From the NCBI GenBank assembly GCA_048885525.1, contig JBHLLP010000022.1:1-56732 (forward strand): a DNA stretch of 56,732 bases, in the 5' to 3' direction. A program made the translations under genes and the position numbers. The DNA is from Candidatus Hermodarchaeota archaeon. Its GTDB lineage: Archaea; Asgardarchaeota; Lokiarchaeia; Sigyniarchaeales; SOKP01. How positions within the stretch are numbered: position 1 is the first letter of the stretch; each line of letters starts with the position of its first letter. Positions 1-56,732 of the stretch are shown here, piece after piece. The notes below the pieces were generated by a model that had not been told where the DNA came from, searched no databases, and saw only the letters and a program-made list of their open reading frames with translations.

Positions 1-150
1 GACACATTAACTGCAGTGGCAACTGTAAAAAACAAATATACCAAACAAGGAAAAAGTGGAGAATTAAAATTCCTTGATGTAGAAACCAAGGTCTATAATC
101 AAAATGATGAAGTACTTACTGATGGAATGGCTAAAGTATTAATAATGTAA
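1..150 (+). CDS. MaoC-family (R)-hydratase, 3' end only (runs in from window edge)
   Basis: Frame 1 reads DTLTAVATVKNKYTKQGKSGELKFLDVETKVYNQNDEVLTDGMAKVLIM*, clearly paralogous to the C-terminus of the next gene (DTLTAVATVKEKYTKK...NQNDEVVTSG). Confidence 0.85.
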   Translation, partial: DTLTAVATVKNKYTKQGKSGELKFLDVETKVYNQNDEVLTDGMAKVLIM

Positions 151-220
151 ATAAGAATTAATCAACGATTTTCAAGTTCTAAAAATAATATTTTTATCTA
201 TTTTTTCATTACTTTATTTT

Positions 221-658
221 ATGTCAGATTTAGAACCTGTCAAATGGGATGACTATGAAATTGGACAGTCTGCTTCATTCACTAAAACGATAACTGAACA
301 AGATGTTATGAAATTTGCTGAAGTGACTGGAGATTACAACCCAATACATGTTAATGCTGAATATGCTGCAACTCAAATGTTTGGTAAACAAGTGGCACAT
401 GGAGCTTTGAGTTCTGGATTAATATCAGCAGTATTAGGTACAAAATTATTTGGACCAGGTATTTTATATGGGGGGCAGACAGTCAGATTTGAAAAACCTG
501 TGTTTTTTGGTGATACATTAACAGCCGTTGCTACTGTGAAAGAAAAATATACTAAAAAAGAGGGTAAATTAAAATTCATTAAATGCGAGACTGTTGTAAA
601 AAACCAAAATGATGAAGTGGTAACTTCTGGTGAAGGAACTATACTAGTTTTAAAATAA
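221..658 (+). CDS. MaoC/PhaJ-family enoyl-CoA hydratase (hot-dog fold)
   Basis: Hydratase-2 motif FAEVTGDYNPIH...VAHG and RFEKPVFFGDTL. Confidence 0.92.
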   Translation: MSDLEPVKWDDYEIGQSASFTKTITEQDVMKFAEVTGDYNPIHVNAEYAATQMFGKQVAHGALSSGLISAVLGTKLFGPGILYGGQTVRFEKPVFFGDTLTAVATVKEKYTKKEGKLKFIKCETVVKNQNDEVVTSGEGTILVLK

Positions 659-701
659 TTTTTTTCTTCTTTTTTATTCTCAGAAAATTGTGCATAGTGT
701 A

Positions 702-936
702 TTAATCATAATCAAAATTATGACCACAATTAGGACAAAATTGAGTATCTGTTGAAGATGCTTTTAATCTACATTTTGGGCACATAATTCCATTTCTAGT
801 AATTTCTGATGTAGAAGGTTCCATTTTTTGTTGGATTTGTTTAGCTCCATATAATTAGACCCAATTTACCAAATATGCAAAATATCACTAATAAATATGT
901 CCGTGTAGTTGGTTTTTCTTCTTCGGATTCGCTCAT
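702..936 (-). pseudogene. Frameshifted small membrane protein with C-terminal zinc ribbon (or a separate 40-aa Zn-ribbon ORF 702..824)
   Basis: ATG at 936 gives MSESEEEKPTTRTYLLVIFCIFGKLGLIIWS*. The +1 frame continues YGAKQIQQKMEPSTSEITRNGIMCPKCRLKASSTDTQFCPNCGHNFDYD* with CxxC...CxxC. Not in the ORF track. Confidence 0.55.
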
Positions 937-1133
937 TTTATGGAATTTTATAATTTCTTTCAATTCTACAAAAATGTATATTTTTATATAAATCTTATAG
1001 ACAACATTATTCTCTCATATTTTATCTCATAATCTTAATTCTCTTTAATACATTTTTTCATTTTTTTTTAGATTTGGACACTATCTCAAATCTAACATTT
1101 CTTTTTTAAATCATAGATTATTATATCAAACTC

Positions 1134-1859
1134 ATGAAAAAGCAATATTTAGGTGAAACCATTGATCACCCACTTTTAGGAAAACTACTGCCTGTAGATT
1201 TTAGTCCCCTAAAGACGTGTTCATTTAATTGTTATTATTGTAGTTTAGGAAAAACTACCAAAATGACAATGGAAAGAGAGGAATTTTATCCTGTTCATGA
1301 TATCCTCCAAGAGATTGAATCATATTTACAACAAAATGATCCTCCTGATACATTCTTCCTTACTGGAAGTGGTGAACCTGCTCTATATTTAAAATTTGGA
1401 GAATTAGCTCGCAAAATCAAAGAAAAATATCCTTCCATTACTATAACAGCATATTCAAATGCTTCTTTATTAATGGATCCTGAAGTAAGAAATGATTTTT
1501 GTGAATGTGATATAATGCAATTCAATTTAAATGCTGTTAATGCTGAAGAATTTAGCCGAATCAATCAACACCATGGTCAGGTAAGAATTGATGATGTTCT
1601 TGAAGGATTGAGAAAATTTAAGGCTGAGTCTAATAAACCAATCTGGATTCATTCAATTTTTGGAGATAATTTCAATATATCTGAAAAAAATATTATTGGA
1701 TTGCGTAATTTTATTGCTGAATTAAATCCTGATAAATTTATAATTCGGAAGTTTGAAATAAAGAATGATGTGGAACCATTAAGGGATGAGACTATTAATT
1801 TCATTAAAACTCAAATGGACTCTTTAAATTGTGAATGTCATTATATGGGATTTGAATAA
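1134..1859 (+). CDS. Radical SAM protein (small Fe-S oxidoreductase type)
   Basis: CSFNCYYC (CxxxCxxC) and TGSGEP motif. Confidence 0.9.
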   Translation: MKKQYLGETIDHPLLGKLLPVDFSPLKTCSFNCYYCSLGKTTKMTMEREEFYPVHDILQEIESYLQQNDPPDTFFLTGSGEPALYLKFGELARKIKEKYPSITITAYSNASLLMDPEVRNDFCECDIMQFNLNAVNAEEFSRINQHHGQVRIDDVLEGLRKFKAESNKPIWIHSIFGDNFNISEKNIIGLRNFIAELNPDKFIIRKFEIKNDVEPLRDETINFIKTQMDSLNCECHYMGFE

Positions 1860-1955
1860 CAGAAATCCCTAAATCTCCTAACTTTATATTTATTAAGGCT
1901 TATGGAACTATCCAAGTTCCTTCATTTCATTGTTAGAAATGAATAATACAAGCAA

Positions 1956-3275
1956 TCATCCTTCCAAGCAAAATAAAACTGTCGGCACCAAACTCCCTTT
2001 AAGCGAAATTCTCTCGTTTTTTGCAAGGTTTACCAATTTAGATGCTAAAGTTTTAATCGATTGTTCAGCAGAATTTAGATTGAAAAGCTTTCGAAATTTA
2101 GAATTATCAGGATTTGATATAACTTTTTTTTGCCATTTTAAGCCTAATGTATTTGCCTGTAATTGTAACCCTGCCAATGCCATCCCAGCTTCAATCTCAC
2201 CCCAATATTTTAAATTCATAACTCGATGCATAATTCCAGCACATGGTTTCTTTCTATCAATACATAAGAGAATAGCATAATTAGAGATATTAATACCAAA
2301 TTCATTTTCAATTTCCGTTTTAAAATTTTCTGTATTAAAATGCTGAAGAAAATGATCGTACGTCGTTTTACCATTCACTTTTATCCATCTATTTAATACT
2401 GAATATCCAACAGGATTATATATATAAGACCCTTTTGGTAAGTTAGCAAGATCTTCAACAATAACTATTGGGTAAACAGCGTATCCTGCACATCCTGAAG
2501 CATGGACTCTCCCATAGCCGTTTTTCTCTAAATCATCCCTGTTTCCATGTGTTGCATGATCATTCTCACCTTGACATGCCCATAATAATTGGGAAATTTC
2601 TTGTAAAGTAGTATAGTTTGGAGCTTTCTTTTCTACTTGATTAAATATGGTCTTATCTAATGGTACACCTTCATACTGATTCTTATATATTGCACGGTCT
2701 ATATAGCATGCTGGAGTTTCAAGTATTATAGTACCATTTTCCTCTTTTATTTCAAGAGGTTCCAACGTATCTTCTAATAATGCTCCTCGATCTCTTTCTC
2801 GAACTGCTACCGTATAAAAAAGGATATAGTTTTGTTTGAGTTCCTTGTTGATGAGTTTATTATATTTTTTCGGAGCTCTTGCCCGTTGAGATACTCCAAG
2901 ACCAATACTTCCTACTTTTAATGAAAGATATTGCCAGATAAGTCCTACGTCAATTAAATCATTTAATGCAATTGGTTCTTTCCAGACCAATTCAGGATAA
3001 ACTTCCATGGAATATTGAGTTTTTCCTTTATCAGTAATTAACTTTAATTCATTTTCATTATATAAATATAATCCACCAGAATAATCCTCTCCGTCGGGTA
3101 ACACTAAAAATAATGACTTTGAAAGTGATGCTTGGTTGGTTGCTTTACAAATATCCAAGATCTCAGACATCGATAAAATTCTGCCCTCACCTGAACAGTC
3201 TTTACGTTGCGCTAAACATGTTTGTAAACTCATAATTATTTTCCCATTATTATTCATTTTATTGTAATTAGACAT
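1956..3275 (-). CDS. Two-domain SagB/ThcOx-like nitroreductase-fold protein
   Basis: C-terminal domain ISQLLWACQG...HASGCAGYAVY...GSYIYNP...EAGMALAGLQLQANTLGL. The N-terminal domain repeats the pattern (GGLYLY, DVGLIWQYLSLKVGSIGLG). Confidence 0.65.
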   Translation of the reverse strand: MSNYNKMNNNGKIIMSLQTCLAQRKDCSGEGRILSMSEILDICKATNQASLSKSLFLVLPDGEDYSGGLYLYNENELKLITDKGKTQYSMEVYPELVWKEPIALNDLIDVGLIWQYLSLKVGSIGLGVSQRARAPKKYNKLINKELKQNYILFYTVAVRERDRGALLEDTLEPLEIKEENGTIILETPACYIDRAIYKNQYEGVPLDKTIFNQVEKKAPNYTTLQEISQLLWACQGENDHATHGNRDDLEKNGYGRVHASGCAGYAVYPIVIVEDLANLPKGSYIYNPVGYSVLNRWIKVNGKTTYDHFLQHFNTENFKTEIENEFGINISNYAILLCIDRKKPCAGIMHRVMNLKYWGEIEAGMALAGLQLQANTLGLKWQKKVISNPDNSKFRKLFNLNSAEQSIKTLASKLVNLAKNERISLKGSLVPTVLFCLEG

Positions 3276-3407
3276 TTATCTCAAATTAAATTTATGATGA
3301 CTTAAATCTAGACTTAGTAAAAGAAACAAAAGAAGATATGCAAATAATAATGTATTTTAATTACTTACTTATTCGTATTTTTCTTCCATTATTTACCCAT
3401 TACCATA

Positions 3408-3423
3408 TGGGAAGTATTACCCA
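3408..3423. promoter_or_regulatory. Imperfect palindrome TGGGAAGTATTACCCA, candidate operator
   Basis: GC-rich palindrome in an AT-rich divergent intergenic region. The same arms occur in reverse orientation at 10661-10676. Confidence 0.5.
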
Positions 3424-3577
3424 CATACGATCTAACTTTTGAGGTAATCTTTAACCCTTTTTAGGAGTTGTTAATACAAGGTACACATTATAAAAAGAAA
3501 GATATATTATTTAATATTACATTTCAAAATCAAATTATAAAGTGTTTAGAAATCGTTCAAAACTATCAATATAATAA

Positions 3578-5173
3578 ATGAAGGATGAGAAAATAATGAC
3601 ATGGCTTAATATTGGTGAAATTGTAAATGTTAATGCTAATAAATATCCAAACCGACTAGCTTTGAAAGATATTAGAAGACAATTAACATTTAAAGAATTA
3701 AATGAAAGAACTAATAAACTTGCGAATGGAATTCTTAAAAGTGGTATAAAAAAAGGAGATAAGGTAGCTATTTTATCAAATAACTCAATAGAGTTTATGG
3801 AAATCTATGTTGCTGCAGCTAAAGGAGGTTTTATAGTTGTTCCTTTAAATTTCCGCTTACATCCAGATGATATCTCTTTCATTATTAATAATTCAGATGC
3901 AAAATGGTTATTTGTAGAATCTCGATTCCAAGAGGCTACAGAAAAAATCTGGAAACGAGCTAAAGAATTGGGTTTTGAGAATGTTCAACGTGTTTTGATA
4001 GCTGATCACTCAGCAGAAGGTTGGAAATTTTTTGAAGAGATAGTTAAAATGGGGGAAAATTCTTATCCTTCTATAAAAGTTAACCCCGAAGATACATGGG
4101 TTATTTTATATACATCAGGGACAACAGGAAAACCAAAGGGTGTCATTCGTTCCCATAGGTCTTATGTTGCCTTTTTCCTAATTAATGAAGCAGAATTTTC
4201 ATTCACTCCTCAAGATTATGGAATGATTCTGATGCCATTATCTCATGTAAATTCAACATTTTATTCATTTGTCTTTACTTACCTCGGAGCTCCTGTTTAT
4301 ATACATATAGAGTATAAATTTGATCCCGAGGAAGTTTTAAGAATTATCAATCAAGAAAAAATAACATTTACATCGATGATTCCTACTCACTATAATCTAA
4401 TATTGAGCCTTCCGGAGGATGTGAAACAGAAGTACGATCTTAGCTCTGTAACGGCTTTATTAACCTCTTCAGCTCCCGCTACTAAACAAATGAAGTTAGA
4501 TGTTATGAAGCTTTTTAATAAGACAAAACTTTTTGAAGCTTACGGATCTACAGAAGCTGGACTTGTAACACTTCTTAGACCTGAAGACCAGATGAATAAG
4601 TTAGGTTCTATAGGAAAAGAATGTATTGGAACAGATAGTTTAAAACTATTAGATGAAAATGGAAATCTAGTTCCTATAGGAGAAGTTGGAGAGCTTTATT
4701 CCCGTGGTCCACAAATGTTTGATGAATATTATAAGTTACCAGAAAAAACTAAGGAATCATTCAGAGGAGAATTTTTTAGCGCTGGTGATATGGCTAAAAA
4801 GGATGAAGATGGATTTTATACACTTGTAGATAGAAAGCAGAATATGATAATTACTGGAGGAGAACACGTCTATCCTTCTGAAGTTGAAAAGGTAATTGTT
4901 TCGCATCCTTCAGTCGTAGAGTGTGCAGTAATTGGATTACAAGACTACAAATGGGGTGAAAGTGTGACAGCAGTTTGTATTTTAAATAAAAAAGCTTCTT
5001 CTGATGAACTAACGAATGTAATGCGACAATATTGTGAAGATAAATTAGCTAAATTTAAGATTCCAAAACAATTTATATGTATCGATTCTGAAGAAATGCC
5101 TAGGACTGGTTCTGGAAAAGTAATTCATCGAAAATTAAGAGAACGATTTGATAAACAAATTAATAATGAATAA
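3578..5173 (+). CDS. AMP-forming acyl-CoA synthetase / CoA ligase
   Basis: YTSGTTGKPKG, YGSTE, GD...DRK and PRTGSGK adenylate-forming motifs. Confidence 0.95.
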   Translation: MKDEKIMTWLNIGEIVNVNANKYPNRLALKDIRRQLTFKELNERTNKLANGILKSGIKKGDKVAILSNNSIEFMEIYVAAAKGGFIVVPLNFRLHPDDISFIINNSDAKWLFVESRFQEATEKIWKRAKELGFENVQRVLIADHSAEGWKFFEEIVKMGENSYPSIKVNPEDTWVILYTSGTTGKPKGVIRSHRSYVAFFLINEAEFSFTPQDYGMILMPLSHVNSTFYSFVFTYLGAPVYIHIEYKFDPEEVLRIINQEKITFTSMIPTHYNLILSLPEDVKQKYDLSSVTALLTSSAPATKQMKLDVMKLFNKTKLFEAYGSTEAGLVTLLRPEDQMNKLGSIGKECIGTDSLKLLDENGNLVPIGEVGELYSRGPQMFDEYYKLPEKTKESFRGEFFSAGDMAKKDEDGFYTLVDRKQNMIITGGEHVYPSEVEKVIVSHPSVVECAVIGLQDYKWGESVTAVCILNKKASSDELTNVMRQYCEDKLAKFKIPKQFICIDSEEMPRTGSGKVIHRKLRERFDKQINNE

Positions 5174-5220
5174 GAAATTATTACAATAGCAATTTAATAA
5201 TAAATTAGGTTATTAAAAAA

Positions 5221-6429
5221 ATGTCTTTTAAAAAAGCTTATATACCTTATGGGCAGTATTGGAGTACACCTTTTTCAAGGTGGCAAATGAGTTTTCAAGA
5301 TCTCCATGCTATTAAATTTGCTGCAGACATTTCTAAGCGATTTTTAAATGAAAGGGGAATTTCTACGAAAGAATTTGATCAAGTCATATTTGGCTTAACA
5401 ATTCCACAACTTAATTGTTTTTATGGGGGCCCATGGCTAGCGAGTTTGATAGGGGCTGAACAAACTACAGGCCCAATGATTAGTCAAGCATGTGCTACTG
5501 GAACAAATTCAGTTTCAATTGCAGCACAAAATATCGAGACAGGGATTAATCATAATGTTCTAGTAGTGTGTGCAGATCGATGTTCCAATGGACCTCATCT
5601 TGTATATCCTAATCCTCAAGCACCTGGGAGTACATTAGATTCCGAAAATTGGGTATGGGATAATTTTGGATACGATCCTTTTGCTAAAAATGCGATGATT
5701 GAAACAGGGGAAAATGTTGCTAAAGAAGTAGGAATTACTAAAGATGAACAAGATAAAGTTACCCTGATGCGTTATAATCAATATCAAGATTCTTTAAAGA
5801 ATGATCGTTCTTTTCAGAAAAAGTATATGATAGAACCTATAGAGGTAAAAGATCGTTCTGGTCGAAAAGTATTAGTTACTGTTGAAGGAGACGAGGGGAT
5901 ATATCCGACTACGATGGAAGGGCTCTCTAAACTTCGACCTGTACTTCCAGAAGGTACAATAACTTATGGGACTCAAACACATCCGGCAGATGGAAATTGT
6001 GGTATTATTGTAACCACGAAAGAAAAAGCAGAAAAATTAAGGAAGAGAGACGATGTTGAGATTAAACTACATTCATATGGAGATCACAAAGCAAAAAAGG
6101 GATTTATGGCAATGGCAATAGTCCCTGCAGCAAAGAAAGCTTTAAAAAATGCGGGTATTTCCATAACAGATATTTCTGTAATTAAGACGCATAATCCCTT
6201 TGCTGTTAATGATATATATTTCTCGAGAGAGATGGATGTAGATTTGAAAAAGATGAATAATTATGGAAGCTCACTTATATTTGGACATCCTCAAGCACCT
6301 ACAATGTTGAGAATTATAATAGAAATGATAGAAGAGTTAGTGGAGAAAGGTGGAGGATATGGCCTAGCAGATGGTTGTGCTGCTGGTGATACTGGCGCCG
6401 CTCTGATTTTAGAAATAAAAGTAGATTGA
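5221..6429 (+). CDS. Thiolase-family protein
   Basis: QACATG nucleophile, ADG, HNPF, GHP and CAAG motifs. Confidence 0.9.
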   Translation: MSFKKAYIPYGQYWSTPFSRWQMSFQDLHAIKFAADISKRFLNERGISTKEFDQVIFGLTIPQLNCFYGGPWLASLIGAEQTTGPMISQACATGTNSVSIAAQNIETGINHNVLVVCADRCSNGPHLVYPNPQAPGSTLDSENWVWDNFGYDPFAKNAMIETGENVAKEVGITKDEQDKVTLMRYNQYQDSLKNDRSFQKKYMIEPIEVKDRSGRKVLVTVEGDEGIYPTTMEGLSKLRPVLPEGTITYGTQTHPADGNCGIIVTTKEKAEKLRKRDDVEIKLHSYGDHKAKKGFMAMAIVPAAKKALKNAGISITDISVIKTHNPFAVNDIYFSREMDVDLKKMNNYGSSLIFGHPQAPTMLRIIIEMIEELVEKGGGYGLADGCAAGDTGAALILEIKVD

Positions 6430-6487
6430 ATTTAACTTTTAAAAATATTTTTTGGCGTTAATTTAAATTATATTTTAGGTTTCTTAA

Positions 6488-7714
6488 ATGCATAGAAAGA
6501 AAATAGAGGCTACGAAACAATTAGGACAGGTAATGTCTGATTATTATCATGAGTTAGATGATGCTTCTAAAAGTGATAATAAGAAGGTTGCTTGGTGTTC
6601 AAGTGTTGGTCCAGCAGAAATATTAAGAAGCTTAGATTTTAAAGTTTATTTCCCAGAAAATCATAGTGCAATGTTGGGTTCCTCCAGAATGGCTACAGAT
6701 TTAATTCCTTATGCTAATGCTATAGGATATTCACCAGAAATTTGTTCTTACCTTACTGCTGACATAGGTGCATATTTAAAAAATGTAACTCCTCTGACAA
6801 AAGCTTATCCAGATATTAAAAGTGTTCCTAAACCAGATGTTCTTGTTTTTAACACTAACCAATGCAGAGAGGTCCAAGATTGGTTTGGCTGGTATGCAAA
6901 TGAATTTAACGTTCCTTTAGTTGGGATTTCAACCCCTAGGACAGTAGGTGAAGTTACTAATGATCATATTACTTTTATAGCACAGCAGATGGAAAGCCTT
7001 ATAGGATCATTAGAAAAAATTTCTACCATTGCGTTTGATATAAAAAAACTTAAAAAAGTATTATCATTTTCACGTAAATGCTCTGAACTATGGAAAAAAG
7101 TACTAAACACAGCAGCAAACAAACCTTCACCATTAACCTTTTTCGATGGAACTATTCATATGGGACCCGCTGTAGTTTTAAGAGGAACATCTCAAGCAGT
7201 AGAATATTACAAAAATTTATTAACAGAATTACAGGAAAGAATAGAAAAAAACATCGGAGCTGTGGAGGATGAGCGTTTTAGACTTTATTGGGAAGGAATG
7301 CCAATCTGGGGGCGACTTAAACACTATTCTGAATTATTTGCAGCCCTTAGAGTATGTGTAGTAGCCTCAACTTATTGTAATAGTTGGATTTTTTCAGCTT
7401 TTGATGAAAAAGATCCATTCAGAAGTATGGCAAAAGCATATACGGAGCTGTTTATTGTACGCTCAGATGAATTTAAAGAAAAATATCTTAATGAAATGGT
7501 AGAATTCTTTAAAATTGATGGTATTATATTTCATGATGCTAAAACTTGTCCACATAATACTAATAGCAGGTATGGAATGCCTCAAAGGCTCGAAAAGGAT
7601 GTAGGGATACCTAATTTAATTATAAATGGAGATTTAAACGATTTAAGATGTCTTTCTGATGAGCAATCAAGAACAAGTATAGAAGCTTTTATTGAACAAC
7701 TGGAAGAGAGTTAA
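6488..7714 (+). CDS. 2-hydroxyacyl-CoA dehydratase / class I benzoyl-CoA reductase family subunit (HGD-D)
   Basis: FPENH, ICSY, NQC, DGIIFH...C, GDLND and IEAFIE motifs. Confidence 0.88.
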   Translation: MHRKKIEATKQLGQVMSDYYHELDDASKSDNKKVAWCSSVGPAEILRSLDFKVYFPENHSAMLGSSRMATDLIPYANAIGYSPEICSYLTADIGAYLKNVTPLTKAYPDIKSVPKPDVLVFNTNQCREVQDWFGWYANEFNVPLVGISTPRTVGEVTNDHITFIAQQMESLIGSLEKISTIAFDIKKLKKVLSFSRKCSELWKKVLNTAANKPSPLTFFDGTIHMGPAVVLRGTSQAVEYYKNLLTELQERIEKNIGAVEDERFRLYWEGMPIWGRLKHYSELFAALRVCVVASTYCNSWIFSAFDEKDPFRSMAKAYTELFIVRSDEFKEKYLNEMVEFFKIDGIIFHDAKTCPHNTNSRYGMPQRLEKDVGIPNLIINGDLNDLRCLSDEQSRTSIEAFIEQLEES

Positions 7715-7795
7715 GACAAATTAAGTTCAAGAAAAGATATAACATTTTTAAGTAATTATGAATAAAAAAATTTGAAAGTAAGAGCGAGATAAAAA

Positions 7796-8266
7796 ATGGT
7801 TAATAAGATAAAAGCTATTGAAATAAAGAATTATATTGGGAAAGAATTTAGCACAAGATGGTACCAAGTTACCCAAGAAGCTATAAATAAATTTGCAGAT
7901 CTTACACGCGATCATCAGTATATACATATCAATCCTGAACTAGCAAAAAAATCTATTTATGGGGAAACCGTCGCTCATGGTTTTTTTGTTTTATCTATGC
8001 TTGGTTTCTTTACGTTACAAGATGGAGAGAGAGATTCAATGCAGTTTTATGTAACAGATGCTAAATCAATTGTAAATTATGGATTTGATAAAATTAGATT
8101 TATTTCCGCTGTTCCTGTTGGTGCTTTTATTCGAGACGTAACCTATATTTCAAAAGTTGAGTTAGTTAAGCGAGGTATGAAATTTACTTCACATCATACT
8201 ATTGAAATCAAAGGTCAAGAAAAACCTGCTCTTATAGCAGATTGGATAAATCTACTAATTTTATAA
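7796..8266 (+). CDS. MaoC/NodN-like dehydratase
   Basis: FADLTRDHQYIH...AHG, NYGFDKIRF and KPA motifs. Confidence 0.9.
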   Translation: MVNKIKAIEIKNYIGKEFSTRWYQVTQEAINKFADLTRDHQYIHINPELAKKSIYGETVAHGFFVLSMLGFFTLQDGERDSMQFYVTDAKSIVNYGFDKIRFISAVPVGAFIRDVTYISKVELVKRGMKFTSHHTIEIKGQEKPALIADWINLLIL

Positions 8267-8274
8267 AATTTGAG

Positions 8275-8556
8275 TTATCCCCCAACTAAAGGAGGGGATA
8301 TAACTATTTGATCTCCATCTTTTAATTTAGTATTTAACTCATCTAAAAATAGATAATTCCTCCCATTTACCAAAATTACAACATGGCTCTCTAATTTTCC
8401 TTTTTTGTTTATAAATGATTTACGTATTTTGTTTCCATGCTCACTCATGAACTTATTGATGACATCAGCTAGTATTTCCACATTCGAATAATCGATCTGG
8501 CTTAATCCAACATCAGTTGAAAATGTTGCCATCAATTTCAGTATGATGTTTGCCAT
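8275..8556 (-). CDS. MoaD/ThiS/SAMP ubiquitin-like sulfur carrier
   Basis: Beta-grasp signature VILVNG...LKDGDQI and a C-terminal PPLVGG di-glycine. Confidence 0.9.
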   Translation of the reverse strand: MANIILKLMATFSTDVGLSQIDYSNVEILADVINKFMSEHGNKIRKSFINKKGKLESHVVILVNGRNYLFLDELNTKLKDGDQIVISPPLVGG

Positions 8557-8703
8557 TAAATCTCTAATATTTTGATTTTGTTAAAAATTTTATCTATTAG
8601 AATTATAAAGGTTAATAGCAAGGTTAAAAAAATTTTATTCTATTCTAAAAACAATAGATATGTTAGTTTATTTATAAACAGCTTTTAAAATCATTTGACG
8701 TGA

Positions 8704-10242
8704 ATGAATTCTAAAGAAAGAATTACTGAACAATTGAAAAGGATTGTAAAAGAAAATCAAGTTCTTACTGACTTAGAAGATCTTTATGTCTATTCATTTG
8801 AGAAAATCTTTCTTGATAGAATTAATATTCAACCTGATTTTATTGTTAGAGTCTCTTCTGTGAAGGAAGAAAACGAAGTAAAAAGAATTATTGAAAAAGA
8901 AGATGCTATATTTTTTGAAAGAGGTAAAATTCCATCAGATTATAATAATAAATCATCCAAGATTTTAGTTTTATTAGATAATGTAGAGATCCCTACTCTT
9001 CAAAATTGCATTGATGAGCAAGCAAAAAAATATGGGAGCCTTATTAAATTTGATATAAAGGGGTATGGAACTTATAGAAATCTTGCGTTGGCTGTACAAA
9101 ATTTATTTTTAGGAAAAACTTTAACTAAGTGTGAGCAGTGTACTACATGCAGTGGTTATTGTACAGTAAGTTCTTCTTTTAATGGGATTGAGTCATGGTC
9201 TTCGAAAGGAAGAATGCTCATTACCAGAGGAGTGATGAAAGGTGATTTACCCTTATCAAATAAAATTGTTGAGATATTATATAGTTGTACAAAATGTGGA
9301 CTTTGTTATGGTCAATGCTTTCAAAATTTAGAATTTCATGAAGCAATACTTTATTTAAGACATCTTATTGCTGAAAAGAATATGGCACCACAAATTTTTC
9401 ATACAGCAGCTAAAAATATTTTTGACCATGGAGACCCTGGGGCTACACCAAAAAATCGCCGTCTTATAAGAATAAAAAATATTTCTAATCTAAATTTACC
9501 CGAGAAAGCAAATACTCTCTGTTGGTTAGGGTGTACAGTAGCAACAAGAACTCCAAAAACAGCTGAAGCTTTTATAAGAACATTAAACCGAACTAATACC
9601 GAATTTACAATGTTGGGAGAAAAAGAAGGCTGTTGTGGGTATTTATTAATCTCATCTGGACTATGGCAAGAAGCTAAAAAAGTCGCGACCGACGTTATTG
9701 AAAGGATTGAGAAAACTAAAGCTAATGTTTTAGTAACTCCTTGTTCTGGCTGCTATTATACCTTTAAAAGGCTTTATCCTGAAATCCTTGATATTTGTTT
9801 GCCTTGTGAAATTCAACATACTTCTCAATTTCTCGAAAATAAAATTAAAACTGAGGAAATTAGCCTTAAACCTTTAAATTTAAACGTAACATATCATGAT
9901 CCTTGTTCACTTGGTAGACATAGCAATGTCTATAGTCCACCACGTAATGTATTAAAAGCAATACCTGAAATTAATCTAGTTGAGATGCCGTTAAGTAGAA
10001 ATTGTGCACGATGTTGCGGAGGTGGAGGTGGACTTTGGACCTATAATAACGATGTGAGTTTAGAATCAACTCAAACAAGGTTAAGAGAAGATTTTATCCC
10101 TATTAATGTTAATATTTTAACGACAGCTTGTCCACAATGCCAGTTAAATTTTCGTTTCGCTTCTCGGATGAAAAATTTTGGAGATAGATCATTAAAAATC
10201 TATGATATTACGGAAATATTAGAATTCGCAATGATATTTTAA
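8704..10242 (+). CDS. HdrD/GlcF-like Fe-S protein (2x[4Fe-4S] plus two CCG domains) with a short GlcD-like N-terminus
   Basis: CEQCTTCSGYC, CTKCGLCYGQC, GCCG, YHDPCSLGR, CCGGGGG and TACPQC. Confidence 0.88.
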   Translation: MNSKERITEQLKRIVKENQVLTDLEDLYVYSFEKIFLDRINIQPDFIVRVSSVKEENEVKRIIEKEDAIFFERGKIPSDYNNKSSKILVLLDNVEIPTLQNCIDEQAKKYGSLIKFDIKGYGTYRNLALAVQNLFLGKTLTKCEQCTTCSGYCTVSSSFNGIESWSSKGRMLITRGVMKGDLPLSNKIVEILYSCTKCGLCYGQCFQNLEFHEAILYLRHLIAEKNMAPQIFHTAAKNIFDHGDPGATPKNRRLIRIKNISNLNLPEKANTLCWLGCTVATRTPKTAEAFIRTLNRTNTEFTMLGEKEGCCGYLLISSGLWQEAKKVATDVIERIEKTKANVLVTPCSGCYYTFKRLYPEILDICLPCEIQHTSQFLENKIKTEEISLKPLNLNVTYHDPCSLGRHSNVYSPPRNVLKAIPEINLVEMPLSRNCARCCGGGGGLWTYNNDVSLESTQTRLREDFIPINVNILTTACPQCQLNFRFASRMKNFGDRSLKIYDITEILEFAMIF

Positions 10243-10252
10243 TAAGCTGATT

Positions 10253-10408
10253 CTATTTTGCCAAACCTCGAACCTTTGGTTGACCTGGCCATGGCCAAGA
10301 AATTCTATATTTTATTTTACAATGAGGACAAGTTGCTTCTTTTGCATTTGGTGGAACCGGAAAGCGTTGAAGACAATTCATACACCTACATTTAGTCACT
10401 TCAGTCAT
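10253..10408 (-). CDS. 51-aa zinc-ribbon microprotein
   Basis: MTEVTKCRCMNCLQRFPVPPNAKEATCPHCKIKYRISWPWPGQPKVRGLAK*, with a strong SD GAGGTGA 7 nt upstream. Absent from the ORF track. Confidence 0.8.
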   Translation of the reverse strand: MTEVTKCRCMNCLQRFPVPPNAKEATCPHCKIKYRISWPWPGQPKVRGLAK

Positions 10409-10660
10409 TTATGAATCACCTCTATAATTAAATTCTACATTTATTATTTTTAAGTCTTTTATAATTGTTTTAATGATGTTTTATTTGTTAAATTGATACT
10501 AAAAGGGGTCTAATATATTAATTTAAAGAAATTAATACTTATTAGTTTTCGTTGAAATATTTAAATCTAATGGATAATTTAAATAAAAAGTAAAAATATT
10601 TAATTTTGCAAGAGAATACTAATATTAGAATTATTATTGAGTATATTTCTGTAGCACAAG

Positions 10661-10676
10661 TGGGTACATATTCCCA
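10661..10676. promoter_or_regulatory. Imperfect palindrome TGGGTACATATTCCCA upstream of aor
   Basis: The reverse complement TGGGAATATGTACCCA shares both 6-bp arms with the 3408 site. Confidence 0.5.
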
Positions 10677-10737
10677 TCGCACTGAAAAGCATAGTGATTT
10701 GCGATTTAACATTTTAAAAAGGTAGGGGTGAAAAAGT

Positions 10738-12627
10738 ATAGTTTGGAATAAACAGATTGCATATATTGATTTAACAACTGGAGAAATAACAAAAAAAAAG
10801 ATTCCAAAATTAATACGAGAAAGATTTTTGGGTGGTAGAGGTATAAATATGTATCTTCTATACAATCATCTTTCACCTGGAGTTGATCCTTTAAGTTCTG
10901 AAAATGTTTTACTTGTAGGTGTAGGTTTATTAACTGGAATCCCTGCTATGGGGAGTGGAAGATGTGATATCGCAGCAAAATCACCATTAACAGGTGCGAT
11001 TGGTGATTCAAACATCGGAGGATTCTTTGCACCAGAGATGAGAATGGCTGGATTTGATCATTTGGTAATAAAAGGAAAAGCTGAGAATCCTAGTTATATT
11101 TGGATACATGATGGAGAAATAGAAATTTTAGATGCGAGTCATCTATGGGGAAAGGATACATTTGAAACACAAAATATCATCCGTTCAGATCATGAAGATG
11201 AAGAAATTAAATCTTTAGTTATCGGTAAAGCCGGAGAAAATCTTGTACGTTTTGCTAATGTAAGAACTGGTATGAAAAATGCAGCTGGACGTACAGGTAT
11301 GGGTTGTGTTATGGGATCAAAGAACTTAAAAGCAATAGCTGCACGTGGAACTATGGATATTGAATTTGCCCATCCTATTGAATTACTAGATTACTGTAAA
11401 GAAATGATCGAAATGGTCATGAAAAATCGCTATTCAAGAGCTGCATCGAAATGGGGTACACTTGTTATTTATAGCACCACAAATACCACAGGGTTAATTC
11501 GAACGAGAAACTTTCAGTTAAATCAATTAGAAGAAGGTTGGGATATTGAACCGGAAGAAATGGACAAATATACTATTGGAATGTCTGGCTGTTATGGATG
11601 CCCAGTAAGTTGTCGTCATCGTTATACATTAAAAGAAGGTTTATTTGCTCCCTTTTTTGCTGAAGGTCCAGAATACACATCTTTAGGTGCATTTGGTACT
11701 ATGGTTGATTGTAAAAAAATGGAAACCGTTCTTACAGCTAATCATCTTGTTAATAAATATGGTTTAGATACATTAGAAACCGGGGGACTTATCGCTTGGG
11801 CTATGGAACTCTATGAGAAAGGAATAATTACTGAAAAAGTAACAGATGGATTAAAGATTGAGTGGGGTAATGAAGAAGTTCTCTATGAATTAATTAGAAA
11901 GATTGCTTATCGAGAAGGGTTTGGTAATCTACTTGCTGATGGATTCAAAACAGCAATCCCTAAAATAGGAGAAGAATCTAGATATTACGCAATAGAAGTA
12001 AAGGGTATGAGTAATTTACATTCAGATGAACGTCCAACACCTAGCTTGGCATTAGGTATTATAACTTCAACTAGAGGCGCTGATCATCTGAGAGGCCGTC
12101 CCGCCATAGATCTTTATGGATTACCAGAAGATTTTTTGGAGGAAATATATGGTGGTAAAATGTCCTCTGATTATAGATCTTACGAAGGAAAGAGTCGTAT
12201 GGTTTGGTGGCAAGAGCTTTTGTATGCCGTTACAGATTCTATTGGTACATGTAAATTTCAAACAGTGTTTCTAGCAGTCCATGCTCCAAAATGGGAGGAA
12301 TTCTCAAAGTTAATCTATTTAGTTTCTGGATTGCAGATTTCAGATTCCCAACTTATGGAAATTGGTGAAAGAATTTACACTCTCGAAAGAATGTTTAATA
12401 TTAGAGAAGGTTTTTCAAGAAAAGATGATATATTACCAGATCGATACTTTGAGGAACCGACTCCTATAGGACTTCCACGAGTTAGGGGAATAAAAATCGA
12501 TCGAATAAAATTTGAAAAAATGCTCGATGAGCATTATAGTCTTCATGGTTGGGATAAGAATGGAAATCCTACTGAAGAAAGTCTACGAAAACTTGGAATT
12601 GAAAACGAACCAACTCAAATTATATGA
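10738..12627 (+). CDS. aor: Tungsten-containing aldehyde:ferredoxin oxidoreductase family protein (629 aa if started at ATA 10738)
   Basis: KSPLTG, GRTGMGCVMGSKNLKAI, GPEY, RGADH and DSIGTCKF motifs. An in-frame upstream extension (I)VWNKQIAYIDLTTGEI...FLGGRG is the typical AOR N-terminus. Confidence 0.92.
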   Translation: MVWNKQIAYIDLTTGEITKKKIPKLIRERFLGGRGINMYLLYNHLSPGVDPLSSENVLLVGVGLLTGIPAMGSGRCDIAAKSPLTGAIGDSNIGGFFAPEMRMAGFDHLVIKGKAENPSYIWIHDGEIEILDASHLWGKDTFETQNIIRSDHEDEEIKSLVIGKAGENLVRFANVRTGMKNAAGRTGMGCVMGSKNLKAIAARGTMDIEFAHPIELLDYCKEMIEMVMKNRYSRAASKWGTLVIYSTTNTTGLIRTRNFQLNQLEEGWDIEPEEMDKYTIGMSGCYGCPVSCRHRYTLKEGLFAPFFAEGPEYTSLGAFGTMVDCKKMETVLTANHLVNKYGLDTLETGGLIAWAMELYEKGIITEKVTDGLKIEWGNEEVLYELIRKIAYREGFGNLLADGFKTAIPKIGEESRYYAIEVKGMSNLHSDERPTPSLALGIITSTRGADHLRGRPAIDLYGLPEDFLEEIYGGKMSSDYRSYEGKSRMVWWQELLYAVTDSIGTCKFQTVFLAVHAPKWEEFSKLIYLVSGLQISDSQLMEIGERIYTLERMFNIREGFSRKDDILPDRYFEEPTPIGLPRVRGIKIDRIKFEKMLDEHYSLHGWDKNGNPTEESLRKLGIENEPTQII

Positions 12628-12643
12628 AATAGAGGGATATAGA

Positions 12644-13132
12644 ATGCAAAAAATATTATTTGTCGACCCTGAAAAATGCACTGGATGTAGATTATGTGAA
12701 AATGTATGTTCTCTCTATCATGAAAAAGTTAGTAATCCCTCTCGAGCAAGAATTCATATCATAAAATGGGAAAATTCAGGATTATACGTGCCAATGATTT
12801 GCCAACAATGTGAAACACCCATTTGTGAAACTGTCTGCCCTATGGGTGCGATAAGTAGAAATGAGAAAACAGGAGCAGTAATTATAGATGAAGAATTATG
12901 TGTAGGATGTAAACTTTGTATAATGTTCTGTCCACTTGGTGGAGTAGGAATTAACAAAAATAGAAAAATTTTAAAATGTGATCTTTGTGAGGGTGACCCT
13001 TTATGTGTAAAATTTTGTATTCCAGAAGCACTTCAATTTATAGATGCAAATACTATTAATCTAAAAAAGAGAAGAATAGCAGCAGAAAAATTATCAGAAA
13101 TTATGAAAAAATTATTAGAGGTTTCAATCTAG
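12644..13132 (+). CDS. 4x[4Fe-4S] electron-transfer subunit (DmsB/CooF-like), AOR partner
   Basis: MQKILFVDPEKCTGCRLCENVC, CQQC..PICETVCP, CVGCKLCIMFCP and KCDLC..DPLCVKFC. The likely start is ATG 12644 rather than 12513. Confidence 0.92.
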   Translation: MQKILFVDPEKCTGCRLCENVCSLYHEKVSNPSRARIHIIKWENSGLYVPMICQQCETPICETVCPMGAISRNEKTGAVIIDEELCVGCKLCIMFCPLGGVGINKNRKILKCDLCEGDPLCVKFCIPEALQFIDANTINLKKRRIAAEKLSEIMKKLLEVSI

Positions 13133-13164
13133 AGATTTTTTTAAAAATTTAAAAAGGATTAGAT

Positions 13165-14112
13165 ATGGTGGAAAAAATTAAAATCGGAATTATTGGAATT
13201 GGTCCAACTGGGGGGATTTTAGCAGCTCATCTTGCTAAATCAGGACAAAATGTGGTTCTAGTTGACATTAATAAGAGTCATATGGATAAGATTAAAAAGA
13301 AAGGATTAACATTAACAAACCTTAAAAAATTCAATGTAAAATTCCCAAAGGAGAACATTTGCTACTCTATAGAAGAACTGGAAGATAAGGAAATAGACAC
13401 TTTATTTATCGCTGTGAAAGCGTCTCACCTTATTGAAATTTTACCACAAATTAAAAAAGTTGTGAACCCCAATACAACCTTAATCAGTTTACAAAATGGA
13501 TTTGATACAGAGGAACTTATTGCAGAATATATAGGAGAAGAAAATACGATTCGCATTGTGGTTAACTATGCTGGCAATATTTTAGAGGATGGAGTTATAA
13601 GAATGTCATTTTTTAACCCTCCAAACTATTTAGGTGTAATATCATCTGAAGCAGAAGGAAAAGCCAAACAAATAGCAGAGATCATTGACTCCGCTGGATT
13701 AGAAACTATTTTTACTCCAGAAATAAAAAAATTTGAATGGACAAAATGTATACTCAATACCATAAGTCCTGTTTGTGTCACCACTAGAACAACAATGAAA
13801 CAAACAATGGAGTTTTCGGAAACTAGGGAGATTTGCAGAGAAATATTACGTGAGGGGATACAAGTTGCAAAAGCACGTGGAATCAACTTCGAACCAGATT
13901 TTTTAGATAAAGGTATGAGTTATCTGGATAAGGCAGGTCATCACAGAGTTTCAATGGAAGCAGATATTGATGCGGGCAATCCATCAGAAATAGGATTTCT
14001 TAATGGAAAAATAGTTGAATATGGAGAACTTGAAGGAATCCCCACGCCATATAATAAATTATTTGTATCCATAATTAAAGGATTGGAATTACCTCCAATA
14101 AATCGCAACTAA
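13165..14112 (+). CDS. panE: Ketopantoate reductase (PanE/ApbA) family
   Basis: GIGPTG Rossmann motif, AVK, LQNG, WTK, SM..D..G..SEI..LNG and PTPYN. Confidence 0.88.
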   Translation: MVEKIKIGIIGIGPTGGILAAHLAKSGQNVVLVDINKSHMDKIKKKGLTLTNLKKFNVKFPKENICYSIEELEDKEIDTLFIAVKASHLIEILPQIKKVVNPNTTLISLQNGFDTEELIAEYIGEENTIRIVVNYAGNILEDGVIRMSFFNPPNYLGVISSEAEGKAKQIAEIIDSAGLETIFTPEIKKFEWTKCILNTISPVCVTTRTTMKQTMEFSETREICREILREGIQVAKARGINFEPDFLDKGMSYLDKAGHHRVSMEADIDAGNPSEIGFLNGKIVEYGELEGIPTPYNKLFVSIIKGLELPPINRN

Positions 14113-14137
14113 TTCATGATCGAATTACTTTAAAATC

Positions 14138-14935
14138 ATGCTTAACGAAATTTTTTTCGCAGGTATTGATGTAGGAACATCATACGTAAAATCAGTATTA
14201 TTAAATAGTAATAAAGAGATTGTAAGCTTTTTTATTAATCGTACTGGTACTTCTATTGAAAATTCAAGTAAAAATGCTTATGAGAATACCCTTTCTAATG
14301 CTTCATTATCAAATACATCTATAAAGCGTATAACTGCAACTGGATATGGAAAAGATAAAGTTTCTTTCGCTAATACTTATAAAACTGAAATTAGTTGTCA
14401 TGCTAAAGGTGCTTATCATTACTTTCCGCAGAAAATTACAATTGTCGATATTGGAGGACAAGATACCAAGGTTATTAAACTTGATGAGAATGGTAAAATA
14501 TTGAGGTTCAAAATGAATAGAAAATGTGCTGCGGGTACAGGTGCATTTATTGAGGAAATTGCGTATCGACTCGATCTCCCTCTAAATGAATTAAATACTT
14601 TAGCTACTAAATCTACCTCTAAAGTTCCATTAGCAAGTTTTTGCACAGTTTTTGCAAAAACGGAAATTCTAACTCGAATAAAAGAAGGAGAAAAAGTTGA
14701 AGATTTAATTAAAAGCGCCTTTGGTTCTGTAATAAAAAGAATAATAGAAATGACAGAATTAGAGGGTACTGTAATTCTGACTGGAGGTTTAATAGCTTAT
14801 AATTCTATTATTGGAGAAATCTTAAAGACTGAAATAAATGCTGATATTCTTATACCACCTTATCCCCAATTAACAGGAGCAATAGGGGCTGCTTTGTTTG
14901 CTCTCGAAGATAATAACCCCAAATTACACAATTAG
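14138..14935 (+). CDS. ATP-dependent 2-hydroxyacyl-CoA dehydratase activase (HgdC/BadF type)
   Basis: GIDVGTS, TGYG, EISCHAKG, DIGGQDTK, KCAAGTG and CTVFA. Confidence 0.93.
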   Translation: MLNEIFFAGIDVGTSYVKSVLLNSNKEIVSFFINRTGTSIENSSKNAYENTLSNASLSNTSIKRITATGYGKDKVSFANTYKTEISCHAKGAYHYFPQKITIVDIGGQDTKVIKLDENGKILRFKMNRKCAAGTGAFIEEIAYRLDLPLNELNTLATKSTSKVPLASFCTVFAKTEILTRIKEGEKVEDLIKSAFGSVIKRIIEMTELEGTVILTGGLIAYNSIIGEILKTEINADILIPPYPQLTGAIGAALFALEDNNPKLHN

Positions 14936-15063
14936 ATTTTTTTTCTTTAAGGCTAAGATAAAGATGTGTAAGATTATACCCGTTTATTTAAATATACAAA
15001 TTACTAATTATTAGCTTACAGATCGTTTTTTTGATCCTTTTACAAAAAACAAAATGAAATATA

Positions 15064-18000
15064 ATGAGATCAATATTTAAAAAAAAAAAGACAATTGTAA
15101 TTTTAGGGATATTACTCACTCTTTTCCTAAATGTTTTTACAATTTCTAATGGTTTAGCAACAGTTATTCAAGAAGACGCGGTGTTTGATCTTGATAAAGA
15201 AGATCCTCTAGGACCTCAAGGTTATGGGGCGATAATTCCCTCTCCTAATACTTTAGGTACTGTTTATATCGATGGTTCAAATCAAGGTAAATTTACTATA
15301 ATGGATTGGGATGGATCATCAACAGGTTACGAGGAAATTGTAAGCTTTCCCGGTGAAGATATATCTTTATATTATCCAATGACATTAGATGATTACTGGG
15401 TGGGTAGTCTTTCATATAATGACGAGATTAATCCTTGGACTCAAGTGAGATGGCTAAATGTTTCTGCATATAATGCTGAAGCTGAAGACTTGTCACCTTT
15501 TACTGTTAGTACATTATTTGATTATTATGCTTTGGTAGAGGGAGGTACATTAAACGCTCCGGCTAACGATGAACAACCAATGCAAATCGATGTTATTATT
15601 AAAAGTGGAGGCCCGAAAGTATTAAAATTTGATTGGATAATGGCAAATCCTGCTGCAGCATCATATGATTATTATTTAATTTCTCCATCCGGAAGATTTA
15701 TGGATGCAAATTGCTACCCAGTCCCTGTATCTCACTCAACGACACCTGGTACAACTTTATTTAACTACTTGATATTTACAGCCCATCAAGCTGGTACATA
15801 TCGCTTAATTTTTGAGGTTTACCATACTGCTCCTAGTTCTTTATATTTAGAATTTTTACACACTCAAATATCATCTTTACCCATAAATTCGCTGCAATTT
15901 GGAGGAAATAGTGATGGAATATTGTCTATTGATCTAGGGGAATATGCTAATTGGCAATCAAAATGGTTCAGAATTAGTGGAAAAAAGGGAGATCTCTTTA
16001 CACTAGACTTATTTGAAGATTATTCTACCGGCTTTACACCGATTATAGATATTTGGACCCCATGTGCAAATGGTTATTTTCTTGACATTTCGGTAGGAAC
16101 AGGGACTCATGAAATTTATTTTCCTAAGAATGGTTATGCATATGTTTCATTTACTGATATGATTTTTGGTGATTGGTATAGGTATTCATTATTCTTAAAA
16201 AAAATCGAAACTGTACAATACAACCTCGGAGACTCTCTAACATCGTATATGATATCTGGTGATGAATCAACAGCTATACAATTCTCTCTTCGGGAGGATT
16301 CAATTGTTCGATTTAACTATACTAGTTTATCTCCTGGAAATCCAGAGATTTACGCATTTGGTAGTGCTAGAGATTTTATTTATATGAATTCAAAAGAATT
16401 ATATTGTTATGACATCAATTCAGATTTCTTTACTAGTTCTGCAGATTCAACAGACTTCTACTGGCATTTCATGCCAGCTGGAACTTATAAAGCTGTAATT
16501 GAAAACACAGTTCCTTTATCTGATGGGATCTTTAAAATTAGCTCACAAGTATATGAATGGTCAGATATGCCAATTCCTGTTAATACTCTAACCTATCCAA
16601 TTGATTATCCATCAGAGTTCTTAACCCTTGATTTTGAAGCAGATCCTGATTTTGAAAGTCTTAAAAGTCCAGTAGGGATTGATATTATTATCCCAAATAT
16701 GGCTCAAGTTAGACTAAATACAACAATGTGGGCAGTAGACAATATCTGGGCCGCAGCAAGTAGTTTTCCTTCACATCTCTATACTCTAAATGATACAGAT
16801 TTGATATTTTATACTTCCGACTATCCATATCCCGCTTTTTCGACCGATGGTTTAGATAGCGAAGTTAATGATTACTTATATATTGGAGCCCCTACAAGAT
16901 GGACTGGGATGACATTTGACTTTTCAGTTCCAGGAGTGGCGGGATCTATTGATACACCTCTAGTTTATACTGATCCTGCTTGGGGTTCTATTCCAATGGA
17001 CAATGATGGTACTAGTGGCTTTACTGCTGACGGTACTATTGAATTAGATATATCTAATGCTAATTTTGCTGCTTGGACTAAAGGAGCTGATGATGATTTG
17101 GATCCAAATATAACTGAAAGTAATTATTACTGGATGGCAATACGTTGTTCTGGAGATTATTCAACTGTACCTATCATTCAAGAGTTAACTTTGTTAAATA
17201 ATACAATTAGAGGGGATTTGCAATTTGTGCTTATAAGAGAGAGTGGCTATAAATATGATGACTATTGGGCACCTTCACAAATAATTCAGCCTACGGATCT
17301 ATTAAATCTAGAGGTTAGTTTAGATGATGATGATGGTGGTCATACTTTTGATACAAGAGAATCCTATATTATTGAAAATTTAGCTTCTGATCCATATACT
17401 ATTGGTCTTGAAGGAGGAACATATAAATTATTAATTGTTCCTGAACAATGGGATTGCCCAGGGACAGTTTCTGTTCAGTTTGCTGTTGAAGATTTCTGGG
17501 GTTATGCGCATCATGAAACATATGACATTGTAGAAACTCCACATCTTCATTCAAGGGATATAACAAACTATACATTTACTGGATATTCTAATATAACAGG
17601 ATCAATTTACCCTTACGGACTAACAACTTGGTTTAACCATACTGAAAGTTTATCTCCCTATGGTGGTGAAAGCTATTTCGCTCTTGAGTGTAGTGGTAAA
17701 CCCTATCAATGGACACAACTAGTTGTTACTGCGGATGGTTTAGGTATAGGCGATTATGATCTTTACTTAATTCAAGATCTTCCATGGATTAACGCAAACG
17801 GACCAAATAATGAAATTGAGCAAATTTTCCCCACAAATGTTGATTATAATACAACTTATGAGTTTGGAGTTTTTTCTGATCATTTTACTTTGCTATTTGA
17901 AGTTAGTGCGCCCGCAGGAAATAATGTTTCATTTTATATTTCCCTAAGCCAATATGATACTATCCCACTGATAACAAGTGATTTACGAGCATCTTATACA

Positions 18001-18123
18001 CCACCACTAGATCCAGCATTAATAATTGCATTGGCAATAGGCATCCCAGCTGCAGCTGGAGCAGTTGTTGTTGTATATGTTTTGAAGAAAAAGGGGAAGA
18101 TATTAACAAAACGTCCATCATAA
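15064..18123 (+). CDS. Large secreted, C-terminally membrane-anchored surface glycoprotein
   Basis: KKKK plus hydrophobic signal peptide; acidic, aromatic, beta-rich body with many N-x-S/T sequons; C-terminal TM followed by KKKGK. Confidence 0.8.
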   Translation: MRSIFKKKKTIVILGILLTLFLNVFTISNGLATVIQEDAVFDLDKEDPLGPQGYGAIIPSPNTLGTVYIDGSNQGKFTIMDWDGSSTGYEEIVSFPGEDISLYYPMTLDDYWVGSLSYNDEINPWTQVRWLNVSAYNAEAEDLSPFTVSTLFDYYALVEGGTLNAPANDEQPMQIDVIIKSGGPKVLKFDWIMANPAAASYDYYLISPSGRFMDANCYPVPVSHSTTPGTTLFNYLIFTAHQAGTYRLIFEVYHTAPSSLYLEFLHTQISSLPINSLQFGGNSDGILSIDLGEYANWQSKWFRISGKKGDLFTLDLFEDYSTGFTPIIDIWTPCANGYFLDISVGTGTHEIYFPKNGYAYVSFTDMIFGDWYRYSLFLKKIETVQYNLGDSLTSYMISGDESTAIQFSLREDSIVRFNYTSLSPGNPEIYAFGSARDFIYMNSKELYCYDINSDFFTSSADSTDFYWHFMPAGTYKAVIENTVPLSDGIFKISSQVYEWSDMPIPVNTLTYPIDYPSEFLTLDFEADPDFESLKSPVGIDIIIPNMAQVRLNTTMWAVDNIWAAASSFPSHLYTLNDTDLIFYTSDYPYPAFSTDGLDSEVNDYLYIGAPTRWTGMTFDFSVPGVAGSIDTPLVYTDPAWGSIPMDNDGTSGFTADGTIELDISNANFAAWTKGADDDLDPNITESNYYWMAIRCSGDYSTVPIIQELTLLNNTIRGDLQFVLIRESGYKYDDYWAPSQIIQPTDLLNLEVSLDDDDGGHTFDTRESYIIENLASDPYTIGLEGGTYKLLIVPEQWDCPGTVSVQFAVEDFWGYAHHETYDIVETPHLHSRDITNYTFTGYSNITGSIYPYGLTTWFNHTESLSPYGGESYFALECSGKPYQWTQLVVTADGLGIGDYDLYLIQDLPWINANGPNNEIEQIFPTNVDYNTTYEFGVFSDHFTLLFEVSAPAGNNVSFYISLSQYDTIPLITSDLRASYTPPLDPALIIALAIGIPAAAGAVVVVYVLKKKGKILTKRPS

Positions 18124-18144
18124 ATTTAAATATTTATTAATCTC

Positions 18145-18154
18145 TTTTTTTTTT
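18145..18154 (+). terminator. Oligo-T archaeal terminator candidate
   Basis: T10 run about 20 nt after the stop of the surface-protein gene. Confidence 0.5.
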
Positions 18155-18651
18155 ACATTATAATTACCTTTAAAATATAATAGAATTTCTAAAACATAAG
18201 GCTATTAGTTTTAAGATTTTAAAGTTAACTTTAAGTTAGGTTTCACAAAACTAATATTGAAAAAAATATTTTAGTTAGAATCCAATTTATATTGGAAATT
18301 TTAGAAAAATAAGCTCTATGATTGATATATTGAAACTTTATTCTTATTAAGATCTTAATAAAATGCAAAATTATTTTTATAAAAATGAGATGGAATTACA
18401 ATTTGTGCAAAAAATCGGACAATCTTTTTCATAAAAATTGATTTGTTATTCATATTTTTTAAGAAAAAATTTTCTTTTTAATTAAATTTATGAGCTCTTT
18501 TCGCTTTTATTTTTGAAATAAGGATGTTAGAGAGAAATATTAAAATTATAAACGCATATTTATATCATAGCAATACAATTCACGCAATAATGGAACAGAA
18601 CGTTCATTAAATTCACGAAACATTTATTAAGATGGATGACTAAATACATAT

Positions 18652-18757
18652 TAGAAAAAAATTTATTTTTTTTCTAGTAGTGGAATGTTTGTTTTTAGCC
18701 CATAATTTATTCCTCCACGAATAATACTAAAATATCATTCCATTACACTCTTTTTTT
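18652..18757 (+). ncRNA. Candidate structured small RNA
   Basis: BRE/TATA-like CGAAACATTTATTAA at 18616-18630. Nested stems 18677-18687/18736-18746, 18693-18698/18727-18732 and 18707-18712/18719-18724, followed by a T-run. Confidence 0.4.
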
Positions 18758-18877
18758 CTCGTGTTTTTTATTATAGTCTGTGAATTTCATCTTTTTATAT
18801 TATTCATTAGAGCGGGAATAATCTAATTCCCTTAGTTTTCCAATTAGTCTAATTGTCTTCATTAATTTAAATTTCAA

Positions 18878-20359
18878 TTAACCTTTTTTAAATTTCTTGC
18901 TTTCTTGATATCCAGTTCCGATTATTTCACCAATTTTATAATATTGATTATCTAATGCGTAGATAATTGGATCTAATTTTGCCATATCTGCAATCAACTG
19001 GCCTTCTTCGCTTTCAATTACAAAATCTTCCCTAACATAAGATTGTACTACATCTCCGATAAAAATCTGTCTATGTTGAATTGAGAATTCCTTGATAACT
19101 TTACACTCTAAATTCACAGGACATTCTCGAATCATTGGGGCTGTTTCTAATTCACCATAAAATACGTTAAATAATTGTGATTTATCCACATTATGTCCAG
19201 AGGCTACTCCGCAATAATCAGTTTTTACAAGAAGGCGAGTTGTTGGAAAATTTATACTAAAGGTTTCATTTTCGAGAATTCCTTGATTTGTATAATGATC
19301 TTGACCTGAAGAAATGTAGACAAGCGGAGGTTTAATACCCATTATTCCAACGTCTCCCAATGTCTCAAAATTAGGTTGATTATTAACAAGTGCTCCAGCA
19401 AGAATGATCGGGACAGGATAAACTAAAGGAACTTTTCCAAATTTAACTTTCTCAACAGAAGATAACGTTTTTACGAAAAAATCATCCATTTGATTAATTA
19501 ACCAACTTTTCAATGGATCTTGAATTGGAACCTTGTTAATATCTCCTAAATCCTCATAACGAACTGTAATTAATTTATTGATATTTATAGCCCGGTAAAC
19601 AACCGGACAGTTATAATATAGATTTAATGGATAATTATATTCAAAAGGAAGTTCATAAAGTTCAGTTTGTTCCATGGTTGAGAGAATCACACCTGATAAA
19701 ATTGCTTGATGAATGAAAATAGCATAAAGATAGGTCTTATTATAATAATCTTTAAAGTTTTGTTCATTAAATAAAGATTTGAAAAAATTCCACCATGATT
19801 GAAGCAACCCTTTCTCTGGCCTAATAATTAAACAACCCGCATTAAAGTAAGGTCGGAGCTTATTATGGTCTATATGTGTTTTCATCGGAAAAATCTGACC
19901 CTCAGATACATTGCATCTTTGATATATTTGTTCCCAAAATGGATCAATCGGTTCATCAAAAAACGACCCTATATTAGTGTGATGAACTGGTCTGTATCCT
20001 AAATTTTTATCATCATCTAAAAGAAAGTGTTTTGGTTCATTAAATACTAGTGTATTTGAACCAAGCCATGCAAGAAGTTTTGCCTTTTCTTTTGCTAATA
20101 GTTCAGCATTTGCAGCAGCAAGAACAAATTTTAAAAATGGAAAATTTGGCTCATCCTTAGGTGAAAAAGAAATAAGATCAACATTCAACGATAAAAATAG
20201 CTCTCTCATTTCTTTAGCAATACTTTCTACTGGTTTTGGAATTAATACCCAAATTGGATTACTTGATAAAGAATTTCCAAATTTTCGAATGGATGCTGCA
20301 AGCATTAAATCTTTTGGGTCTGAGCATTCAGACATATATGAATAAATTAAGTTTTTCAT
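18878..20359 (-). CDS. Fusion of a GT8-like glycosyltransferase-fold domain and a flavin-reductase-like (flavoredoxin) domain
   Basis: N-terminal part has YFNAG, HQAIL and LPFEYNYP. C-terminal part has YPVP, FSINFP, DYCGVASG..VDK, APMIRECPVNLEC and IFIGDV. Confidence 0.75.
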   Translation of the reverse strand: MKNLIYSYMSECSDPKDLMLAASIRKFGNSLSSNPIWVLIPKPVESIAKEMRELFLSLNVDLISFSPKDEPNFPFLKFVLAAANAELLAKEKAKLLAWLGSNTLVFNEPKHFLLDDDKNLGYRPVHHTNIGSFFDEPIDPFWEQIYQRCNVSEGQIFPMKTHIDHNKLRPYFNAGCLIIRPEKGLLQSWWNFFKSLFNEQNFKDYYNKTYLYAIFIHQAILSGVILSTMEQTELYELPFEYNYPLNLYYNCPVVYRAININKLITVRYEDLGDINKVPIQDPLKSWLINQMDDFFVKTLSSVEKVKFGKVPLVYPVPIILAGALVNNQPNFETLGDVGIMGIKPPLVYISSGQDHYTNQGILENETFSINFPTTRLLVKTDYCGVASGHNVDKSQLFNVFYGELETAPMIRECPVNLECKVIKEFSIQHRQIFIGDVVQSYVREDFVIESEEGQLIADMAKLDPIIYALDNQYYKIGEIIGTGYQESKKFKKG

Positions 20360-20480
20360 CTTTGATTATTACATTTTATATTTTCACTTTTAAATGAATA
20401 TAAATGTAAAAATGAGTAATTAAATTATTCCAATGAAATAAATTCAATAATCAATATTATAAAATAAGGAGATATTGAAG

Positions 20481-21680
20481 TTATTCTTCAACTTTAATCT
20501 TTTTAATTTCATCAATTAGAACAGGGATAATTTCATGCAAATCTCCCACTATCCCATAATGAGCCCAATTAAAGATTGGTGCATTAGGGTCTTTATTTAT
20601 TGCAACAATAATTTCAGAATTTTGCATTCCAACTATGTGCTGAATCGCGCCTGAAATTCCACAAGCTATATATAATTTTGGAGATACTGTTTTACCCGTC
20701 TGACCTATTTGTCTGTCTGGATCTAACCAATTTAATTCAACAGTTATCCTGGATCCACCCAATTCAGCATCCAATACTTTTGCTAATTCTTCTATAATCC
20801 TAAACTTTTCTCTGGAACCTACACCACGACCCCCGGCAACAATAAATTTGGCATCTTCCAGATTTACGGTAGTTTTTGTTTTACTTATTACTTTTATTAT
20901 CTTTGAGACAGAATCTTTTTCTTTAAATGTGTAATCAATTTTTCTAACATTTACCTTTTTTTTTTTCTTCTTAACTATGTTAAAAATGCCAGCTCTTACA
21001 GTTGCCATTTGTGGTCTACTAGATGGTGTTCTAATAGTTGCCATAATGGCTCCACCATACGTTGGACGAGTTTGAAGTAAATCTCTAGTTTCATGATTGA
21101 TCTCTAGTCCTGTACAATCTGCTGTTAATCCTGCATTGAGTCTTTTTGCTACTCTGGGAGCAAAATCTCTTCCAGTAGGAGTAGCCCCAATTAATATTAT
21201 TTCAGGTTTTTCTTCTAGCACTAATTCTGTAATTATTTTAGTATATAAATCTGAATAATAATCTTTTAATATTGGGGATTTAATATAGATAATCTCATCC
21301 ATGCCGTATTGGCTAAGTTCTTCTAATGTATCATCAAAATCTGCTCCCAATATAACAAGAGATAAACCTACTTGTAAAAGATCTGCCAGTTCTCGTCCTT
21401 TTCCCAAAAGTTGTAATGAAACGTTTTGAATTTTTTTTTTATAATGTTCTGCAACGACCCAAACTCCTTTAAATTTTGAAATATCTACTTTTTGAGCTTT
21501 AACTTCAACTCTTTCCAATGAAATCGCTTCTTCAGGACAAATTTCAACACATGCTCCGCATAGAGTACAATTTGATAGAATCTTTGCAATATTATTATCT
21601 AATTCAATAGCATCATACATGCAGCTCGCTATGCAGCTAGCGCAGCCAGTACATAAATCTTCATTAATTATGATGCTCAA
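20481..21680 (-). CDS. etfA: Electron transfer flavoprotein alpha subunit with N-terminal 2x[4Fe-4S] ferredoxin
   Basis: CTGCASCIASC, CTLCGACVEICP, GLTADC and QIGQTGKTV.PKLYIACGISGAIQH. Confidence 0.95.
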   Translation of the reverse strand: MSIIINEDLCTGCASCIASCMYDAIELDNNIAKILSNCTLCGACVEICPEEAISLERVEVKAQKVDISKFKGVWVVAEHYKKKIQNVSLQLLGKGRELADLLQVGLSLVILGADFDDTLEELSQYGMDEIIYIKSPILKDYYSDLYTKIITELVLEEKPEIILIGATPTGRDFAPRVAKRLNAGLTADCTGLEINHETRDLLQTRPTYGGAIMATIRTPSSRPQMATVRAGIFNIVKKKKKKVNVRKIDYTFKEKDSVSKIIKVISKTKTTVNLEDAKFIVAGGRGVGSREKFRIIEELAKVLDAELGGSRITVELNWLDPDRQIGQTGKTVSPKLYIACGISGAIQHIVGMQNSEIIVAINKDPNAPIFNWAHYGIVGDLHEIIPVLIDEIKKIKVEE

Positions 21681-21693
21681 ATGAATAGTCCTC

Positions 21694-22500
21694 TTAGAAT
21701 ATTTTATCTTCTTTTAAATGTTGACATAGTTTTTGAGCTACTTCTTCAGTAGACCCATTTAACATGATAGGGTTTACCCTTCTCGTGGGAATGAAGATTT
21801 TCCTAACTTCAGTCATTGAACCATTTAACCCTATTTTTGTTTTATCTGCATTTAAAGCTTTAGAATCTAAATGTATTACATTTGCTTTTTCATAAGCCCT
21901 CATAATTCCCGATATACTTGGATACCTTGGTCTATTAATATCAATTAGTACTGATATTAATGCTGGTATTTTTGTTTCTATAATAACTATCTCAGTAGCT
22001 CTAAATTTTCTCTCCACAATAATTTTCTCTTCACTTAATTCAACATTCTGAACATAGGTGATTTGCGGAATTTTTAATTCTTCTGCTAATTCTGGTGGAA
22101 CTTGTCCAGTATCCCCATCTACTGCTTGAGCTCCACAAATTATAAGGTATTTTTCTGCTGAATCAGATTCACTTAATATTTTTTTAATTGCTAAGGCAAG
22201 AGTGTGTGATGTAGCTAAAGTATCTGCCCCAGCAAAAGCTTTATCACTTAATAAAAATCCTTTATCTACTCCCATTGCTAATGCTTCCCGCAATACTTCT
22301 TCTGCTTGAGGAGGGCCCATACTTAAAGCTATAACTTCTGCTCCATGTTTTTCTTTAAGAATTAAAGCCAATTCAAGAGCATTTCGATCATTCGGATTAA
22401 GTATTGATAAAACACCCTCTCTTACTAACGTATTTGTCTTTGGGTCGATTTTTACCTCTGAAACGCCTGGTACTTGTTTAATACAAACGAAAATTTTCAA
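21694..22500 (-). CDS. etfB: Electron transfer flavoprotein beta subunit
   Basis: CIKQVP, SMGP, AGADTLATS and DGDTGQV; TTG start. Confidence 0.95.
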   Translation of the reverse strand: MKIFVCIKQVPGVSEVKIDPKTNTLVREGVLSILNPNDRNALELALILKEKHGAEVIALSMGPPQAEEVLREALAMGVDKGFLLSDKAFAGADTLATSHTLALAIKKILSESDSAEKYLIICGAQAVDGDTGQVPPELAEELKIPQITYVQNVELSEEKIIVERKFRATEIVIIETKIPALISVLIDINRPRYPSISGIMRAYEKANVIHLDSKALNADKTKIGLNGSMTEVRKIFIPTRRVNPIMLNGSTEEVAQKLCQHLKEDKIF

Positions 22501-22648
22501 TCCGAAATCATTGCCTCATTAACTTTACTCAAAAATCAAATATATTCTTTTGAAACGAATAAAAACTTCTAGAAAAATAAAGTTTCCGATAACAAAATAA
22601 AAAATTTTGTAAGGATTTTTTTATTTCATTATTTTTAATTAATTTTGA

Positions 22649-23803
22649 TTATATTCCCTTTCTTAATAGGTTTCCCGCAATTACTAATCTTTGAATTTCA
22701 CTCGTTCCTTCATAGATTTCACCCATCTTTGCGTCTCGGAAATATCTTTCTACGGGATATGCTTTCATTAAACCATATCCTCCATGGATTTGAACAGCAC
22801 CATGAGCAGCTTGCATTGCAGCTTCAGAAGCTACCAATTTCGCCATAGAGCTAGCCATTCCAAACTCCTCTCCCTTATCATGCAAATATGCCGCTTTATA
22901 TGTGAATAAACGAGCGGATTCCACAGCACAAGCCATATCGGCTATTTTCCATTGTATCCCTTGGAATCTTCCTATAGGTTGTCCGAACTGGACTCTTTCA
23001 TTAGAATATTTAACTGAAGCCTCTAATGCTGCCTGTCCTAAACCCACGCATTGAGCGGCAATACCTATTCTACCAAAATCTAAAATTTTCATTGCCATTT
23101 TGAACCCTTCTCCATTACTTCCCAAAATGTTCTCTTGGGGTACTCTAACATCTTCAAATACGAGTTCTGAAGTATTTGAGGCCCTAACACCCAATTTATC
23201 TTCTTTTACTCCAACGGAATAACCAGGGGTATCTCCATCTACAATAAAGACTGTCAATTCTCTTCTAGTATCTTTCTCTCCTGTTTTTGCTACTACTAAT
23301 AAGGTTTTAGCAATACCTCCTGATGTCGCAAAAATTTTTGTCCCATTTAGAACATATTCATCACCATCTTTAACCGCAGTTAATTGAACGCCTCCTGCAT
23401 CAGAACCTGCATTCGGTTCAGTTAAACAGAAAGCTCCTACTTTGTTGCCTCTAGCAAGATCTACCAAATAATTTTGCTTTTGCTCTTCAGTTCCAAATTT
23501 ATAAATAGGATATGCAACAACACCATTATGCACAGCAATCGTAATTCCCCAAGCCGCATCTGCACGCGAAATTTCTTCAATGACAATACTAAAGCCTATT
23601 GTATCATTATGAAGTCCTGCTCCTCCAAACTCCTCTGGAAGACAAGCTCCAAAATAGTTCATTTCTTGCATTTTCTTAAACGCGGTTTTATCTAATTCTT
23701 GCTTATCATCGCTTTCCTTTGCCACGGGTATAATATATTCTTCAGCAAAATCCCTGGTAATTTTTTTTAGCATTTTTTGTTTGTCAGTTAAGGAAAAATC
23801 CAT
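22649..23803 (-). CDS. Acyl-CoA dehydrogenase (short/branched-chain, Bcd-like)
   Basis: AFCLTEPNAGSD, GRIGIAAQ, R.QFG.PI, QIHGGYG and IYEGTSEIQ. Confidence 0.95.
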   Translation of the reverse strand: MDFSLTDKQKMLKKITRDFAEEYIIPVAKESDDKQELDKTAFKKMQEMNYFGACLPEEFGGAGLHNDTIGFSIVIEEISRADAAWGITIAVHNGVVAYPIYKFGTEEQKQNYLVDLARGNKVGAFCLTEPNAGSDAGGVQLTAVKDGDEYVLNGTKIFATSGGIAKTLLVVAKTGEKDTRRELTVFIVDGDTPGYSVGVKEDKLGVRASNTSELVFEDVRVPQENILGSNGEGFKMAMKILDFGRIGIAAQCVGLGQAALEASVKYSNERVQFGQPIGRFQGIQWKIADMACAVESARLFTYKAAYLHDKGEEFGMASSMAKLVASEAAMQAAHGAVQIHGGYGLMKAYPVERYFRDAKMGEIYEGTSEIQRLVIAGNLLRKGI

Positions 23804-24095
23804 AATAAAATCAACAAATAATATTCTGTTTTTTAAATAATCTTTTTTAAAAAATTAGTTAATAATCGTAATTATATTTTATTAAATTTTTACATTAGTA
23901 AAAACAAGGATAAGAATTATCGACTTAATATAAAGGAATTTTTTTTTACATAATTTTTAAATAGTTTTGAGCTTACACTATAACTTAGTTAATTAAATAA
24001 ATAAGTTTTTAACCAAAATTAGTCAAATAATTTATGGCTTAAAACTCTATTTAATAACATTTTAATTTTAAATTGAAAATTTTAAGGAAAAAAAA

Positions 24096-25379
24096 ATGGA
24101 AGTTGAACAAGTTTTTTTAAAACTATTTGGGAGAAATCTCATAAGTTATAAAAAGCTTGAAAATGGTCAAGTTGTAGGTTCAGGGATTCTCAATCCACTT
24201 CTTGACAGGCTAAGTATTTACCGACTAATTTTCATGATTCTCTTACAAGCTAATTTCTATAAAAATATGGAAGTTGGCAGATGGAAAGGGAAGATTGTTT
24301 CAAATACTTTTGCCCCACCTGTTGGTAGTCGACCGATGATACGGGCTTTGAAGGGTTTAATTAGATCCCAATTAATGCCGTATCCTCTCCCAATTGCGAT
24401 GACATTTGCGGTAACTTACAATTGTCAATGTAAATGCGTCCATTGCAGCGCTGGGAGGCATCTTAGAAAAGATAAGAAAGAATTATCCACAGACGAGGCA
24501 AAAAAGTTAATTGATGATGCTCAGAAATTAGGAGTTACTATTATTGCATTTACAGGAGGAGAACCATTATTACGTGAAGACCTTTTCGAGCTTATTTCTT
24601 ATGTAGATAAAAAAAAGGCTTTGCCAGTTATGTTCACTAATGGACAATTCCTCACAGAGGAAAATGTGAACAAACTATCTGATGCTGGGCTCTATTCGGT
24701 ATTCTTGAGTATAGATTCACCTTATGCTAAAGAACATGACAAGTTAAGAGGAATGCCAGGTCTTTTTGAGACTGCCATCGAAGGAATTAAGAGAGTGCAA
24801 TCAAAAGGGATCTTTGGAGGATTTTCCGGTTATGCAACTCGTTCTGGAACAGAAAGGGGTTTGTATAGGAAATTGCATAAATTAGCTAGTGATCTCGGTC
24901 TGAAAAATATAATCTATTTCGATTGTGTACCTACTGGACACCTGCTGCATGATACGAGTGAAATGTTAACATTTAATTTGCGAGAAGAACTTCATAAATA
25001 CTCTGCTAAGGCTTTTGCAAAAAAGGTTGTACCTCCTCTGTCATCTCAATCGTGGCAGAATTCTGTGGAAGCTTACCTCTCAGGAATAGGATGTCTTGCA
25101 GCAAATATTCAATTATACGCTTCTGCTTACGGGGATATTTCTCCCTGCGATTTTTCACCTCTTGCTTTTGGAAATATACGTAATGAATCCTTGAAAAAGA
25201 TATGGATGCGAATGGTCAAACATCCCGCTTACAATCACCGAAGCCCCTTCTGTCGAATGCAAGATAAAAACTTCCGGCACTTTTATATTGACCCAATTCC
25301 CGACAACGCTTATCTACCCTACCCAATCAGTAAGCTACCTCGAGTAGATTATCGGAAAGAAGTTGTTTCTAATCCTTGA
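24096..25379 (+). CDS. Radical SAM protein with C-terminal SPASM/Twitch domain
   Basis: CQCKCVHC, TGGEP, CLAA...GDISPC...GNI...CRM. Confidence 0.9.
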   Translation: MEVEQVFLKLFGRNLISYKKLENGQVVGSGILNPLLDRLSIYRLIFMILLQANFYKNMEVGRWKGKIVSNTFAPPVGSRPMIRALKGLIRSQLMPYPLPIAMTFAVTYNCQCKCVHCSAGRHLRKDKKELSTDEAKKLIDDAQKLGVTIIAFTGGEPLLREDLFELISYVDKKKALPVMFTNGQFLTEENVNKLSDAGLYSVFLSIDSPYAKEHDKLRGMPGLFETAIEGIKRVQSKGIFGGFSGYATRSGTERGLYRKLHKLASDLGLKNIIYFDCVPTGHLLHDTSEMLTFNLREELHKYSAKAFAKKVVPPLSSQSWQNSVEAYLSGIGCLAANIQLYASAYGDISPCDFSPLAFGNIRNESLKKIWMRMVKHPAYNHRSPFCRMQDKNFRHFYIDPIPDNAYLPYPISKLPRVDYRKEVVSNP

Positions 25380-25442
25380 GAAGAAGATATATAAAACCTG
25401 TCTATCTTTTATTATATTCAATTTATTATTTTTTAGAAAACT

Positions 25443-27218
25443 CTACTTTTTACCTTTATTTTTAAGTTTTTCTTTTTCTTCATCCAGTTGAAAGGATTTT
25501 ATGGGTTTTGAACGATCTATGGGAGTATTACACATCCAACATACATTTTCTATGTCACTCAATGCCCGTGCACAATTTTCACAATAAATTGCATCACATT
25601 TACAAATATATGAAAAGCCTAATACTTCTCCTTTACACACTAGACAAATTTTTTTATCTTTATGAACTGTGACTGTTTCTTCACTAATTTGAGTAGATAT
25701 ACTTAAACTTTTCTGGACTATACGTTTAATTTGATTGTTTAATTGGCTTAGTTCTATGCGTTCACTTATTGGAGCTTTCATTTTTTTTAATCTTTTCCAA
25801 GTATCTAATTGTTTTATCAATTCTTCATGCTCACTCAAAATTATCTGAGCTAGCCTCCTAAGATTATGTCTTTTCGCAATTTGATGAGCTTGAATTAAAA
25901 GTCGACGAGTTTTCTTTATATCAAAAACCAATAATGCTATTCTAGCCTGTAAAAGATATGTCTCACAAAGTATATTATATGATTGCTTTTTTTCTGCAAT
26001 ATCTAGTAGTTGATCAATATATGGTTGTATATCATCCAAAATTTCAAGATCATTAGTTATGCGGAGTTCGGTTAAATATAGATCACAGATTTGTATTAGA
26101 GCATCAGTTTTAAAAACAATATCCTCTTCAATAAAGTTTTTTAACAATTCTTCTGATTTTGCCCTGTTATGAGTTCGAGTACTAGTTTTTAATATTAAAG
26201 CTGAACAAAAGCGATAACACTTATCAGCGAAATCATTAACTATTTGACTGTTGAATTTCTCGAACTTCTCCAAATAACTCTTTGCTTGTGAAATATCACC
26301 CAATATAACAAGATTATTAATTAAATTTAAAAAGTTTATCCCTATATACCAAGGATTTCCAACTTTTTCTTGGATTGTATAGGTTTTTTTAAAAATCTCT
26401 AAAGATCGCTCAAATTCACCCTGTTCGAAATAAATATTAGAAATATTAGACAAAGCTGCTGCCAAGAATTCATTATCATTTAGTTCTTCTAAAATTGGTA
26501 TACTATCGCTGTAATAATTAAGAGCATGATCAAAAGCTCCTTTTTGGAATTGAATGTTTCCAAGATTAATAAGATTCAGTGCTAAGGGAAATCGAACGCT
26601 TTTCGTATTTACTTCTTCTATAAGCGTTTTGCATCTCTCCGCAAACTCTAAACTTAGTTCCAGATTTCCTTTATAAAAAGTAATTACATTTCCTATATAG
26701 CTTAAAGTTTCGATTATTTCTTTCTTGTTTCCTAATTCCTCACGCAATTTTAAACTTTTTTCAAGTTGTTTCAATGCCTTATCTCCATCACCTTTATAAA
26801 AAAAGATAAATGATTTTCCAACTTCTATAGACGCTTCTCTTTTTATTAAATCATTATGTAAAATTTGGGTTATGTTTTTTAATAAATTTTCACTGTGCAA
26901 AAATATATCAAGAGCGTCATCTAACCTTTGAAGTCTTGTTAATGCTTTACCCTTAAGAATAAGTGCATCAACTGAATAAAGATCCAATCCTAATTCTCTA
27001 CTTTTTTCATAAGCCTTTTCTGCGAATTTAAAGCATTCATTAATAAATGTTAAATTAAATAAAAGTAAACTCTTTAGGAGGAAATAAGAGAGTTGATCAT
27101 TATCATTTAGGTCATTCTTTTTCTCAAGAGAATTTAATAGTTGAAGAGCTTCTTCAAAATCTCCCTTATCTGCCAATTTTTCTGTTAAGATTAAATCCTT
27201 ATGTTTCGTAATATCCAT
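25443..27218 (-). CDS. TPR-repeat protein with C-terminal C4C4 RING-like zinc finger
   Basis: Repeated TPR helices (NLGNIQFQKGAFDHALNYY, NISNIYFEQGEFERSL) and terminal CLVC-x10-CKC-x4-CENC-x10-CWMC. Confidence 0.85.
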   Translation of the reverse strand: MDITKHKDLILTEKLADKGDFEEALQLLNSLEKKNDLNDNDQLSYFLLKSLLLFNLTFINECFKFAEKAYEKSRELGLDLYSVDALILKGKALTRLQRLDDALDIFLHSENLLKNITQILHNDLIKREASIEVGKSFIFFYKGDGDKALKQLEKSLKLREELGNKKEIIETLSYIGNVITFYKGNLELSLEFAERCKTLIEEVNTKSVRFPLALNLINLGNIQFQKGAFDHALNYYSDSIPILEELNDNEFLAAALSNISNIYFEQGEFERSLEIFKKTYTIQEKVGNPWYIGINFLNLINNLVILGDISQAKSYLEKFEKFNSQIVNDFADKCYRFCSALILKTSTRTHNRAKSEELLKNFIEEDIVFKTDALIQICDLYLTELRITNDLEILDDIQPYIDQLLDIAEKKQSYNILCETYLLQARIALLVFDIKKTRRLLIQAHQIAKRHNLRRLAQIILSEHEELIKQLDTWKRLKKMKAPISERIELSQLNNQIKRIVQKSLSISTQISEETVTVHKDKKICLVCKGEVLGFSYICKCDAIYCENCARALSDIENVCWMCNTPIDRSKPIKSFQLDEEKEKLKNKGKK

Positions 27219-27453
27219 TAAATGAGCCTTAAGATTATGAGATTAATAATTTTATAAAGTGTTTAAAATAAGTTACTAATTTTGAGATTATCCAATAATT
27301 TCAATTATTTTTACTAAATAATTAATTCTTTAAAAAGAAATTTAGGATTTCACATTATCGGTAAAATACTATCTATAAGAAATTTTATATTTCTTCAAGT
27401 GAAGATTTATTATCTCTATTAGGATACTAAGTAATAAAATGGTGATATAAAAA

Positions 27454-27990
27454 ATGAGTCTTGTATGTAGTAGTTGTGGGAGGATAATTGAAACTCTACC
27501 TATAAAATGTGGATATAGTATTACCATGAATAGTGAAACTAATCAAATTGAATGCAATATGGGAGATTGTGGAGTTGTAACATTTGATAAATTTCTATGT
27601 GAAAATTGTTGTATAAATCAGAGTATATTGAAAATTTATAAAAATTACGAGATATTAGCTGTAAAAAACAAAGAATTTAATGAAGAACTTAAGGAATTGA
27701 AGTATAATCTTGTACAAACAAAACTGAATAATCCGGACTTTACATATTGGGTCAAATTTGGTAATGGTGAATTTAAATTTGGAAAAGGCGAAATTGAGGG
27801 AGCAAATATTCATATTTCATGTCCTCAGAAAATAATGACAAAAATTCTTATGGGAAATACTCACGCTTTTAATGAATTTGTAAATGGTAATATTAGTGTT
27901 GAAGGTGATCTTCAATATGTTGTTGTATATTTTGATCTACTTAATTTAGCACTAGAAATTAATAAAGAAATAGTGAGGGCAGTATCATGA
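27454..27990 (+). CDS. Cys-rich (Zn-finger-like) domain fused to an SCP2 lipid-binding domain
   Basis: N-terminal CSSC...C...C...C...CENCC. C-terminal SCP2-like signature ANIHI....ILMG...AFNEFVNGNISVEGD. SD GGTGA. Confidence 0.75.
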   Translation: MSLVCSSCGRIIETLPIKCGYSITMNSETNQIECNMGDCGVVTFDKFLCENCCINQSILKIYKNYEILAVKNKEFNEELKELKYNLVQTKLNNPDFTYWVKFGNGEFKFGKGEIEGANIHISCPQKIMTKILMGNTHAFNEFVNGNISVEGDLQYVVVYFDLLNLALEINKEIVRAVS

Positions 27991-28739
27991 ACAAAACTTT
28001 TATATGGGGTCATAGAGGTGCTGGATTTACTGGATTACAAAATACATTATCTTCATTTCAGAATGCAATTGATATGGGTGTTGATGGTATTAAAACAGAA
28101 GCGCAATTATCAAAAGATAAGGAAATATTTCTTACTTTTCAACAAAATCTTAGAATAAATGGTGAAATTATTCCGATCATCGACCTAGAGAGTGATAAAG
28201 TTAAAAAGTTCAAATTAGAAAATGGTGAATTAATCCCTACCCTTCATGAATTGTTTAATAAGTTTAAAAATTCTAAAATAAGATATAACTTTGATATTAA
28301 AGCACCTGAGATAGGAATAAGAATAATTGAGATTGCTCGTGAGTTTAATTTAATTGATAAAATAGAAATTGCTAAAACTTCAACCGATCCAAATCCGTTA
28401 ACAAAATTATTTTCAAAAATTAGAGAATTTGATAAAAATGTCTCACTGATTAACTCAATTTCTCTCAGATATTCAAAAATAGAGGAGAACCATCTTGAAT
28501 TAGACAGTATGAAAGAATTAAAAGTTGAAGGCATAAATGTTAATTATAACTTTGCAAATTTTGAATTATTCAAAAAAGTTATCAATAAAGGGTTTAAATT
28601 TTATGTTTGGGGTGTGTTGTTCAACCGAAGTATGGAAAAGTTTTTGAAAATGAATTATCATGGAAGATATATTGATGCTATGATGTCAAATTTTCCTGCT
28701 AGATTAGTGAAATTAAGGAACGAAATTCAGAATAATTAA
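27987..28739 (+). CDS. Glycerophosphodiester phosphodiesterase family
   Basis: GHRG, NTL.SF..A, IPTL.E, NFDIK and SNFP; ATGA overlap with the upstream gene. Confidence 0.88.
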   Translation: MNKTFIWGHRGAGFTGLQNTLSSFQNAIDMGVDGIKTEAQLSKDKEIFLTFQQNLRINGEIIPIIDLESDKVKKFKLENGELIPTLHELFNKFKNSKIRYNFDIKAPEIGIRIIEIAREFNLIDKIEIAKTSTDPNPLTKLFSKIREFDKNVSLINSISLRYSKIEENHLELDSMKELKVEGINVNYNFANFELFKKVINKGFKFYVWGVLFNRSMEKFLKMNYHGRYIDAMMSNFPARLVKLRNEIQNN

Positions 28740-28756
28740 AGAGCGTCATAAAAATA

Positions 28757-30034
28757 TTAAGCTTTATTACACCAGATAAAATGATTTTCTTCAACTTCAA
28801 TTTTATGAGGAATTTGAAATTCACACACTTTGGTTCTTGCATCAGAGGTGCATCGAGGATTGAAAAAGCATCCTGATGGGGGAAAAATTGGGCTTGGAAC
28901 TTCTCCTCTGATAATGAATTTTATATCTTCATTATAGGGATCAATCTCAGAGCGAGAAGCGAGCAAAGCTTGAGTATACGGATGAGAGGGATTATTAAAA
29001 ATTTGATCAACACTTCCTATTTCAACAAATCGCCCTAAATACATTACTGCTACGCGATCTGCGATATGATTGACAACAGATAAATTATGTGTTATAAATA
29101 AATAACCATATCCATACTTTTTCTGTAATATTTTTAATAAGTTAAGAATTTGTGCTTGTACAGATACGTCTAGAGCAGACGTTGGTTCATCAAGGATTAT
29201 TAGTTCTGGATTACAAGCTAATGCTCTAGCAATTATAATCCTTTGCTTTTGACCCCCCGAAAATTCATGAGGAAACCGGTCTAAATGTTCCCGTTTTAAT
29301 GACACTTCTTCCATTAACCTAAGGACGTGTTTTCTAATTTCTGATTTTTTTGTAATTCCTAGAAGGTTTTTAATAGGTTCAGCGATAATGTCCACAACTT
29401 TTAATCTTGGATTCAGTGAAGCATCAGGATCTTGGAAAACGATCTGGATTTTTTGTCTTAAATAAGACGTGAAATTTTCAGAAATAGACTTATTGTTAAA
29501 AAATATCTCTCCCTCTTGCTTTTCTACTAAATTTAAAATTGCTCTAGCAACTGTACTTTTCCCACACCCACTTTCCCCTACCAATCCTAAAGTTTCTCCT
29601 GTTTTTATACTAAATGATACACCATCAACTGCTCTTACCGCACCAATCTGTCTTTTAAGAATACCACCAAATAATGGATAATAAACCTTGAGATTTTTAA
29701 CTTTAAGGAGTTTTTTACCTCTTTCAAGTTCATTGATTTCAGATAACTTCTCAAAACTAAAACTATAAAAAATGATAGTTTTTGTAATAAAACTACTTAC
29801 TATAGTTGTTATTAGAATAATTAATAAATTGTAGTAGAAATCTATTGGTATTACAAAGAAGGAGAATGTAAAATAAATAATACTAGGAATCGATGAATAG
29901 AAGTAAAACTGAAATTTTTTTTCTATTAATTGTGATCTATCATCCCAATTAATATAGAAAAATGATGTTGTTAATGAAATAAAAAATATTATTAATATAC
30001 CAACTAGATAACCTACTGTAATTTCAATATTCAA
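28757..30034 (-). CDS. oppF: Oligopeptide/dipeptide ABC ATPase (OppF-like) with about 3 N-terminal TM helices
   Basis: GESGCGKS, FSGGQKQR, DEPTSALD, HPYT and GC.F.PRC. The first ~95 aa are hydrophobic. Confidence 0.9.
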   Translation of the reverse strand: MNIEITVGYLVGILIIFFISLTTSFFYINWDDRSQLIEKKFQFYFYSSIPSIIYFTFSFFVIPIDFYYNLLIILITTIVSSFITKTIIFYSFSFEKLSEINELERGKKLLKVKNLKVYYPLFGGILKRQIGAVRAVDGVSFSIKTGETLGLVGESGCGKSTVARAILNLVEKQEGEIFFNNKSISENFTSYLRQKIQIVFQDPDASLNPRLKVVDIIAEPIKNLLGITKKSEIRKHVLRLMEEVSLKREHLDRFPHEFSGGQKQRIIIARALACNPELIILDEPTSALDVSVQAQILNLLKILQKKYGYGYLFITHNLSVVNHIADRVAVMYLGRFVEIGSVDQIFNNPSHPYTQALLASRSEIDPYNEDIKFIIRGEVPSPIFPPSGCFFNPRCTSDARTKVCEFQIPHKIEVEENHFIWCNKA

Positions 30035-31944
30035 TTATTATCCACCTCTCTATTATGTTTAGGGTTATAAAGATGGCAAGAGACAAAATAATTATGACTA
30101 ACCTCAATAGGTTCAGGTATTATTGAATCACATGGTTCAAAACAAAAATCACATCTGGGATGAAATCTGCACCCTGAAGGAGGATAAATTAGGTTTGGAA
30201 CCGTACCAGGTATTATATCTAATAAATCCTTTTTTTTACTGATTATTGGTACAGAAGATATAAGTTTTTTAGTATAGGGGTGATAAGGCTTGCTAAATAA
30301 AATATTTTTATAACCATATTCAACAATATAACCACTATACATTACAGCAACACGATTACACATCTTAGAGATTATTCCCAGATCATGAGTTATAAAGAGG
30401 ATAGATGTATTATATTTCGACTTTAGATCTTTCATTAGTTGGAGAATTTGATTCTGAATAGTTACATCCAATGCTGTCGTGGGCTCATCTGCGATTAAAA
30501 GTTTAGGGCTACACGCAAGAGCCATAGCAATTTGAACTCTTTGACGCATGCCGCCGCTCAATTCATGCGGATATAGATTGAAAACATTCTCAGGAGCGGG
30601 AATACCTAGCTCTCTCATTAGCTGCTTACTCCAATCTTGGGCTATACTGAAGATACTTTTATTTGATTTAGAAGATTCAATAATTAACTCATGATTTTTA
30701 TGCAGAAGAAATACTTCAGAAATTTGATTTCCAATTTTAAAAACGGGATTCAATGAATTCAATGGATCTTGAAAAATCATTGTTATTTCATTTCCGCGAT
30801 ATGGTAGTATTTCTTTTTCCGATTTTGCTGTTAAATCTTTATTGCCAAATCTTACTGATCCTTTCTCAATTTTACCAGGGGGTCGAATTAATTTGAGAAT
30901 TGATAAGGCAGTAACAGTTTTTCCGCATCCAGTTTCTCCTACTAAACCTAGAACTTCACCTTCTTTAATTTCGAATGATACGCCCTCTACGGCTTTATCA
31001 ACCCCTTCTTCTGTATAGAAATAAGTAGTTAAATCTTTAACATCTAAAATTATATTATCTTTATCCCTAATCTTCAATCCAAGTTCTTTTGATGAGTCCA
31101 TAGCTTTTAGGGCTTCAATTTTGCTTTTTTCAATAGTTTCGGGTAAAAATTTCTTTTTTAAAACTATAAAAAATACAGAAATATAAATAAGTGAAACACT
31201 TAAAGCCAAAATTCTAATATCCTGGTCATAAAGTGTTATTTGGAATAACCTTTTTAGATATAACTCAACTACAATAAGTTGGATTGACCATATGCCGAAT
31301 GAAGCCAGTGCAGAAAATAACATTGAGTTATTAAGTACTTCTTTCGAAATCCGTTTTTCAATTGGATAAGTTCTGTTAATAATTATCGTTAAGGAAATAT
31401 CTATAATAACAATAAAAAAAGCCCATTCAAAACCTAGTAAAAATACATCATAAGATGGATTAAACAAATCTGATGGAATGAGATCTCCAAGCGGAATTCC
31501 TAGGATATCAATTGAAAGGAAGATCAAAGCATTAATCCATGATGCTCCTATGATTAAAATGCCTCGCTTTAGAAATTTATTATTTTGATTGGAATAATTT
31601 TTATCTTCTCGATTAGTTCTAAACTTTTTTATAAAGAAGTTCAAAAGAAGATAAAATATACTACTCATTACAGCAAAAAAGAAAAATTCATTATTTAGAA
31701 GTATAATTTCTTGACTAAAATAACCCAGATAAGCAAGAATATATCTTTTAGTTAAAATAATACCTAATACGATTAAAAGACTAAAATTTATACTCCGATT
31801 TTTATTATTAAGAGAGATGTAGTCCTCTTTTAATATGTTACTATTCGCAATTCTTACGATAAAATATAATATTAATAATGAAAAAAGTGATTCAATAGAA
31901 ATCATCACATAATTAGGATAATACTGAAAGAATAAGGCAATCAT
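30031..31944 (-). CDS. oppD: Oligopeptide/dipeptide ABC ATPase (OppD-like) with a large N-terminal membrane domain
   Basis: GETGCGKT, LSGGMRQR, DEPTTALD and GCRFHPRC. Start reassigned to ATG 31944 (ATGA overlap with the oppC stop, AGGAGG upstream). About 260 hydrophobic aa precede the NBD. Confidence 0.88.
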   Translation of the reverse strand: MIALFFQYYPNYVMISIESLFSLLILYFIVRIANSNILKEDYISLNNKNRSINFSLLIVLGIILTKRYILAYLGYFSQEIILLNNEFFFFAVMSSIFYLLLNFFIKKFRTNREDKNYSNQNNKFLKRGILIIGASWINALIFLSIDILGIPLGDLIPSDLFNPSYDVFLLGFEWAFFIVIIDISLTIIINRTYPIEKRISKEVLNNSMLFSALASFGIWSIQLIVVELYLKRLFQITLYDQDIRILALSVSLIYISVFFIVLKKKFLPETIEKSKIEALKAMDSSKELGLKIRDKDNIILDVKDLTTYFYTEEGVDKAVEGVSFEIKEGEVLGLVGETGCGKTVTALSILKLIRPPGKIEKGSVRFGNKDLTAKSEKEILPYRGNEITMIFQDPLNSLNPVFKIGNQISEVFLLHKNHELIIESSKSNKSIFSIAQDWSKQLMRELGIPAPENVFNLYPHELSGGMRQRVQIAMALACSPKLLIADEPTTALDVTIQNQILQLMKDLKSKYNTSILFITHDLGIISKMCNRVAVMYSGYIVEYGYKNILFSKPYHPYTKKLISSVPIISKKKDLLDIIPGTVPNLIYPPSGCRFHPRCDFCFEPCDSIIPEPIEVSHNYFVSCHLYNPKHNREVDNN

Positions 31945-32936
31945 AATTGTTTCCTCCTGTTTTTTGGATCCAATGCATCTCGTAATCCATCTCCCACTAA
32001 CATAAAACCCATTACAGCTATCAAAATGAAGAGTCCTGGCCAAAAAGCTGCAAAATAGTTTGAGAATTGGACTCTAGCAAAGTTAATATCAGCTCCCCAA
32101 TCTGGGAGACTTCGATCTCCAAAACCTAAAAAACTAATTGAAGTCAAACCTAAGATTGCGGTTCCAACCCCTCCAAAGAAATTTATGATAATGGGCGATA
32201 TAGCATTGGGTATAAGATGTTTAACCATGATCTTAAAATATTTTGCACCTCCCGTTATTGCTGCATCAATAAATAAGCTCTGTTTCACCTGAAGAACTGA
32301 AGATCGCATCAATCTGGCGTAGATGGGAATTGAAAGTAATCCAAAAAAACTCAACATTAGTAGTAAATTTTCTCCCACCATTCTAGCAAAAAGAATCAGT
32401 AATACCACTGCTGGAAATACTATTACTAAATCAGCTAAACGCATTATAATCGCATCAGTCCTACCACCAAAATAGGCAGAAATTGTACCTACTACTACGC
32501 CTCCAACTGATCCAATTATTATGGGAGTAAGACCAAATGAAACCGCAGTTCTACAACCCCAAATCAACCTTCCGAGAATATCATAGCCATTGTCTGTTGT
32601 ACCTAATGGGTGTTCCGCAGATGGGGGTGCGAACGGATTAGCTCCGCTCTTAAGTGGGTTAGTTAATTCTTCAACAGTATATGGCGTTAACAAAGGAGCA
32701 AAAACTCCACAAAATATAATAAAAATTATCATGATAGAACCAACAACTGTTAACGGTGTTAGTAATCGTCTAAATACCTTTCTCTTAGACTGCGTTTTGC
32801 CTATTTCGTACTCAATATCAGAGAATTCAGGATCTCGCCACCCTGGAATCAAATAGAACTTTAAAAGATCAAATATTTTCCTTCTAGGTTTCATTAAGGA
32901 TTTAGTCTTATTTTCCCTAACGTATTTTTGAGTCAT
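31941..32936 (-). CDS. oppC: Oligopeptide/dipeptide ABC permease (OppC/DppC)
   Basis: HPLGT..G.D, SFLG, DWG and GDGLRDALDP. Confidence 0.92.
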   Translation of the reverse strand: MTQKYVRENKTKSLMKPRRKIFDLLKFYLIPGWRDPEFSDIEYEIGKTQSKRKVFRRLLTPLTVVGSIMIIFIIFCGVFAPLLTPYTVEELTNPLKSGANPFAPPSAEHPLGTTDNGYDILGRLIWGCRTAVSFGLTPIIIGSVGGVVVGTISAYFGGRTDAIIMRLADLVIVFPAVVLLILFARMVGENLLLMLSFFGLLSIPIYARLMRSSVLQVKQSLFIDAAITGGAKYFKIMVKHLIPNAISPIIINFFGGVGTAILGLTSISFLGFGDRSLPDWGADINFARVQFSNYFAAFWPGLFILIAVMGFMLVGDGLRDALDPKNRRKQL

Positions 32937-32946
32937 TTTAGCACCT

Positions 32947-34011
32947 CTATCTATATGTAATTCTGGGGTCTATAATTGTATACATAACATCTGCAACTAA
33001 ATTCCCAGATAAAATTATAATTACAGTAAATACCAGAATCCCATTAATAACAGCAATGTCGCCTAAATAAATGGCATAATACATATAGTATCCCATCCCA
33101 GTATAGTTGAACACAAACTCAAGAAAAAGAGCGCCAGTTAATCTGGCGGCTGTTCCCCCAATAATGAGATTACTTGTTGGAATTAAAGCATTTCTAAGTG
33201 CGTGTTTATCAATTACATCATTTTCATTAACACCTTTTGCTCTAGCAGTTCTTATATAATCTTGTTCTAAAACTTCCAACATACTTGCCCGAGTTTGTCG
33301 TGTAATTCCCGCTAAAGAAACAAATGTCATACATATTACTGGTAGAATCAAATGTAAAATTGTGTCCTGCAAGAGAGCTTGATCATTAAATAAAAAACTA
33401 TCAATTATCCTAAATCCTGTCGAAAAGGGCCAATCAGGATTAGGATACCTAAATGTAATTGAATTAGGATGCATGATCTCTAAATTGAGTTCTCCATAGG
33501 TATATACAAATAATATTTGACCAACAAAATATTGAAGCATTGTACCGAGCCAAAAGACTGGTATACAAGTACCTAAAATTGCTATAACTCTAACAATTGT
33601 GTCTTTTGGTTTATTTTTTTCTCTTGCTGCGACAACTCCAAATTTAACAGCAATAATTGGAATAATTATAATTGGAATGATTACCAATTCGAGAGTTTTG
33701 GGAAAAATTTTTCCAATTAATTCTATTACAGGTTCTTCCTCGGATATAATATAAGAACTTCCCCAATTACCCGTAAAGAAATTTTTAAGGTAGATTAATA
33801 ATTGTATGAATATTGGTTGATCGAATCCCATTCTTCGTCTTTCTGCTTCGATTATATCTTGATCGGGCAAAATTCCCAATGCATTCAGCACAGGATCTCC
33901 AAACATCACGTTTGATAGGATAAAATTTACTATTAGGACTAGTAAGAGCATTGGAACCATATATAATATACGTCTGATAATGTACCGTACCATGTTTTTA
34001 CCTTGAGCCAT
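32947..34011 (-). CDS. oppB: Oligopeptide/dipeptide ABC permease (OppB/DppB)
   Basis: GDP, P.T.EL, P.FW, DYIRTARAKG, HALRNAL and DPR. Confidence 0.93.
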   Translation of the reverse strand: MAQGKNMVRYIIRRILYMVPMLLLVLIVNFILSNVMFGDPVLNALGILPDQDIIEAERRRMGFDQPIFIQLLIYLKNFFTGNWGSSYIISEEEPVIELIGKIFPKTLELVIIPIIIIPIIAVKFGVVAAREKNKPKDTIVRVIAILGTCIPVFWLGTMLQYFVGQILFVYTYGELNLEIMHPNSITFRYPNPDWPFSTGFRIIDSFLFNDQALLQDTILHLILPVICMTFVSLAGITRQTRASMLEVLEQDYIRTARAKGVNENDVIDKHALRNALIPTSNLIIGGTAARLTGALFLEFVFNYTGMGYYMYYAIYLGDIAVINGILVFTVIIILSGNLVADVMYTIIDPRITYR

Positions 34012-34090
34012 AAGTATCCCCAGCGCGATATTTTTATTTAAATTCTATTAATAGTAAATTTATCCAATATTTTAACCTAACTATTAACAA

Positions 34091-35560
34091 TTAAGACAAA
34101 TAGGGCTCATCTTTATCAAGAATTACTTTAATCATTTCTTCTCTCCCAGTCTTATTTAATCTTTTAATATAACTGTTAAATTGATCTCTAGTATGATATG
34201 GTCCGCCTTCTTTTAAAATAGTGTCCATAGGGTCGATTTCTGATGTAGAATCCTCCATCATAATTCTAAACCATTCATCTAAAAATTTAAATCCCTCAGT
34301 CACTATTTCTGGTTTATTAGAAGCCAAATTTTTAGTCATATGAAAATCTTTTTCGTAATCAAAGAGCATAATTTCAGGAAAATTTTTCAATCCCGTATGA
34401 TACGTTTTAATAAGCGTCCAGTTATCAAACCGTATAGTACGCTGACAACTCCATGCATTCTGACTAATAACGAGATATTTCCTTCCAAAAGGCTTCCCAT
34501 TTTGTAAATCTTGATAAAAACTCTCTCCATCCCATTCATCAGGTACCTTTATATTCAGTCCTTCTAAAAGTGTAGCAGCAATATCTGATTGATAAATCAA
34601 AGAATTATAGATACTCTTCCAGTTTTTATTAGGCCATTTAATAATCATAGGTATTCTATTGATAATATGGCAAGCAGTTGCATGATCTCCATATACATTT
34701 AACTCACCTTGACCTTCTCCGTGATCCGAACTTATAATGATTATTGTATCATTATATAAATTGTAACTTTTTAAGATTTCAATTAATTTACCCACATATT
34801 CATCAGCATATCTAATACCAACATCATAACCATCGATCCATAATTTAAAATCACTTAAATTATGTATTTCTCTAAACTTTGATAATCTAGGGTCACTCTT
34901 TAAATGTCTTGAACTTCTATATCCTCCTGGTTCACAAGCACTATGAGGGCCATAACTTTTCCGATGCTGATCTATAATCTCTTGAGAAATCCAAGGGGGA
35001 GCTGGATCACTTTCAAATGGATTACCAAAAGATTTGGGTGTTCGATATGGAGTGTGAGGATCCCAAAAATTTACGTGTAAAAACCAATTATCGTTTTTAG
35101 CATTTTCTTTTAACCACTTTTCTGCAAATGGAAAGACTTGATCTGCTCTTTCAAACCCTCTTAATCCTGTATTATACATTTCTCTCCATCCTGCATAAAA
35201 CCAGAAGGCAGAATGACGTTCAGCAAAAGGACTTATAGACACTGTATAATACTTCCTCTTTCTTAATTGACTTATCCAGAATCTTTCTTTCTGTTGATCA
35301 GAAAATCCCCTTTTTTTACCTGTTAATCTAAGATCCGCCGCAGTCCCACCATGTCCAACAATACCTGTGTGAATTCCGAATCTTCCAGTAAAAAATGCAG
35401 CTCTGGAAGGAAGGCAAGGAGCATCACTTGCATAACATTGGGTAAAGATGGTACCCTCTTTTGCTATGTTGTCAATATTAGGAGATGTGTTCCTATTGTA
35501 TCCATAACATCCTAAATGATCTGCTCTAAGAGTATCAATGTCGATGTATAAAATTCTCAT
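34091..35560 (-). CDS. Formylglycine-type sulfatase
   Basis: DTLRADH, CLPSR (CxPxR), DPH.PY and SSDHG. Confidence 0.92.
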   Translation of the reverse strand: MRILYIDIDTLRADHLGCYGYNRNTSPNIDNIAKEGTIFTQCYASDAPCLPSRAAFFTGRFGIHTGIVGHGGTAADLRLTGKKRGFSDQQKERFWISQLRKRKYYTVSISPFAERHSAFWFYAGWREMYNTGLRGFERADQVFPFAEKWLKENAKNDNWFLHVNFWDPHTPYRTPKSFGNPFESDPAPPWISQEIIDQHRKSYGPHSACEPGGYRSSRHLKSDPRLSKFREIHNLSDFKLWIDGYDVGIRYADEYVGKLIEILKSYNLYNDTIIIISSDHGEGQGELNVYGDHATACHIINRIPMIIKWPNKNWKSIYNSLIYQSDIAATLLEGLNIKVPDEWDGESFYQDLQNGKPFGRKYLVISQNAWSCQRTIRFDNWTLIKTYHTGLKNFPEIMLFDYEKDFHMTKNLASNKPEIVTEGFKFLDEWFRIMMEDSTSEIDPMDTILKEGGPYHTRDQFNSYIKRLNKTGREEMIKVILDKDEPYLS

Positions 35561-35796
35561 AAATAGTTATTAAATCTGATTGGAAATAAAGCTAATGATT
35601 TAATTTTCGTTTCTTCTATATGAAGGTTTTAGAAAATTATTACACTAAATATAATATCTGCTCTCTAAATATTAAAATCACTAATAAGGATTATCTTTAC
35701 CTTACTTTTTAAAAGATTTAAATAATTCTGTTACGAAATCATTAATAATATCATTTCATAAAAAATATTAATAACTAATTTACAGAAAATTAAAGG

Positions 35797-37878
35797 TTGA
35801 GCTTAATGAAAATATCATCTAAAAATTTCTTTTTATTAATGGTTGTTCTATTTATCTCAACACCAATCATCGCTACCGCAAATTATCCTAAAACTGCTCA
35901 AACATCAACCAAAAGTTTTGTTGTTGGAACTTGGGTTGCATCTGGATTTGGAGATTGGGAGCCAGCTATATATATCTCTCTACCAAACAACTATTATATC
36001 TGGGCTTGCCTTGAAGGATTAGTTTGGACGGATTTTGCTGATGTTTCCCATCCAGTTCTTGCTACAAATTGGACTATTTATCCCAGACCTGATGAGGGGG
36101 GTCATACAGGGGGCGTTAAAGCAATTGCATTTTCATTAAGGCAAGGAGTCACATTTCATGACGGTTCTGAATGGAATGCAGATGTCGCAAAATGGAATCT
36201 TGATAGAAGTATTGTTATTTCTGGGAATTTGACAGGTAATGGTGATCCTCAAAATAGAGACCTTTTTTGGTTTGACGCTTCACAGTGGAAAGACGATTTT
36301 ACTCCCAATTGGAACTTATCATGGTATAAAGATGATTTGTTTGGATTAGGTAGTGAAATTCCATATATAAATAAAACAGAAATTATAAATCCCTATTTAA
36401 TTAACGTTACATTTAATTCATGGACGATCGGTCCCGGCTATTTTGAAGGCGCTACATTTACAATGATTTCTATGGAGTCTTATAGCGATTGGTATGATAC
36501 TCCCATTTATGGGATTGGAGAACATCCCGATTTCCCCCAGGATAATCCCGTTGTGTTTCCCGGTCATTTGATTGGTACAGGTCCCTATATTTTTGACTAT
36601 TATGATTATGCTGTGACTTCAACAGGGCATCTAATTAAAAATGATTATTATTGGAATAAAACAGCACTTGAATCAGAGGGATTATTTAGTATCACCGATG
36701 TATATATCCGCCATTTTGCTGATTTTCAATCACGAACAACAGCAATATTGACTGGTGAAATTGATTTTATTGCTGATCAAGCACAAATACCAATTACTGA
36801 CCATGACGCTGTAATAGCTGATCCGTTGCTTGAATATGTTCCAACATATCTTGATCCAGGCATTATTGATATTACCTTTAAATGTGAAGAAGGTCTTAAC
36901 ACACCTACCCCTATTGAAGATGGATATGGAGGGATGCCCCCTAAAGAAATTTTTCCAATTTTGACTGGTCTTCAATTACCAGATGGAGTCAATCGAACTG
37001 TACGACGAGCTCTCTCTTATTCATTTGATTATCAAACATATTTTGAAGTTGTTCAAGATGGATGGGGTAATCTTTCACAAACTTGCTTTGGTTTAGAGAG
37101 CATCGTTTATAATCCTAGTGTACCTGAACCATATTATAATGTTACTAAAGCACGAGAGATATTACTCAGTGATCCTTATTACGCTGGAAAAGCAGCAGCA
37201 AGAGGGTTAAGTTCAAGCAATAAAACAGAGGATTGGAATGATGTTGCTCTCTCAGATCCAATTGACACCCATAATATGATGTCTGCTACAGGGTCGGAAG
37301 AACCTGTCTTTATGGAAGCTGCTCTCAATGACATTGGATTCGGTTTTGTAAGTTATACTGATCCTAATCCATGGATAAACCAAGTAGCTACTGGTTATAT
37401 TGTCTTGTATGATATGTTCCCTTTCATATGGCCAAATAGTGCCACTAATCCATGGCCTTTAATGAATGCATTTTTTACCTCTAAAAATAGAGTTATTCCA
37501 TATTATGGATACAATTTTTGCTTTCTAGCAAATGACACTATCGATGACTTATTTACTCAAATATTTTTTTCAGCAGATCCACAACCTCTCTTTGATCAAC
37601 TTGCTGATGAGCTCCAAAACTACCATGTTCCATTTCTTTATATATGTCAGTATCAGCAAGGATTTGGAATTAATAAAGGGTGGAGTTTCACAGAGCAAAT
37701 GCCAGCAAGAATAGGATTCAGCGGACTTCCATATTATGCATGGATTAGCGGAAATAGAATAACCGTACTTACTCCCCCTATACCTGGTTACAATATAGAA
37801 TTAATGTTTCTTATCTCTATTTCAGCATTAATAGGTATTATTTACTTAATGAGACGAAGCAATTTAAAAATTAATTAA
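35797..37878 (+). CDS. Family-5 (OppA/DppA-like) substrate-binding protein with Loki-CTERM-like tail
   Basis: Signal peptide, LRQGVTFHDG, GTGPY and VRRALSY; C-terminal PPIPGY-TM-RR. The true start may be ATG 35806. Confidence 0.88.
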   Translation: MSLMKISSKNFFLLMVVLFISTPIIATANYPKTAQTSTKSFVVGTWVASGFGDWEPAIYISLPNNYYIWACLEGLVWTDFADVSHPVLATNWTIYPRPDEGGHTGGVKAIAFSLRQGVTFHDGSEWNADVAKWNLDRSIVISGNLTGNGDPQNRDLFWFDASQWKDDFTPNWNLSWYKDDLFGLGSEIPYINKTEIINPYLINVTFNSWTIGPGYFEGATFTMISMESYSDWYDTPIYGIGEHPDFPQDNPVVFPGHLIGTGPYIFDYYDYAVTSTGHLIKNDYYWNKTALESEGLFSITDVYIRHFADFQSRTTAILTGEIDFIADQAQIPITDHDAVIADPLLEYVPTYLDPGIIDITFKCEEGLNTPTPIEDGYGGMPPKEIFPILTGLQLPDGVNRTVRRALSYSFDYQTYFEVVQDGWGNLSQTCFGLESIVYNPSVPEPYYNVTKAREILLSDPYYAGKAAARGLSSSNKTEDWNDVALSDPIDTHNMMSATGSEEPVFMEAALNDIGFGFVSYTDPNPWINQVATGYIVLYDMFPFIWPNSATNPWPLMNAFFTSKNRVIPYYGYNFCFLANDTIDDLFTQIFFSADPQPLFDQLADELQNYHVPFLYICQYQQGFGINKGWSFTEQMPARIGFSGLPYYAWISGNRITVLTPPIPGYNIELMFLISISALIGIIYLMRRSNLKIN

Positions 37879-38071
37879 TTTTTTTTAATTTTATTTTTAA
37901 AGTCTTTAAAGTAGGATTTAGTAATTTAAACTCATAAATTCAATCTAAATTTAATTGATTTCTTTTGATAATTTGGTTTGGTTTAATTCAAATTAGTTTA
38001 AATAAAAATGTACGTTTACAATTTATAAGAATTTTTTTAAAAACTGTTTAAAAAATTCAATATTCTAAATA

Positions 38072-38887
38072 ATGAGCAATAATAATCAACATTTCGAAAT
38101 TTCAAAACATAAAGATTATCTTTATGTAATTAAAGAAAATATCTCCATAGTTCATCCTGTTTACACCAATGATCCTCTTAATATATATTTGATATTGGGA
38201 AACCATTCAGCTCTTTTACTAGATACAGGTTGTGGTCTTTCTCCGCTAAAACCTCTTGTCGATAGATTAATTGGAAAACGAAAACTTTTAGTTTTCAATA
38301 CACATTATCATTGGGACCATCCTTTGGGTAATGTAGAATTTGAAGAAGTTTATATTCATGCAAATGAAGTGGATAAAGTCTCGAAACCTTATGATCTATC
38401 ATTCTTTAAAGATTCTCCCAATGAGATTGTAAAAATATATGCAGAACAAGATTTTTTAATTCCTCCCTCAAAGACAATAAAAGCTTTAGAAGATGGAGAT
38501 CTTTTTGACTTAGGTGGAATAGAGGTAAAGGTTATACATTGTCCGGGACATTCTCCTGGTTCAATATGTTTATTAACCTCCAAAGATGAGCTTTTTACAA
38601 GCGATGTGGCGTATTATGGAGATCACTTCTTACCTAAAAAAGAAGATTTTCATATTGTCCTCAAATCTCTTTCTAAATTGATAGATTTGTGTGAAAAACA
38701 AAAAATTTTTGAACTTTATCCATCACATAGAAATTATCCGTGTGATATTACACTTTTGACTGATCTCTACAAAGGAATTGAAAATATTGAGAATATCTGG
38801 AATACAAAAACACCATTTGATTTTTTTAAGGCATGGGAAATTAATGATAATAGTGGCAAATTTAAATACTTTGTATCAAGGTTATAG
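38072..38887 (+). CDS. Metallo-beta-lactamase-fold hydrolase
   Basis: DTG, THYHWDH, PGHSPG, SD and PSH motifs. Confidence 0.92.
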   Translation: MSNNNQHFEISKHKDYLYVIKENISIVHPVYTNDPLNIYLILGNHSALLLDTGCGLSPLKPLVDRLIGKRKLLVFNTHYHWDHPLGNVEFEEVYIHANEVDKVSKPYDLSFFKDSPNEIVKIYAEQDFLIPPSKTIKALEDGDLFDLGGIEVKVIHCPGHSPGSICLLTSKDELFTSDVAYYGDHFLPKKEDFHIVLKSLSKLIDLCEKQKIFELYPSHRNYPCDITLLTDLYKGIENIENIWNTKTPFDFFKAWEINDNSGKFKYFVSRL

Positions 38888-39084
38888 GAGCATTCTAATT
38901 CTTTTAAAATTCTATTCTATTTGAAAGATTAACCTTTAAAAGTTATTTTTTAGTAATCAACGGCCTTAATTAATCAGAATGAACATTGTAAGTTATTTCT
39001 ATAATTTATAATACAAATGCTAAAATAATTGAAAAGTTTTTGAAGCATAGAACATAATTGAATTAAATTATAGAGAGAATTAAT

Positions 39085-40593
39085 ATGATTGATGTTCCAG
39101 AATTTTCGAAATTGAAAGAGGGTATAAATTACAAGTATTATCTAAACAATAAATGGAAAAAGTCTCATTCGGGAAAATTAATACCAGTTCATAACCCTTA
39201 TAATAATGAGTTGATTGGAAATGTCCAAGCTTGTACAAAAGATGAAGTAGATGAACTCATAAGAGTAGCTCATGACAATATCAATTGTTGGGAAAATATC
39301 CCATTGAATAAACGTGCCAATATATTAAATAAAGCAGCAGATTTAATGTTGAGATGGTCAGAACTATTAGGATTTTTATTAATGAAGGAGATTGGGAAAC
39401 CGATTAATAGTGCAATATCTGAAATTACAAGAACGGCAGATATATTTAAAGCAACTGCCGATTCAAGTTTGCTGTTATCTGGAGAAACAATTATTGGTGA
39501 TGCTTTTGAAGGTTATACAAGAGAAAAAGTGTCAATGACATATAGAGTCCCGTTGGGAGTGATTTTATGTATAGGACCATTTAATTATCCTTTTAATTTA
39601 ACTGGTTCAAAAATAGCTCCCGCATTAATAGCAGGTAATACTGTTGTAATGAAACCTCCAACTCAAGGGCCATTAACTGCGCTCCATTTTGGAATTATTT
39701 TAGAAAAAGCAGGTGTTCCACCCGGAGCATTTCATATCATAACAGGTCGAGGTTCCGAAATTGGAGATTATTTAGTAAGTCACCCTTTAATTGATATGAT
39801 TAATTTTACCGGTTCTTCTGAAACAGGGAAAAATCTAGCTAAAGTTGCTGGAATGAAACCAATATTGCTAGAACTAGGAGGAAAAGATGCTGCAATAGTT
39901 TTAGACGATGCTGAACTAGAAATTACTGTGAAAGCAATTGTGTCTGGTGCCTTTTCTTTTAGTGGTCAAAGATGTACCGCAGTTAAGAGAGTATTACCGA
40001 TGCCTGGTATTGCAGATAAGCTAATCGAAAAAGTGACAGAAGAAACCCTTAAATTAACAACGGGAGATCCAGCAGAAAACAAAAAAATTGGACCTCTTAT
40101 CAGTTCAGAACAATGTGAGTATGTTCGAGGCTTAATAAATGATGCTCTTGATAAGGGAGCAATATTAAAGTGTGGAAATAAACGTGAAGGGAATATTATT
40201 TTGCCTACAGTTTTAGATAATGTTAACACAAATATGAGAATTGCTTGGGAAGAACCCTTCGGACCAGTTCTGCCTTTCATTCGAATTAATAGTGCTGAAC
40301 AAGCTATAGAAATTTCAAATAAATCAGAATATGGACTTCAAGGAATGATTTTTACAAATGATATTGATTTAGCATTTAATATAGCTCAAGAATTAGAGGT
40401 TGGAACGGTTCAAATTAATGGACAAAGTGCTCGTGGTCCAGATCATTTTCCTTTTTTAGGAACAAAATCTTCAGGTTTAGGAACTCAAGGAGTAAAATAT
40501 TCTATTGAAGCTATGAGCCGTCCTAAAGTTGTCGTTATAAACTTAACTGAAAGAGGAAAATTGGTAAAACAGTGTTTTGCTCCAGAAAAATAA
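39085..40593 (+). CDS. gapN: Non-phosphorylating NADP-dependent glyceraldehyde-3-phosphate dehydrogenase (ALDH superfamily)
   Basis: PFNYP, KPPTQG, LELGGKDA, GQRCTA, EEPFGP and RGPDHFPF.GTK.SG.GTQGVKYSIEAM. Confidence 0.85.
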   Translation: MIDVPEFSKLKEGINYKYYLNNKWKKSHSGKLIPVHNPYNNELIGNVQACTKDEVDELIRVAHDNINCWENIPLNKRANILNKAADLMLRWSELLGFLLMKEIGKPINSAISEITRTADIFKATADSSLLLSGETIIGDAFEGYTREKVSMTYRVPLGVILCIGPFNYPFNLTGSKIAPALIAGNTVVMKPPTQGPLTALHFGIILEKAGVPPGAFHIITGRGSEIGDYLVSHPLIDMINFTGSSETGKNLAKVAGMKPILLELGGKDAAIVLDDAELEITVKAIVSGAFSFSGQRCTAVKRVLPMPGIADKLIEKVTEETLKLTTGDPAENKKIGPLISSEQCEYVRGLINDALDKGAILKCGNKREGNIILPTVLDNVNTNMRIAWEEPFGPVLPFIRINSAEQAIEISNKSEYGLQGMIFTNDIDLAFNIAQELEVGTVQINGQSARGPDHFPFLGTKSSGLGTQGVKYSIEAMSRPKVVVINLTERGKLVKQCFAPEK

Positions 40594-40780
40594 ATAATTC
40601 TAATTTTAAAAATAGAAATATATAATTAAGTAGAGAAAATAGTTTTTTCTACTTATTTTTACTTCTATGTATAGAGAACACGAATTACTGGTGAATTATA
40701 AGTAAATTTTTTTATAACAATATATTTAATTTCAATTATAATTCTTGATTAATGGAAATTTAAAGTAAAATATTGGCAAA

Positions 40781-42226
40781 ATGTTATTAAGTGTAATTAT
40801 TATCCTTTCAAGCTTTATCGGAGTAATTCTTTTTATTGTAACAGAAAAGATGAATAGAGCAATTGTATCATTATTGGGGGCATTAGTTACTTATTTTGTT
40901 TTAATCTTTCTTGAAGGATTAGATTTTTCAGTAATTGTTGATCTATTATTTAGTTCAAGTGAAGATGGTTTTGTAAATTTGCATTCTTTGATTTTAATTA
41001 TAGGAATGATGATGATAGTACAAATCTCACATGAAGTTGGAACTTTTCAATTTATCGCAGGAAAACTAATTAAACTCTCAAAAGGAAAGCCTCTTCGTCT
41101 AATGATTATATTTTGTTGCGTAACGGTACTTATATCAGCAATTTTAAATAATATTTTGACAGTTATCATTATAATACCACTTACTATTACAGTTTCAAGA
41201 ATTTTAAATATAAATCCTTCTCCATATATTCTTACTCAAGCAATATTAGTAAACATAGGCGGTACAGTCTTTTCAATTTCCTCAATTCCGAATATTTTAA
41301 TCACAACTTATGCAGGCATAGAATTTATAGAATTTTTTATTAACGTTGGAGTAATTTCTTTCATTGTTTTCATATTTACTCTCTTATTTTTCATTCTACT
41401 CTATAAGAAAGAGTTAATAATACCAGAAGAAGGTCAAAAAGCATTAAAAGAGTTTGACGTTTGGAATGTCGTTCAAAATAAAAAGTTGTTATATCAATCA
41501 TTAATTACTTTAATTACTTTACTAATTTTACTCACAATTATTCCATCTTCAATTCTATCTCCAGATATTATTGCTCTAACCACCGCTATAATTTTAATAA
41601 TTATCACGAGATTAGAACCAAGAGAAATTATAAGTAAAATAGATTTTGAGTTGATCTTCTATTTATTAGGTATTTTTATTATTGTAGGAGGATTGGAGAT
41701 AACAGGAGCAACAGAAGTTCTCGGAAATTTTATTTTAAATATTGGAGGAAGTAATCTCTTTTTACAACTTCTCTTAATTCTATGGTTTTCAGCTTATTTA
41801 AGTAGTTGTATTGATAATATACCTATAACTAAAGTTTTAATCCCTGTTGCAGATACTATGACAGAAACAGCACTATTAACCACTAGAAAGCAAGTTTTTT
41901 ACAGTCTTGCATTTGGGGCAAATTGGGGTGATAATTTGACACCATTAGGTGATAATATTCTTGTAGTGAATATTGCCGAACAGAATAAACGTCCAATAAG
42001 CTTTAAATCCTTTTTCAAATTAGGATTTTTTACATCTAATTATCAATTATTAATTCTTTCACTCTATTATAGTTTAATTTTTTATTTTCAAATTGGGATT
42101 ATTATTTTAGGGATTGTTGGTTTAATTCTAGTAGTATTCTACTGTTTGAATAAATTTGGTTCAAAAAAGATTAAATCTCAAATCTATGCTTTTAACAATA
42201 AATTAAGAGAAATTATAATAAGGTGA
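40781..42226 (+). CDS. ArsB/NhaD/P-protein (IT superfamily) permease
   Basis: Many TM helices; SAILNN, NIGG, IDNIP and GANWGDNLTPLG. Confidence 0.88.
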   Translation: MLLSVIIILSSFIGVILFIVTEKMNRAIVSLLGALVTYFVLIFLEGLDFSVIVDLLFSSSEDGFVNLHSLILIIGMMMIVQISHEVGTFQFIAGKLIKLSKGKPLRLMIIFCCVTVLISAILNNILTVIIIIPLTITVSRILNINPSPYILTQAILVNIGGTVFSISSIPNILITTYAGIEFIEFFINVGVISFIVFIFTLLFFILLYKKELIIPEEGQKALKEFDVWNVVQNKKLLYQSLITLITLLILLTIIPSSILSPDIIALTTAIILIIITRLEPREIISKIDFELIFYLLGIFIIVGGLEITGATEVLGNFILNIGGSNLFLQLLLILWFSAYLSSCIDNIPITKVLIPVADTMTETALLTTRKQVFYSLAFGANWGDNLTPLGDNILVVNIAEQNKRPISFKSFFKLGFFTSNYQLLILSLYYSLIFYFQIGIIILGIVGLILVVFYCLNKFGSKKIKSQIYAFNNKLREIIIR

Positions 42227-42233
42227 TCCTGAG

Positions 42234-42872
42234 ATAGTATTTAAAAATATTCTAAGAATAAAAGCAGCTTTACCAGAAGTTAAACATGTGGCCATGTTCT
42301 ATAATAATGGCACAATTTTTCAAACTACATTTGAACAAGAGATTAATATCCCAAAACTAGGTGAAAATTTAGCAGAAGTATTGAATCACATAAGAAGACT
42401 GTATGAAATTTGTAATTATAATTTTGAAGAATATAAAAAAGTGATTTTTGAAACTGATGATATGTCTATTATTATTTTAAAACTTGGTGAGGATAGTAAT
42501 ATCGCCCTTTTTTTCAAGAAGGAGGAAGAAAAAGAATTAAAGTTAACTGCAATAAAACGATATATGACTAGAATTGAAGAATTAATCGATATGGATGAAA
42601 GAGAACTGATAATACAAGATATAATTGCAAGAGAAGAAGAAATTAAAAATATAAAAGAAGATCTTCATAAAAAAATAGAAATAATTACGAATTTGCGTAA
42701 TGAATTAGACAGTGTCGAGAAGGGGATAGTTGAAGGTGATCAGAAAAAACTCATGAAAGAATTAAATGATCTAGAACTTGAATGTAAAAATTTAAACCAT
42801 GAAATAGAAAAAAAAGATATCGAAATCGAACAATTAAAAGAAAAAATAGAAAAAAGCCATAAACAAGCTTAA
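42234..42872 (+). CDS. Roadblock/LAMTOR-like domain fused to a C-terminal coiled coil (212 aa if started at ATA 42234)
   Basis: The extension IVFKNILRIKAALPEVKHVAMFYNNGTIF provides the helix-strand-G start of a roadblock/profilin-like fold. VIFETDDMSIIILKLGEDSNIALFF follows, then ~95 aa of heptads. Confidence 0.6.
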   Translation: MVFKNILRIKAALPEVKHVAMFYNNGTIFQTTFEQEINIPKLGENLAEVLNHIRRLYEICNYNFEEYKKVIFETDDMSIIILKLGEDSNIALFFKKEEEKELKLTAIKRYMTRIEELIDMDERELIIQDIIAREEEIKNIKEDLHKKIEIITNLRNELDSVEKGIVEGDQKKLMKELNDLELECKNLNHEIEKKDIEIEQLKEKIEKSHKQA

Positions 42873-42886
42873 TAAAAATACAACAA

Positions 42887-43087
42887 TTATGGTACTAAAT
42901 GTTGTAATATGCCTAAAATTACGGGAATTAAAAAAATCATAGTACCAACAATGAGTATTATTAATATATAGTATTCCTCTGATTTTTTTTTCAACAATTT
43001 GATAATTCCCGTTATACCTATAATAAAAGAGATTATCAATAGTCCAAATGAAAGCAAAATTAAAATTAATAGCTGATTTACCACCAT
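42887..43087 (-). CDS. 66-aa two-TM membrane protein
   Basis: Two hydrophobic helices separated by KKKSEE. Confidence 0.6.
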   Translation of the reverse strand: MVVNQLLILILLSFGLLIISFIIGITGIIKLLKKKSEEYYILIILIVGTMIFLIPVILGILQHLVP

Positions 43088-43166
43088 AAGATCTTCTTCA
43101 TTTTATATTTTCAATTATTTTAGCTATATATTTCTAAAAACAAATTCTTATTCGATACTCTATTTT

Positions 43167-43182
43167 AAAAAAAAAAAAAAAA
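43167..43182 (-). terminator. T16 (minus strand) terminator candidate for the coiled-coil gene
   Basis: A16 run on the + strand about 30 nt past the 43212 stop. Confidence 0.5.
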
Positions 43183-43211
43183 TACCTATTTTTGTATTGT
43201 AAATTTGTTAT

Positions 43212-43868
43212 TTAGCCACTCAATTCAGCAGGTCTGACTCTTTCTCTTTCTGCTAGTTTTTCTGAGAGCTCTTTCTTAAGATCAGCTAATTTATTTTGTT
43301 TTTCAACTATATTTTTATTTATTGTCATTGCCTCAGTTTCAAGCTTAGTTAGATCTTTCTGAATTTTAAGATATGCTTCCTCTGCTTTAGTAACTTTCTC
43401 ACCAGGAGCATTGGTATTTACTAATTTTACATAAGCTCTTTGCTTTTTTGCTAGATTATCTCTTTCTTTAGCTTCCTCAAGTTTTTTATTAGCAAGTTTT
43501 ACTTTCACTTCAGCAATTTCAATTTCAATATTCGCAATTTTTCGTTGAACCTCTGCGATTTTTGTTTGAGCTTCAGCAACTTTTTCATTGTATATCGCGA
43601 GAGATTTCTCAGCATTTAAGTTCTCATCATTAAGTTTAAGAAGATTTTTAACTTTTTCTTTGTCTTCAACTAATTTCCTAGTCTTCTCAGCTAATCGCTC
43701 TCGTATTTTCGCTAAATCAAATTCGCTTTTTACTAACTCTTCTCTAGCTTTAGCCCTTTTTACAGTTTGTTTAGCTAAAACTTTCATTTCATCTGCGGTA
43801 TCTTTTTCTTGCTTTGCGATATTCGAATTTTCTTCAGCTAATTTTTCAATATTTTTAGCTTCTTCCAT
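43212..43868 (-). CDS. All-helical coiled-coil protein A (paralog of 44901..45569)
   Basis: Continuous heptads (VAEAQTK IAEVQRK IANIEIE IAEVKVK LANKKLE); SD-like GGTGG upstream. Confidence 0.85.
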   Translation of the reverse strand: MEEAKNIEKLAEENSNIAKQEKDTADEMKVLAKQTVKRAKAREELVKSEFDLAKIRERLAEKTRKLVEDKEKVKNLLKLNDENLNAEKSLAIYNEKVAEAQTKIAEVQRKIANIEIEIAEVKVKLANKKLEEAKERDNLAKKQRAYVKLVNTNAPGEKVTKAEEAYLKIQKDLTKLETEAMTINKNIVEKQNKLADLKKELSEKLAERERVRPAELSG

Positions 43869-43962
43869 ATAAATCCACCATTTTTGTTTGATTTTTATTT
43901 TTAAATTTTTATTTTAACTTATTTTTTAAAAATGATTTTATTTATTTACTAATCTAAATAGG

Positions 43963-44133
43963 TTAACTATAAATTTCATCATAATTCTCTGAATCTTCTT
44001 CCTCATCATCTTCATAATCCCAATCTTCTTCCCCATCAGAATCCTTACTTTCGTAATCTCCATCATTTTCATTAGAATAATCATCATATTCATAATCATA
44101 TTTCTTCTTCTTTTTTTTAACTTCATTTTTCAT
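43963..44133 (-). CDS. 56-aa Lys6/acidic-Tyr intrinsically disordered microprotein
   Basis: MKNEVKKKKKKYDYEYDDYSNENDGDYESKDSDGEEDWDYEDDEEEDSENYDEIYS*; GAGGA upstream and a minus-strand TATA box at 44204-44197. This frame replaces the 43938..44126 shadow ORF. Confidence 0.7.
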   Translation of the reverse strand: MKNEVKKKKKKYDYEYDDYSNENDGDYESKDSDGEEDWDYEDDEEEDSENYDEIYS

Positions 44134-44194
44134 TTTACGTGATTTTCCTCATATTTATTGTTTTTCTATATACATTACTGCATAATGATTACAT

Positions 44195-44261
44195 AGTATT
44201 TAAATGTTTTCATATGAAAACATTCAAGTAGATCGATAACTTTAAATACTCTGAAAACATT
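44195..44261. promoter_or_regulatory. Divergent promoter with mirror-image TATA boxes and a perfect 22-bp palindrome
   Basis: AGTATTTAAA (44195-44204) and TTTAAATACT (44241-44250) are exact inverted copies. AATGTTTTCATATGAAAACATT (44203-44224) is a perfect palindrome, with an extra half-site TGAAAACATT at 44252-44261. Confidence 0.75.
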
Positions 44262-44312
44262 TTTTTATATAAGAAATTTAAGTCAAAATAGAAGAATATA
44301 CTACATTTTAAA

Positions 44313-44882
44313 ATGAAAAAAACATCTCCTAAAAAACAGAGTAATTTTCTTGGATTCAGGCTTTCAGAAGGAATAATCAATAAACTAGATTTAATTGCAA
44401 AACAACAGAATAAGACACGTGGCTTGGTTGCTAAAGATGCTATTGAACAATGGCTTAATTTAGAATTGTTCAACCAAACTAATGAAATGATTATGATGTC
44501 GAAGTCAATTTTCTCTAAAATTCTTTCAAAATTAGATGATTCTTCTTTAGATATAATAGCAAAAGATTTTGCTGATTTATTTTCAGATATAATGAAATTC
44601 TTAACAGCTAAACTAATGAATGAAGAAACATTGAAATCATATACAGACTTTCTAATTAATTTTTTTGGTAGAAATGGATTAAAATGGTTTAATACCCTTG
44701 ATATCCAGACTAAGGAGAACTCATTCATTTTTAGAGGTTTACATGATATGGATGAAGTTTATTCAAACTTTTTCACAAAATTCTACAAATTTCTATTATC
44801 TGAATATTTTGACTTAGATTTTACCACTAAAATTGAAGAAAAAACGTCAAATTTAATTCATCTAGAATTTAAACGTAAATAA
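44313..44882 (+). CDS. Ribbon-helix-helix (CopG-like) transcription regulator with C-terminal putative ligand-binding domain
   Basis: FLGFRLSEGIINKLDLIAKQQNKTRGLVAKDAIEQWL is a typical RHH. A ~140-aa alpha/beta C-terminal domain follows. Confidence 0.8.
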   Translation: MKKTSPKKQSNFLGFRLSEGIINKLDLIAKQQNKTRGLVAKDAIEQWLNLELFNQTNEMIMMSKSIFSKILSKLDDSSLDIIAKDFADLFSDIMKFLTAKLMNEETLKSYTDFLINFFGRNGLKWFNTLDIQTKENSFIFRGLHDMDEVYSNFFTKFYKFLLSEYFDLDFTTKIEEKTSNLIHLEFKRK

Positions 44883-44900
44883 ATAAAAAGGTAAGATGAA

Positions 44901-45569
44901 ATGGAAAATTTAACACAAATTGAAAAGGAGACTCAACACAATCTTAAAATAGCACAATATGAAAAAGAACTTGCCCAAAAGCTAAAAATTAATGCTTTAG
45001 CAGAAATTAAAAAGGCAGAAGCTAGAGAATCTTTACTAAAAATTGAATATGATTTAGCTGAAATTAAAAAAGATTTAGCGATTAAAAGAAGAATTTTGGT
45101 TAAAGAAAAAACACAAATTAAAAAGAATCAGATTTTAGACTTTTCGGATGAAGAACTAAAAATTGAAAATAATTATGCGGTTTATAATGAACAGATTTCA
45201 AAAAATCAGAAGGAAATTGCTGAAGTTAATAAAAAAATTGCCTTAGTAGAAAAACAAATTGCTGAACAAAAATTAGGATTAGCTAAAGAAAGATTAGAGG
45301 TAGCAAAAGCACGAGAAAAATTAGCTAATACACAAAATAAATACTTGAAAGTTGCTCGAGCACAAGCGTCTGAAAATAAAATTTTGAATGCGAAAAATAA
45401 CATAGAAAATCAAAAGAAAAAGTTATTAAAACAGAAAAATGACGTAATTGAAAAGGAAAAAGATGTAAGAAAAAAAGAAAATAAATTAGCTGATTTAAAG
45501 AAAGAACTTTCTTCGAAATTTGCTGAAAGAGAAAAAATAAGGCATCCTGGAGTTATCGTTGCTGGATAA
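44901..45569 (+). CDS. All-helical coiled-coil protein B (paralog of 43212..43868)
   Basis: Collinear with protein A, e.g. NKLADLKKELSSKFAEREKIR vs NKLADLKKELSEKLAERERVR. Confidence 0.85.
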   Translation: MENLTQIEKETQHNLKIAQYEKELAQKLKINALAEIKKAEARESLLKIEYDLAEIKKDLAIKRRILVKEKTQIKKNQILDFSDEELKIENNYAVYNEQISKNQKEIAEVNKKIALVEKQIAEQKLGLAKERLEVAKAREKLANTQNKYLKVARAQASENKILNAKNNIENQKKKLLKQKNDVIEKEKDVRKKENKLADLKKELSSKFAEREKIRHPGVIVAG

Positions 45570-45607
45570 ACTCTAAAATCTGAAATCAAATTATAGGTGA
45601 TTTTTTT

Positions 45608-46690
45608 TTAAATCCAATTTTTCCTTTTAAAAAATATAAGCATTGTAATGGCAATAAGAATCATTATTATAATTAAAATGGGATACGCAACTGGATTTGA
45701 GAATTCTGGCATATGAATGAAATTCATTCCATAAAATCCTGTTAAAAATGATAAAGGAATAAATACTGTAGAAATAATGGTTAACACTTTCATTATATCA
45801 TTCATTCTATTGCTTACACTTGATAAATACATATCCAACATTCCAAAAACAATATCTCTATAGTTTTCCAATTGATCACTTATTCTGTAAATATGGTCAA
45901 ATATATCTTTGAGATAAATCTGCAACTCATCGCTAATAAGTTTAGTCTGCTCTCTTTGTAATTTATTAATAACCTCTCTTAGTGGCCAGATTGATTTTCT
46001 TAAATCAATATTAGCTCTTTTTAATCGATATATTGATTGCACTAGTTCAGGTTTTGGATTTTTTACTAAAATATCCTCTAATTCATCAATAATTTCACCA
46101 ATAATTTCTAAAATTAAAAAGTAATTATCTACAATAACATCAATCAATGCATAAGCTAAATAATCAGCTTTCATTGATCTAATTCTGCCTCGTGCTCCTC
46201 TAATCCTTTCTAAAATTGGATTAAAAGTATCACTTTCTAATTCTGAAAAAGTTATCACAAAATTTTCTGCAAGAATTAAACTAATTTGTTCACTTTCAAA
46301 AATCTCATTTATCTCATCCCAAAGAAGTTTTCTAAGTACAATAAAAATAAAATATCCATAATCTTCAAATTTTGGCCGTTGATTAGGATTTAAGATATCC
46401 TCTAAAACAAGAGGGTGAATATTAAATTGATTGCCAATTTCCTCAATTCTTTCTACTTCAGTTAATCCTGTAATTTCAATCCATCTGACAAAATCTTTTT
46501 CTATAACCTGTAAATTTTTAACAGCTTCAACTTCCTCTTTAATTAAATATTTATCTTTATTATAATCAATAACTTTTATTCTTGTAGGTACTTTTGGTTT
46601 CTCACCTGCATATATTAATGTTCCAGGAGGTGTACCAATCTTTTCTGTTTTCTTTTTAACTTTGCTAAGTCTTTTTGATAGACTTTTAAT
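45608..46690 (-). CDS. corA: CorA magnesium/cobalt transporter (360 aa if started at ATT 46690)
   Basis: YGMNF..MPE signature. The frame stays open for 144 codons upstream of the tracked GTG and contains the CorA N-terminal motifs KIGTPPGTLIY.G, WIEITG and IHPLVLEDILN..QRPKFEDY. Confidence 0.92.
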   Translation of the reverse strand: MKSLSKRLSKVKKKTEKIGTPPGTLIYAGEKPKVPTRIKVIDYNKDKYLIKEEVEAVKNLQVIEKDFVRWIEITGLTEVERIEEIGNQFNIHPLVLEDILNPNQRPKFEDYGYFIFIVLRKLLWDEINEIFESEQISLILAENFVITFSELESDTFNPILERIRGARGRIRSMKADYLAYALIDVIVDNYFLILEIIGEIIDELEDILVKNPKPELVQSIYRLKRANIDLRKSIWPLREVINKLQREQTKLISDELQIYLKDIFDHIYRISDQLENYRDIVFGMLDMYLSSVSNRMNDIMKVLTIISTVFIPLSFLTGFYGMNFIHMPEFSNPVAYPILIIIMILIAITMLIFFKRKNWI

Positions 46691-46757
46691 TTTACTCTCA
46701 CCATTAAATTAAAAAGCATTTTCAAGAATTAAAATTTCAAAGATTATAATAATTTAA

Positions 46758-47570
46758 TTATTCAATCCTTTTAACTAAACTAGGTGTACTTATGTCGATG
46801 TTATATTTTTGTACAGAGGTAAACACAGATGATCGTAGTTCTCCTAATATTCTTAGCATTGATTTTATTTCCCTAATAAACACAAAAAGGGTATATTCAA
46901 CCGCAAAACTTTGAAAATCTGTTATTGCTACGAATGGTTTTGGATCATTTAGAATTTCAGGAATAGATTCTGTAGCTTCTAATAAAGCCCTTTCTACTTT
47001 ATCTTTGTCTTCAGTGTAATCTGCTGTGATTTTAATTCTTCTTCTAACTACATTTTTTTTTCCAAGGTTTTCTGTTTCCTCTGATAATAATTTCTGATTA
47101 GGTGTTGAAATTATTATACCATCAAAATCAACTAATATTGTAAACATTAGTTTTATTTCACGAACTTCAACCATTCTGTCCTTGTAAATTAAGTAATCCC
47201 CAACCACAAATGGTCTACTTGTCATTATTATAATACCAGCAATTGCGTTTCCAAACGTATTAATCGCAGCAAAACCGATAATCGTACCTCCAACTAGCGT
47301 AAATAATGATGTAATTAAACCAATTGCTTCGACAAATTGTACTAAAATCATACTGATAATTACTAATACAATTATTACTTTTACAATTCGTTGTAAGTTT
47401 CTTGCTGTCTGTTCTTCTAATTTTTCCTGTTTCTTAAGTCTATTAATTTGCTTTCTAAAAACTATATAAATTAGCCATCCGATTATTATTGCTAGTGCAA
47501 CAGCTAATATATTAATTATATTATCAGCTATCCATCCAAAAATCATATCAATTATGTTCTGAAAAATCAT
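46758..47570 (-). CDS. mscS: Small-conductance mechanosensitive channel
   Basis: 3 TM helices, GFAA...N..AG....RPF.VGD, PN and a C-terminal beta/alpha domain. Confidence 0.9.
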   Translation of the reverse strand: MIFQNIIDMIFGWIADNIINILAVALAIIIGWLIYIVFRKQINRLKKQEKLEEQTARNLQRIVKVIIVLVIISMILVQFVEAIGLITSLFTLVGGTIIGFAAINTFGNAIAGIIIMTSRPFVVGDYLIYKDRMVEVREIKLMFTILVDFDGIIISTPNQKLLSEETENLGKKNVVRRRIKITADYTEDKDKVERALLEATESIPEILNDPKPFVAITDFQSFAVEYTLFVFIREIKSMLRILGELRSSVFTSVQKYNIDISTPSLVKRIE

Positions 47571-47819
47571 TTTAATCTTTTCTAATTAGGAATTATTTCT
47601 ATTTTAATGATCCTATTTTAAAAAATTAAACGGTTTGGTTAAACTCATATGATAACTATAGTGAACAAAAGTAATTTATAGAATAAATTTATATTTCTTT
47701 TAATAATGGAATCTCAATTCACTAAATATTTCTTTTAGTAATACGATAAAAAAGCATTCTAAAATTAATTTTAAAAACTTTTTTCATTTTAATTAAAAAT
47801 GTGGAAAAAACAGAATAAT

Positions 47820-48464
47820 TTAACTAGTTTTCCTTCTTTGAAATCTCTTTAAATTTTTCTGCCTTTTTTGTTCTAAAGGTTTCATATAACCCAATAAATC
47901 ATCAAATACTATTTTTTGGTGTAAATGTGGACGAAACACAAACTTATAATATTTTTTTTTCCAATAGAAGCGTAGACTATTAAGATATAATAATATTTCT
48001 TTAATTTGCTGAGGTTTGATTTCAGTATATGAAGTTACTACATTTTCTTCGGTATTAGATTCGACATTCCTTTTTAATAAACTACCGTCTATTTTTAAGA
48101 TGTAGACAGTTCCATTTAAATAAGCATTATTTTCTTTATTGTAAGTCAATCCTATGTATTGAGCATATAACTTAAAATTTTGTCTGATTTTAGCTTCTAA
48201 GTAATTTTTTTGAATTACATCACGATTTTTATTCTTTATTAAAATTTTTAATTCTGAATCCTCCATTTCTCCTTTGTTTGTTTGGAGCATTTCATAATAT
48301 CTTACTTGTAGACTAGTAAATATTAAACTCTCGATATCACTATAAAAATCTTGTACTTCAAGTGCTAAAATTCTATCATCTTTGATATGATCCCATATTA
48401 TAAAGAAAAGTACGGCAATAGAAACGCCTAAACTAATATATACAAGGATATCCTCGGGAGGCAT
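47820..48464 (-). CDS. Hypothetical protein with N-terminal TM anchor
   Basis: ILVYISLGVSIAVLFFIIW, then a soluble helical domain and a basic tail. Confidence 0.7.
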   Translation of the reverse strand: MPPEDILVYISLGVSIAVLFFIIWDHIKDDRILALEVQDFYSDIESLIFTSLQVRYYEMLQTNKGEMEDSELKILIKNKNRDVIQKNYLEAKIRQNFKLYAQYIGLTYNKENNAYLNGTVYILKIDGSLLKRNVESNTEENVVTSYTEIKPQQIKEILLYLNSLRFYWKKKYYKFVFRPHLHQKIVFDDLLGYMKPLEQKRQKNLKRFQRRKTS

Positions 48465-48694
48465 TTTTAATAGATATTTGTTTTTTTTAAAGTATTTTTA
48501 AGTTAGTTAATTATAGATATCTATTCTTTTTAAAATCATGATGAAATCTCTTAAGATTATTTTAAGATAAAATAAAAAACTTATACCAATAAAATTATAA
48601 CTCTTTCCCTAAATACAGAGAACAAATGAAGAATATAAATATGATGATTCTTCTAATATTTTAAAATAATGTAATAATTTTGGAGTAAATCTTA

Positions 48695-49108
48695 ATGTCC
48701 GATCAAAAACAAAAATATAGTAAAGAAGAAATTGAAAGTAGATTAGCGTTATTTGAAGGTATTATAATTGGAATTTATGGCAACTGGTTAGTCTCCCTCA
48801 TCCAAATGATATCGTTTATTTCACCTCTAATTATACTGCAGAGCATATTAACCATTTTTTCCTTAAGTTGTTTAATTGCTTTACTTGCCATAAGGATTTT
48901 TGGAAGTCGACTAGAATCTCGTATTGAAGTCTTAGTCTTAAGTTGTGGTCATTTCTTACCACTTTGTATAACTCTAATTATCGAAAGACTACTGATTAAA
49001 GACGCCTTTTTCTTAATGATAGGATTAATTTTATTCATTATGATTTATTATGCTGAATTTGAACGTGTAAGGAGAAAAAAGACAAATGTTAATATCAATA
49101 AAATTTGA
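48695..49108 (+). CDS. Hypothetical 4-TM membrane protein
   Basis: Four hydrophobic segments and a basic C-terminus. Confidence 0.7.
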   Translation: MSDQKQKYSKEEIESRLALFEGIIIGIYGNWLVSLIQMISFISPLIILQSILTIFSLSCLIALLAIRIFGSRLESRIEVLVLSCGHFLPLCITLIIERLLIKDAFFLMIGLILFIMIYYAEFERVRRKKTNVNINKI

Positions 49109-49152
49109 ATTAGATAAGTATATCAAATCGAATTTTAACAGAGTAAAATTTT

Positions 49153-49779
49153 TTAAATATCAATATTGATACCATAATTCTTAAGATCTTCCACTAATTT
49201 TTCCGTATAGTAATAATGGATTCCTTTAAAACCTAAAGATCGTGCCATCTTTACATTTTTCTTTTCATCATCAATTAATATGGTTTCCGATGGTTTACAT
49301 TTGATATGTTTGATTAACTCTTCATAGAATTCAATATCATCTTTATTTTTCTTATAATCAAAGCTAAATACGGCATCGTCAAAATATTTTAAAAAATCAC
49401 ATTTATTATCCAAGTATTCAACCCGCTCTCTGACATTACCACTGAAAATTAGTAATCGATATTTTTTTTTTAAACTCTTTATTAAATCCTCAATGCCATA
49501 ATGAATACAATAAGACCCAAACCATATATATCTAGTATGCTTTCTTTCTCTTTTGTTAATTTCTAATTTTGAAAACAGTTTTTCTTCAAACTCATCCATA
49601 GTCATTAATCCTTTCCTTAACAAGTGACCCTCTGAATTTGGTGTATCACTAAAAAATTCTCGAAGTAATTTTTCATTTTTAATATCATAAATTTCTCTAA
49701 TTTTTTCGATTGCTAAATAAGATCCAGGTGTAAAATAGACTCCTCCTAAATCAAAAATTATTGTTTTAATATTGTTCAT
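49153..49779 (-). CDS. HAD-superfamily hydrolase (YihX-like)
   Basis: IIFDLGGV, K and IDD...NV..A..LG motifs. Confidence 0.9.
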   Translation of the reverse strand: MNNIKTIIFDLGGVYFTPGSYLAIEKIREIYDIKNEKLLREFFSDTPNSEGHLLRKGLMTMDEFEEKLFSKLEINKRERKHTRYIWFGSYCIHYGIEDLIKSLKKKYRLLIFSGNVRERVEYLDNKCDFLKYFDDAVFSFDYKKNKDDIEFYEELIKHIKCKPSETILIDDEKKNVKMARSLGFKGIHYYYTEKLVEDLKNYGINIDI

Positions 49780-49982
49780 TTTTTACAATCTTTCCTGTTT
49801 TTATTATTTCAAATTCTAAGAATTCATAAGATAAAGCTAATTATTATATAACTTTTGAATAATAAAAGGGGCTTTTAAAACTTAATTATAATATAAAGAA
49901 TTAATTAACTTTAAAGCAAAATTAAAATTATAACTCAAATTTCTTTATTAAATATAAATTTTAATAATCAAGTGAAAAAACT

Positions 49983-51758
49983 ATAAACCTAAGGAATCGA
50001 TTATCATCTATTAAGGAAAAGTTATATCAAAAACTTACATCGTTCTTTAAAGAAGAGGTTGATAGTAGAGATCTAAAAAATCTTGCAAAAATTATATTAT
50101 TAATTATAGTCTTGATTTTCACACTTGCCGCTTTAAATTTTAATAAATTTCAAAGTTATCGAAAATGTGAAAGAATTCAGTTTTATTCAGCGGGAGCTAC
50201 GCTATACGCAAATTTATATTATCCCTCTAGAACCTTATCTTTTCAAGAGAAAAAACCTTTGATTATTTATTGCCATGGAATTGGTAGCCAACGTGATTTC
50301 GATCTTAGGATTCCTATAGAATTTACTAAGCGCGGCTTCTACGTTGCTGCTTTGGATTATCACGGACACGGCGAAAGTGGTGGTACAATTAATGATATTG
50401 ACAGTTCAACAAATTCACCTGCTCTTGCTCAAGATTGTACAAAGTTATTAGAAAAGCTCAAGAGTTCATCATTTTTTTCAGATATTAACACATCTCAAAT
50501 TGGATTAATTGGTCATTCACTTGGAGGTATGGTTGTTCTTATGAATCAAGCTCTTAATCCAGATTTTAAGGCAACAGTTGCTTGGGCTCCCCTTGTAAAT
50601 TTCACACCGCCTAAATTTGGGCTTGGGTGGCAAGGATATGAGCAATATATACCTGCCAATTTAATTAATGCTACCAATTCAGAAAATCTACTGATTATTA
50701 TGCATGTAAATGATGAAGCCTTAAATTATTCTGAACAAGCATTGTTAGCAAAAAAATTAACAAATTGTACAGTTATTAATGTAACTAGACCTCTAATTGG
50801 AGGTGGTCATCAGTTATTCTCAAACCAAGTTCTTCTTGATTCAATTCAATATTTCGAAATACAATTTTTTAATTCTGAAAGCATAAATGGACCAATTACG
50901 ATAACTTATATTTGGAATTATGTATTAATTTTTCTAAACTTAGGGCTACTAATCTCTATCATTCTTCTACTTATTTCATATAGTTCAAAATTTTTTCGAT
51001 TAAATTCAAAATCAAGCAATCCCGTTATTAAGAATGAAAACAAACGCTTTCCTAAAACGAGAAAAATCGGCAAAATAGTATTAATACTTTTTTTCTCATC
51101 GATTTTTATTTTAAATTGGCAGTTATTTGCATCTATTTTTGGTTTGATTGGAGTATTTTTTGCATCCCTTCTTTTTAGTCTCTTCTACTTAATAATCAAA
51201 ATAATTAAATATTTCATAGGTTTTAAAAAAAAAAAAGTTGAATCTAAATTAAAAGAAATAATAAATCATATTAAAAATGAATTAGATATAAAAATTCTTA
51301 TCTATTCAATCATATGTGCTTGGTATTTTATCGTTATTTATTTAATTTTTTCATTCTTCTACCCTTTTGCTTTTATATGGCCTTCAAATCTCATAGCTAT
51401 ATTTATTTCGATATTATTTTTTCCAGTTTATTATTCAATAGAAATATTATTTCGAAAGCTCATATACCCTCTATTAAGTTTTGTAAAATCTGAAAAAGCT
51501 AAAGCAAAACTAATTATATTCTATACATTTATAATATATGGAATCTTAATGATTTTTGCTCAAAATTTTTCTTACTTACCTTCTGTTTTATTTACCTTCT
51601 TAATTTTACTTATAGCTACTGCCGTTAATACTATAATTTATGAACATACAAAAAGATTTAGTGCAGTAATATTGAGTTCTTTTAATATAATCCAAGTATT
51701 TTTCTCAGCTGTAATCTCAAATGTAATAGGAATTGGTATAGTTGGTCATTTATTTTAA
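49983..51758 (+). CDS. Alpha/beta hydrolase with N-terminal TM and C-terminal multi-TM domain (591 aa if started at ATA 49983)
   Basis: HG, DYHGHGES, GHSLGG nucleophile elbow and GGH; about 8 C-terminal TMs. The in-frame extension completes the N-terminal TM (KIILLIIVLIFTLAAL). Confidence 0.85.
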   Translation: MNLRNRLSSIKEKLYQKLTSFFKEEVDSRDLKNLAKIILLIIVLIFTLAALNFNKFQSYRKCERIQFYSAGATLYANLYYPSRTLSFQEKKPLIIYCHGIGSQRDFDLRIPIEFTKRGFYVAALDYHGHGESGGTINDIDSSTNSPALAQDCTKLLEKLKSSSFFSDINTSQIGLIGHSLGGMVVLMNQALNPDFKATVAWAPLVNFTPPKFGLGWQGYEQYIPANLINATNSENLLIIMHVNDEALNYSEQALLAKKLTNCTVINVTRPLIGGGHQLFSNQVLLDSIQYFEIQFFNSESINGPITITYIWNYVLIFLNLGLLISIILLLISYSSKFFRLNSKSSNPVIKNENKRFPKTRKIGKIVLILFFSSIFILNWQLFASIFGLIGVFFASLLFSLFYLIIKIIKYFIGFKKKKVESKLKEIINHIKNELDIKILIYSIICAWYFIVIYLIFSFFYPFAFIWPSNLIAIFISILFFPVYYSIEILFRKLIYPLLSFVKSEKAKAKLIIFYTFIIYGILMIFAQNFSYLPSVLFTFLILLIATAVNTIIYEHTKRFSAVILSSFNIIQVFFSAVISNVIGIGIVGHLF

Positions 51759-51780
51759 TAACTATTAAGATTTTCTCAAT

Positions 51781-52104
51781 TCAATCCTTTACCATTTTTA
51801 ATAGTTTTATGATCTTTTTCTCATCTAAACCTTCAATAGTGTTAATTTTAATATGTTTTGTTGTTTTACCACTCCCTTCAAATAATGATATCTCTTCTTT
51901 ATTTAACCCTTTAATCGAGAAACCCAGATTTACATGTGTTTTTAAAGCAACAATGTAATATCTATTTCCATAATAAGGAACTCCATATTTCATCTCCTCA
52001 ACTATATTTGGAAATGTACTCAATATAATTTCTCTTAATTTCTGACAAATCTCCTTTTGAGGAGATTTTTGTTTTTCTATATACTCATTAACTTTATTTT
52101 CCAT
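51781..52104 (-). CDS. DUF1801/YdhG-like small protein
   Basis: V.EYI...LREII..FP...E.MKYGVP.Y...HVNLGF...GSGK..KHIK pattern. Confidence 0.8.
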   Translation of the reverse strand: MENKVNEYIEKQKSPQKEICQKLREIILSTFPNIVEEMKYGVPYYGNRYYIVALKTHVNLGFSIKGLNKEEISLFEGSGKTTKHIKINTIEGLDEKKIIKLLKMVKD

Positions 52105-52394
52105 AGTCTTGTTTTAAATACCCTTTGATTAAATTTTATCTTCAAGATAGTAAGAATTTTTAAATTTCTATCTTTTAAAAATTAACTTCCCAGTTGCTTT
52201 TTTATATTTAAACAAATCTGTTTAAATAAACTTAATTTTTTTATGTCATACTAAGACTATCTTCTATTATTAGTATTATTCTATGAAACTCTACCCAAAA
52301 TTTGAGAGAAGTTCATTTAAAAGATTAGTTAATTATTATAACTATATTTTATTAAATTACATAAGAATAATTAGCTAATTAATGTGATTTAAGA

Positions 52395-54071
52395 TTGTTT
52401 GATAAAAATTATTTGGAAAAAATCAGAGAAGAAAAAGATAATTGGGAGAAGTTTTATAAAGACCAGAAAGAACGAGGTGTTAAATTCGTCACTGATTCTG
52501 AAATCCCTATTAAAAACCTTTACACACCTTTAGATATAAAAGATAAAGATTATTCAAAAGATATCAGTTTTCCTGGAATACCGCCTTATACACGTGGTGT
52601 TTATCCCTCAATGTATAGAGGACGTTTATGGACTATGAGATTGTTTTCAGGTCATGGAACTCCTGAAGAAACTAATAAAAGATGGAAGTTTCTTTATGAG
52701 AATGGTGAAACTGGTTTTAGTGCAGCAGTTGATGCACTAACTTTTAACGGAATTGATCCTACAAATAAGGATGGAGCTCCAGAAGTAGGAACTTCAGGTG
52801 TACCACTTTATTGTATTGATAGTCTTTTTGCTCTTACAGAAGATATCCCAATTGATAAGATTAGCGTAGCTTTAGTGGTAGAACCATTTACAACTGCCCC
52901 TGTATGTTCAATGTATTTTAATATGGCTCAAATGCGTGGATATGATATTAAACAACTGATAGGAACAACTCAAAATGATATTTTAACTATGACTGTAGGA
53001 TATATTCCCTATAAGAATAGTCCGCCCAACCACATACTTCGTCTAGCTTGTGATTTTATTGAATGGACAGTAGCACAGAAAAATGTCCCTAGATGGCATC
53101 CAATAAACTTCACAGGATATAATTATCGAGAAGGAGGAATTGATGCAGTTCAGGAATTGGCATTTGTATTCGCAAGTGCATGTTCTCATATTGATAATTT
53201 AATTGAAAGGGGATGGAAAGCTGATGATTTTGTAGGGCGCTTAGCATTTCACTTAGCAGCACATAAAGACTTTTTCGAAGAAATAGCTAAATTTAGAGCT
53301 GCTAGGAGAATTTGGTATAAATTAATGAAAGATAAATATGAGGTTAAGGATCCAAGGAACTTAGGTTTTCGATTCCATGTACAAACTGCGGGATCTTCTT
53401 TAACAGCACAATCACCTAAAATTAATATAGTAAGAACTGCAATTCAAGCCTTAGAAGCAAATTTAGGAGGGTGCCAATCCTTACATACCAATTCTTATGA
53501 TGAGGCTATTTGTCTACCATCTGAAGAAGCTGCTTTAGTTGCTTTAAGAACTCAACAAGTAATTTCAGATGAAATAAGAATTCATAATACAATAGATCCT
53601 CTCGCAGGTTCATACTTTATCGAATGGTTAACAGATGAAGTTGAAGAACGAGTCTGGAATTATATTGATAGGATACAAAAAGTTGGTACAATCGATAAGG
53701 CGCTCTCATCAGGATTCTTATATAAAGAAATGAGGGATGCTTTCCATAGACGGAGAATGAAACTCGAGAATGGAGATGAAATAATGCTTGGAGTTAATAA
53801 ATATATTGTACCTTATGACACAGTTACAGATGTTTTTAGAACTAATGAAGAAGCAATAAATATTGAAGTTCGTCGAATTGAAAAACTAAAAGCTAGGCGA
53901 GATAATGCGAAATTAGAAAAAATATTAGATAAATTGCGTAATGTATGCGAAAAAGAAGAGAATGTAATGCCAGTTGTCATGGAAGCAACGAAGGAAGGAG
54001 CTACTGTTGGAGAAGTATGCAATATTTATAGAGAAATATGGGGAACTTGGGATCCTCCATTGGCGATCTAA
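52395..54071 (+). CDS. AdoCbl-dependent acyl-CoA mutase, large (substrate-binding) subunit
   Basis: PYTRG, WTMR, QNDIL, EEIAKFRAAR, HTNSYDEA, RTQQ and DPLAGS. TTG start 7 nt after GTGA. Confidence 0.95.
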   Translation: MFDKNYLEKIREEKDNWEKFYKDQKERGVKFVTDSEIPIKNLYTPLDIKDKDYSKDISFPGIPPYTRGVYPSMYRGRLWTMRLFSGHGTPEETNKRWKFLYENGETGFSAAVDALTFNGIDPTNKDGAPEVGTSGVPLYCIDSLFALTEDIPIDKISVALVVEPFTTAPVCSMYFNMAQMRGYDIKQLIGTTQNDILTMTVGYIPYKNSPPNHILRLACDFIEWTVAQKNVPRWHPINFTGYNYREGGIDAVQELAFVFASACSHIDNLIERGWKADDFVGRLAFHLAAHKDFFEEIAKFRAARRIWYKLMKDKYEVKDPRNLGFRFHVQTAGSSLTAQSPKINIVRTAIQALEANLGGCQSLHTNSYDEAICLPSEEAALVALRTQQVISDEIRIHNTIDPLAGSYFIEWLTDEVEERVWNYIDRIQKVGTIDKALSSGFLYKEMRDAFHRRRMKLENGDEIMLGVNKYIVPYDTVTDVFRTNEEAINIEVRRIEKLKARRDNAKLEKILDKLRNVCEKEENVMPVVMEATKEGATVGEVCNIYREIWGTWDPPLAI

Positions 54072-54088
54072 ATACTGAGGTGTTTTGT

Positions 54089-54487
54089 ATGAGTGAGAGA
54101 AAAATAAGAGTATTAATGTCTAAACCTGGTATTGATGGCCATTGGCGTGGTGGAATTGTTGTATCAAGAGCTATTAGAGACGCTGGAATGGAACTTATTT
54201 TTGGAGGATTTCAAAATGTGCACCAGATCGTTGAATCGGCAATACAAGAGGATGTAGATGTAATAGGATTAAGTATTCATTCTGGAGCTCACTTTGCCTA
54301 TACACAGCAGGTTATTGATTTATTAAAAGAGCGTGGGGTTATAGATAATATTATGATACTTGTTGGTGGTGTAGTTCCCGCAAAAGACTTTCCGAAATTA
54401 AAAGAAATGGGTGTTGCAAATATATACGGTCCAGGCTCAATGACTTCCGATATTGTCGAATTTATAAAGACGCATGTCAAAAAATAA
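54089..54487 (+). CDS. Cobalamin-binding small subunit of the acyl-CoA mutase
   Basis: DGHWRG (DxHxxG), QEDVDVIGLS and GGVVP. Start reassigned to ATG 54089 (SD GAGGTG). Confidence 0.93.
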   Translation: MSERKIRVLMSKPGIDGHWRGGIVVSRAIRDAGMELIFGGFQNVHQIVESAIQEDVDVIGLSIHSGAHFAYTQQVIDLLKERGVIDNIMILVGGVVPAKDFPKLKEMGVANIYGPGSMTSDIVEFIKTHVKK

Positions 54488-54557
54488 AAAAGACATGTAA
54501 TATTTTTTTAATCAATTTTTAATTTTACAACTATTTCTCGTTGAGGAATGTATTTCA

Positions 54558-55532
54558 TTGAAAGCGGCTTATGATCTTGATACATTAATTAATAAGTTTA
54601 AGAATAAAGATAAGATCGCTTTAGCAAGGTTAATTACTATCATAGAAAATGAACCAGAAAAAGCACATGAGATATTTAAGCATTTTGAAAATGTAACTCA
54701 TGATTCATATATAATTGGAATTACTGGATCTCCTGGTGTTGGAAAAAGTACATTAACAGGTCAAATCTCTAAAAAATTATTAGAAGAAGGAAAATCTGTG
54801 GGTATTATATGTGTTGATCCTACTTCTCCGTTTAGTGGAGGGGCTTTTTTAGGGGATAGAGTGCGTATGACAGATATATCACTACATCCAAATATATTTC
54901 TTCGAAGTCTAGCATCAAGAGGATATAAAGGAGGAATTTCTAGAGCTGTTTTTGATATAAGTTTATTATTTGAAGCTTATGGAATGGATGTAATTATTAT
55001 TGAGACTGTAGGCGTTGGACAAGCTGAATTTGATATATATAATCTCGCATATACAGTTGTAGTAGTATTAGTACCTGGATATGGTGATGCAATTCAAATG
55101 CAAAAAGCTGGTATCATTGAGATTGGCGATATGTATAACATAAATAAAAAAGATTTAGGTGGAGAAGATATAGCCGTTCAAATTGAGATGATGCTTGATG
55201 ATACTACCTTTCAAAGTGGATGGAGGCCACCAGTTTCTATGACTGATGCAATTGCGGGTGAAGGCATTGAAGAACTTATCCAAAATATATGGGATCATAA
55301 GGAGCATCTTGAACTTTCAGAAGCAATAAATTTAAAAAAGAAAAACAGGTTTTCTTTTAAGATTAAAGAATTAATTTATTCTAAAATTGAAAAACTAATC
55401 TCAGAAAGTTTCATTAATGAAAAAGAGATTAAAGAAATTGTGAACCATGCTGTAGATGATGGAAAATTCAAAATTTACCGAAGGATTCACAATAAATTCG
55501 AAGATATTAATTTCGAAATAAAAAAAAAATGA
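54558..55532 (+). CDS. meaB: MeaB/ArgK G-protein chaperone of B12 mutases
   Basis: GITGSPGVGKST, VDPTSPFSGGA.LGDRVRM, ETVGVGQ and KAG..EI. Confidence 0.94.
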   Translation: MKAAYDLDTLINKFKNKDKIALARLITIIENEPEKAHEIFKHFENVTHDSYIIGITGSPGVGKSTLTGQISKKLLEEGKSVGIICVDPTSPFSGGAFLGDRVRMTDISLHPNIFLRSLASRGYKGGISRAVFDISLLFEAYGMDVIIIETVGVGQAEFDIYNLAYTVVVVLVPGYGDAIQMQKAGIIEIGDMYNINKKDLGGEDIAVQIEMMLDDTTFQSGWRPPVSMTDAIAGEGIEELIQNIWDHKEHLELSEAINLKKKNRFSFKIKELIYSKIEKLISESFINEKEIKEIVNHAVDDGKFKIYRRIHNKFEDINFEIKKK

Positions 55533-55539
55533 TTGAAGT

Positions 55540-56346
55540 ATGCCCATACTAGGAATCGATTACGAAAAATGCATAGATAGTAAAATTTGCTTAATTACAT
55601 GTCCAAGATGTTTTAGACGAGATAAAGAACAAGATAAAGTAGTATTTGAAGATCCTCAAAATCTGTGTAATTTATGTGGGCGTTGCATTGCAATGTGTCC
55701 TGTGGATGCTATTCTTTATGAAAATATTGGAGAAGTAGTAACTTTCGAAGGTGTTCATGATCCTGGCACATTAATTTCGTATGAAACAATGCATAAATTC
55801 ATGAGTGCTAAAAGATCTATGAGAAGATTCAAAAAAGAAAAGGTTCCAAGAGCTATAATGGAAAAGGTCTTAGATTCTATGAAATATGCTCCCACAGGTG
55901 CTAATATCCGAACATTAGAATGTACAATTATCTCAGATGATAATGTAATTAAAAAATTGTCAGAATCAGTTATGGATGTGATAATTGGTTCGAATATTCC
56001 AAGATATAGTGAAAATCTTAAGAAAGTAAGAGAATTAGGCTATGATGCAATATTTTATAATGCCCCTCATGTAATGATTATTCATTCAACCAATCCAAAT
56101 GATAATATGAATGCTACTATAGCTCTGACATATGGGATGTTAAGTGCTCAATCCTTGGGGTTAGGTACCTGCTGGATTGGTTTAGCTCATCGAGTTTTAA
56201 TATCAAATAAAGAAATACGAGAGGAAATTGCAGGAATTCAAGGTAACGTTTGGGGCGTTATAATTATTGGCTACCCCAAGCAAAAATTCTTCAGAGTACC
56301 ACCCCGTCCCTCAATAAAAACTAGAGGATTAGATGAACTAGGTTAA
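55540..56346 (+). CDS. Nitroreductase with N-terminal ferredoxin domain
   Basis: CNLCGRCIAMCP (first cluster motif degenerate: CIDSKICLITCP), KRSMRRF, APTGAN and GLGTCWIG. Confidence 0.92.
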   Translation: MPILGIDYEKCIDSKICLITCPRCFRRDKEQDKVVFEDPQNLCNLCGRCIAMCPVDAILYENIGEVVTFEGVHDPGTLISYETMHKFMSAKRSMRRFKKEKVPRAIMEKVLDSMKYAPTGANIRTLECTIISDDNVIKKLSESVMDVIIGSNIPRYSENLKKVRELGYDAIFYNAPHVMIIHSTNPNDNMNATIALTYGMLSAQSLGLGTCWIGLAHRVLISNKEIREEIAGIQGNVWGVIIIGYPKQKFFRVPPRPSIKTRGLDELG

Positions 56347-56732
56347 TTCTTTTTAAAAAACGATTTCAACTGTTAAAACATATGGAAGGTATCCTTTAAA
56401 ACTATAAATTGGGATTAAAAATCCAAAAAACCGAAATAATAATATTTTGGAAATATTATCCCCTAACTCCAGAAAAAGTATTAGAAAACAAACAAAAACT
56501 TAAATAATTAGGTTTTTAATCTCTCTTTTTTCTTTAAAACAGAGATTTTCTTCCATGGCATCATTAACTTCTTTAAATAAATCTCTCATTAATTTATTAT
56601 TTATCTCAAAATTTTTTGAGTCTAAATAATTATATAATTCCTCTTTTGTGAAACTATCGTTTCCTAATTCTTTTATTAGAGAAGTTTTTATTTTTTTATT
56701 TAATCTTGGGTTTTCATATCCTTTTTATATTT

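Follow-up and report, generated by a model that had tools for sequence, protein, structure and literature searches.

Genes of an Asgard genus very likely start at the near-cognate codons AUA, AUU and AUC, which differ from AUG in the third base only, through initiation that is led by the Shine-Dalgarno (SD) sequence, is genus-wide and would be accompanied by a feedback on the initiation factor aIF1. By comparative sequence analysis, such starts would open a few per cent of the genes, including those for universal ribosomal proteins and for aIF1 itself. Reviews give only AUG, GUG and UUG as archaeal start codons (PMC7531240), and our search of the literature found no published description of AUA/AUU/AUC starts of this kind. 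Gene calling of the Prodigal type would shorten or misplace N-termini that begin at ATA, ATT or ATC (hereafter ATH). Asgard proteomes are heavily mined for eukaryotic signature proteins, and N-terminal errors would skew protein families, signal and membrane predictions, and structure models derived from them.

Start sites in the 56,732-nt window

Within the window, by which we mean the whole stretch of 56,732 nt that was analyzed, the following features bear on the question.

10727..10731, plus strand: SD core GGTGA of aor, 6 nt before ATA 10738; its TGA is the in-frame upstream stop
10738..12627, plus strand: aor, tungsten aldehyde:ferredoxin oxidoreductase, read from ATA 10738-10740
42221..42229, plus strand: SD site AGGTGATCC of the roadblock/LC7 gene, nine bases (SD run 9); GGTGA, then 7 nt, then ATA 42234
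42234..42872, plus strand: roadblock/LC7-like gene, read from ATA 42234-42236
46698..46702, minus strand: SD core GGTGA of corA, 7 nt before ATT 46690
45608..46690, minus strand: corA, Mg/Co transporter, read from ATT 46690-46688
49971..49975, plus strand: SD-like AGTGA of the hydrolase gene, weaker (SD run 4), 7 nt before ATA 49983
49983..51758, plus strand: membrane-anchored alpha/beta hydrolase, with ATA 49983-49985 as the probable start
10406..10422, minus strand: comparison site GAGGTGA-7-ATG (ATG 10408), which opens a 51-codon Cys-rich ORF
27441..27456, plus strand: comparison site GGTGA-8-ATG (ATG 27454), canonical
52384..52397, plus strand: comparison site GTGA-7-TTG (TTG 52395), canonical

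A preliminary description had reported the four non-canonical and three canonical sites, and its coordinates and spacings are exact in all seven cases. It had also stated that the N-terminal extensions of the four genes contain no ATG, GTG or TTG before the upstream stop. Counted from that stop, the earliest in-frame canonical codon is codon 32 for aor, codon 22 for the roadblock gene, codon 150 for corA and codon 48 for the hydrolase, the last being a TTG that sits within a predicted membrane helix. The GGTGA of aor is complementary to the 16S 3′ end GGATCACCTCCT, and the nearest canonical start of this gene is 30 codons downstream of the ATA.

Alignments near the N-termini indicate that the extensions of aor and corA are coding, as had been proposed: residue 8 of AOR read from ATA aligns with residue 9 of the P. 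furiosus enzyme (1AOR), and residue 12 of CorA read from ATT aligns with residue 4 of T. maritima CorA. A conserved N-terminus precedes every in-frame ATG, GTG or TTG in aor, corA and the roadblock gene. The ATA of the hydrolase is probably its start, this being the weakest of the four sites, with a 4-nt GTGA core only and heterogeneous orthologs. Mis-annotation of N-termini had been anticipated as well, and it is evident for corA, whose public protein begins at an internal ATT and is 40 residues short.

ATH codons behind GGTGA across the genome

We scanned the genome for ORFs that span 100 codons or more and have an upstream stop close by, and tabulated the start codon against SD distance, a comparison that the preliminary description had proposed. 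The outcome is an excess of ATH at 6-7 nt behind GGTGA, where 32 of the 64 non-canonical codons that open ORFs are ATH, versus a baseline of 14.6% (binomial p 2.6e-11; the baseline elsewhere is flat at 14-15%). At a spacing of 6 nt there are 25 ATH codons in 60, with 13 canonical starts, and at 7 nt there are 7 in 31; the flanking in-frame spacings of 3, 9 and 15 nt give 12/58, 3/47 and 2/37. Canonical archaeal SD-led initiation (PMC7531240) relies on the same anti-SD, GGUGA core and 6-7 nt spacing, but here AUA, AUU and AUC exceed AUG behind the full GGTGA by 32 to 18.

The share of ATH among non-canonical codons also rises with the length of the SD match, from 14-15% for matches of up to 3 nt to 22%, 34% and 60% at 5, 6 and 7-8 nt, for a genome-wide surplus of about 40 genes. 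Moreover, the choice between GGTGA and HGTGA is strongly associated with that between ATH and ATG (odds ratio 8.9, p 2e-8), a G preceding GTGA in 68% of ATH starts versus 19% of ATG starts. On these counts, ATH starts require the full 5-nt GGTGA, whereas GTGA is enough for ATG starts. We estimate that between 1.3% and about 4% of genes begin with ATH. The 8% seen in the window (4 of about 50 genes in the preliminary description) exceeds this genome-wide share. Its codon set stands with regard to AUA and AUU and was incomplete in that ATC is used as well and CTG probably is.

It could be argued that the true starts are the next in-frame ATG, GTG or TTG codons, which gene finders choose, and that the open stretch upstream is an untranslated leader. 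With some candidates from the genome-wide scan, a canonical codon follows only 1-9 codons further on, and Pfam is unable to discriminate. However, a downstream start would cost CorA 144 residues of its cytoplasmic domain and AOR 30 residues of domain 1, would deprive a GTPase of its P-loop and rpL10e and rpS10 of their conserved N-termini, and would cut the Pfam domains of GT4, M28, HIT, epimerase, rubrerythrin and DJ-1 genes. Downstream initiation also fails to explain why the ATH excess is limited to SD spacings of 6-7 nt and why the very codon that is ATH here is ATG or TTG in congeners, and we consider it very unlikely.

A different possibility is that ribosomes leaving an upstream gene restart nearby through termination-reinitiation, rather than being placed de novo via the SD. 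The roadblock gene would suit such a process, since the TGA stop (42224-42226) of the gene upstream falls within its SD site, and 7 of the 32 GGTGA-ATH starts lie 30 nt or less from the end of an upstream same-strand ORF. Nevertheless, 21 of the 32 have no same-strand ORF end within 150 nt upstream, what precedes the aor and hydrolase genes is either a long AT-rich intergenic stretch or a divergent gene, and the proportions of ATH starts near upstream ORF ends are similar to those of ATG starts. Reinitiation is thus an improbable source of these sites. The proposal that this lineage routinely initiates at AUA and AUU under SD guidance is upheld by three independent lines: the position-specific excess, seen both in this genome and in a congener, orthology, and the truncation of domains.

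Start codons in related genomes

Orthologs were compared in up to 24 congeners, with the codon taken at the exactly homologous position. Alongside the genome-wide ATH excess, this comparison, also foreseen in the preliminary description, revealed ATG, TTG, GTG or ATH at the same codon in congener orthologs. Some genes hold firmly to ATH. For example, rpS10 has ATA behind GGTGA-7 in 20 of 20 congeners, a fixation that counts as one event given that related species are not independent, and outside the family it has ATG in 9 of 10 genomes (G030 is ambiguous). Similarly, of the 16 aor orthologs compared within the genus, 15 carry ATA at this codon and the one in G022 carries ATG, and an SD-like GGGTGA, GGGTGG or AGGTGG is retained in 15 congeners.

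Other genes vary. The homologous codon of the roadblock gene is ATA in six congeners, always behind GGTGA-7, ATG in six, three of which have the weaker TGTGA or AGTGA, and TTG in one; it is ATG in other families. Orthologs of corA carry ATG or TTG 6-7 nt after (G)GTGA, while the same GGTGAGAGTAAA-ATT layout recurs in G023 and GGTGA-7-ATT occurs in G016. For the hydrolase, ATA behind AGTGA-7 is shared with G005 and G008, whereas G016 and G014 have ATT behind AGTGA; in the paralog group, five species show ATT after GGTGA-6. Other congeners carry ATG, TTG or GTG at the homologous codon of the hydrolase family. Among 75 species, rpL10e begins with ATG in 52, ATC in 14, TTG in 6 and GTG in 3; all 14 ATC starts follow AGGTG at a spacing of 6 nt, although by shared descent they may represent one or two events. 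As read from these alignments, the start of rpL10e, roadblock and corA drifts between canonical codons (ATG, GTG or TTG) and ATH, and ATH is fixed in rpS10, aor and aIF1.

ATH starts are, on this comparative basis, very probably a lasting trait shared by the entire genus, which is a clade of 'Promethearchaeota archaeon' MAGs within the Lokiarchaeia. In congener G006 the ratio of ATH to ATG behind the SD is 14:3, and in G032, which belongs to another family and is represented by 1.2 Mb of one genome, it is 2:16. There is a slight ATH excess at 5-nt SDs in G032 (12/49), and the trait may thus not be strictly genus-specific.

Conservation of this kind also bears on the suspicion, natural for a MAG of 87 contigs, that the ATA and ATT codons stem from faulty assembly or sequencing, or that the genes are pseudogenes. 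The same ATH codons are found in independently assembled genomes, closed chromosomes included (20 for rpS10, 15 for aor and 78 for aIF1), the frames are intact, and essential ribosomal proteins are among the ATH genes, leaving errors or decay of the genes with next to no probability.

aIF1 and start-codon stringency

The aIF1 gene begins with ATT in 75 and ATC in 3 of 78 related species and never with ATG, and in these species no canonical start lies ahead of the zinc knuckle. Read from ATT, its N-terminus agrees with that of M. jannaschii aIF1 within 2 residues. The ATT lies 9 nt after GTGA, behind a split AGGTTGTGA, and is thus off the 6-7 nt rule. In other families aIF1 starts with TTG, GTG, ATA or ATG, and mostly with a codon other than ATG. 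Among the four initiation-factor genes checked, aIF1 is the only one with an ATH start, as aIF1A, aIF2 alpha and aIF2 beta start with ATG. The initiator tRNA, whose inspection together with aIF1 had been suggested, is ordinary, with a CAU anticodon, A1:U72 and the GGG/CCC stem, and is the sole initiator-type tRNA found.

In mitochondria, where AUA and AUU serve as starts, there is a single tRNA-Met, which is modified, the code is altered, and no SD exists. The genus shares these start codons and an extremely AT-rich genome, and one could imagine that ATA likewise means Met, or that a second initiator or Ile-tRNA supplies an N-terminal Ile, as tRNA detection in this MAG is incomplete. In contrast to mitochondria, however, internal ATA is Ile here and the starts are linked to the SD. 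ATA stands at conserved Ile positions, one example being the Ile in the A-R-I-R-L stretch of rpS10, which is encoded by ATT or ATC in other families, and a variant code with ATA as Met was rejected on this alignment. ATT and ATC, moreover, act as starts in the same way, and the one initiator-type tRNA has a normal anticodon. We therefore regard an altered code or initiator as highly improbable.

The sequences show where the sites lie, that they are conserved and that the start codon goes with the strength of the SD, and SD-led near-cognate initiation would account for this as follows. The five bases of GGUGA would pair with the 16S rRNA 3′ end (...GGAUCACCUCCU), so that the codon lying 6-7 nt downstream is brought into the P site, and the additional SD base pair would offset weak third-base pairing with the ordinary initiator Met-tRNA. 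The first residue would most likely still be Met, given wobble by this tRNA. One extra SD base pair that covaries with a weaker codon would constitute a natural experiment on the trade-off between SD and codon-anticodon pairing, and one that concerns a small subunit of eukaryote type.

Besides infC, pcnB is another AUU-initiated bacterial gene, and both resemble the sites described here in having a third-position near-cognate start behind an SD. The AUU start of E. coli infC, which encodes IF3, is subject to translational autoregulation (Butler, Springer and Grunberg-Manago 1987, as cited in PMC4705826). In both infC and aIF1 a conserved weak start lies on the gene of a factor that polices start codons, and the feedback logic is plausibly the same. 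Because aIF1, which according to a review discriminates against AUU in vitro in S. solfataricus (PMC4705826), has an AUU start of its own, we infer an infC-like negative feedback in which less aIF1 would allow more AUU initiation and so yield more aIF1. The preliminary description had offered relaxed aIF1/aIF2 fidelity or a regulatory use as explanations; the conserved ATT on the factor's own gene fits a regulatory link, and by analogy the contrast of ATT/ATC on aIF1 with ATG on aIF1A and aIF2 alpha and beta suggests the same. Through this loop, stringency would settle where SD-assisted AUH starts are still tolerated. The bacterial cases differ from the present one in that the factors here are archaeal and of eukaryote type (aIF1/eIF1 rather than IF3), AUA, AUU and AUC all occur as starts, and the starts involve about 1-4% of genes, including rpS10 and rpL10e, rather than one or two regulatory genes. 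A further parallel is the autoregulation of eIF1 through poor AUG context (Ivanov et al. 2010, as cited in PMC6237735 and PMC4705826), in which the start site of a homologous protein with the SUI1 fold is likewise suboptimal and conserved; the weakness of aIF1, however, would lie in an AUU codon and an SD at 9 nt instead of Kozak context, with no scanning.

A reading that shares this main mechanism and differs about function only is that ATH starts arise by neutral decay under AT pressure and are tolerated through GGTGA compensation, with no regulatory role and with the ATT of aIF1 providing no feedback. A genomic G+C content of 29% and the free interchange of start codons in rpL10e, roadblock and corA agree with neutral decay. 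In opposition to it, ATA in rpS10 (20/20) and aor (15/16) and ATT/ATC in aIF1 (78/78) have been kept far longer than in the drifting genes, the ATH start is confined to aIF1 among the initiation-factor genes checked, and aIF1 is mostly non-ATG in other families too. Neutral decay is a serious possibility, though we hold it to be less likely than not. With its conserved AUU, aIF1 opens the control of start-site stringency in pre-eukaryotic times to direct test. More tentatively, and with some doubt, the stringency set-point might be permissive, such that SD-assisted AUA, AUU and AUC, and occasionally CTG, are regular starts even for ribosomal proteins; the aIF1 start codon (ATT, ATA, TTG or ATG) would then predict the non-canonical initiation of genomes across genera.

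Probable non-canonical starts in the window and their coding extensions

On re-reading the sequence, every coordinate and spacing in the preliminary description proved exact, and we confirm that ATA or ATT codons (with ATC, collectively ATH, or AUH in RNA) stand behind Shine-Dalgarno (SD) motifs ahead of the first canonical start (ATG, GTG or TTG) in four unrelated genes. In the list below, GGTGA-6-ATA denotes an SD core, a 6-nt spacing and the codon.

10738, plus strand: start of aor, GGTGA-6-ATA
42234, plus strand: start of the roadblock/LC7 gene, ATA, AGGTGATCC, 7 nt after GGTGA
46690, minus strand: start of corA, GGTGA-7-ATT
49983, plus strand: probable start of an alpha/beta hydrolase gene, the least certain of the four, AGTGA-7-ATA
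10408 (minus strand), 27454 and 52395: canonical starts used for comparison

With codons numbered from the upstream stop, an in-frame canonical start first appears at codon 32 (aor), 22 (roadblock), 150 (corA) or 48 (hydrolase). The claim that the sequence ahead of these codons is coding holds on the evidence of the AOR and CorA alignments and of a membrane helix in the hydrolase. Translated from ATA, residue 8 of AOR pairs with residue 9 of the P. furiosus enzyme, and residue 12 of CorA translated from ATT pairs with residue 4 of T. maritima CorA. The first canonical start in corA would remove approximately 140 residues of the cytoplasmic domain, and that of the hydrolase, a TTG, falls within the predicted membrane helix.

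The suspected mis-annotation of N-termini is borne out for corA, whose public protein is 40 residues shorter than the product of the SD-positioned start. This record has 320 residues and begins MDYNKDK, from an internal ATT (window 46570-46568, minus strand) that has no SD and is given as Met; it corresponds to residue 41 when read from ATT 46690, and ATG-started orthologs have 359-363 residues. The corA record thus shows that such mis-annotation is real even where the pipeline permits a non-canonical start. Elsewhere in the window, a Cys-rich ORF of 51 codons (10256-10408, minus strand; MTEVTKCRCMNCLQRF...) lies behind a strong GAGGTGA-7-ATG and is shorter than the usual length cut-offs; it probably encodes a genuine small zinc-ribbon protein.

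Genome-wide association with GGTGA

The window is the whole of one contig in a genome of 3.58 Mb (87 contigs, 29.4% G+C, 99% complete) from a Lokiarchaeial Asgard archaeon whose close relatives include Loki_b31, Loki_b32 and the closed chromosomes CP070831.1 and CP070805.1. The 3' end of its 16S rRNA reads GGATCACCTCCT, which makes AGGAGGTGATCC the full SD complement. A lenient scan that accepted every 5-mer from the anti-SD complement at spacings of 5-8 nt gave only a weak ATT/ATA excess, because purine-rich coding sequence dilutes the signal, and we therefore adopted register-fixed scans. Plain counts of GGTGA-N-codon without ORF context gave no signal, which makes such a simple pattern count unusable across other genomes.

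When start codons were tabulated against SD distance, an ATH excess was found behind GGTGA at spacings of 6-7 nt. The census took positions at which a frame of 100 codons or more opens, with an in-frame stop no more than 12 codons upstream and no canonical start between. At spacing 6, ATH accounted for 25 of 60 codons, canonical starts for 13, and AAA, AAT, TAT, TTA and TTT jointly for only 8; at spacing 7, ATH accounted for 7 of 31. For the flanking spacings in the same frame, 3, 9 and 15, the counts were 12/58, 3/47 and 2/37. Against a baseline of 14.6%, the 32 ATH among 64 non-canonical codons have a binomial p of 2.6e-11. By a register-fixed SD score, SD matches no longer than 3 nt leave ATH at a constant 14-15% of the non-canonical codons that open ORFs; the share rises to 22% at 5 nt, 34% at 6 nt and 60% at 7-8 nt. 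Starts with ATH outnumber those with ATG 32 to 18 behind full GGTGA and stand at 15 to 75 behind HGTGA (odds ratio 8.9, p 2e-8), and a G stands before GTGA in 68% of the ATH starts versus only 19%, near background, of the ATG starts. Together, the odds ratio and the preference for G indicate that ATH requires a fifth SD base pair, whereas the four nucleotides of GTGA are enough for ATG. If such starts generally depended on coupling to an upstream gene by termination and reinitiation, a preceding ORF would be expected; however, for 21 of the 32 GGTGA-ATH starts, no ORF on the same strand ends in the preceding 150 nt, and we reject coupling as the general cause.

The genome-wide list holds 35 GGTGA-ATH candidates, among them ribosomal proteins S10 and L10e, the latter with its next canonical start 39 codons in. 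A small GTPase would lose its P-loop at the next canonical start, and by Pfam six candidates would be cut into their domain (a GT4 glycosyltransferase, an M28 peptidase, a HIT protein, an RmlD/epimerase-type protein, a rubrerythrin and a DJ-1/PfpI protein, in the last of which profile position 2 falls at residue 2). For several others, the next canonical start is so near that Pfam cannot discriminate.

Over the whole genome, the ATH excess above baseline amounts to approximately 40 genes by the register-fixed score, which is 1.3% of the ORFs with 100 or more codons, a lower bound because the filter needs a nearby stop and a recognizable SD. An estimate independent of the SD, taken as an upper bound, is 4.4%: the sample from G006, a closed congener (same genus), holds orthologs of 476 ORFs that have 200 codons or more, and in 21 of these ORFs the alignment extends upstream of the first canonical start by 15 residues or more. 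About half of the 21 have a conserved SD followed by ATH or CTG. The proposed frequency of four in about 50 genes is correct for the window, but is too high as a genome rate, being locally high relative to 1.3-4.4%. An unrestricted stop-to-stop ORF alignment with a congener (147/722 pairs) was set aside as confounded by shadow ORFs and by the conserved leaders of such close genomes.

CTG is probably also used as a start codon. It follows GGTGA at 6-7 nt in two cases genome-wide; in a 316-codon zinc-ribbon ORF (contig C4, minus strand), one of the 21 cases above, GGTGA-6-CTG is kept in this genome and in G006, with the next canonical start 80 codons in. On contig C43 (minus strand), a 549-codon ORF has, after GAGGATGATC-taa, GTC in this genome versus ATC in G006, and the distance to its first canonical start is 34 codons here and 114 codons there.

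Codons at homologous positions in related genomes

Orthologs were compared in 24 congeners and 16 genomes from three other families of the order. In several genes the codon at the homologous position alternates between canonical and ATH, and in rpS10 it is a fixed ATA.

Start codons at the homologous position
corA: in the genus, ATG in 5 and TTG in 8; ATT behind GGTGA-7 in this genome, G016, G023 and probably G018
roadblock: in the genus, ATA in 6 (all GGTGA-7), ATG in 6 (three behind TGTGA or AGTGA), TTG in 1; other families, ATG
aor: in the genus, ATA in 15 of 16, ATG in one
hydrolase: in the genus, behind AGTGA, ATA in three and ATT in two
hydrolase paralog group: ATT behind GGTGA-6 in five species
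rpS10: in the genus, ATA behind GGTGA-7 in 20 of 20, possibly one event as species are not independent; other families, ATG in 9 of 10 (G030 ambiguous)
rpL10e: ATA in this genome; ATG, GTG, TTG or ATC in congeners; other families, ATG

Over 75 species representatives, rpL10e begins with ATG in 52, ATC in 14, TTG in 6 and GTG in 3; all 14 ATC codons lie 6 nt behind AGGTG, again possibly a single event. Neither sequencing errors nor pseudogenes account for these codons, which occur in independently assembled genomes. The comparison indicates that the ATH codon stands where a genuine start codon belongs, and that its association with the SD arose separately in several genes.

In 1.2 Mb taken from each of two closed genomes, GGTGA at spacings of 6-7 nt is followed by ATH in 14 cases and ATG in 3 in G006, versus 2 and 16 in G032, a member of another family with 31% G+C (Fisher p 3e-5). 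Hence, the genus shows the trait strongly, and at least one sister family shows it weakly. G032 also has a small ATH excess at 5-nt SDs (12/49), so such starts may occur there too.

An altered code in which ATA is read as Met is excluded, since ATA fills conserved Ile positions, starts also occur at ATT and ATC, and the initiator tRNA is of the ordinary type, with A1:U72 and three G-C pairs in the anticodon stem. As this recovered tRNA has the anticodon CAU, a changed initiator anticodon is ruled out. Its gene (ARAGORN, 9579-9689 on its contig) has a 32-nt intron after the anticodon loop; the ARAGORN search gave only 13 tRNAs when run without introns and was noisy when introns were allowed, and also predicted a tRNA-SeC gene. 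Less probably, RNA editing acts at the ATH codons, or Ile is the first residue of these proteins.

The proposal of routine SD-guided initiation at AUA and AUU is supported by the position-specific genome-wide excess, the ortholog codons and the domain truncations, all of which argue that translation in this lineage starts at the SD-positioned ATH. Near-cognate AUU and AUA starts are textbook knowledge in bacteria (infC, pcnB) and mitochondria, and NCBI table 11 includes them. The starts described here would be a variant of this known initiation, new in archaea so far as the literature was searched: in that literature, of incomplete coverage and leaving novelty unproven, we found no description of Asgard or other archaeal AUH starts, of an AUU start on the fidelity factor aIF1 (SUI1) or of aIF1 autoregulation. 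Reviews of archaeal initiation name no start codons other than AUG, GUG and UUG, and add that SD sites are not widespread in the cultured Lokiarchaeon (PMC7531240, PMC12993045).

The start codon of aIF1

A missing aIF1 is ruled out as the reason for relaxed fidelity, as a SUI1 gene was found in 22 of the 24 congeners and two copies are present in this genome (G000). Neither copy has an ATG, GTG or TTG ahead of the zinc knuckle.

C32:32182-32596 (locus L352:182-496:-), minus strand: main copy, AAGGTTGTGA, 9 nt, ATT AAA GAY GAY (leader as RNA: AAGGUUGUGA, 9 nt, AUU)
contig C2 (locus L353:172-486:+), plus strand: second copy, GGAGGTGA-8-ATA at the aligned codon

Read from ATT, the N-terminus of the main copy agrees with that of M. 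jannaschii aIF1 to within two residues. All 78 informative species of the clade share the arrangement of AAGGTTGTGA, 9 nt and start codon, with ATT in 75, ATC in three and ATG in none. In other families (loci L434-L445) the start is TTG in five genomes (G032, G025, G036, G038, G040), GTG in one (G039), ATA in three (G030, G034, G037) and ATG in three (G035, G029, G027). A weak start codon on aIF1 seems widespread across the order.

In the Sulfolobus system, aIF1 causes the 30S complex to reject AUU (PMC4705826), and autoregulation through weak starts has precedents in bacterial infC and eukaryotic eIF1 (PMC4705826, PMC6237735). From this rejection and these precedents, we infer that aIF1 restrains its own synthesis in this lineage: the protein would limit its production through its weak AUU start, and the loop may set stringency at a level where SD-assisted AUH starts still function. 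The parallels are partial. The start is AUU in infC and ATT or ATC in aIF1 here, and autoregulation is known for the former and proposed for the latter; in eIF1 the weakness lies in poor context, whereas here it lies in a near-cognate codon. The genes for aIF1A, aIF2 alpha and aIF2 beta in this genome start with ATG.

Follow-up and report, generated by a model that had tools for sequence, protein, structure and literature searches.

A conserved divergent gene module encoding a ribbon-helix-helix regulator, an acidic microprotein and two paralogous coiled-coil proteins in one uncultured family of Asgard archaea

Introduction

Do the four small genes that point away from each other around a short spacer on this archaeal contig form one regulated system, and what might such a system do? 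An earlier note on the window (the whole 56,732-nucleotide stretch that was analysed) had proposed that two coiled-coil proteins (A and B), an acidic microprotein and a ribbon-helix-helix (RHH) regulator constitute a self-contained, co-regulated module, possibly a filament or scaffold acting in envelope or osmotic stress. Here we describe the gene set, the paralogy of A and B, the conservation of the module, its operator and the folds of its proteins. The sequencing runs containing this stretch were of sediment-metagenome DNA only.

Gene content of the locus

All four ORFs of the proposed divergent layout were found at the claimed positions (Table 1), and the RHH gene is separated from the downstream B gene by 18 nt. 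A and B are collinear paralogs, as had been suggested; they align end to end with 43% identity (E 5e-41) and a single 2-residue gap. Both are net basic, and the microprotein is strongly acidic. Consistent with the earlier statement that no enzyme or known family is recognisable, scans with Pfam, NCBIfam, PADLOC and PHROGs returned nothing above threshold for A, B or the microprotein, and the sub-threshold matches were coiled-coil noise. Longer or fused forms of A were not found.

The acidic ORF is open at the same position in at least 20 genomes, where it encodes 49-73 amino acids and is preceded by a conserved GGAGG-like ribosome-binding site. The orthologs have in common a Lys run, the motif YDYEYDDY and a near-invariant C-terminal D-(E/D)-I-Y-S. 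An Arp2/3 acidic-Trp motif was considered for this protein and rejected, since several orthologs lack the Trp, in contrast to the near-invariant DEIYS at the C-terminus.

Table 1. Positions of the genes and regulatory elements in and around the module
Feature	Position	Strand	Remarks
CitMHS/ArsB-type ion-transporter-superfamily permease	40781-42226	+	Pfam CitMHS E 3.7e-73, ArsB E 1.3e-15
Roadblock/LC7-like N-terminal domain (~120 aa), then ~90-aa coiled coil	42234-42872	+	likely ATA start at 42234
Small protein with two hydrophobic segments	42887-43087	-	66 aa; downstream of A; GRAVY 1.80
Coiled-coil protein A	43212-43868	-	218 aa, net charge +6, pI 9.1; A-type clade in tree
Acidic microprotein	43963-44133	-	56 aa, net charge -17, pI 4.05; first in leftward operon
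Leftward TATA box (acidic gene, then A)	~44195-44204	-	TTTAAATAC, within conserved spacer core
Candidate RHH operator	44203-44224		perfect 22-bp palindrome AATGTTTTCATATGAAAACATT; abuts leftward TATA box
Rightward TATA box (RHH gene, then B)	~44241-44250	+	TTTAAATACT; inverted-repeat pair I1
Third half-site	44252-44261	+	TGAAAACATT; directly after rightward TATA box; direct repeat D5
RHH regulator	44313-44882	+	189 aa
Coiled-coil protein B	44901-45569	+	222 aa, net charge +15, pI 9.6; B-type clade in tree
CorA Mg2+ channel	45608-46690	-	Pfam CorA E 1.2e-68 on extended frame
MscS-type mechanosensitive channel	46758-47570	-	Pfam MS_channel_2nd E 1.4e-12, MS_channel_3rd E 2.5e-07

The divergent promoter and its candidate operator

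The spacer between the two operons had been called a symmetric promoter, and it indeed holds two mirror-image TATA boxes around a perfect 22-bp palindrome; TTTAAATAC is present on both strands, at ~44196-44204 (-) and 44241-44249 (+). The palindrome has a chance expectation of 0.12 in the window. It is the sole site within 3 mismatches in the entire 3.58-Mb genome, and a genome-wide regulon search accordingly returned no second one. An inverted-repeat operator at the regulated promoter is characteristic of RHH regulators, and at the sequence level the candidate palindrome provides one.

The palindrome core is conserved across genera, and the remaining spacer has diverged. Its consensus, TGTT(T/A)TC-N4-GA(A/T)AACA, lies next to TTTAAATA and is kept in divergent loci. 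Additionally, orthologous spacers carry TTGATATCAT at the position of the third half-site and a conserved block, ATCGAYAACTTTATATAC, in the rightward TATA region. The operator lies directly against the TATA box for the operon whose last gene encodes the coiled-coil protein, including loci in which an Hsp20 gene has been inserted.

Distribution and conservation of gene order

The complete divergent arrangement (B, RHH / acidic, A) occurs in at least 13 species-level genomes, all of one uncultured family of Promethearchaeia, the Loki-type Asgard archaea. Within this family the gene order is kept, and its recurrence in many species places the arrangement beyond chance; because all genomes belong to one family, this conservation partly reflects shared descent. 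Further copies of the module are rearranged or interrupted by contig ends.

In a tree of the coiled-coil family, the A-type and B-type proteins formed one coherent clade each, both spanning several genera, and the genes of the B-type clade adjoin CorA/MscS and RHH genes. A-type genes were found in 11 of the sampled genomes, and a B-like gene accompanies them in every one. The number of family members per genome ranges from 1 to 5, with just one in about 10 genomes. A search of the genome collection gave no match from any named cultured Asgard archaeon. When the family profile was run against 1.84 billion representatives, about 45 full-length family clusters were retrieved, followed only by long repetitive coiled-coil proteins, and the most distant members of the A/B family belonged to no BAR Pfam family. 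The module is real and previously undescribed, and is probably a membrane or stress-response system; in rating it so highly as the best candidate for an undescribed system, the earlier note overstated its reach, as the module is limited to one uncultured family.

Shared descent could also account for the cluster as such. The RHH protein would then regulate itself and perhaps the acidic gene, and A and B would be unrelated structural coiled coils with no joint function. Since a single taxonomic family holds all the genomes, their synteny is not independent; moreover, two unrelated genes separate RHH and B in one genome, and many coiled-coil paralogs have no RHH gene nearby. Against this, RHH genes adjoin coiled-coil genes of four or more separate paralog clades, in differing gene orders, intergenic gaps across loci are often as short as 2-47 nt, and the genomically unique operator abuts the TATA box of an operon ending in a coiled-coil gene even where Hsp20 is inserted. 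We regard neighbourhood by descent alone as quite improbable. The conserved, unique operator and the repeated adjacency of RHH and coiled-coil genes bear out the proposal of a self-contained module, and the gene set very probably represents a truly co-regulated unit.

The RHH regulator

The regulator, which is encoded by a single-copy gene, combines an N-terminal ribbon-helix-helix domain with a C-terminal alpha/beta domain resembling V4R, H-NOX, Bet3 (TRAPP) and BcsD. The RHH assignment of the earlier note agrees with three kinds of evidence: Pfam RHH_1 was detected in 13 of 35 regulator family members (best E 4e-4), homologs are labelled "CopG family ribbon-helix-helix protein" by NCBI, and residues ~8-57 of the AF2 model (pLDDT 79.9) matched RHH antitoxins, PutA, NikR and CopA with Z 4.6-5.6 in VIA. 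For residues 58-189, the VIA matches were BcsD (Z 9.8), the TRAPP core (8.0), the DmpR/PoxR sensor (7.7), H-NOX (7.5), Thorarchaeota TRAPPC3 (7.3) and the V4R protein MJ1460 (7.1), each over 108-127 residues and of middling strength, with Foldseek E values of at least 5e-3.

The regulator resembles the CopG, NikR and PutA repressors in its RHH fold and in the candidate palindromic operator at its own promoter. Its predicted C-terminal alpha/beta fold is similar to that of V4R-type phenol sensors (DmpR, PoxR and XylR), H-NOX and Bet3, and the combination of an RHH with a putative ligand-binding domain would follow the same logic as NikR. Unlike V4R-type one-component regulators, neither the regulator nor its family gave a Pfam V4R match. 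A literature search found no description of an RHH domain fused to a V4R/H-NOX-like sensor fold.

The RHH domain is a typical antitoxin fold, and antitoxin structures were among those matched by this part of the regulator (Z ~5); together with a paralog count that varies from 1 to 5 per genome, this might point to a toxin-antitoxin, defence or mobile-element module with coiled-coil effectors. Such a module is highly improbable here. PADLOC and PHROGs returned nothing above noise, and no known toxin or defence family was found beside the RHH gene. No enzyme or toxin fold was seen in the module, whose regulator carries a predicted sensor domain. Moreover, the module has a stable chromosomal setting among housekeeping transporters in many species, and no integrase, repeats or composition shift was found at the locus.

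Predicted fold of A and the BAR question

A was the one coiled-coil protein modelled. Its AF2 model (pLDDT 94.5, pTM 0.82) is a three-helix antiparallel bundle with helices of ~70 residues at 2-72, 81-151 and 156-210, and therefore has the form of a BAR monomer, which consists of three long antiparallel helices in ~200-250 residues. Every one of the first 24 structural-alignment rows in VIA belonged to the BAR superfamily, among them arfaptin (Z 13.2, rmsd 5.1, 193 residues aligned), the SNX5 BAR domain (Z 13.1, rmsd 3.8, 182 aligned), endophilin (Z 12.6) and FAM92A (Z 12.2). According to the caution that accompanies the alignment tool, Z values below about 13 are common for helical bundles. 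Because a Z of about 13 can be reached by long helical bundles through their common arrangement, this likeness is not decisive. In Foldseek the best E was no better than 3.5e-3, and a structure search of the ESM Atlas returned Pil1, SNX1 and FAM92 clusters with TM 0.60-0.69.

At the sequence level, A and B showed no link to any BAR family. Pfam BAR (PF03114), Vps5 (PF09325) and FAM92 (PF06730) had no match at the locus, and the profile search of 1.84 billion proteins yielded no sequence bridge from A/B to BAR families. Among PDB sequences, the family profile matched only designed coiled coils, and a language-model look-alike search with A gave no usable match. Neither A nor B has an amphipathic N-terminal helix or a transmembrane segment.

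The compact bundle predicted for A, with BAR proteins as its best fold matches, speaks against the extended, filament-forming coiled coil that the earlier note had envisaged. The structures suggested for comparison (PspA/ESCRT-III, tropomyosin, intermediate-filament-like and MFP hairpin) were absent among the best 50 fold-match rows of A. The EmrA adaptor hairpin matched partially (Z 9.3 over 123 residues), and Pfam PspA_IM30 and Snf7 were not detected in A or B.

The predicted A/B dimer

An antiparallel A/B dimer was predicted with ipSAE 0.76 in all three runs, compared with 0.00 for the best of three controls, in line with the interaction that had been proposed between A and B. In benchmark sets, 58 of 80 solved complexes attain this mark, as do 2 of 110 mismatched pairs. 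The prediction does not distinguish a heterodimer from homodimers of close paralogs. The three runs had at least 96% of contacts in common, with partner pLDDT of at least 84. The predicted interface involves helix 1 and the C-terminal half of helix 3. Contact pairs sum to ~86, which places the two-fold axis at residue ~43; this position coincides with the most conserved motif of the family, AKARE, with the invariant L45. As deduced from the contact list rather than from coordinates, the monomers overlap almost completely, suggesting a ~12-nm rod instead of a long armed crescent. A and B are likely to form a dimeric three-helix bundle. That they act as a BAR-like membrane or stress scaffold is a more tentative reading, with odds somewhat below even.

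Neighbouring genes and a possible stress link

The transporters flanking the module were identified by Pfam as a CitMHS/ArsB-type permease, CorA and MscS, as described earlier. CorA is the commonest neighbour of the coiled-coil family, and MscS, the permease and the roadblock-like protein are also recurrent. The CorA gene is intact with a non-canonical start, as the open frame beyond the listed GTG contains no ATG, GTG or TTG. The small protein next to A, described earlier as a 2-TM protein, is indeed hydrophobic, and several genomes encode a homolog at the corresponding place.

The roadblock-like gene was found in 33 related loci and adjoins the permease in 28. The 18 codons upstream of its listed GTG match the N-terminus of homologs (MVFKNILRIKAALPEVKH), and 7 nt separate the permease stop from the proposed ATA start. 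Its roadblock identity is weakly indicated by hhalign against the 13 Robl_LC7 domains of the same genome (P 0.0087, 79 collinear columns, common LPEVK motif), whereas a Pfam scan gave coiled-coil noise and no Robl_LC7 match.

An Hsp20 gene (Pfam E 2.3e-25) is part of the operon in four species, where it is located downstream of the promoter with the operator and ahead of the coiled-coil gene; in two of these four it follows the acidic ORF. Together with CorA and MscS as the commonest neighbours, this lends some support to the suggested link with envelope or osmotic stress.

The same Hsp20 genes would fit a purely soluble function, in which A and B are stress or scaffold proteins that bind nucleic acid or clients, the microprotein is a nucleic-acid mimic, a histone-chaperone-like partner or a "Hero"-type shield, and Hsp20 is a fellow proteostasis factor. 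The pairing of basic A/B with a hyper-acidic, disordered partner, the lack of a membrane-anchoring feature in A/B and a fold match within the chance range for helical bundles are all compatible with it. We nevertheless consider a soluble role somewhat unlikely: the commonest neighbours are membrane channels, transporters and the small 2-TM protein, membrane-binding BAR domains, rather than nucleic-acid binders, consistently rank first in whole-domain fold comparison, and the net charges of A and B are moderate for DNA-binding proteins.

Proposed mechanism

The best overall explanation, to which we give a probability of roughly 0.45, is a dedicated, autoregulated regulon that places a BAR-like membrane or stress scaffold under the control of a sensor-RHH repressor. 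The regulator, a putative one-component repressor with a V4R/H-NOX-like sensor, would bind the 22-bp palindrome between the back-to-back TATA boxes and thereby block both promoters. A signal at its C-terminal domain, perhaps a hydrophobic ligand or else a protein partner related to stress, would release it from the DNA, turning on both operons at once (the acidic microprotein followed by A, and RHH followed by B). A and B would then pair antiparallel, with contacts through helix 1 and the end of helix 3, to give a compact six-helix dimer. We infer that during heat, osmotic or mechanical stress this dimer may coat or stabilise the anionic cytoplasmic face of the membrane, or proteins in that membrane, and that the acidic microprotein may keep the basic A/B proteins soluble or in check.

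A more far-reaching version, which we judge unlikely, would make A/B an unrecognised archaeal BAR-like heterodimeric coat, induced by stress, that senses or buffers membrane tension together with MscS, CorA, the 2-TM anchor and the roadblock-like adaptor. In it the microprotein would be a lipid-mimicking inhibitor or chaperone, and the module, controlled by a ligand-sensing RHH repressor, would correspond in archaea to the membrane-stress systems of the eisosome or Psp type.

Relation to known systems

BAR proteins are reportedly included in a 2026 Lokiactin co-IP paper. The eukaryotic BAR superfamily (arfaptin, SNX1/SNX5, endophilin, FAM92A/CIBAR1, Pil1/Lsp1, I-BAR/IMD) resembles the model of A in its ~200-220 residues and its three long antiparallel helices, with whole-domain alignments at Z 11-13. 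A net positive charge is a further common trait of these proteins and A/B, and the antiparallel dimer predicted for A/B, in which helix 1 and the C-terminal half of helix 3 form the interface, is of a similar kind; SNX1/SNX5 is, moreover, a heterodimer of paralogs. In contrast, A/B have no detectable sequence homology to this superfamily, their predicted dimer overlaps almost fully without long arms, and they lack an H0 amphipathic helix and attached PX, PH or SH3 domains.

BAR proteins have been mentioned in Asgard archaea (PMC10307638, PMC13716822). A CIBAR/FAM92-like Asgard BAR family (PF06730 matches, ~210-220 aa, N-terminus MFKKFMD...) shares size, three-helix class and lineage with A/B. 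Of 40 genomes sampled from this taxonomic family, 13 encode it, four of them together with the A/B module; it was not found in the present genome. It occupies other loci and constitutes another sequence family, with no detected homology to A/B (hhalign P 0.033, 46 non-collinear columns), and in the loci examined no RHH regulator or acidic microprotein is linked to it.

As a functional analogy only, the Psp/Lia systems (PspA/LiaH) likewise comprise ~220-aa coiled-coil effectors, a small membrane protein next door and a locus-encoded regulator within a dedicated stress-linked regulon, as may be the case here. They differ in that A is predicted to be a closed three-helix bundle and not a PspA/ESCRT-III hairpin, with no Pfam PspA_IM30 match, and in that the regulator is an RHH-sensor protein rather than an enhancer-binding protein or a two-component system.

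Biological significance

Asgard archaea have dynamic membranes and protrusions, and how their membranes are shaped and protected is relevant to the way in which eukaryotic membrane remodelling arose. Because the module is confined to one uncultured family and no sequence homology to eukaryotic BAR proteins was detected, it has little direct bearing on eukaryogenesis. It is experimentally tractable, as every component could be produced in E. coli and assayed: two small soluble proteins, with a confident BAR-like model of A and a predicted heterodimer, a 56-residue acidic partner and a regulator with a 22-bp candidate operator. If A and B bind membranes, a single archaeal lineage would possess the BAR-like architecture in two or more sequence families that look unrelated, and dedicated stress control would apply to one of these. 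If they do not, the module would still represent a stress regulon new to archaea, with a regulator of new architecture in which an RHH domain is combined with a V4R-like sensor.

Conservation of the gene set and its shared promoter region

The four ORFs of the module lie where the earlier note had placed them. A and B are collinear paralogs, as it had also proposed, with 43% identity (E 5e-41) over a full-length alignment containing a single 2-residue gap. A, B and the acidic protein had no above-threshold match in Pfam or NCBIfam, in line with the initial impression that no known family or enzyme was involved, and PADLOC and PHROGs scans of the module proteins returned only noise.

Coordinates of the module genes and promoter elements in the window
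Feature	Position	Strand	Basis
Coiled-coil protein A	43212-43868	-	ORF, 218 aa
Acidic microprotein	43963-44133	-	ORF, 56 aa
Leftward TATA box TTTAAATAC	about 44196-44204	-	sequence search
Perfect palindrome AATGTTTTCATATGAAAACATT, between both TATA boxes	44203-44224		repeat search
Rightward TATA box TTTAAATAC	about 44241-44249	+	sequence search
Third half-site TGAAAACATT	directly 3' of rightward TATA box		repeat search
RHH-type regulator	44313-44882	+	ORF, 189 aa
Coiled-coil protein B	44901-45569	+	ORF, 222 aa

The promoter core was the sole conserved part of the orthologous spacers. The same element adjoins RHH (ribbon-helix-helix) regulator genes where the gene order differs, among them loci with a different gene behind the promoter, and its consensus, TGTT(T/A)TC-N4-GA(A/T)AACA, directly abuts TTTAAATA. 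No second copy of the palindrome within three mismatches was found in the whole 3.58-Mb genome, and the regulator gene is also present in one copy; we therefore read the palindrome as one candidate operator for one dedicated regulator. Given the location of the palindrome at the TATA/BRE region, repression is the expected mode of action. We give a probability of 0.85 that the module is a real regulon.

Distribution of the A/B family

The A/B coiled-coil family was searched for in 201 genomes of the phylum, namely the window's own genome, 40 others of its taxonomic family and 160 from 26 other families. It was present, in one to five copies per genome, in the window's own genome and 25 of the 40, and the 160 yielded two marginal matches only, both within ORFs longer than 1000 aa. 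When 1.84 billion representative proteins were searched with a profile, about 45 full-length clusters were recovered, followed only by generic long coiled coils; all named records with the family were uncultured Promethearchaeota/Promethearchaeia MAGs.

Gene maps showed the complete order, with B behind the RHH gene on one arm and A behind the acidic ORF on the other, in at least 13 species-level genomes, and further copies were rearranged or interrupted by contig ends. The usual neighbour of B is CorA, often with MscS as well, and those of A are a two-transmembrane gene, a roadblock-like gene and a permease. In the family tree, A-type and B-type proteins form separate clades with several genera in each, and adjacency of RHH and coiled-coil genes is seen in at least four clades. 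An A-type gene was always accompanied by a B-like gene (11 of 11 sampled genomes), and about ten genomes hold a single family member, counts that are not independent as the genomes are kin. Family members can thus probably function as homodimers, A being an additional partner.

Some species carry extra tandem coiled-coil genes in or beside the module (loci L047:1186-2663, L048:1358-2737, L067:3992-5385 and L036:3978-5340). On contig 8 of sister genome G174 (L026:8866-11326), the RHH-B pair, tight elsewhere, is split by two genes, identified by eye from sequence alone as a HAD-like hydrolase and a 528-aa pyridine-nucleotide-disulfide oxidoreductase-like gene.

Predicted fold and dimerization of A and B

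The AlphaFold2 model of A, built on a 45-sequence alignment (pLDDT 94.5, pTM 0.82; helices 2-72, 81-151 and 156-210), is predicted to be an antiparallel three-helix bundle rather than an extended two-stranded rod. Such a compact fold does not support the filament proposed earlier.

Foldseek returned no match to the model at E <= 1e-3, and its list above that value consisted nearly entirely of BAR-superfamily chains. An independent structural alignment of A against representatives ranked the SNX5 BAR domain top (Z 13.0), followed by FAM92A1, the MIM IMD, ACAP4, Mvp1, an I-BAR, GAS7 and Lsp1. A second-look alignment gave arfaptin (Z 13.2, 193 aligned), SNX5 (13.1), endophilin (12.6) and FAM92A (12.2), with BAR chains throughout the best 24 rows, and an ESM Atlas search gave Pil1, SNX1 and FAM92 clusters at TM 0.60-0.69. 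Since helical bundles can reach Z values of up to about 13 from common arrangement, we call the predicted fold BAR-like, short of a proven BAR domain.

The Pfam BAR, Vps5 and FAM92 models did not match A or B. Profile-profile comparison of A/B with the Asgard CIBAR/FAM92-like BAR family detected no similarity (P 0.033, 46 non-collinear columns). That family was not found in the window's own genome. Of 40 sampled sister genomes, 13 have it, and four of these 13 also carry the A/B module at loci apart from the BAR gene. BAR-domain proteins are already on record in Asgard archaea (PMC10307638; PMC13716822). A and B belong to a different sequence family.

Prediction of the A+B complex reached an ipSAE of 0.76 in all three runs (best of three controls, 0.00). 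Of 80 solved complexes, 58 attained this mark, as did 2 of 110 mismatched pairs. Homodimers of close paralogs would not be told apart from a heterodimer by this prediction. The runs agreed in at least 96% of their contacts, with a partner pLDDT of at least 84. The predicted contacts are antiparallel and their residue pairs sum to about 86, which places a two-fold axis at about residue 43 of helix 1, coinciding with the most conserved motif of the family, AKARE and the invariant L45. The predicted interface is made by helix 1 together with the C-terminal half of helix 3; BAR dimers form through the same parts. The nearly complete overlap of the predicted monomers suggests a compact rod, about 12 nm in size, rather than a long crescent. 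Overall, a dimeric three-helix bundle appears likely.

The regulator and the acidic microprotein

Pfam RHH_1 matched 13 of the 35 regulator family members. In the regulator model (pLDDT 79.9), residues of about 8-57 match RHH antitoxins, PutA and NikR at Z of about 5, and residues 58-189 match BcsD (Z 9.8), the TRAPP core (8.0), the phenol-sensing domains of DmpR/PoxR (7.7), H-NOX (7.5), Thorarchaeota TRAPPC3 (7.3) and the V4R protein MJ1460 (7.1). The matched structures have related alpha/beta folds in which hydrophobic ligands are often bound. With middling confidence, the C-terminal domain is assigned a sensor-type alpha/beta fold; a literature search found no description of an RHH domain fused to a V4R/H-NOX/TRAPP-like fold.

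The acidic ORF is open at the same place in at least 20 genomes (49-73 aa), behind a conserved GGAGG-like ribosome-binding site and 24-172 nt from A. Its features are an N-terminal Lys run, the motif YDYEYDDY, an acidic tract and a nearly invariant C-terminus, D-(E/D)-I-Y-S; its Trp is absent from several orthologs. The microprotein has a net charge of -17, and A and B are both basic (+6 and +15, respectively). It might be an antagonist or chaperone of these basic proteins, or an anti-repressor.

Another poly-acidic microprotein, of 44 aa and 70% Asp+Glu, is encoded on a different contig of the same genome (C48:8116-8250, minus strand), with unrelated genes alongside. It has an N-terminal KKK, repeated EDWDDDD and the end DDDY, and similar Trp-containing acidic ORFs occur near coiled-coil paralogs at loci L028 and L041.

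Flanking genes and a possible stress role

The transporter flanks were as initially described, Pfam identifying a CitMHS/ArsB-type permease, CorA and an MscS-type channel. A hydrophobic 66-aa ORF left of A keeps its position in relatives. The CorA frame (45608-46708, minus strand) is open for about 147 codons 5' of the listed GTG, without ATG, GTG or TTG, and CorA homologs are 363 aa long; these features make an intact gene with a non-canonical start (candidate ATT near 46690) probable. The start region of the roadblock-like gene (42221-42290, plus strand) seems to provide a second such start inside 5 kb, apparently ATA at 42234, 7 nt past an AGGTGA that overlaps the permease stop; in homologs of this gene, an ATG precedes the same 18 residues. 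Above the Pfam cut-off, the genome has at least 13 Robl_LC7 (roadblock) domains, at 13 loci (e.g., C3:17256-17522 and C51:7122-7358), and roadblock expansion is typical of Asgard archaea. A 214-aa protein (47820-48464, minus strand) that has no Pfam family and a single hydrophobic segment, at its N-terminus, is found repeatedly beside coiled-coil paralogs and MscS/CorA in several genomes (loci L051, L065, L078, L081, L082 and L088).

Four species have an Hsp20 gene (Pfam E 2.3e-25) between the coiled-coil gene and the operator-side promoter; two of these species have it behind the acidic ORF. The presence of Hsp20 in the operon and of CorA and MscS as neighbours suggests a tie with heat, osmotic or membrane stress. 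The earlier proposal, a co-regulated system in which A and B interact and which acts in stress or at the envelope, was supported in part, by the conserved, unique candidate operator, the A+B prediction and these neighbours. In the favoured mechanism, an RHH repressor with a sensor domain would gate two divergent operons, whose products would be a dimeric scaffold with a BAR-like fold and the acidic protein that partners it; a membrane or stress function for that scaffold is a tentative suggestion, somewhat below even odds. The module is undescribed and lineage-restricted, and is assembled from known kinds of parts.

Follow-up and report, generated by a model that had tools for sequence, protein, structure and literature searches.

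A probable Shine-Dalgarno-guided AUU start codon for corA in a Loki-type Asgard archaeon, and its likely place in a wider use of near-cognate starts

Shine-Dalgarno (SD)-dependent initiation at AUU is an established phenomenon in bacteria. The E. coli genes infC and pcnB start in this way, and ATT, ATC and ATA are among the start codons of NCBI table 11. For archaea, a review of translation initiation names AUG, GUG and UUG alone as starts, and AUU is not listed (PMC7531240). Ribosome profiling of Haloferax placed ~30% of putative alternative initiation sites at near-cognate codons, and the study put them to one side as potential false positives (PMC7261190). Full-text searches turned up no account of Asgard archaea starting genes at ATT, ATA or ATC; the literature covered is incomplete, so that absence from it is unproven.

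Here, we describe a corA gene from a Promethearchaeota (Loki-type Asgard) genome (3.58 Mb in 87 contigs, ~30% G+C) that very probably starts at AUU. Specifically, we assign a probability of about 0.85 to the reading that translation of corA starts at the AUU at position 46690, guided by the SD sequence GGUGA, giving an intact, ordinary CorA of 360 residues. How does this start compare with those already described? Like infC and pcnB, corA would use an Ile-type near-cognate codon behind an SD sequence, presumably with the ordinary initiator tRNA, and orthologs have canonical starts at the same site. There are three differences. First, the host is an archaeon with the eukaryote-type initiation factors aIF1, aIF1A and aIF2. 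Second, ATT, ATA and ATC make up about one-third of the strongly SD-led starts in a filtered genome-wide set, well beyond one or two regulatory genes. Third, corA shows no evident autoregulatory logic. With the archaeal starts covered by the review and the Haloferax study, corA has in common that the mRNAs are archaeal and SD-led; unlike the Haloferax sites, its near-cognate codon is the sole possible start of a conserved gene that encodes an essential domain. The corA start is, then, bacterial-type AUU initiation, here in an Asgard archaeon, and its special value, new here, is the series of ATG, TTG and ATT starts found at one site.

Unless a contig is named, positions refer to the window, by which we mean the whole stretch of DNA that was analysed (56,732 nucleotides). 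The features of the corA start region are as follows.

45608 to 46690, minus strand: corA coding sequence as redefined, 360 codons from the ATT plus a TAA stop, based on the translation, the Pfam match and the alignment with Thermotoga maritima CorA (TmCorA)
46256 to 46258, minus strand: GTG chosen by automatic gene callers, here an internal Val at codon 145; the Pfam and PDB alignments begin far 5' of it
46688 to 46690, minus strand: ATT, the proposed initiation codon, at the ortholog start site and aligned codon for codon with the ATG of the closest ortholog
46698 to 46702, minus strand: SD core GGTGA, with a 7-nt spacer to the ATT; it pairs with the 16S 3' end
46709 to 46711, minus strand: in-frame TAA that closes the frame 6 codons 5' of the ATT
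46615 to 46704, minus strand: out-of-frame ORF of 29 codons plus a TAA stop (46617-46615), the ATG of which overlaps the SD

In the translated window, the minus-strand corA frame is open from 46708 to the stop codon at 45610-45608. The stretch between the TAA at 46711-46709 and the GTG at 46258 contains no ATG, GTG or TTG in frame, and the ATT at 46690-46688 lies 144 codons 5' of that GTG. A fresh reading of the minus strand returned the open frame, the ATT, the GGTGA, the ATG at 46704 and the GTG at 46258 exactly where the preliminary description had put them. It was the start-free run of 144 codons that made the missing corA start visible. With host codon usage, a run of this length without a canonical start has a chance of ~0.6% per gene, and ~20 genes per genome are expected to have such runs by chance. 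The part that is not chance is the position of the ATT at the preferred SD spacing, together with the recurrence of this arrangement in orthologs. The 3' end of the host 16S rRNA is GGATCACCTCCT, which is canonical, and its UCACC is complementary to GGTGA. Before the starts of long ORFs in the host genome, GTGA peaks at a spacer of 6-7 nt, which is the modal value. Thus, the corA ATT is preceded by an SD sequence that is complementary to the organism's own 16S rRNA and that sits at the usual spacing.

What does the open frame encode? Pfam CorA (PF01544) matches residues 74-362 of the open frame with E=1.2e-68, covering profile positions 4-292 of 292. The alignment with TmCorA (2IUB, 2BBJ, 4I0U and 3JCF) is full-length, running from TmCorA residue 4 to the end with E=3e-99; open-frame residues 17-366 align with residues 15-363 of the 2iub chain, and the alignment with 3jcf begins at residue 4. 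The translation contains the GMN motif (Y-G-M-N-F), two C-terminal hydrophobic helices and a basic tail, in a region that aligns with TmCorA. Hence, the sequence hallmarks of the family are there: a full-length profile match, GMN closing the first transmembrane (TM) helix and followed by a second, and an N-terminal cytoplasmic domain. From its sequence, the product belongs with the ordinary CorA Mg2+/Co2+ channels of the Thermotoga type, intact and 360 residues long. It shares with TmCorA the N-terminal G-x-PPGTL motif, GMN, the two C-terminal TM helices and the basic C-terminal tail. The archaeal protein differs in an N-terminal Lys-rich tail that is ~14 residues longer, and nothing else about it is unusual. 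The earlier claim that the stretch 5' of GTG 46258 encodes the CorA cytoplasmic domain holds, since the Pfam match starts ~77 codons 5' of the GTG and the TmCorA alignment covers the same region.

These observations bear on one alternative, which is that the gene is a pseudogene decayed at its 5' end, or that it makes only a 216-residue product from GTG 46258. This is indeed the public gene call for corA on two Logan contigs, where an automatic caller gives the 216-residue product, and GTG is a legal start codon. The codons that such a product would leave out encode a conserved domain, and we know of no functional form of CorA that lacks the N-terminal domain. Moreover, dN/dS is ~0.12-0.25 over the 126 N-terminal codons that were compared, all of which lie 5' of the GTG, and this is equal to the value for the rest of the gene. 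Purifying selection on these codons indicates that the region is translated in the corA frame. In addition, there is no SD sequence before GTG 46258 at start spacing, the only motif listed being a GTGA 4 nt before an internal ATT. We regard truncation as extremely unlikely.

The region upstream of the gene contains two further features.

46743 to 46755, minus strand: AT-rich TATA-like box AAATTATTATAAT, a putative promoter, ~53-65 nt 5' of the ATT
46758 to 47570, minus strand: MscS-type mechanosensitive channel gene (Pfam MS_channel_2nd and MS_channel_3rd), the end of which lies 67 nt 5' of the ATT

The 67-nt gap between the MscS-type gene and corA holds the TATA-like box followed by TTTGAAATT. 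The closest congener (genome G008, corA ortholog L002) has both the box and the gene order in common with the window; its similar box, AAATTATAAAAAT followed by TTTGAAATT, is at an equal distance from the start.

The start site is also constrained by relatives. Orthologs were sought in 40 relatives and then in all 54 genomes of the genus, and corA was found in 37 genomes. The 5' ends were read in 32 same-genus orthologs, in which the site was fixed by the SD sequence and the conserved N-terminal peptide; the N-terminal tails vary by up to five codons. At this site, 17 of the 32 orthologs have TTG, seven have ATG and eight have ATT (one of them uncertain), and nothing else occurs, with the proviso that the orthologs are kin and that counts across them overstate their independence. 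The ATT types are the window gene, L004, L005, L007, L102, L104, L108 and, uncertainly, L105. The closest ortholog, L002 (81% identical), has ATG where the window has ATT, and both codons lie 18 codons before the Gly of G-x-PPGTL. Alignment of the orthologous 5' regions therefore puts the ATT at the position homologous to the TTG and ATG starts of relatives. That this position is a start codon rather than an ordinary residue follows from the TTG types: TTG accounts for only 11% of Leu codons in the host genome, and the site is TTG in 17 cases out of 17, never TTA or CTT. Similarly, the ATT types never have ATA or ATC here, and in seven of the eight the ATT stands at a 7-nt spacing.

An SD sequence is more regularly present before weak starts than before ATG. 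An SD core (GTGA, GGTGA or GAGGT) is present in all 25 orthologs with a weak start (TTG or ATT), 6-7 nt 5' of the codon except in the uncertain L105, where the distance is 9 nt; among orthologs with an ATG start, only four of seven have one. Overall, GTGA or GGTGA is conserved in 29 of the 32. Stop codons bound the frame as well. L004 has a TAA two codons 5' of the ATT, and L105 and L108 have stops three and two codons 5' of it, respectively, which makes an upstream start impossible in these three. Among L003, L009-L017, L101, L107 and L109-L114, most orthologs with a TTG start have an in-frame TGA within the GTGA of the SD sequence, two codons 5' of the start, so the ribosome-binding site itself closes the upstream frame. 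Two ATT types are not clean in this respect: 5' of the ATT, in-frame TTGs lie at distances of 5 and 7 codons in L005, and an in-frame ATG lies at 7 codons in L007.

In a maximum-likelihood tree, all ATT types group together, in a well-supported clade (96/87) that has 12 members, eight of them with ATT. The same clade holds ATG (L002 and L008) and TTG (L003 and L101), which are, as read from the tree, derived or alternating states. The remaining 19 sequences in the tree have TTG or ATG. Between the window gene and its counterparts in other ATT-bearing species, dS is 0.8-1.4, near saturation, and the codon is still always ATT. The weakness of the corA start across the genus (TTG or ATT in 25 of 32 orthologs) probably reflects one of two things: selection that holds the channel at a low level, or free drift under a relaxed stringency of start-codon choice.

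Could the apparent ATT start be a product of an assembly or sequencing error? The preliminary description had allowed that one base is missing from an A-run, in which case one more A would put ATG 46704 in frame and the protein would begin M-V-R-V-K. A single extra base would suffice, there are several A4-A5 runs downstream of the ATG, and one ortholog (L015, genome G013) does have a frame-breaking indel in an A9/A6 tract. For the window, the idea is not borne out. Logan assemblies of two separate runs, SRR30758825 and SRR30758827, which may share a sampling campaign with the metagenome-assembled genome, match the window at each of 201 nt, all A-runs included, and thus contain no extra A. The error would also have to recur in the seven other species with ATT-type starts, five of which lack an equivalent of ATG 46704. 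This ATG overlaps the SD sequence and has no SD sequence of its own. Finally, an extension resembling M-V-R-V-K is found in no ortholog, and the ATT aligns exactly with the start codons of orthologs. An A-run error is most improbable, and this part of the preliminary description is not supported.

The indel in L015, which is counted among the 17 TTG types, deserves a separate word. It affects one base of the A9-G-A6 tract coding for the Lys-rich tail and breaks the frame ~45-70 nt 3' of the TTG. The same genome carries a second, intact copy of corA on another contig (G013:C85; L015 is on G013:C9). The break may have arisen in assembly, it may mark a pseudogene, or slippage may rescue the gene.

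Two further alternatives give ATG 46704 a role in corA expression, and both depend on its conservation. Among the eight ATT types, an equivalent ATG is found in three (the window gene, L007 and L104) and is absent from five (L004, L005, L102, L105 and L108). The ORFs that it opens in the three are 29, 13 and 4 codons long, and the peptide is not conserved. The first alternative is that ribosomes start at ATG 46704 and enter the corA frame by programmed -1 frameshifting or by transcriptional slippage on an A-rich stretch. The upstream ORF does overlap the first 24 codons of corA (25 with its stop codon), and A-runs such as CAAAAAG could permit slippage of tRNA-Lys. Such a mechanism would need an upstream ATG and frame that most ATT types do not keep, and it would rely on an ATG embedded in an SD sequence, without a ribosome-binding site of its own. 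We saw neither a conserved slippery heptamer nor a structure downstream, and Rfam gave no relevant match at E<=1 over 45400-47700, including no Mg2+ riboswitch or leader RNA. Frameshifting or slippage is accordingly highly unlikely.

The second alternative is that ATG 46704 opens a regulatory upstream ORF, the translation of which would compete with AUU initiation or gate it, with Mg2+ as one conceivable signal; the preliminary description had also allowed that this ORF could be regulatory. Overlap of the ATG with the SD sequence makes the two initiation events mutually exclusive, and L007 and L104 have the same fusion of ATG and GGTGA. Neither the ATG nor the length or sequence of the peptide is conserved, and no riboswitch-like element was found. 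Furthermore, upstream ATGs are not enriched before near-cognate starts as a class: in the filtered genome-wide set, an out-of-frame ATG lies within 22 nt upstream of 18% of ATT/ATA/ATC starts, and the figures for ATG and for TTG/GTG starts are 27% and 29%, respectively. The regulatory proposal is thus not supported and very unlikely; the ORF opened by ATG 46704 is probably incidental.

Returning to AUU initiation, is corA a single exception? We scanned the genome for every 5-mer of GGAGGTGA and tallied the codon that follows at each spacing. Only 5' ends of coding-like frames of at least 120 codons were kept, with an upstream stop within 12 codons and no canonical in-frame start upstream. The scan is anchored on SD motifs, and its results apply to SD-led starts. 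ATT and ATA show a sharp peak at spacers of 6-7 nt, like ATG and TTG, and control codons show no peak. The counts at spacers 6-7 in a stricter set, which also has no canonical start within the next 15 codons, are as follows.

ATG: 30
ATT: 16
TTG: 9
ATA: 6
Control codons: AAA 0, AAT 0, TTA 0, TAT 0, TTT 1

At spacers 5-8, the filtered set contains 28 ATT/ATA/ATC starts, 41 ATG starts and 17 TTG/GTG starts. The 28 include corA and a small GTPase whose P-loop follows the start directly. The peak of ATT and ATA at start spacing across the genome makes corA one instance of a lineage-wide habit. Together with the ortholog alignment, the bounding stops and the purifying selection, this enrichment bears out the original proposal that ATT 46690, with GGTGA as its SD sequence, is the corA start.

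Three other genes in the window have apparent starts of this kind.

10738 to 12627, plus strand: aldehyde:ferredoxin oxidoreductase gene, candidate non-canonical start ATA at 10738, 6 nt after GGGGTGA
42234 to 42872, plus strand: gene for a 212-residue protein without a Pfam match, apparent ATA start with a 7-nt spacer to AAGGTGA; a canonical start first occurs 18 codons later
49983 to 51758, plus strand: alpha/beta-hydrolase gene (591 residues), ATA start 7 nt after GTGA

The first 32 codons of the aldehyde:ferredoxin oxidoreductase gene contain no canonical start, and, with the ATA taken as codon 1, the AFOR_N domain starts at residue 6. In the alpha/beta-hydrolase gene, the ATA and its SD sequence are kept in the six closest orthologs; two orthologs (L128 and L136) have ATG instead, and four more have ATA. 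Elsewhere in the genome, there are two genes for the initiation factor aIF1/SUI1. In the one on contig C32 (~32305-32630, minus strand), none of the codons ahead of residue 88 is ATG, GTG or TTG, and the third codon past the stop is ATT. In the other, on contig C2 (~79600-79861, plus strand), a full GGAGGTGA precedes an ATA at a distance of 8 nt.

We consider it likely that Loki-type Asgard archaea follow a relaxed rule for start codons: AUU, AUA and AUC would serve regularly as SD-dependent starts, at about a third of the strongly SD-led genes in this genome, among them the gene for the fidelity factor aIF1. As part of the same proposal, corA would be a natural allelic series (ATG, TTG and ATT at one fixed site in 32 species), from which the grading of near-cognate codons could be measured.

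How might initiation at AUU work? GGUGA (46702-46698) would pair with the 3' end of 16S rRNA and position the small ribosomal subunit. With this pairing, the AUU that follows after 7 nt would occupy the P site. The normal initiator tRNA, with its CAU anticodon, may then read AUU with a third-position mismatch and insert Met. The output of AUU is expected to be lower than that of AUG, with the strong SD sequence offsetting the weak codon. The tRNA in question is encoded outside the window.

Contig C32, 9579 to 9689, plus strand: initiator tRNA gene, with an intron of 32 nt immediately 3' to the anticodon loop

The gene is standard in its A1:U72 pair, its GGG/CCC anticodon stem and its CAT anticodon, and no intron-free copy was found in the host genome. 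We also considered an unusual initiator tRNA whose anticodon is not CAU; when the genome was searched with an initiator-type anticodon-arm pattern that left the anticodon open, only the CAT gene matched. ARAGORN output is noisy on this intron-rich genome and falls short of a full tRNA census.

What are the implications of AUU initiation in this lineage? Without it, the conserved corA cannot be made, and the same is true of dozens of genes in the genome. First, standard gene finders shorten or miss such Asgard proteins, as they do in reducing corA to a 216-residue stump, and proteins that are missed or cut distort the comparisons of gene content on which work on the origin of eukaryotes draws. 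Second, an SD-dependent tolerance of near-cognate starts seems to exist in the closest lineage to eukaryotes, which bears on how the stringency of start-codon choice evolved with eIF1/aIF1. Third, the ATG, TTG and ATT versions of the corA start are ready-made constructs for tests of initiation strength. If the reading proposed here is true, this series could reveal how near-cognate codons are ranked by an initiation machinery that is archaeal and eukaryote-like.
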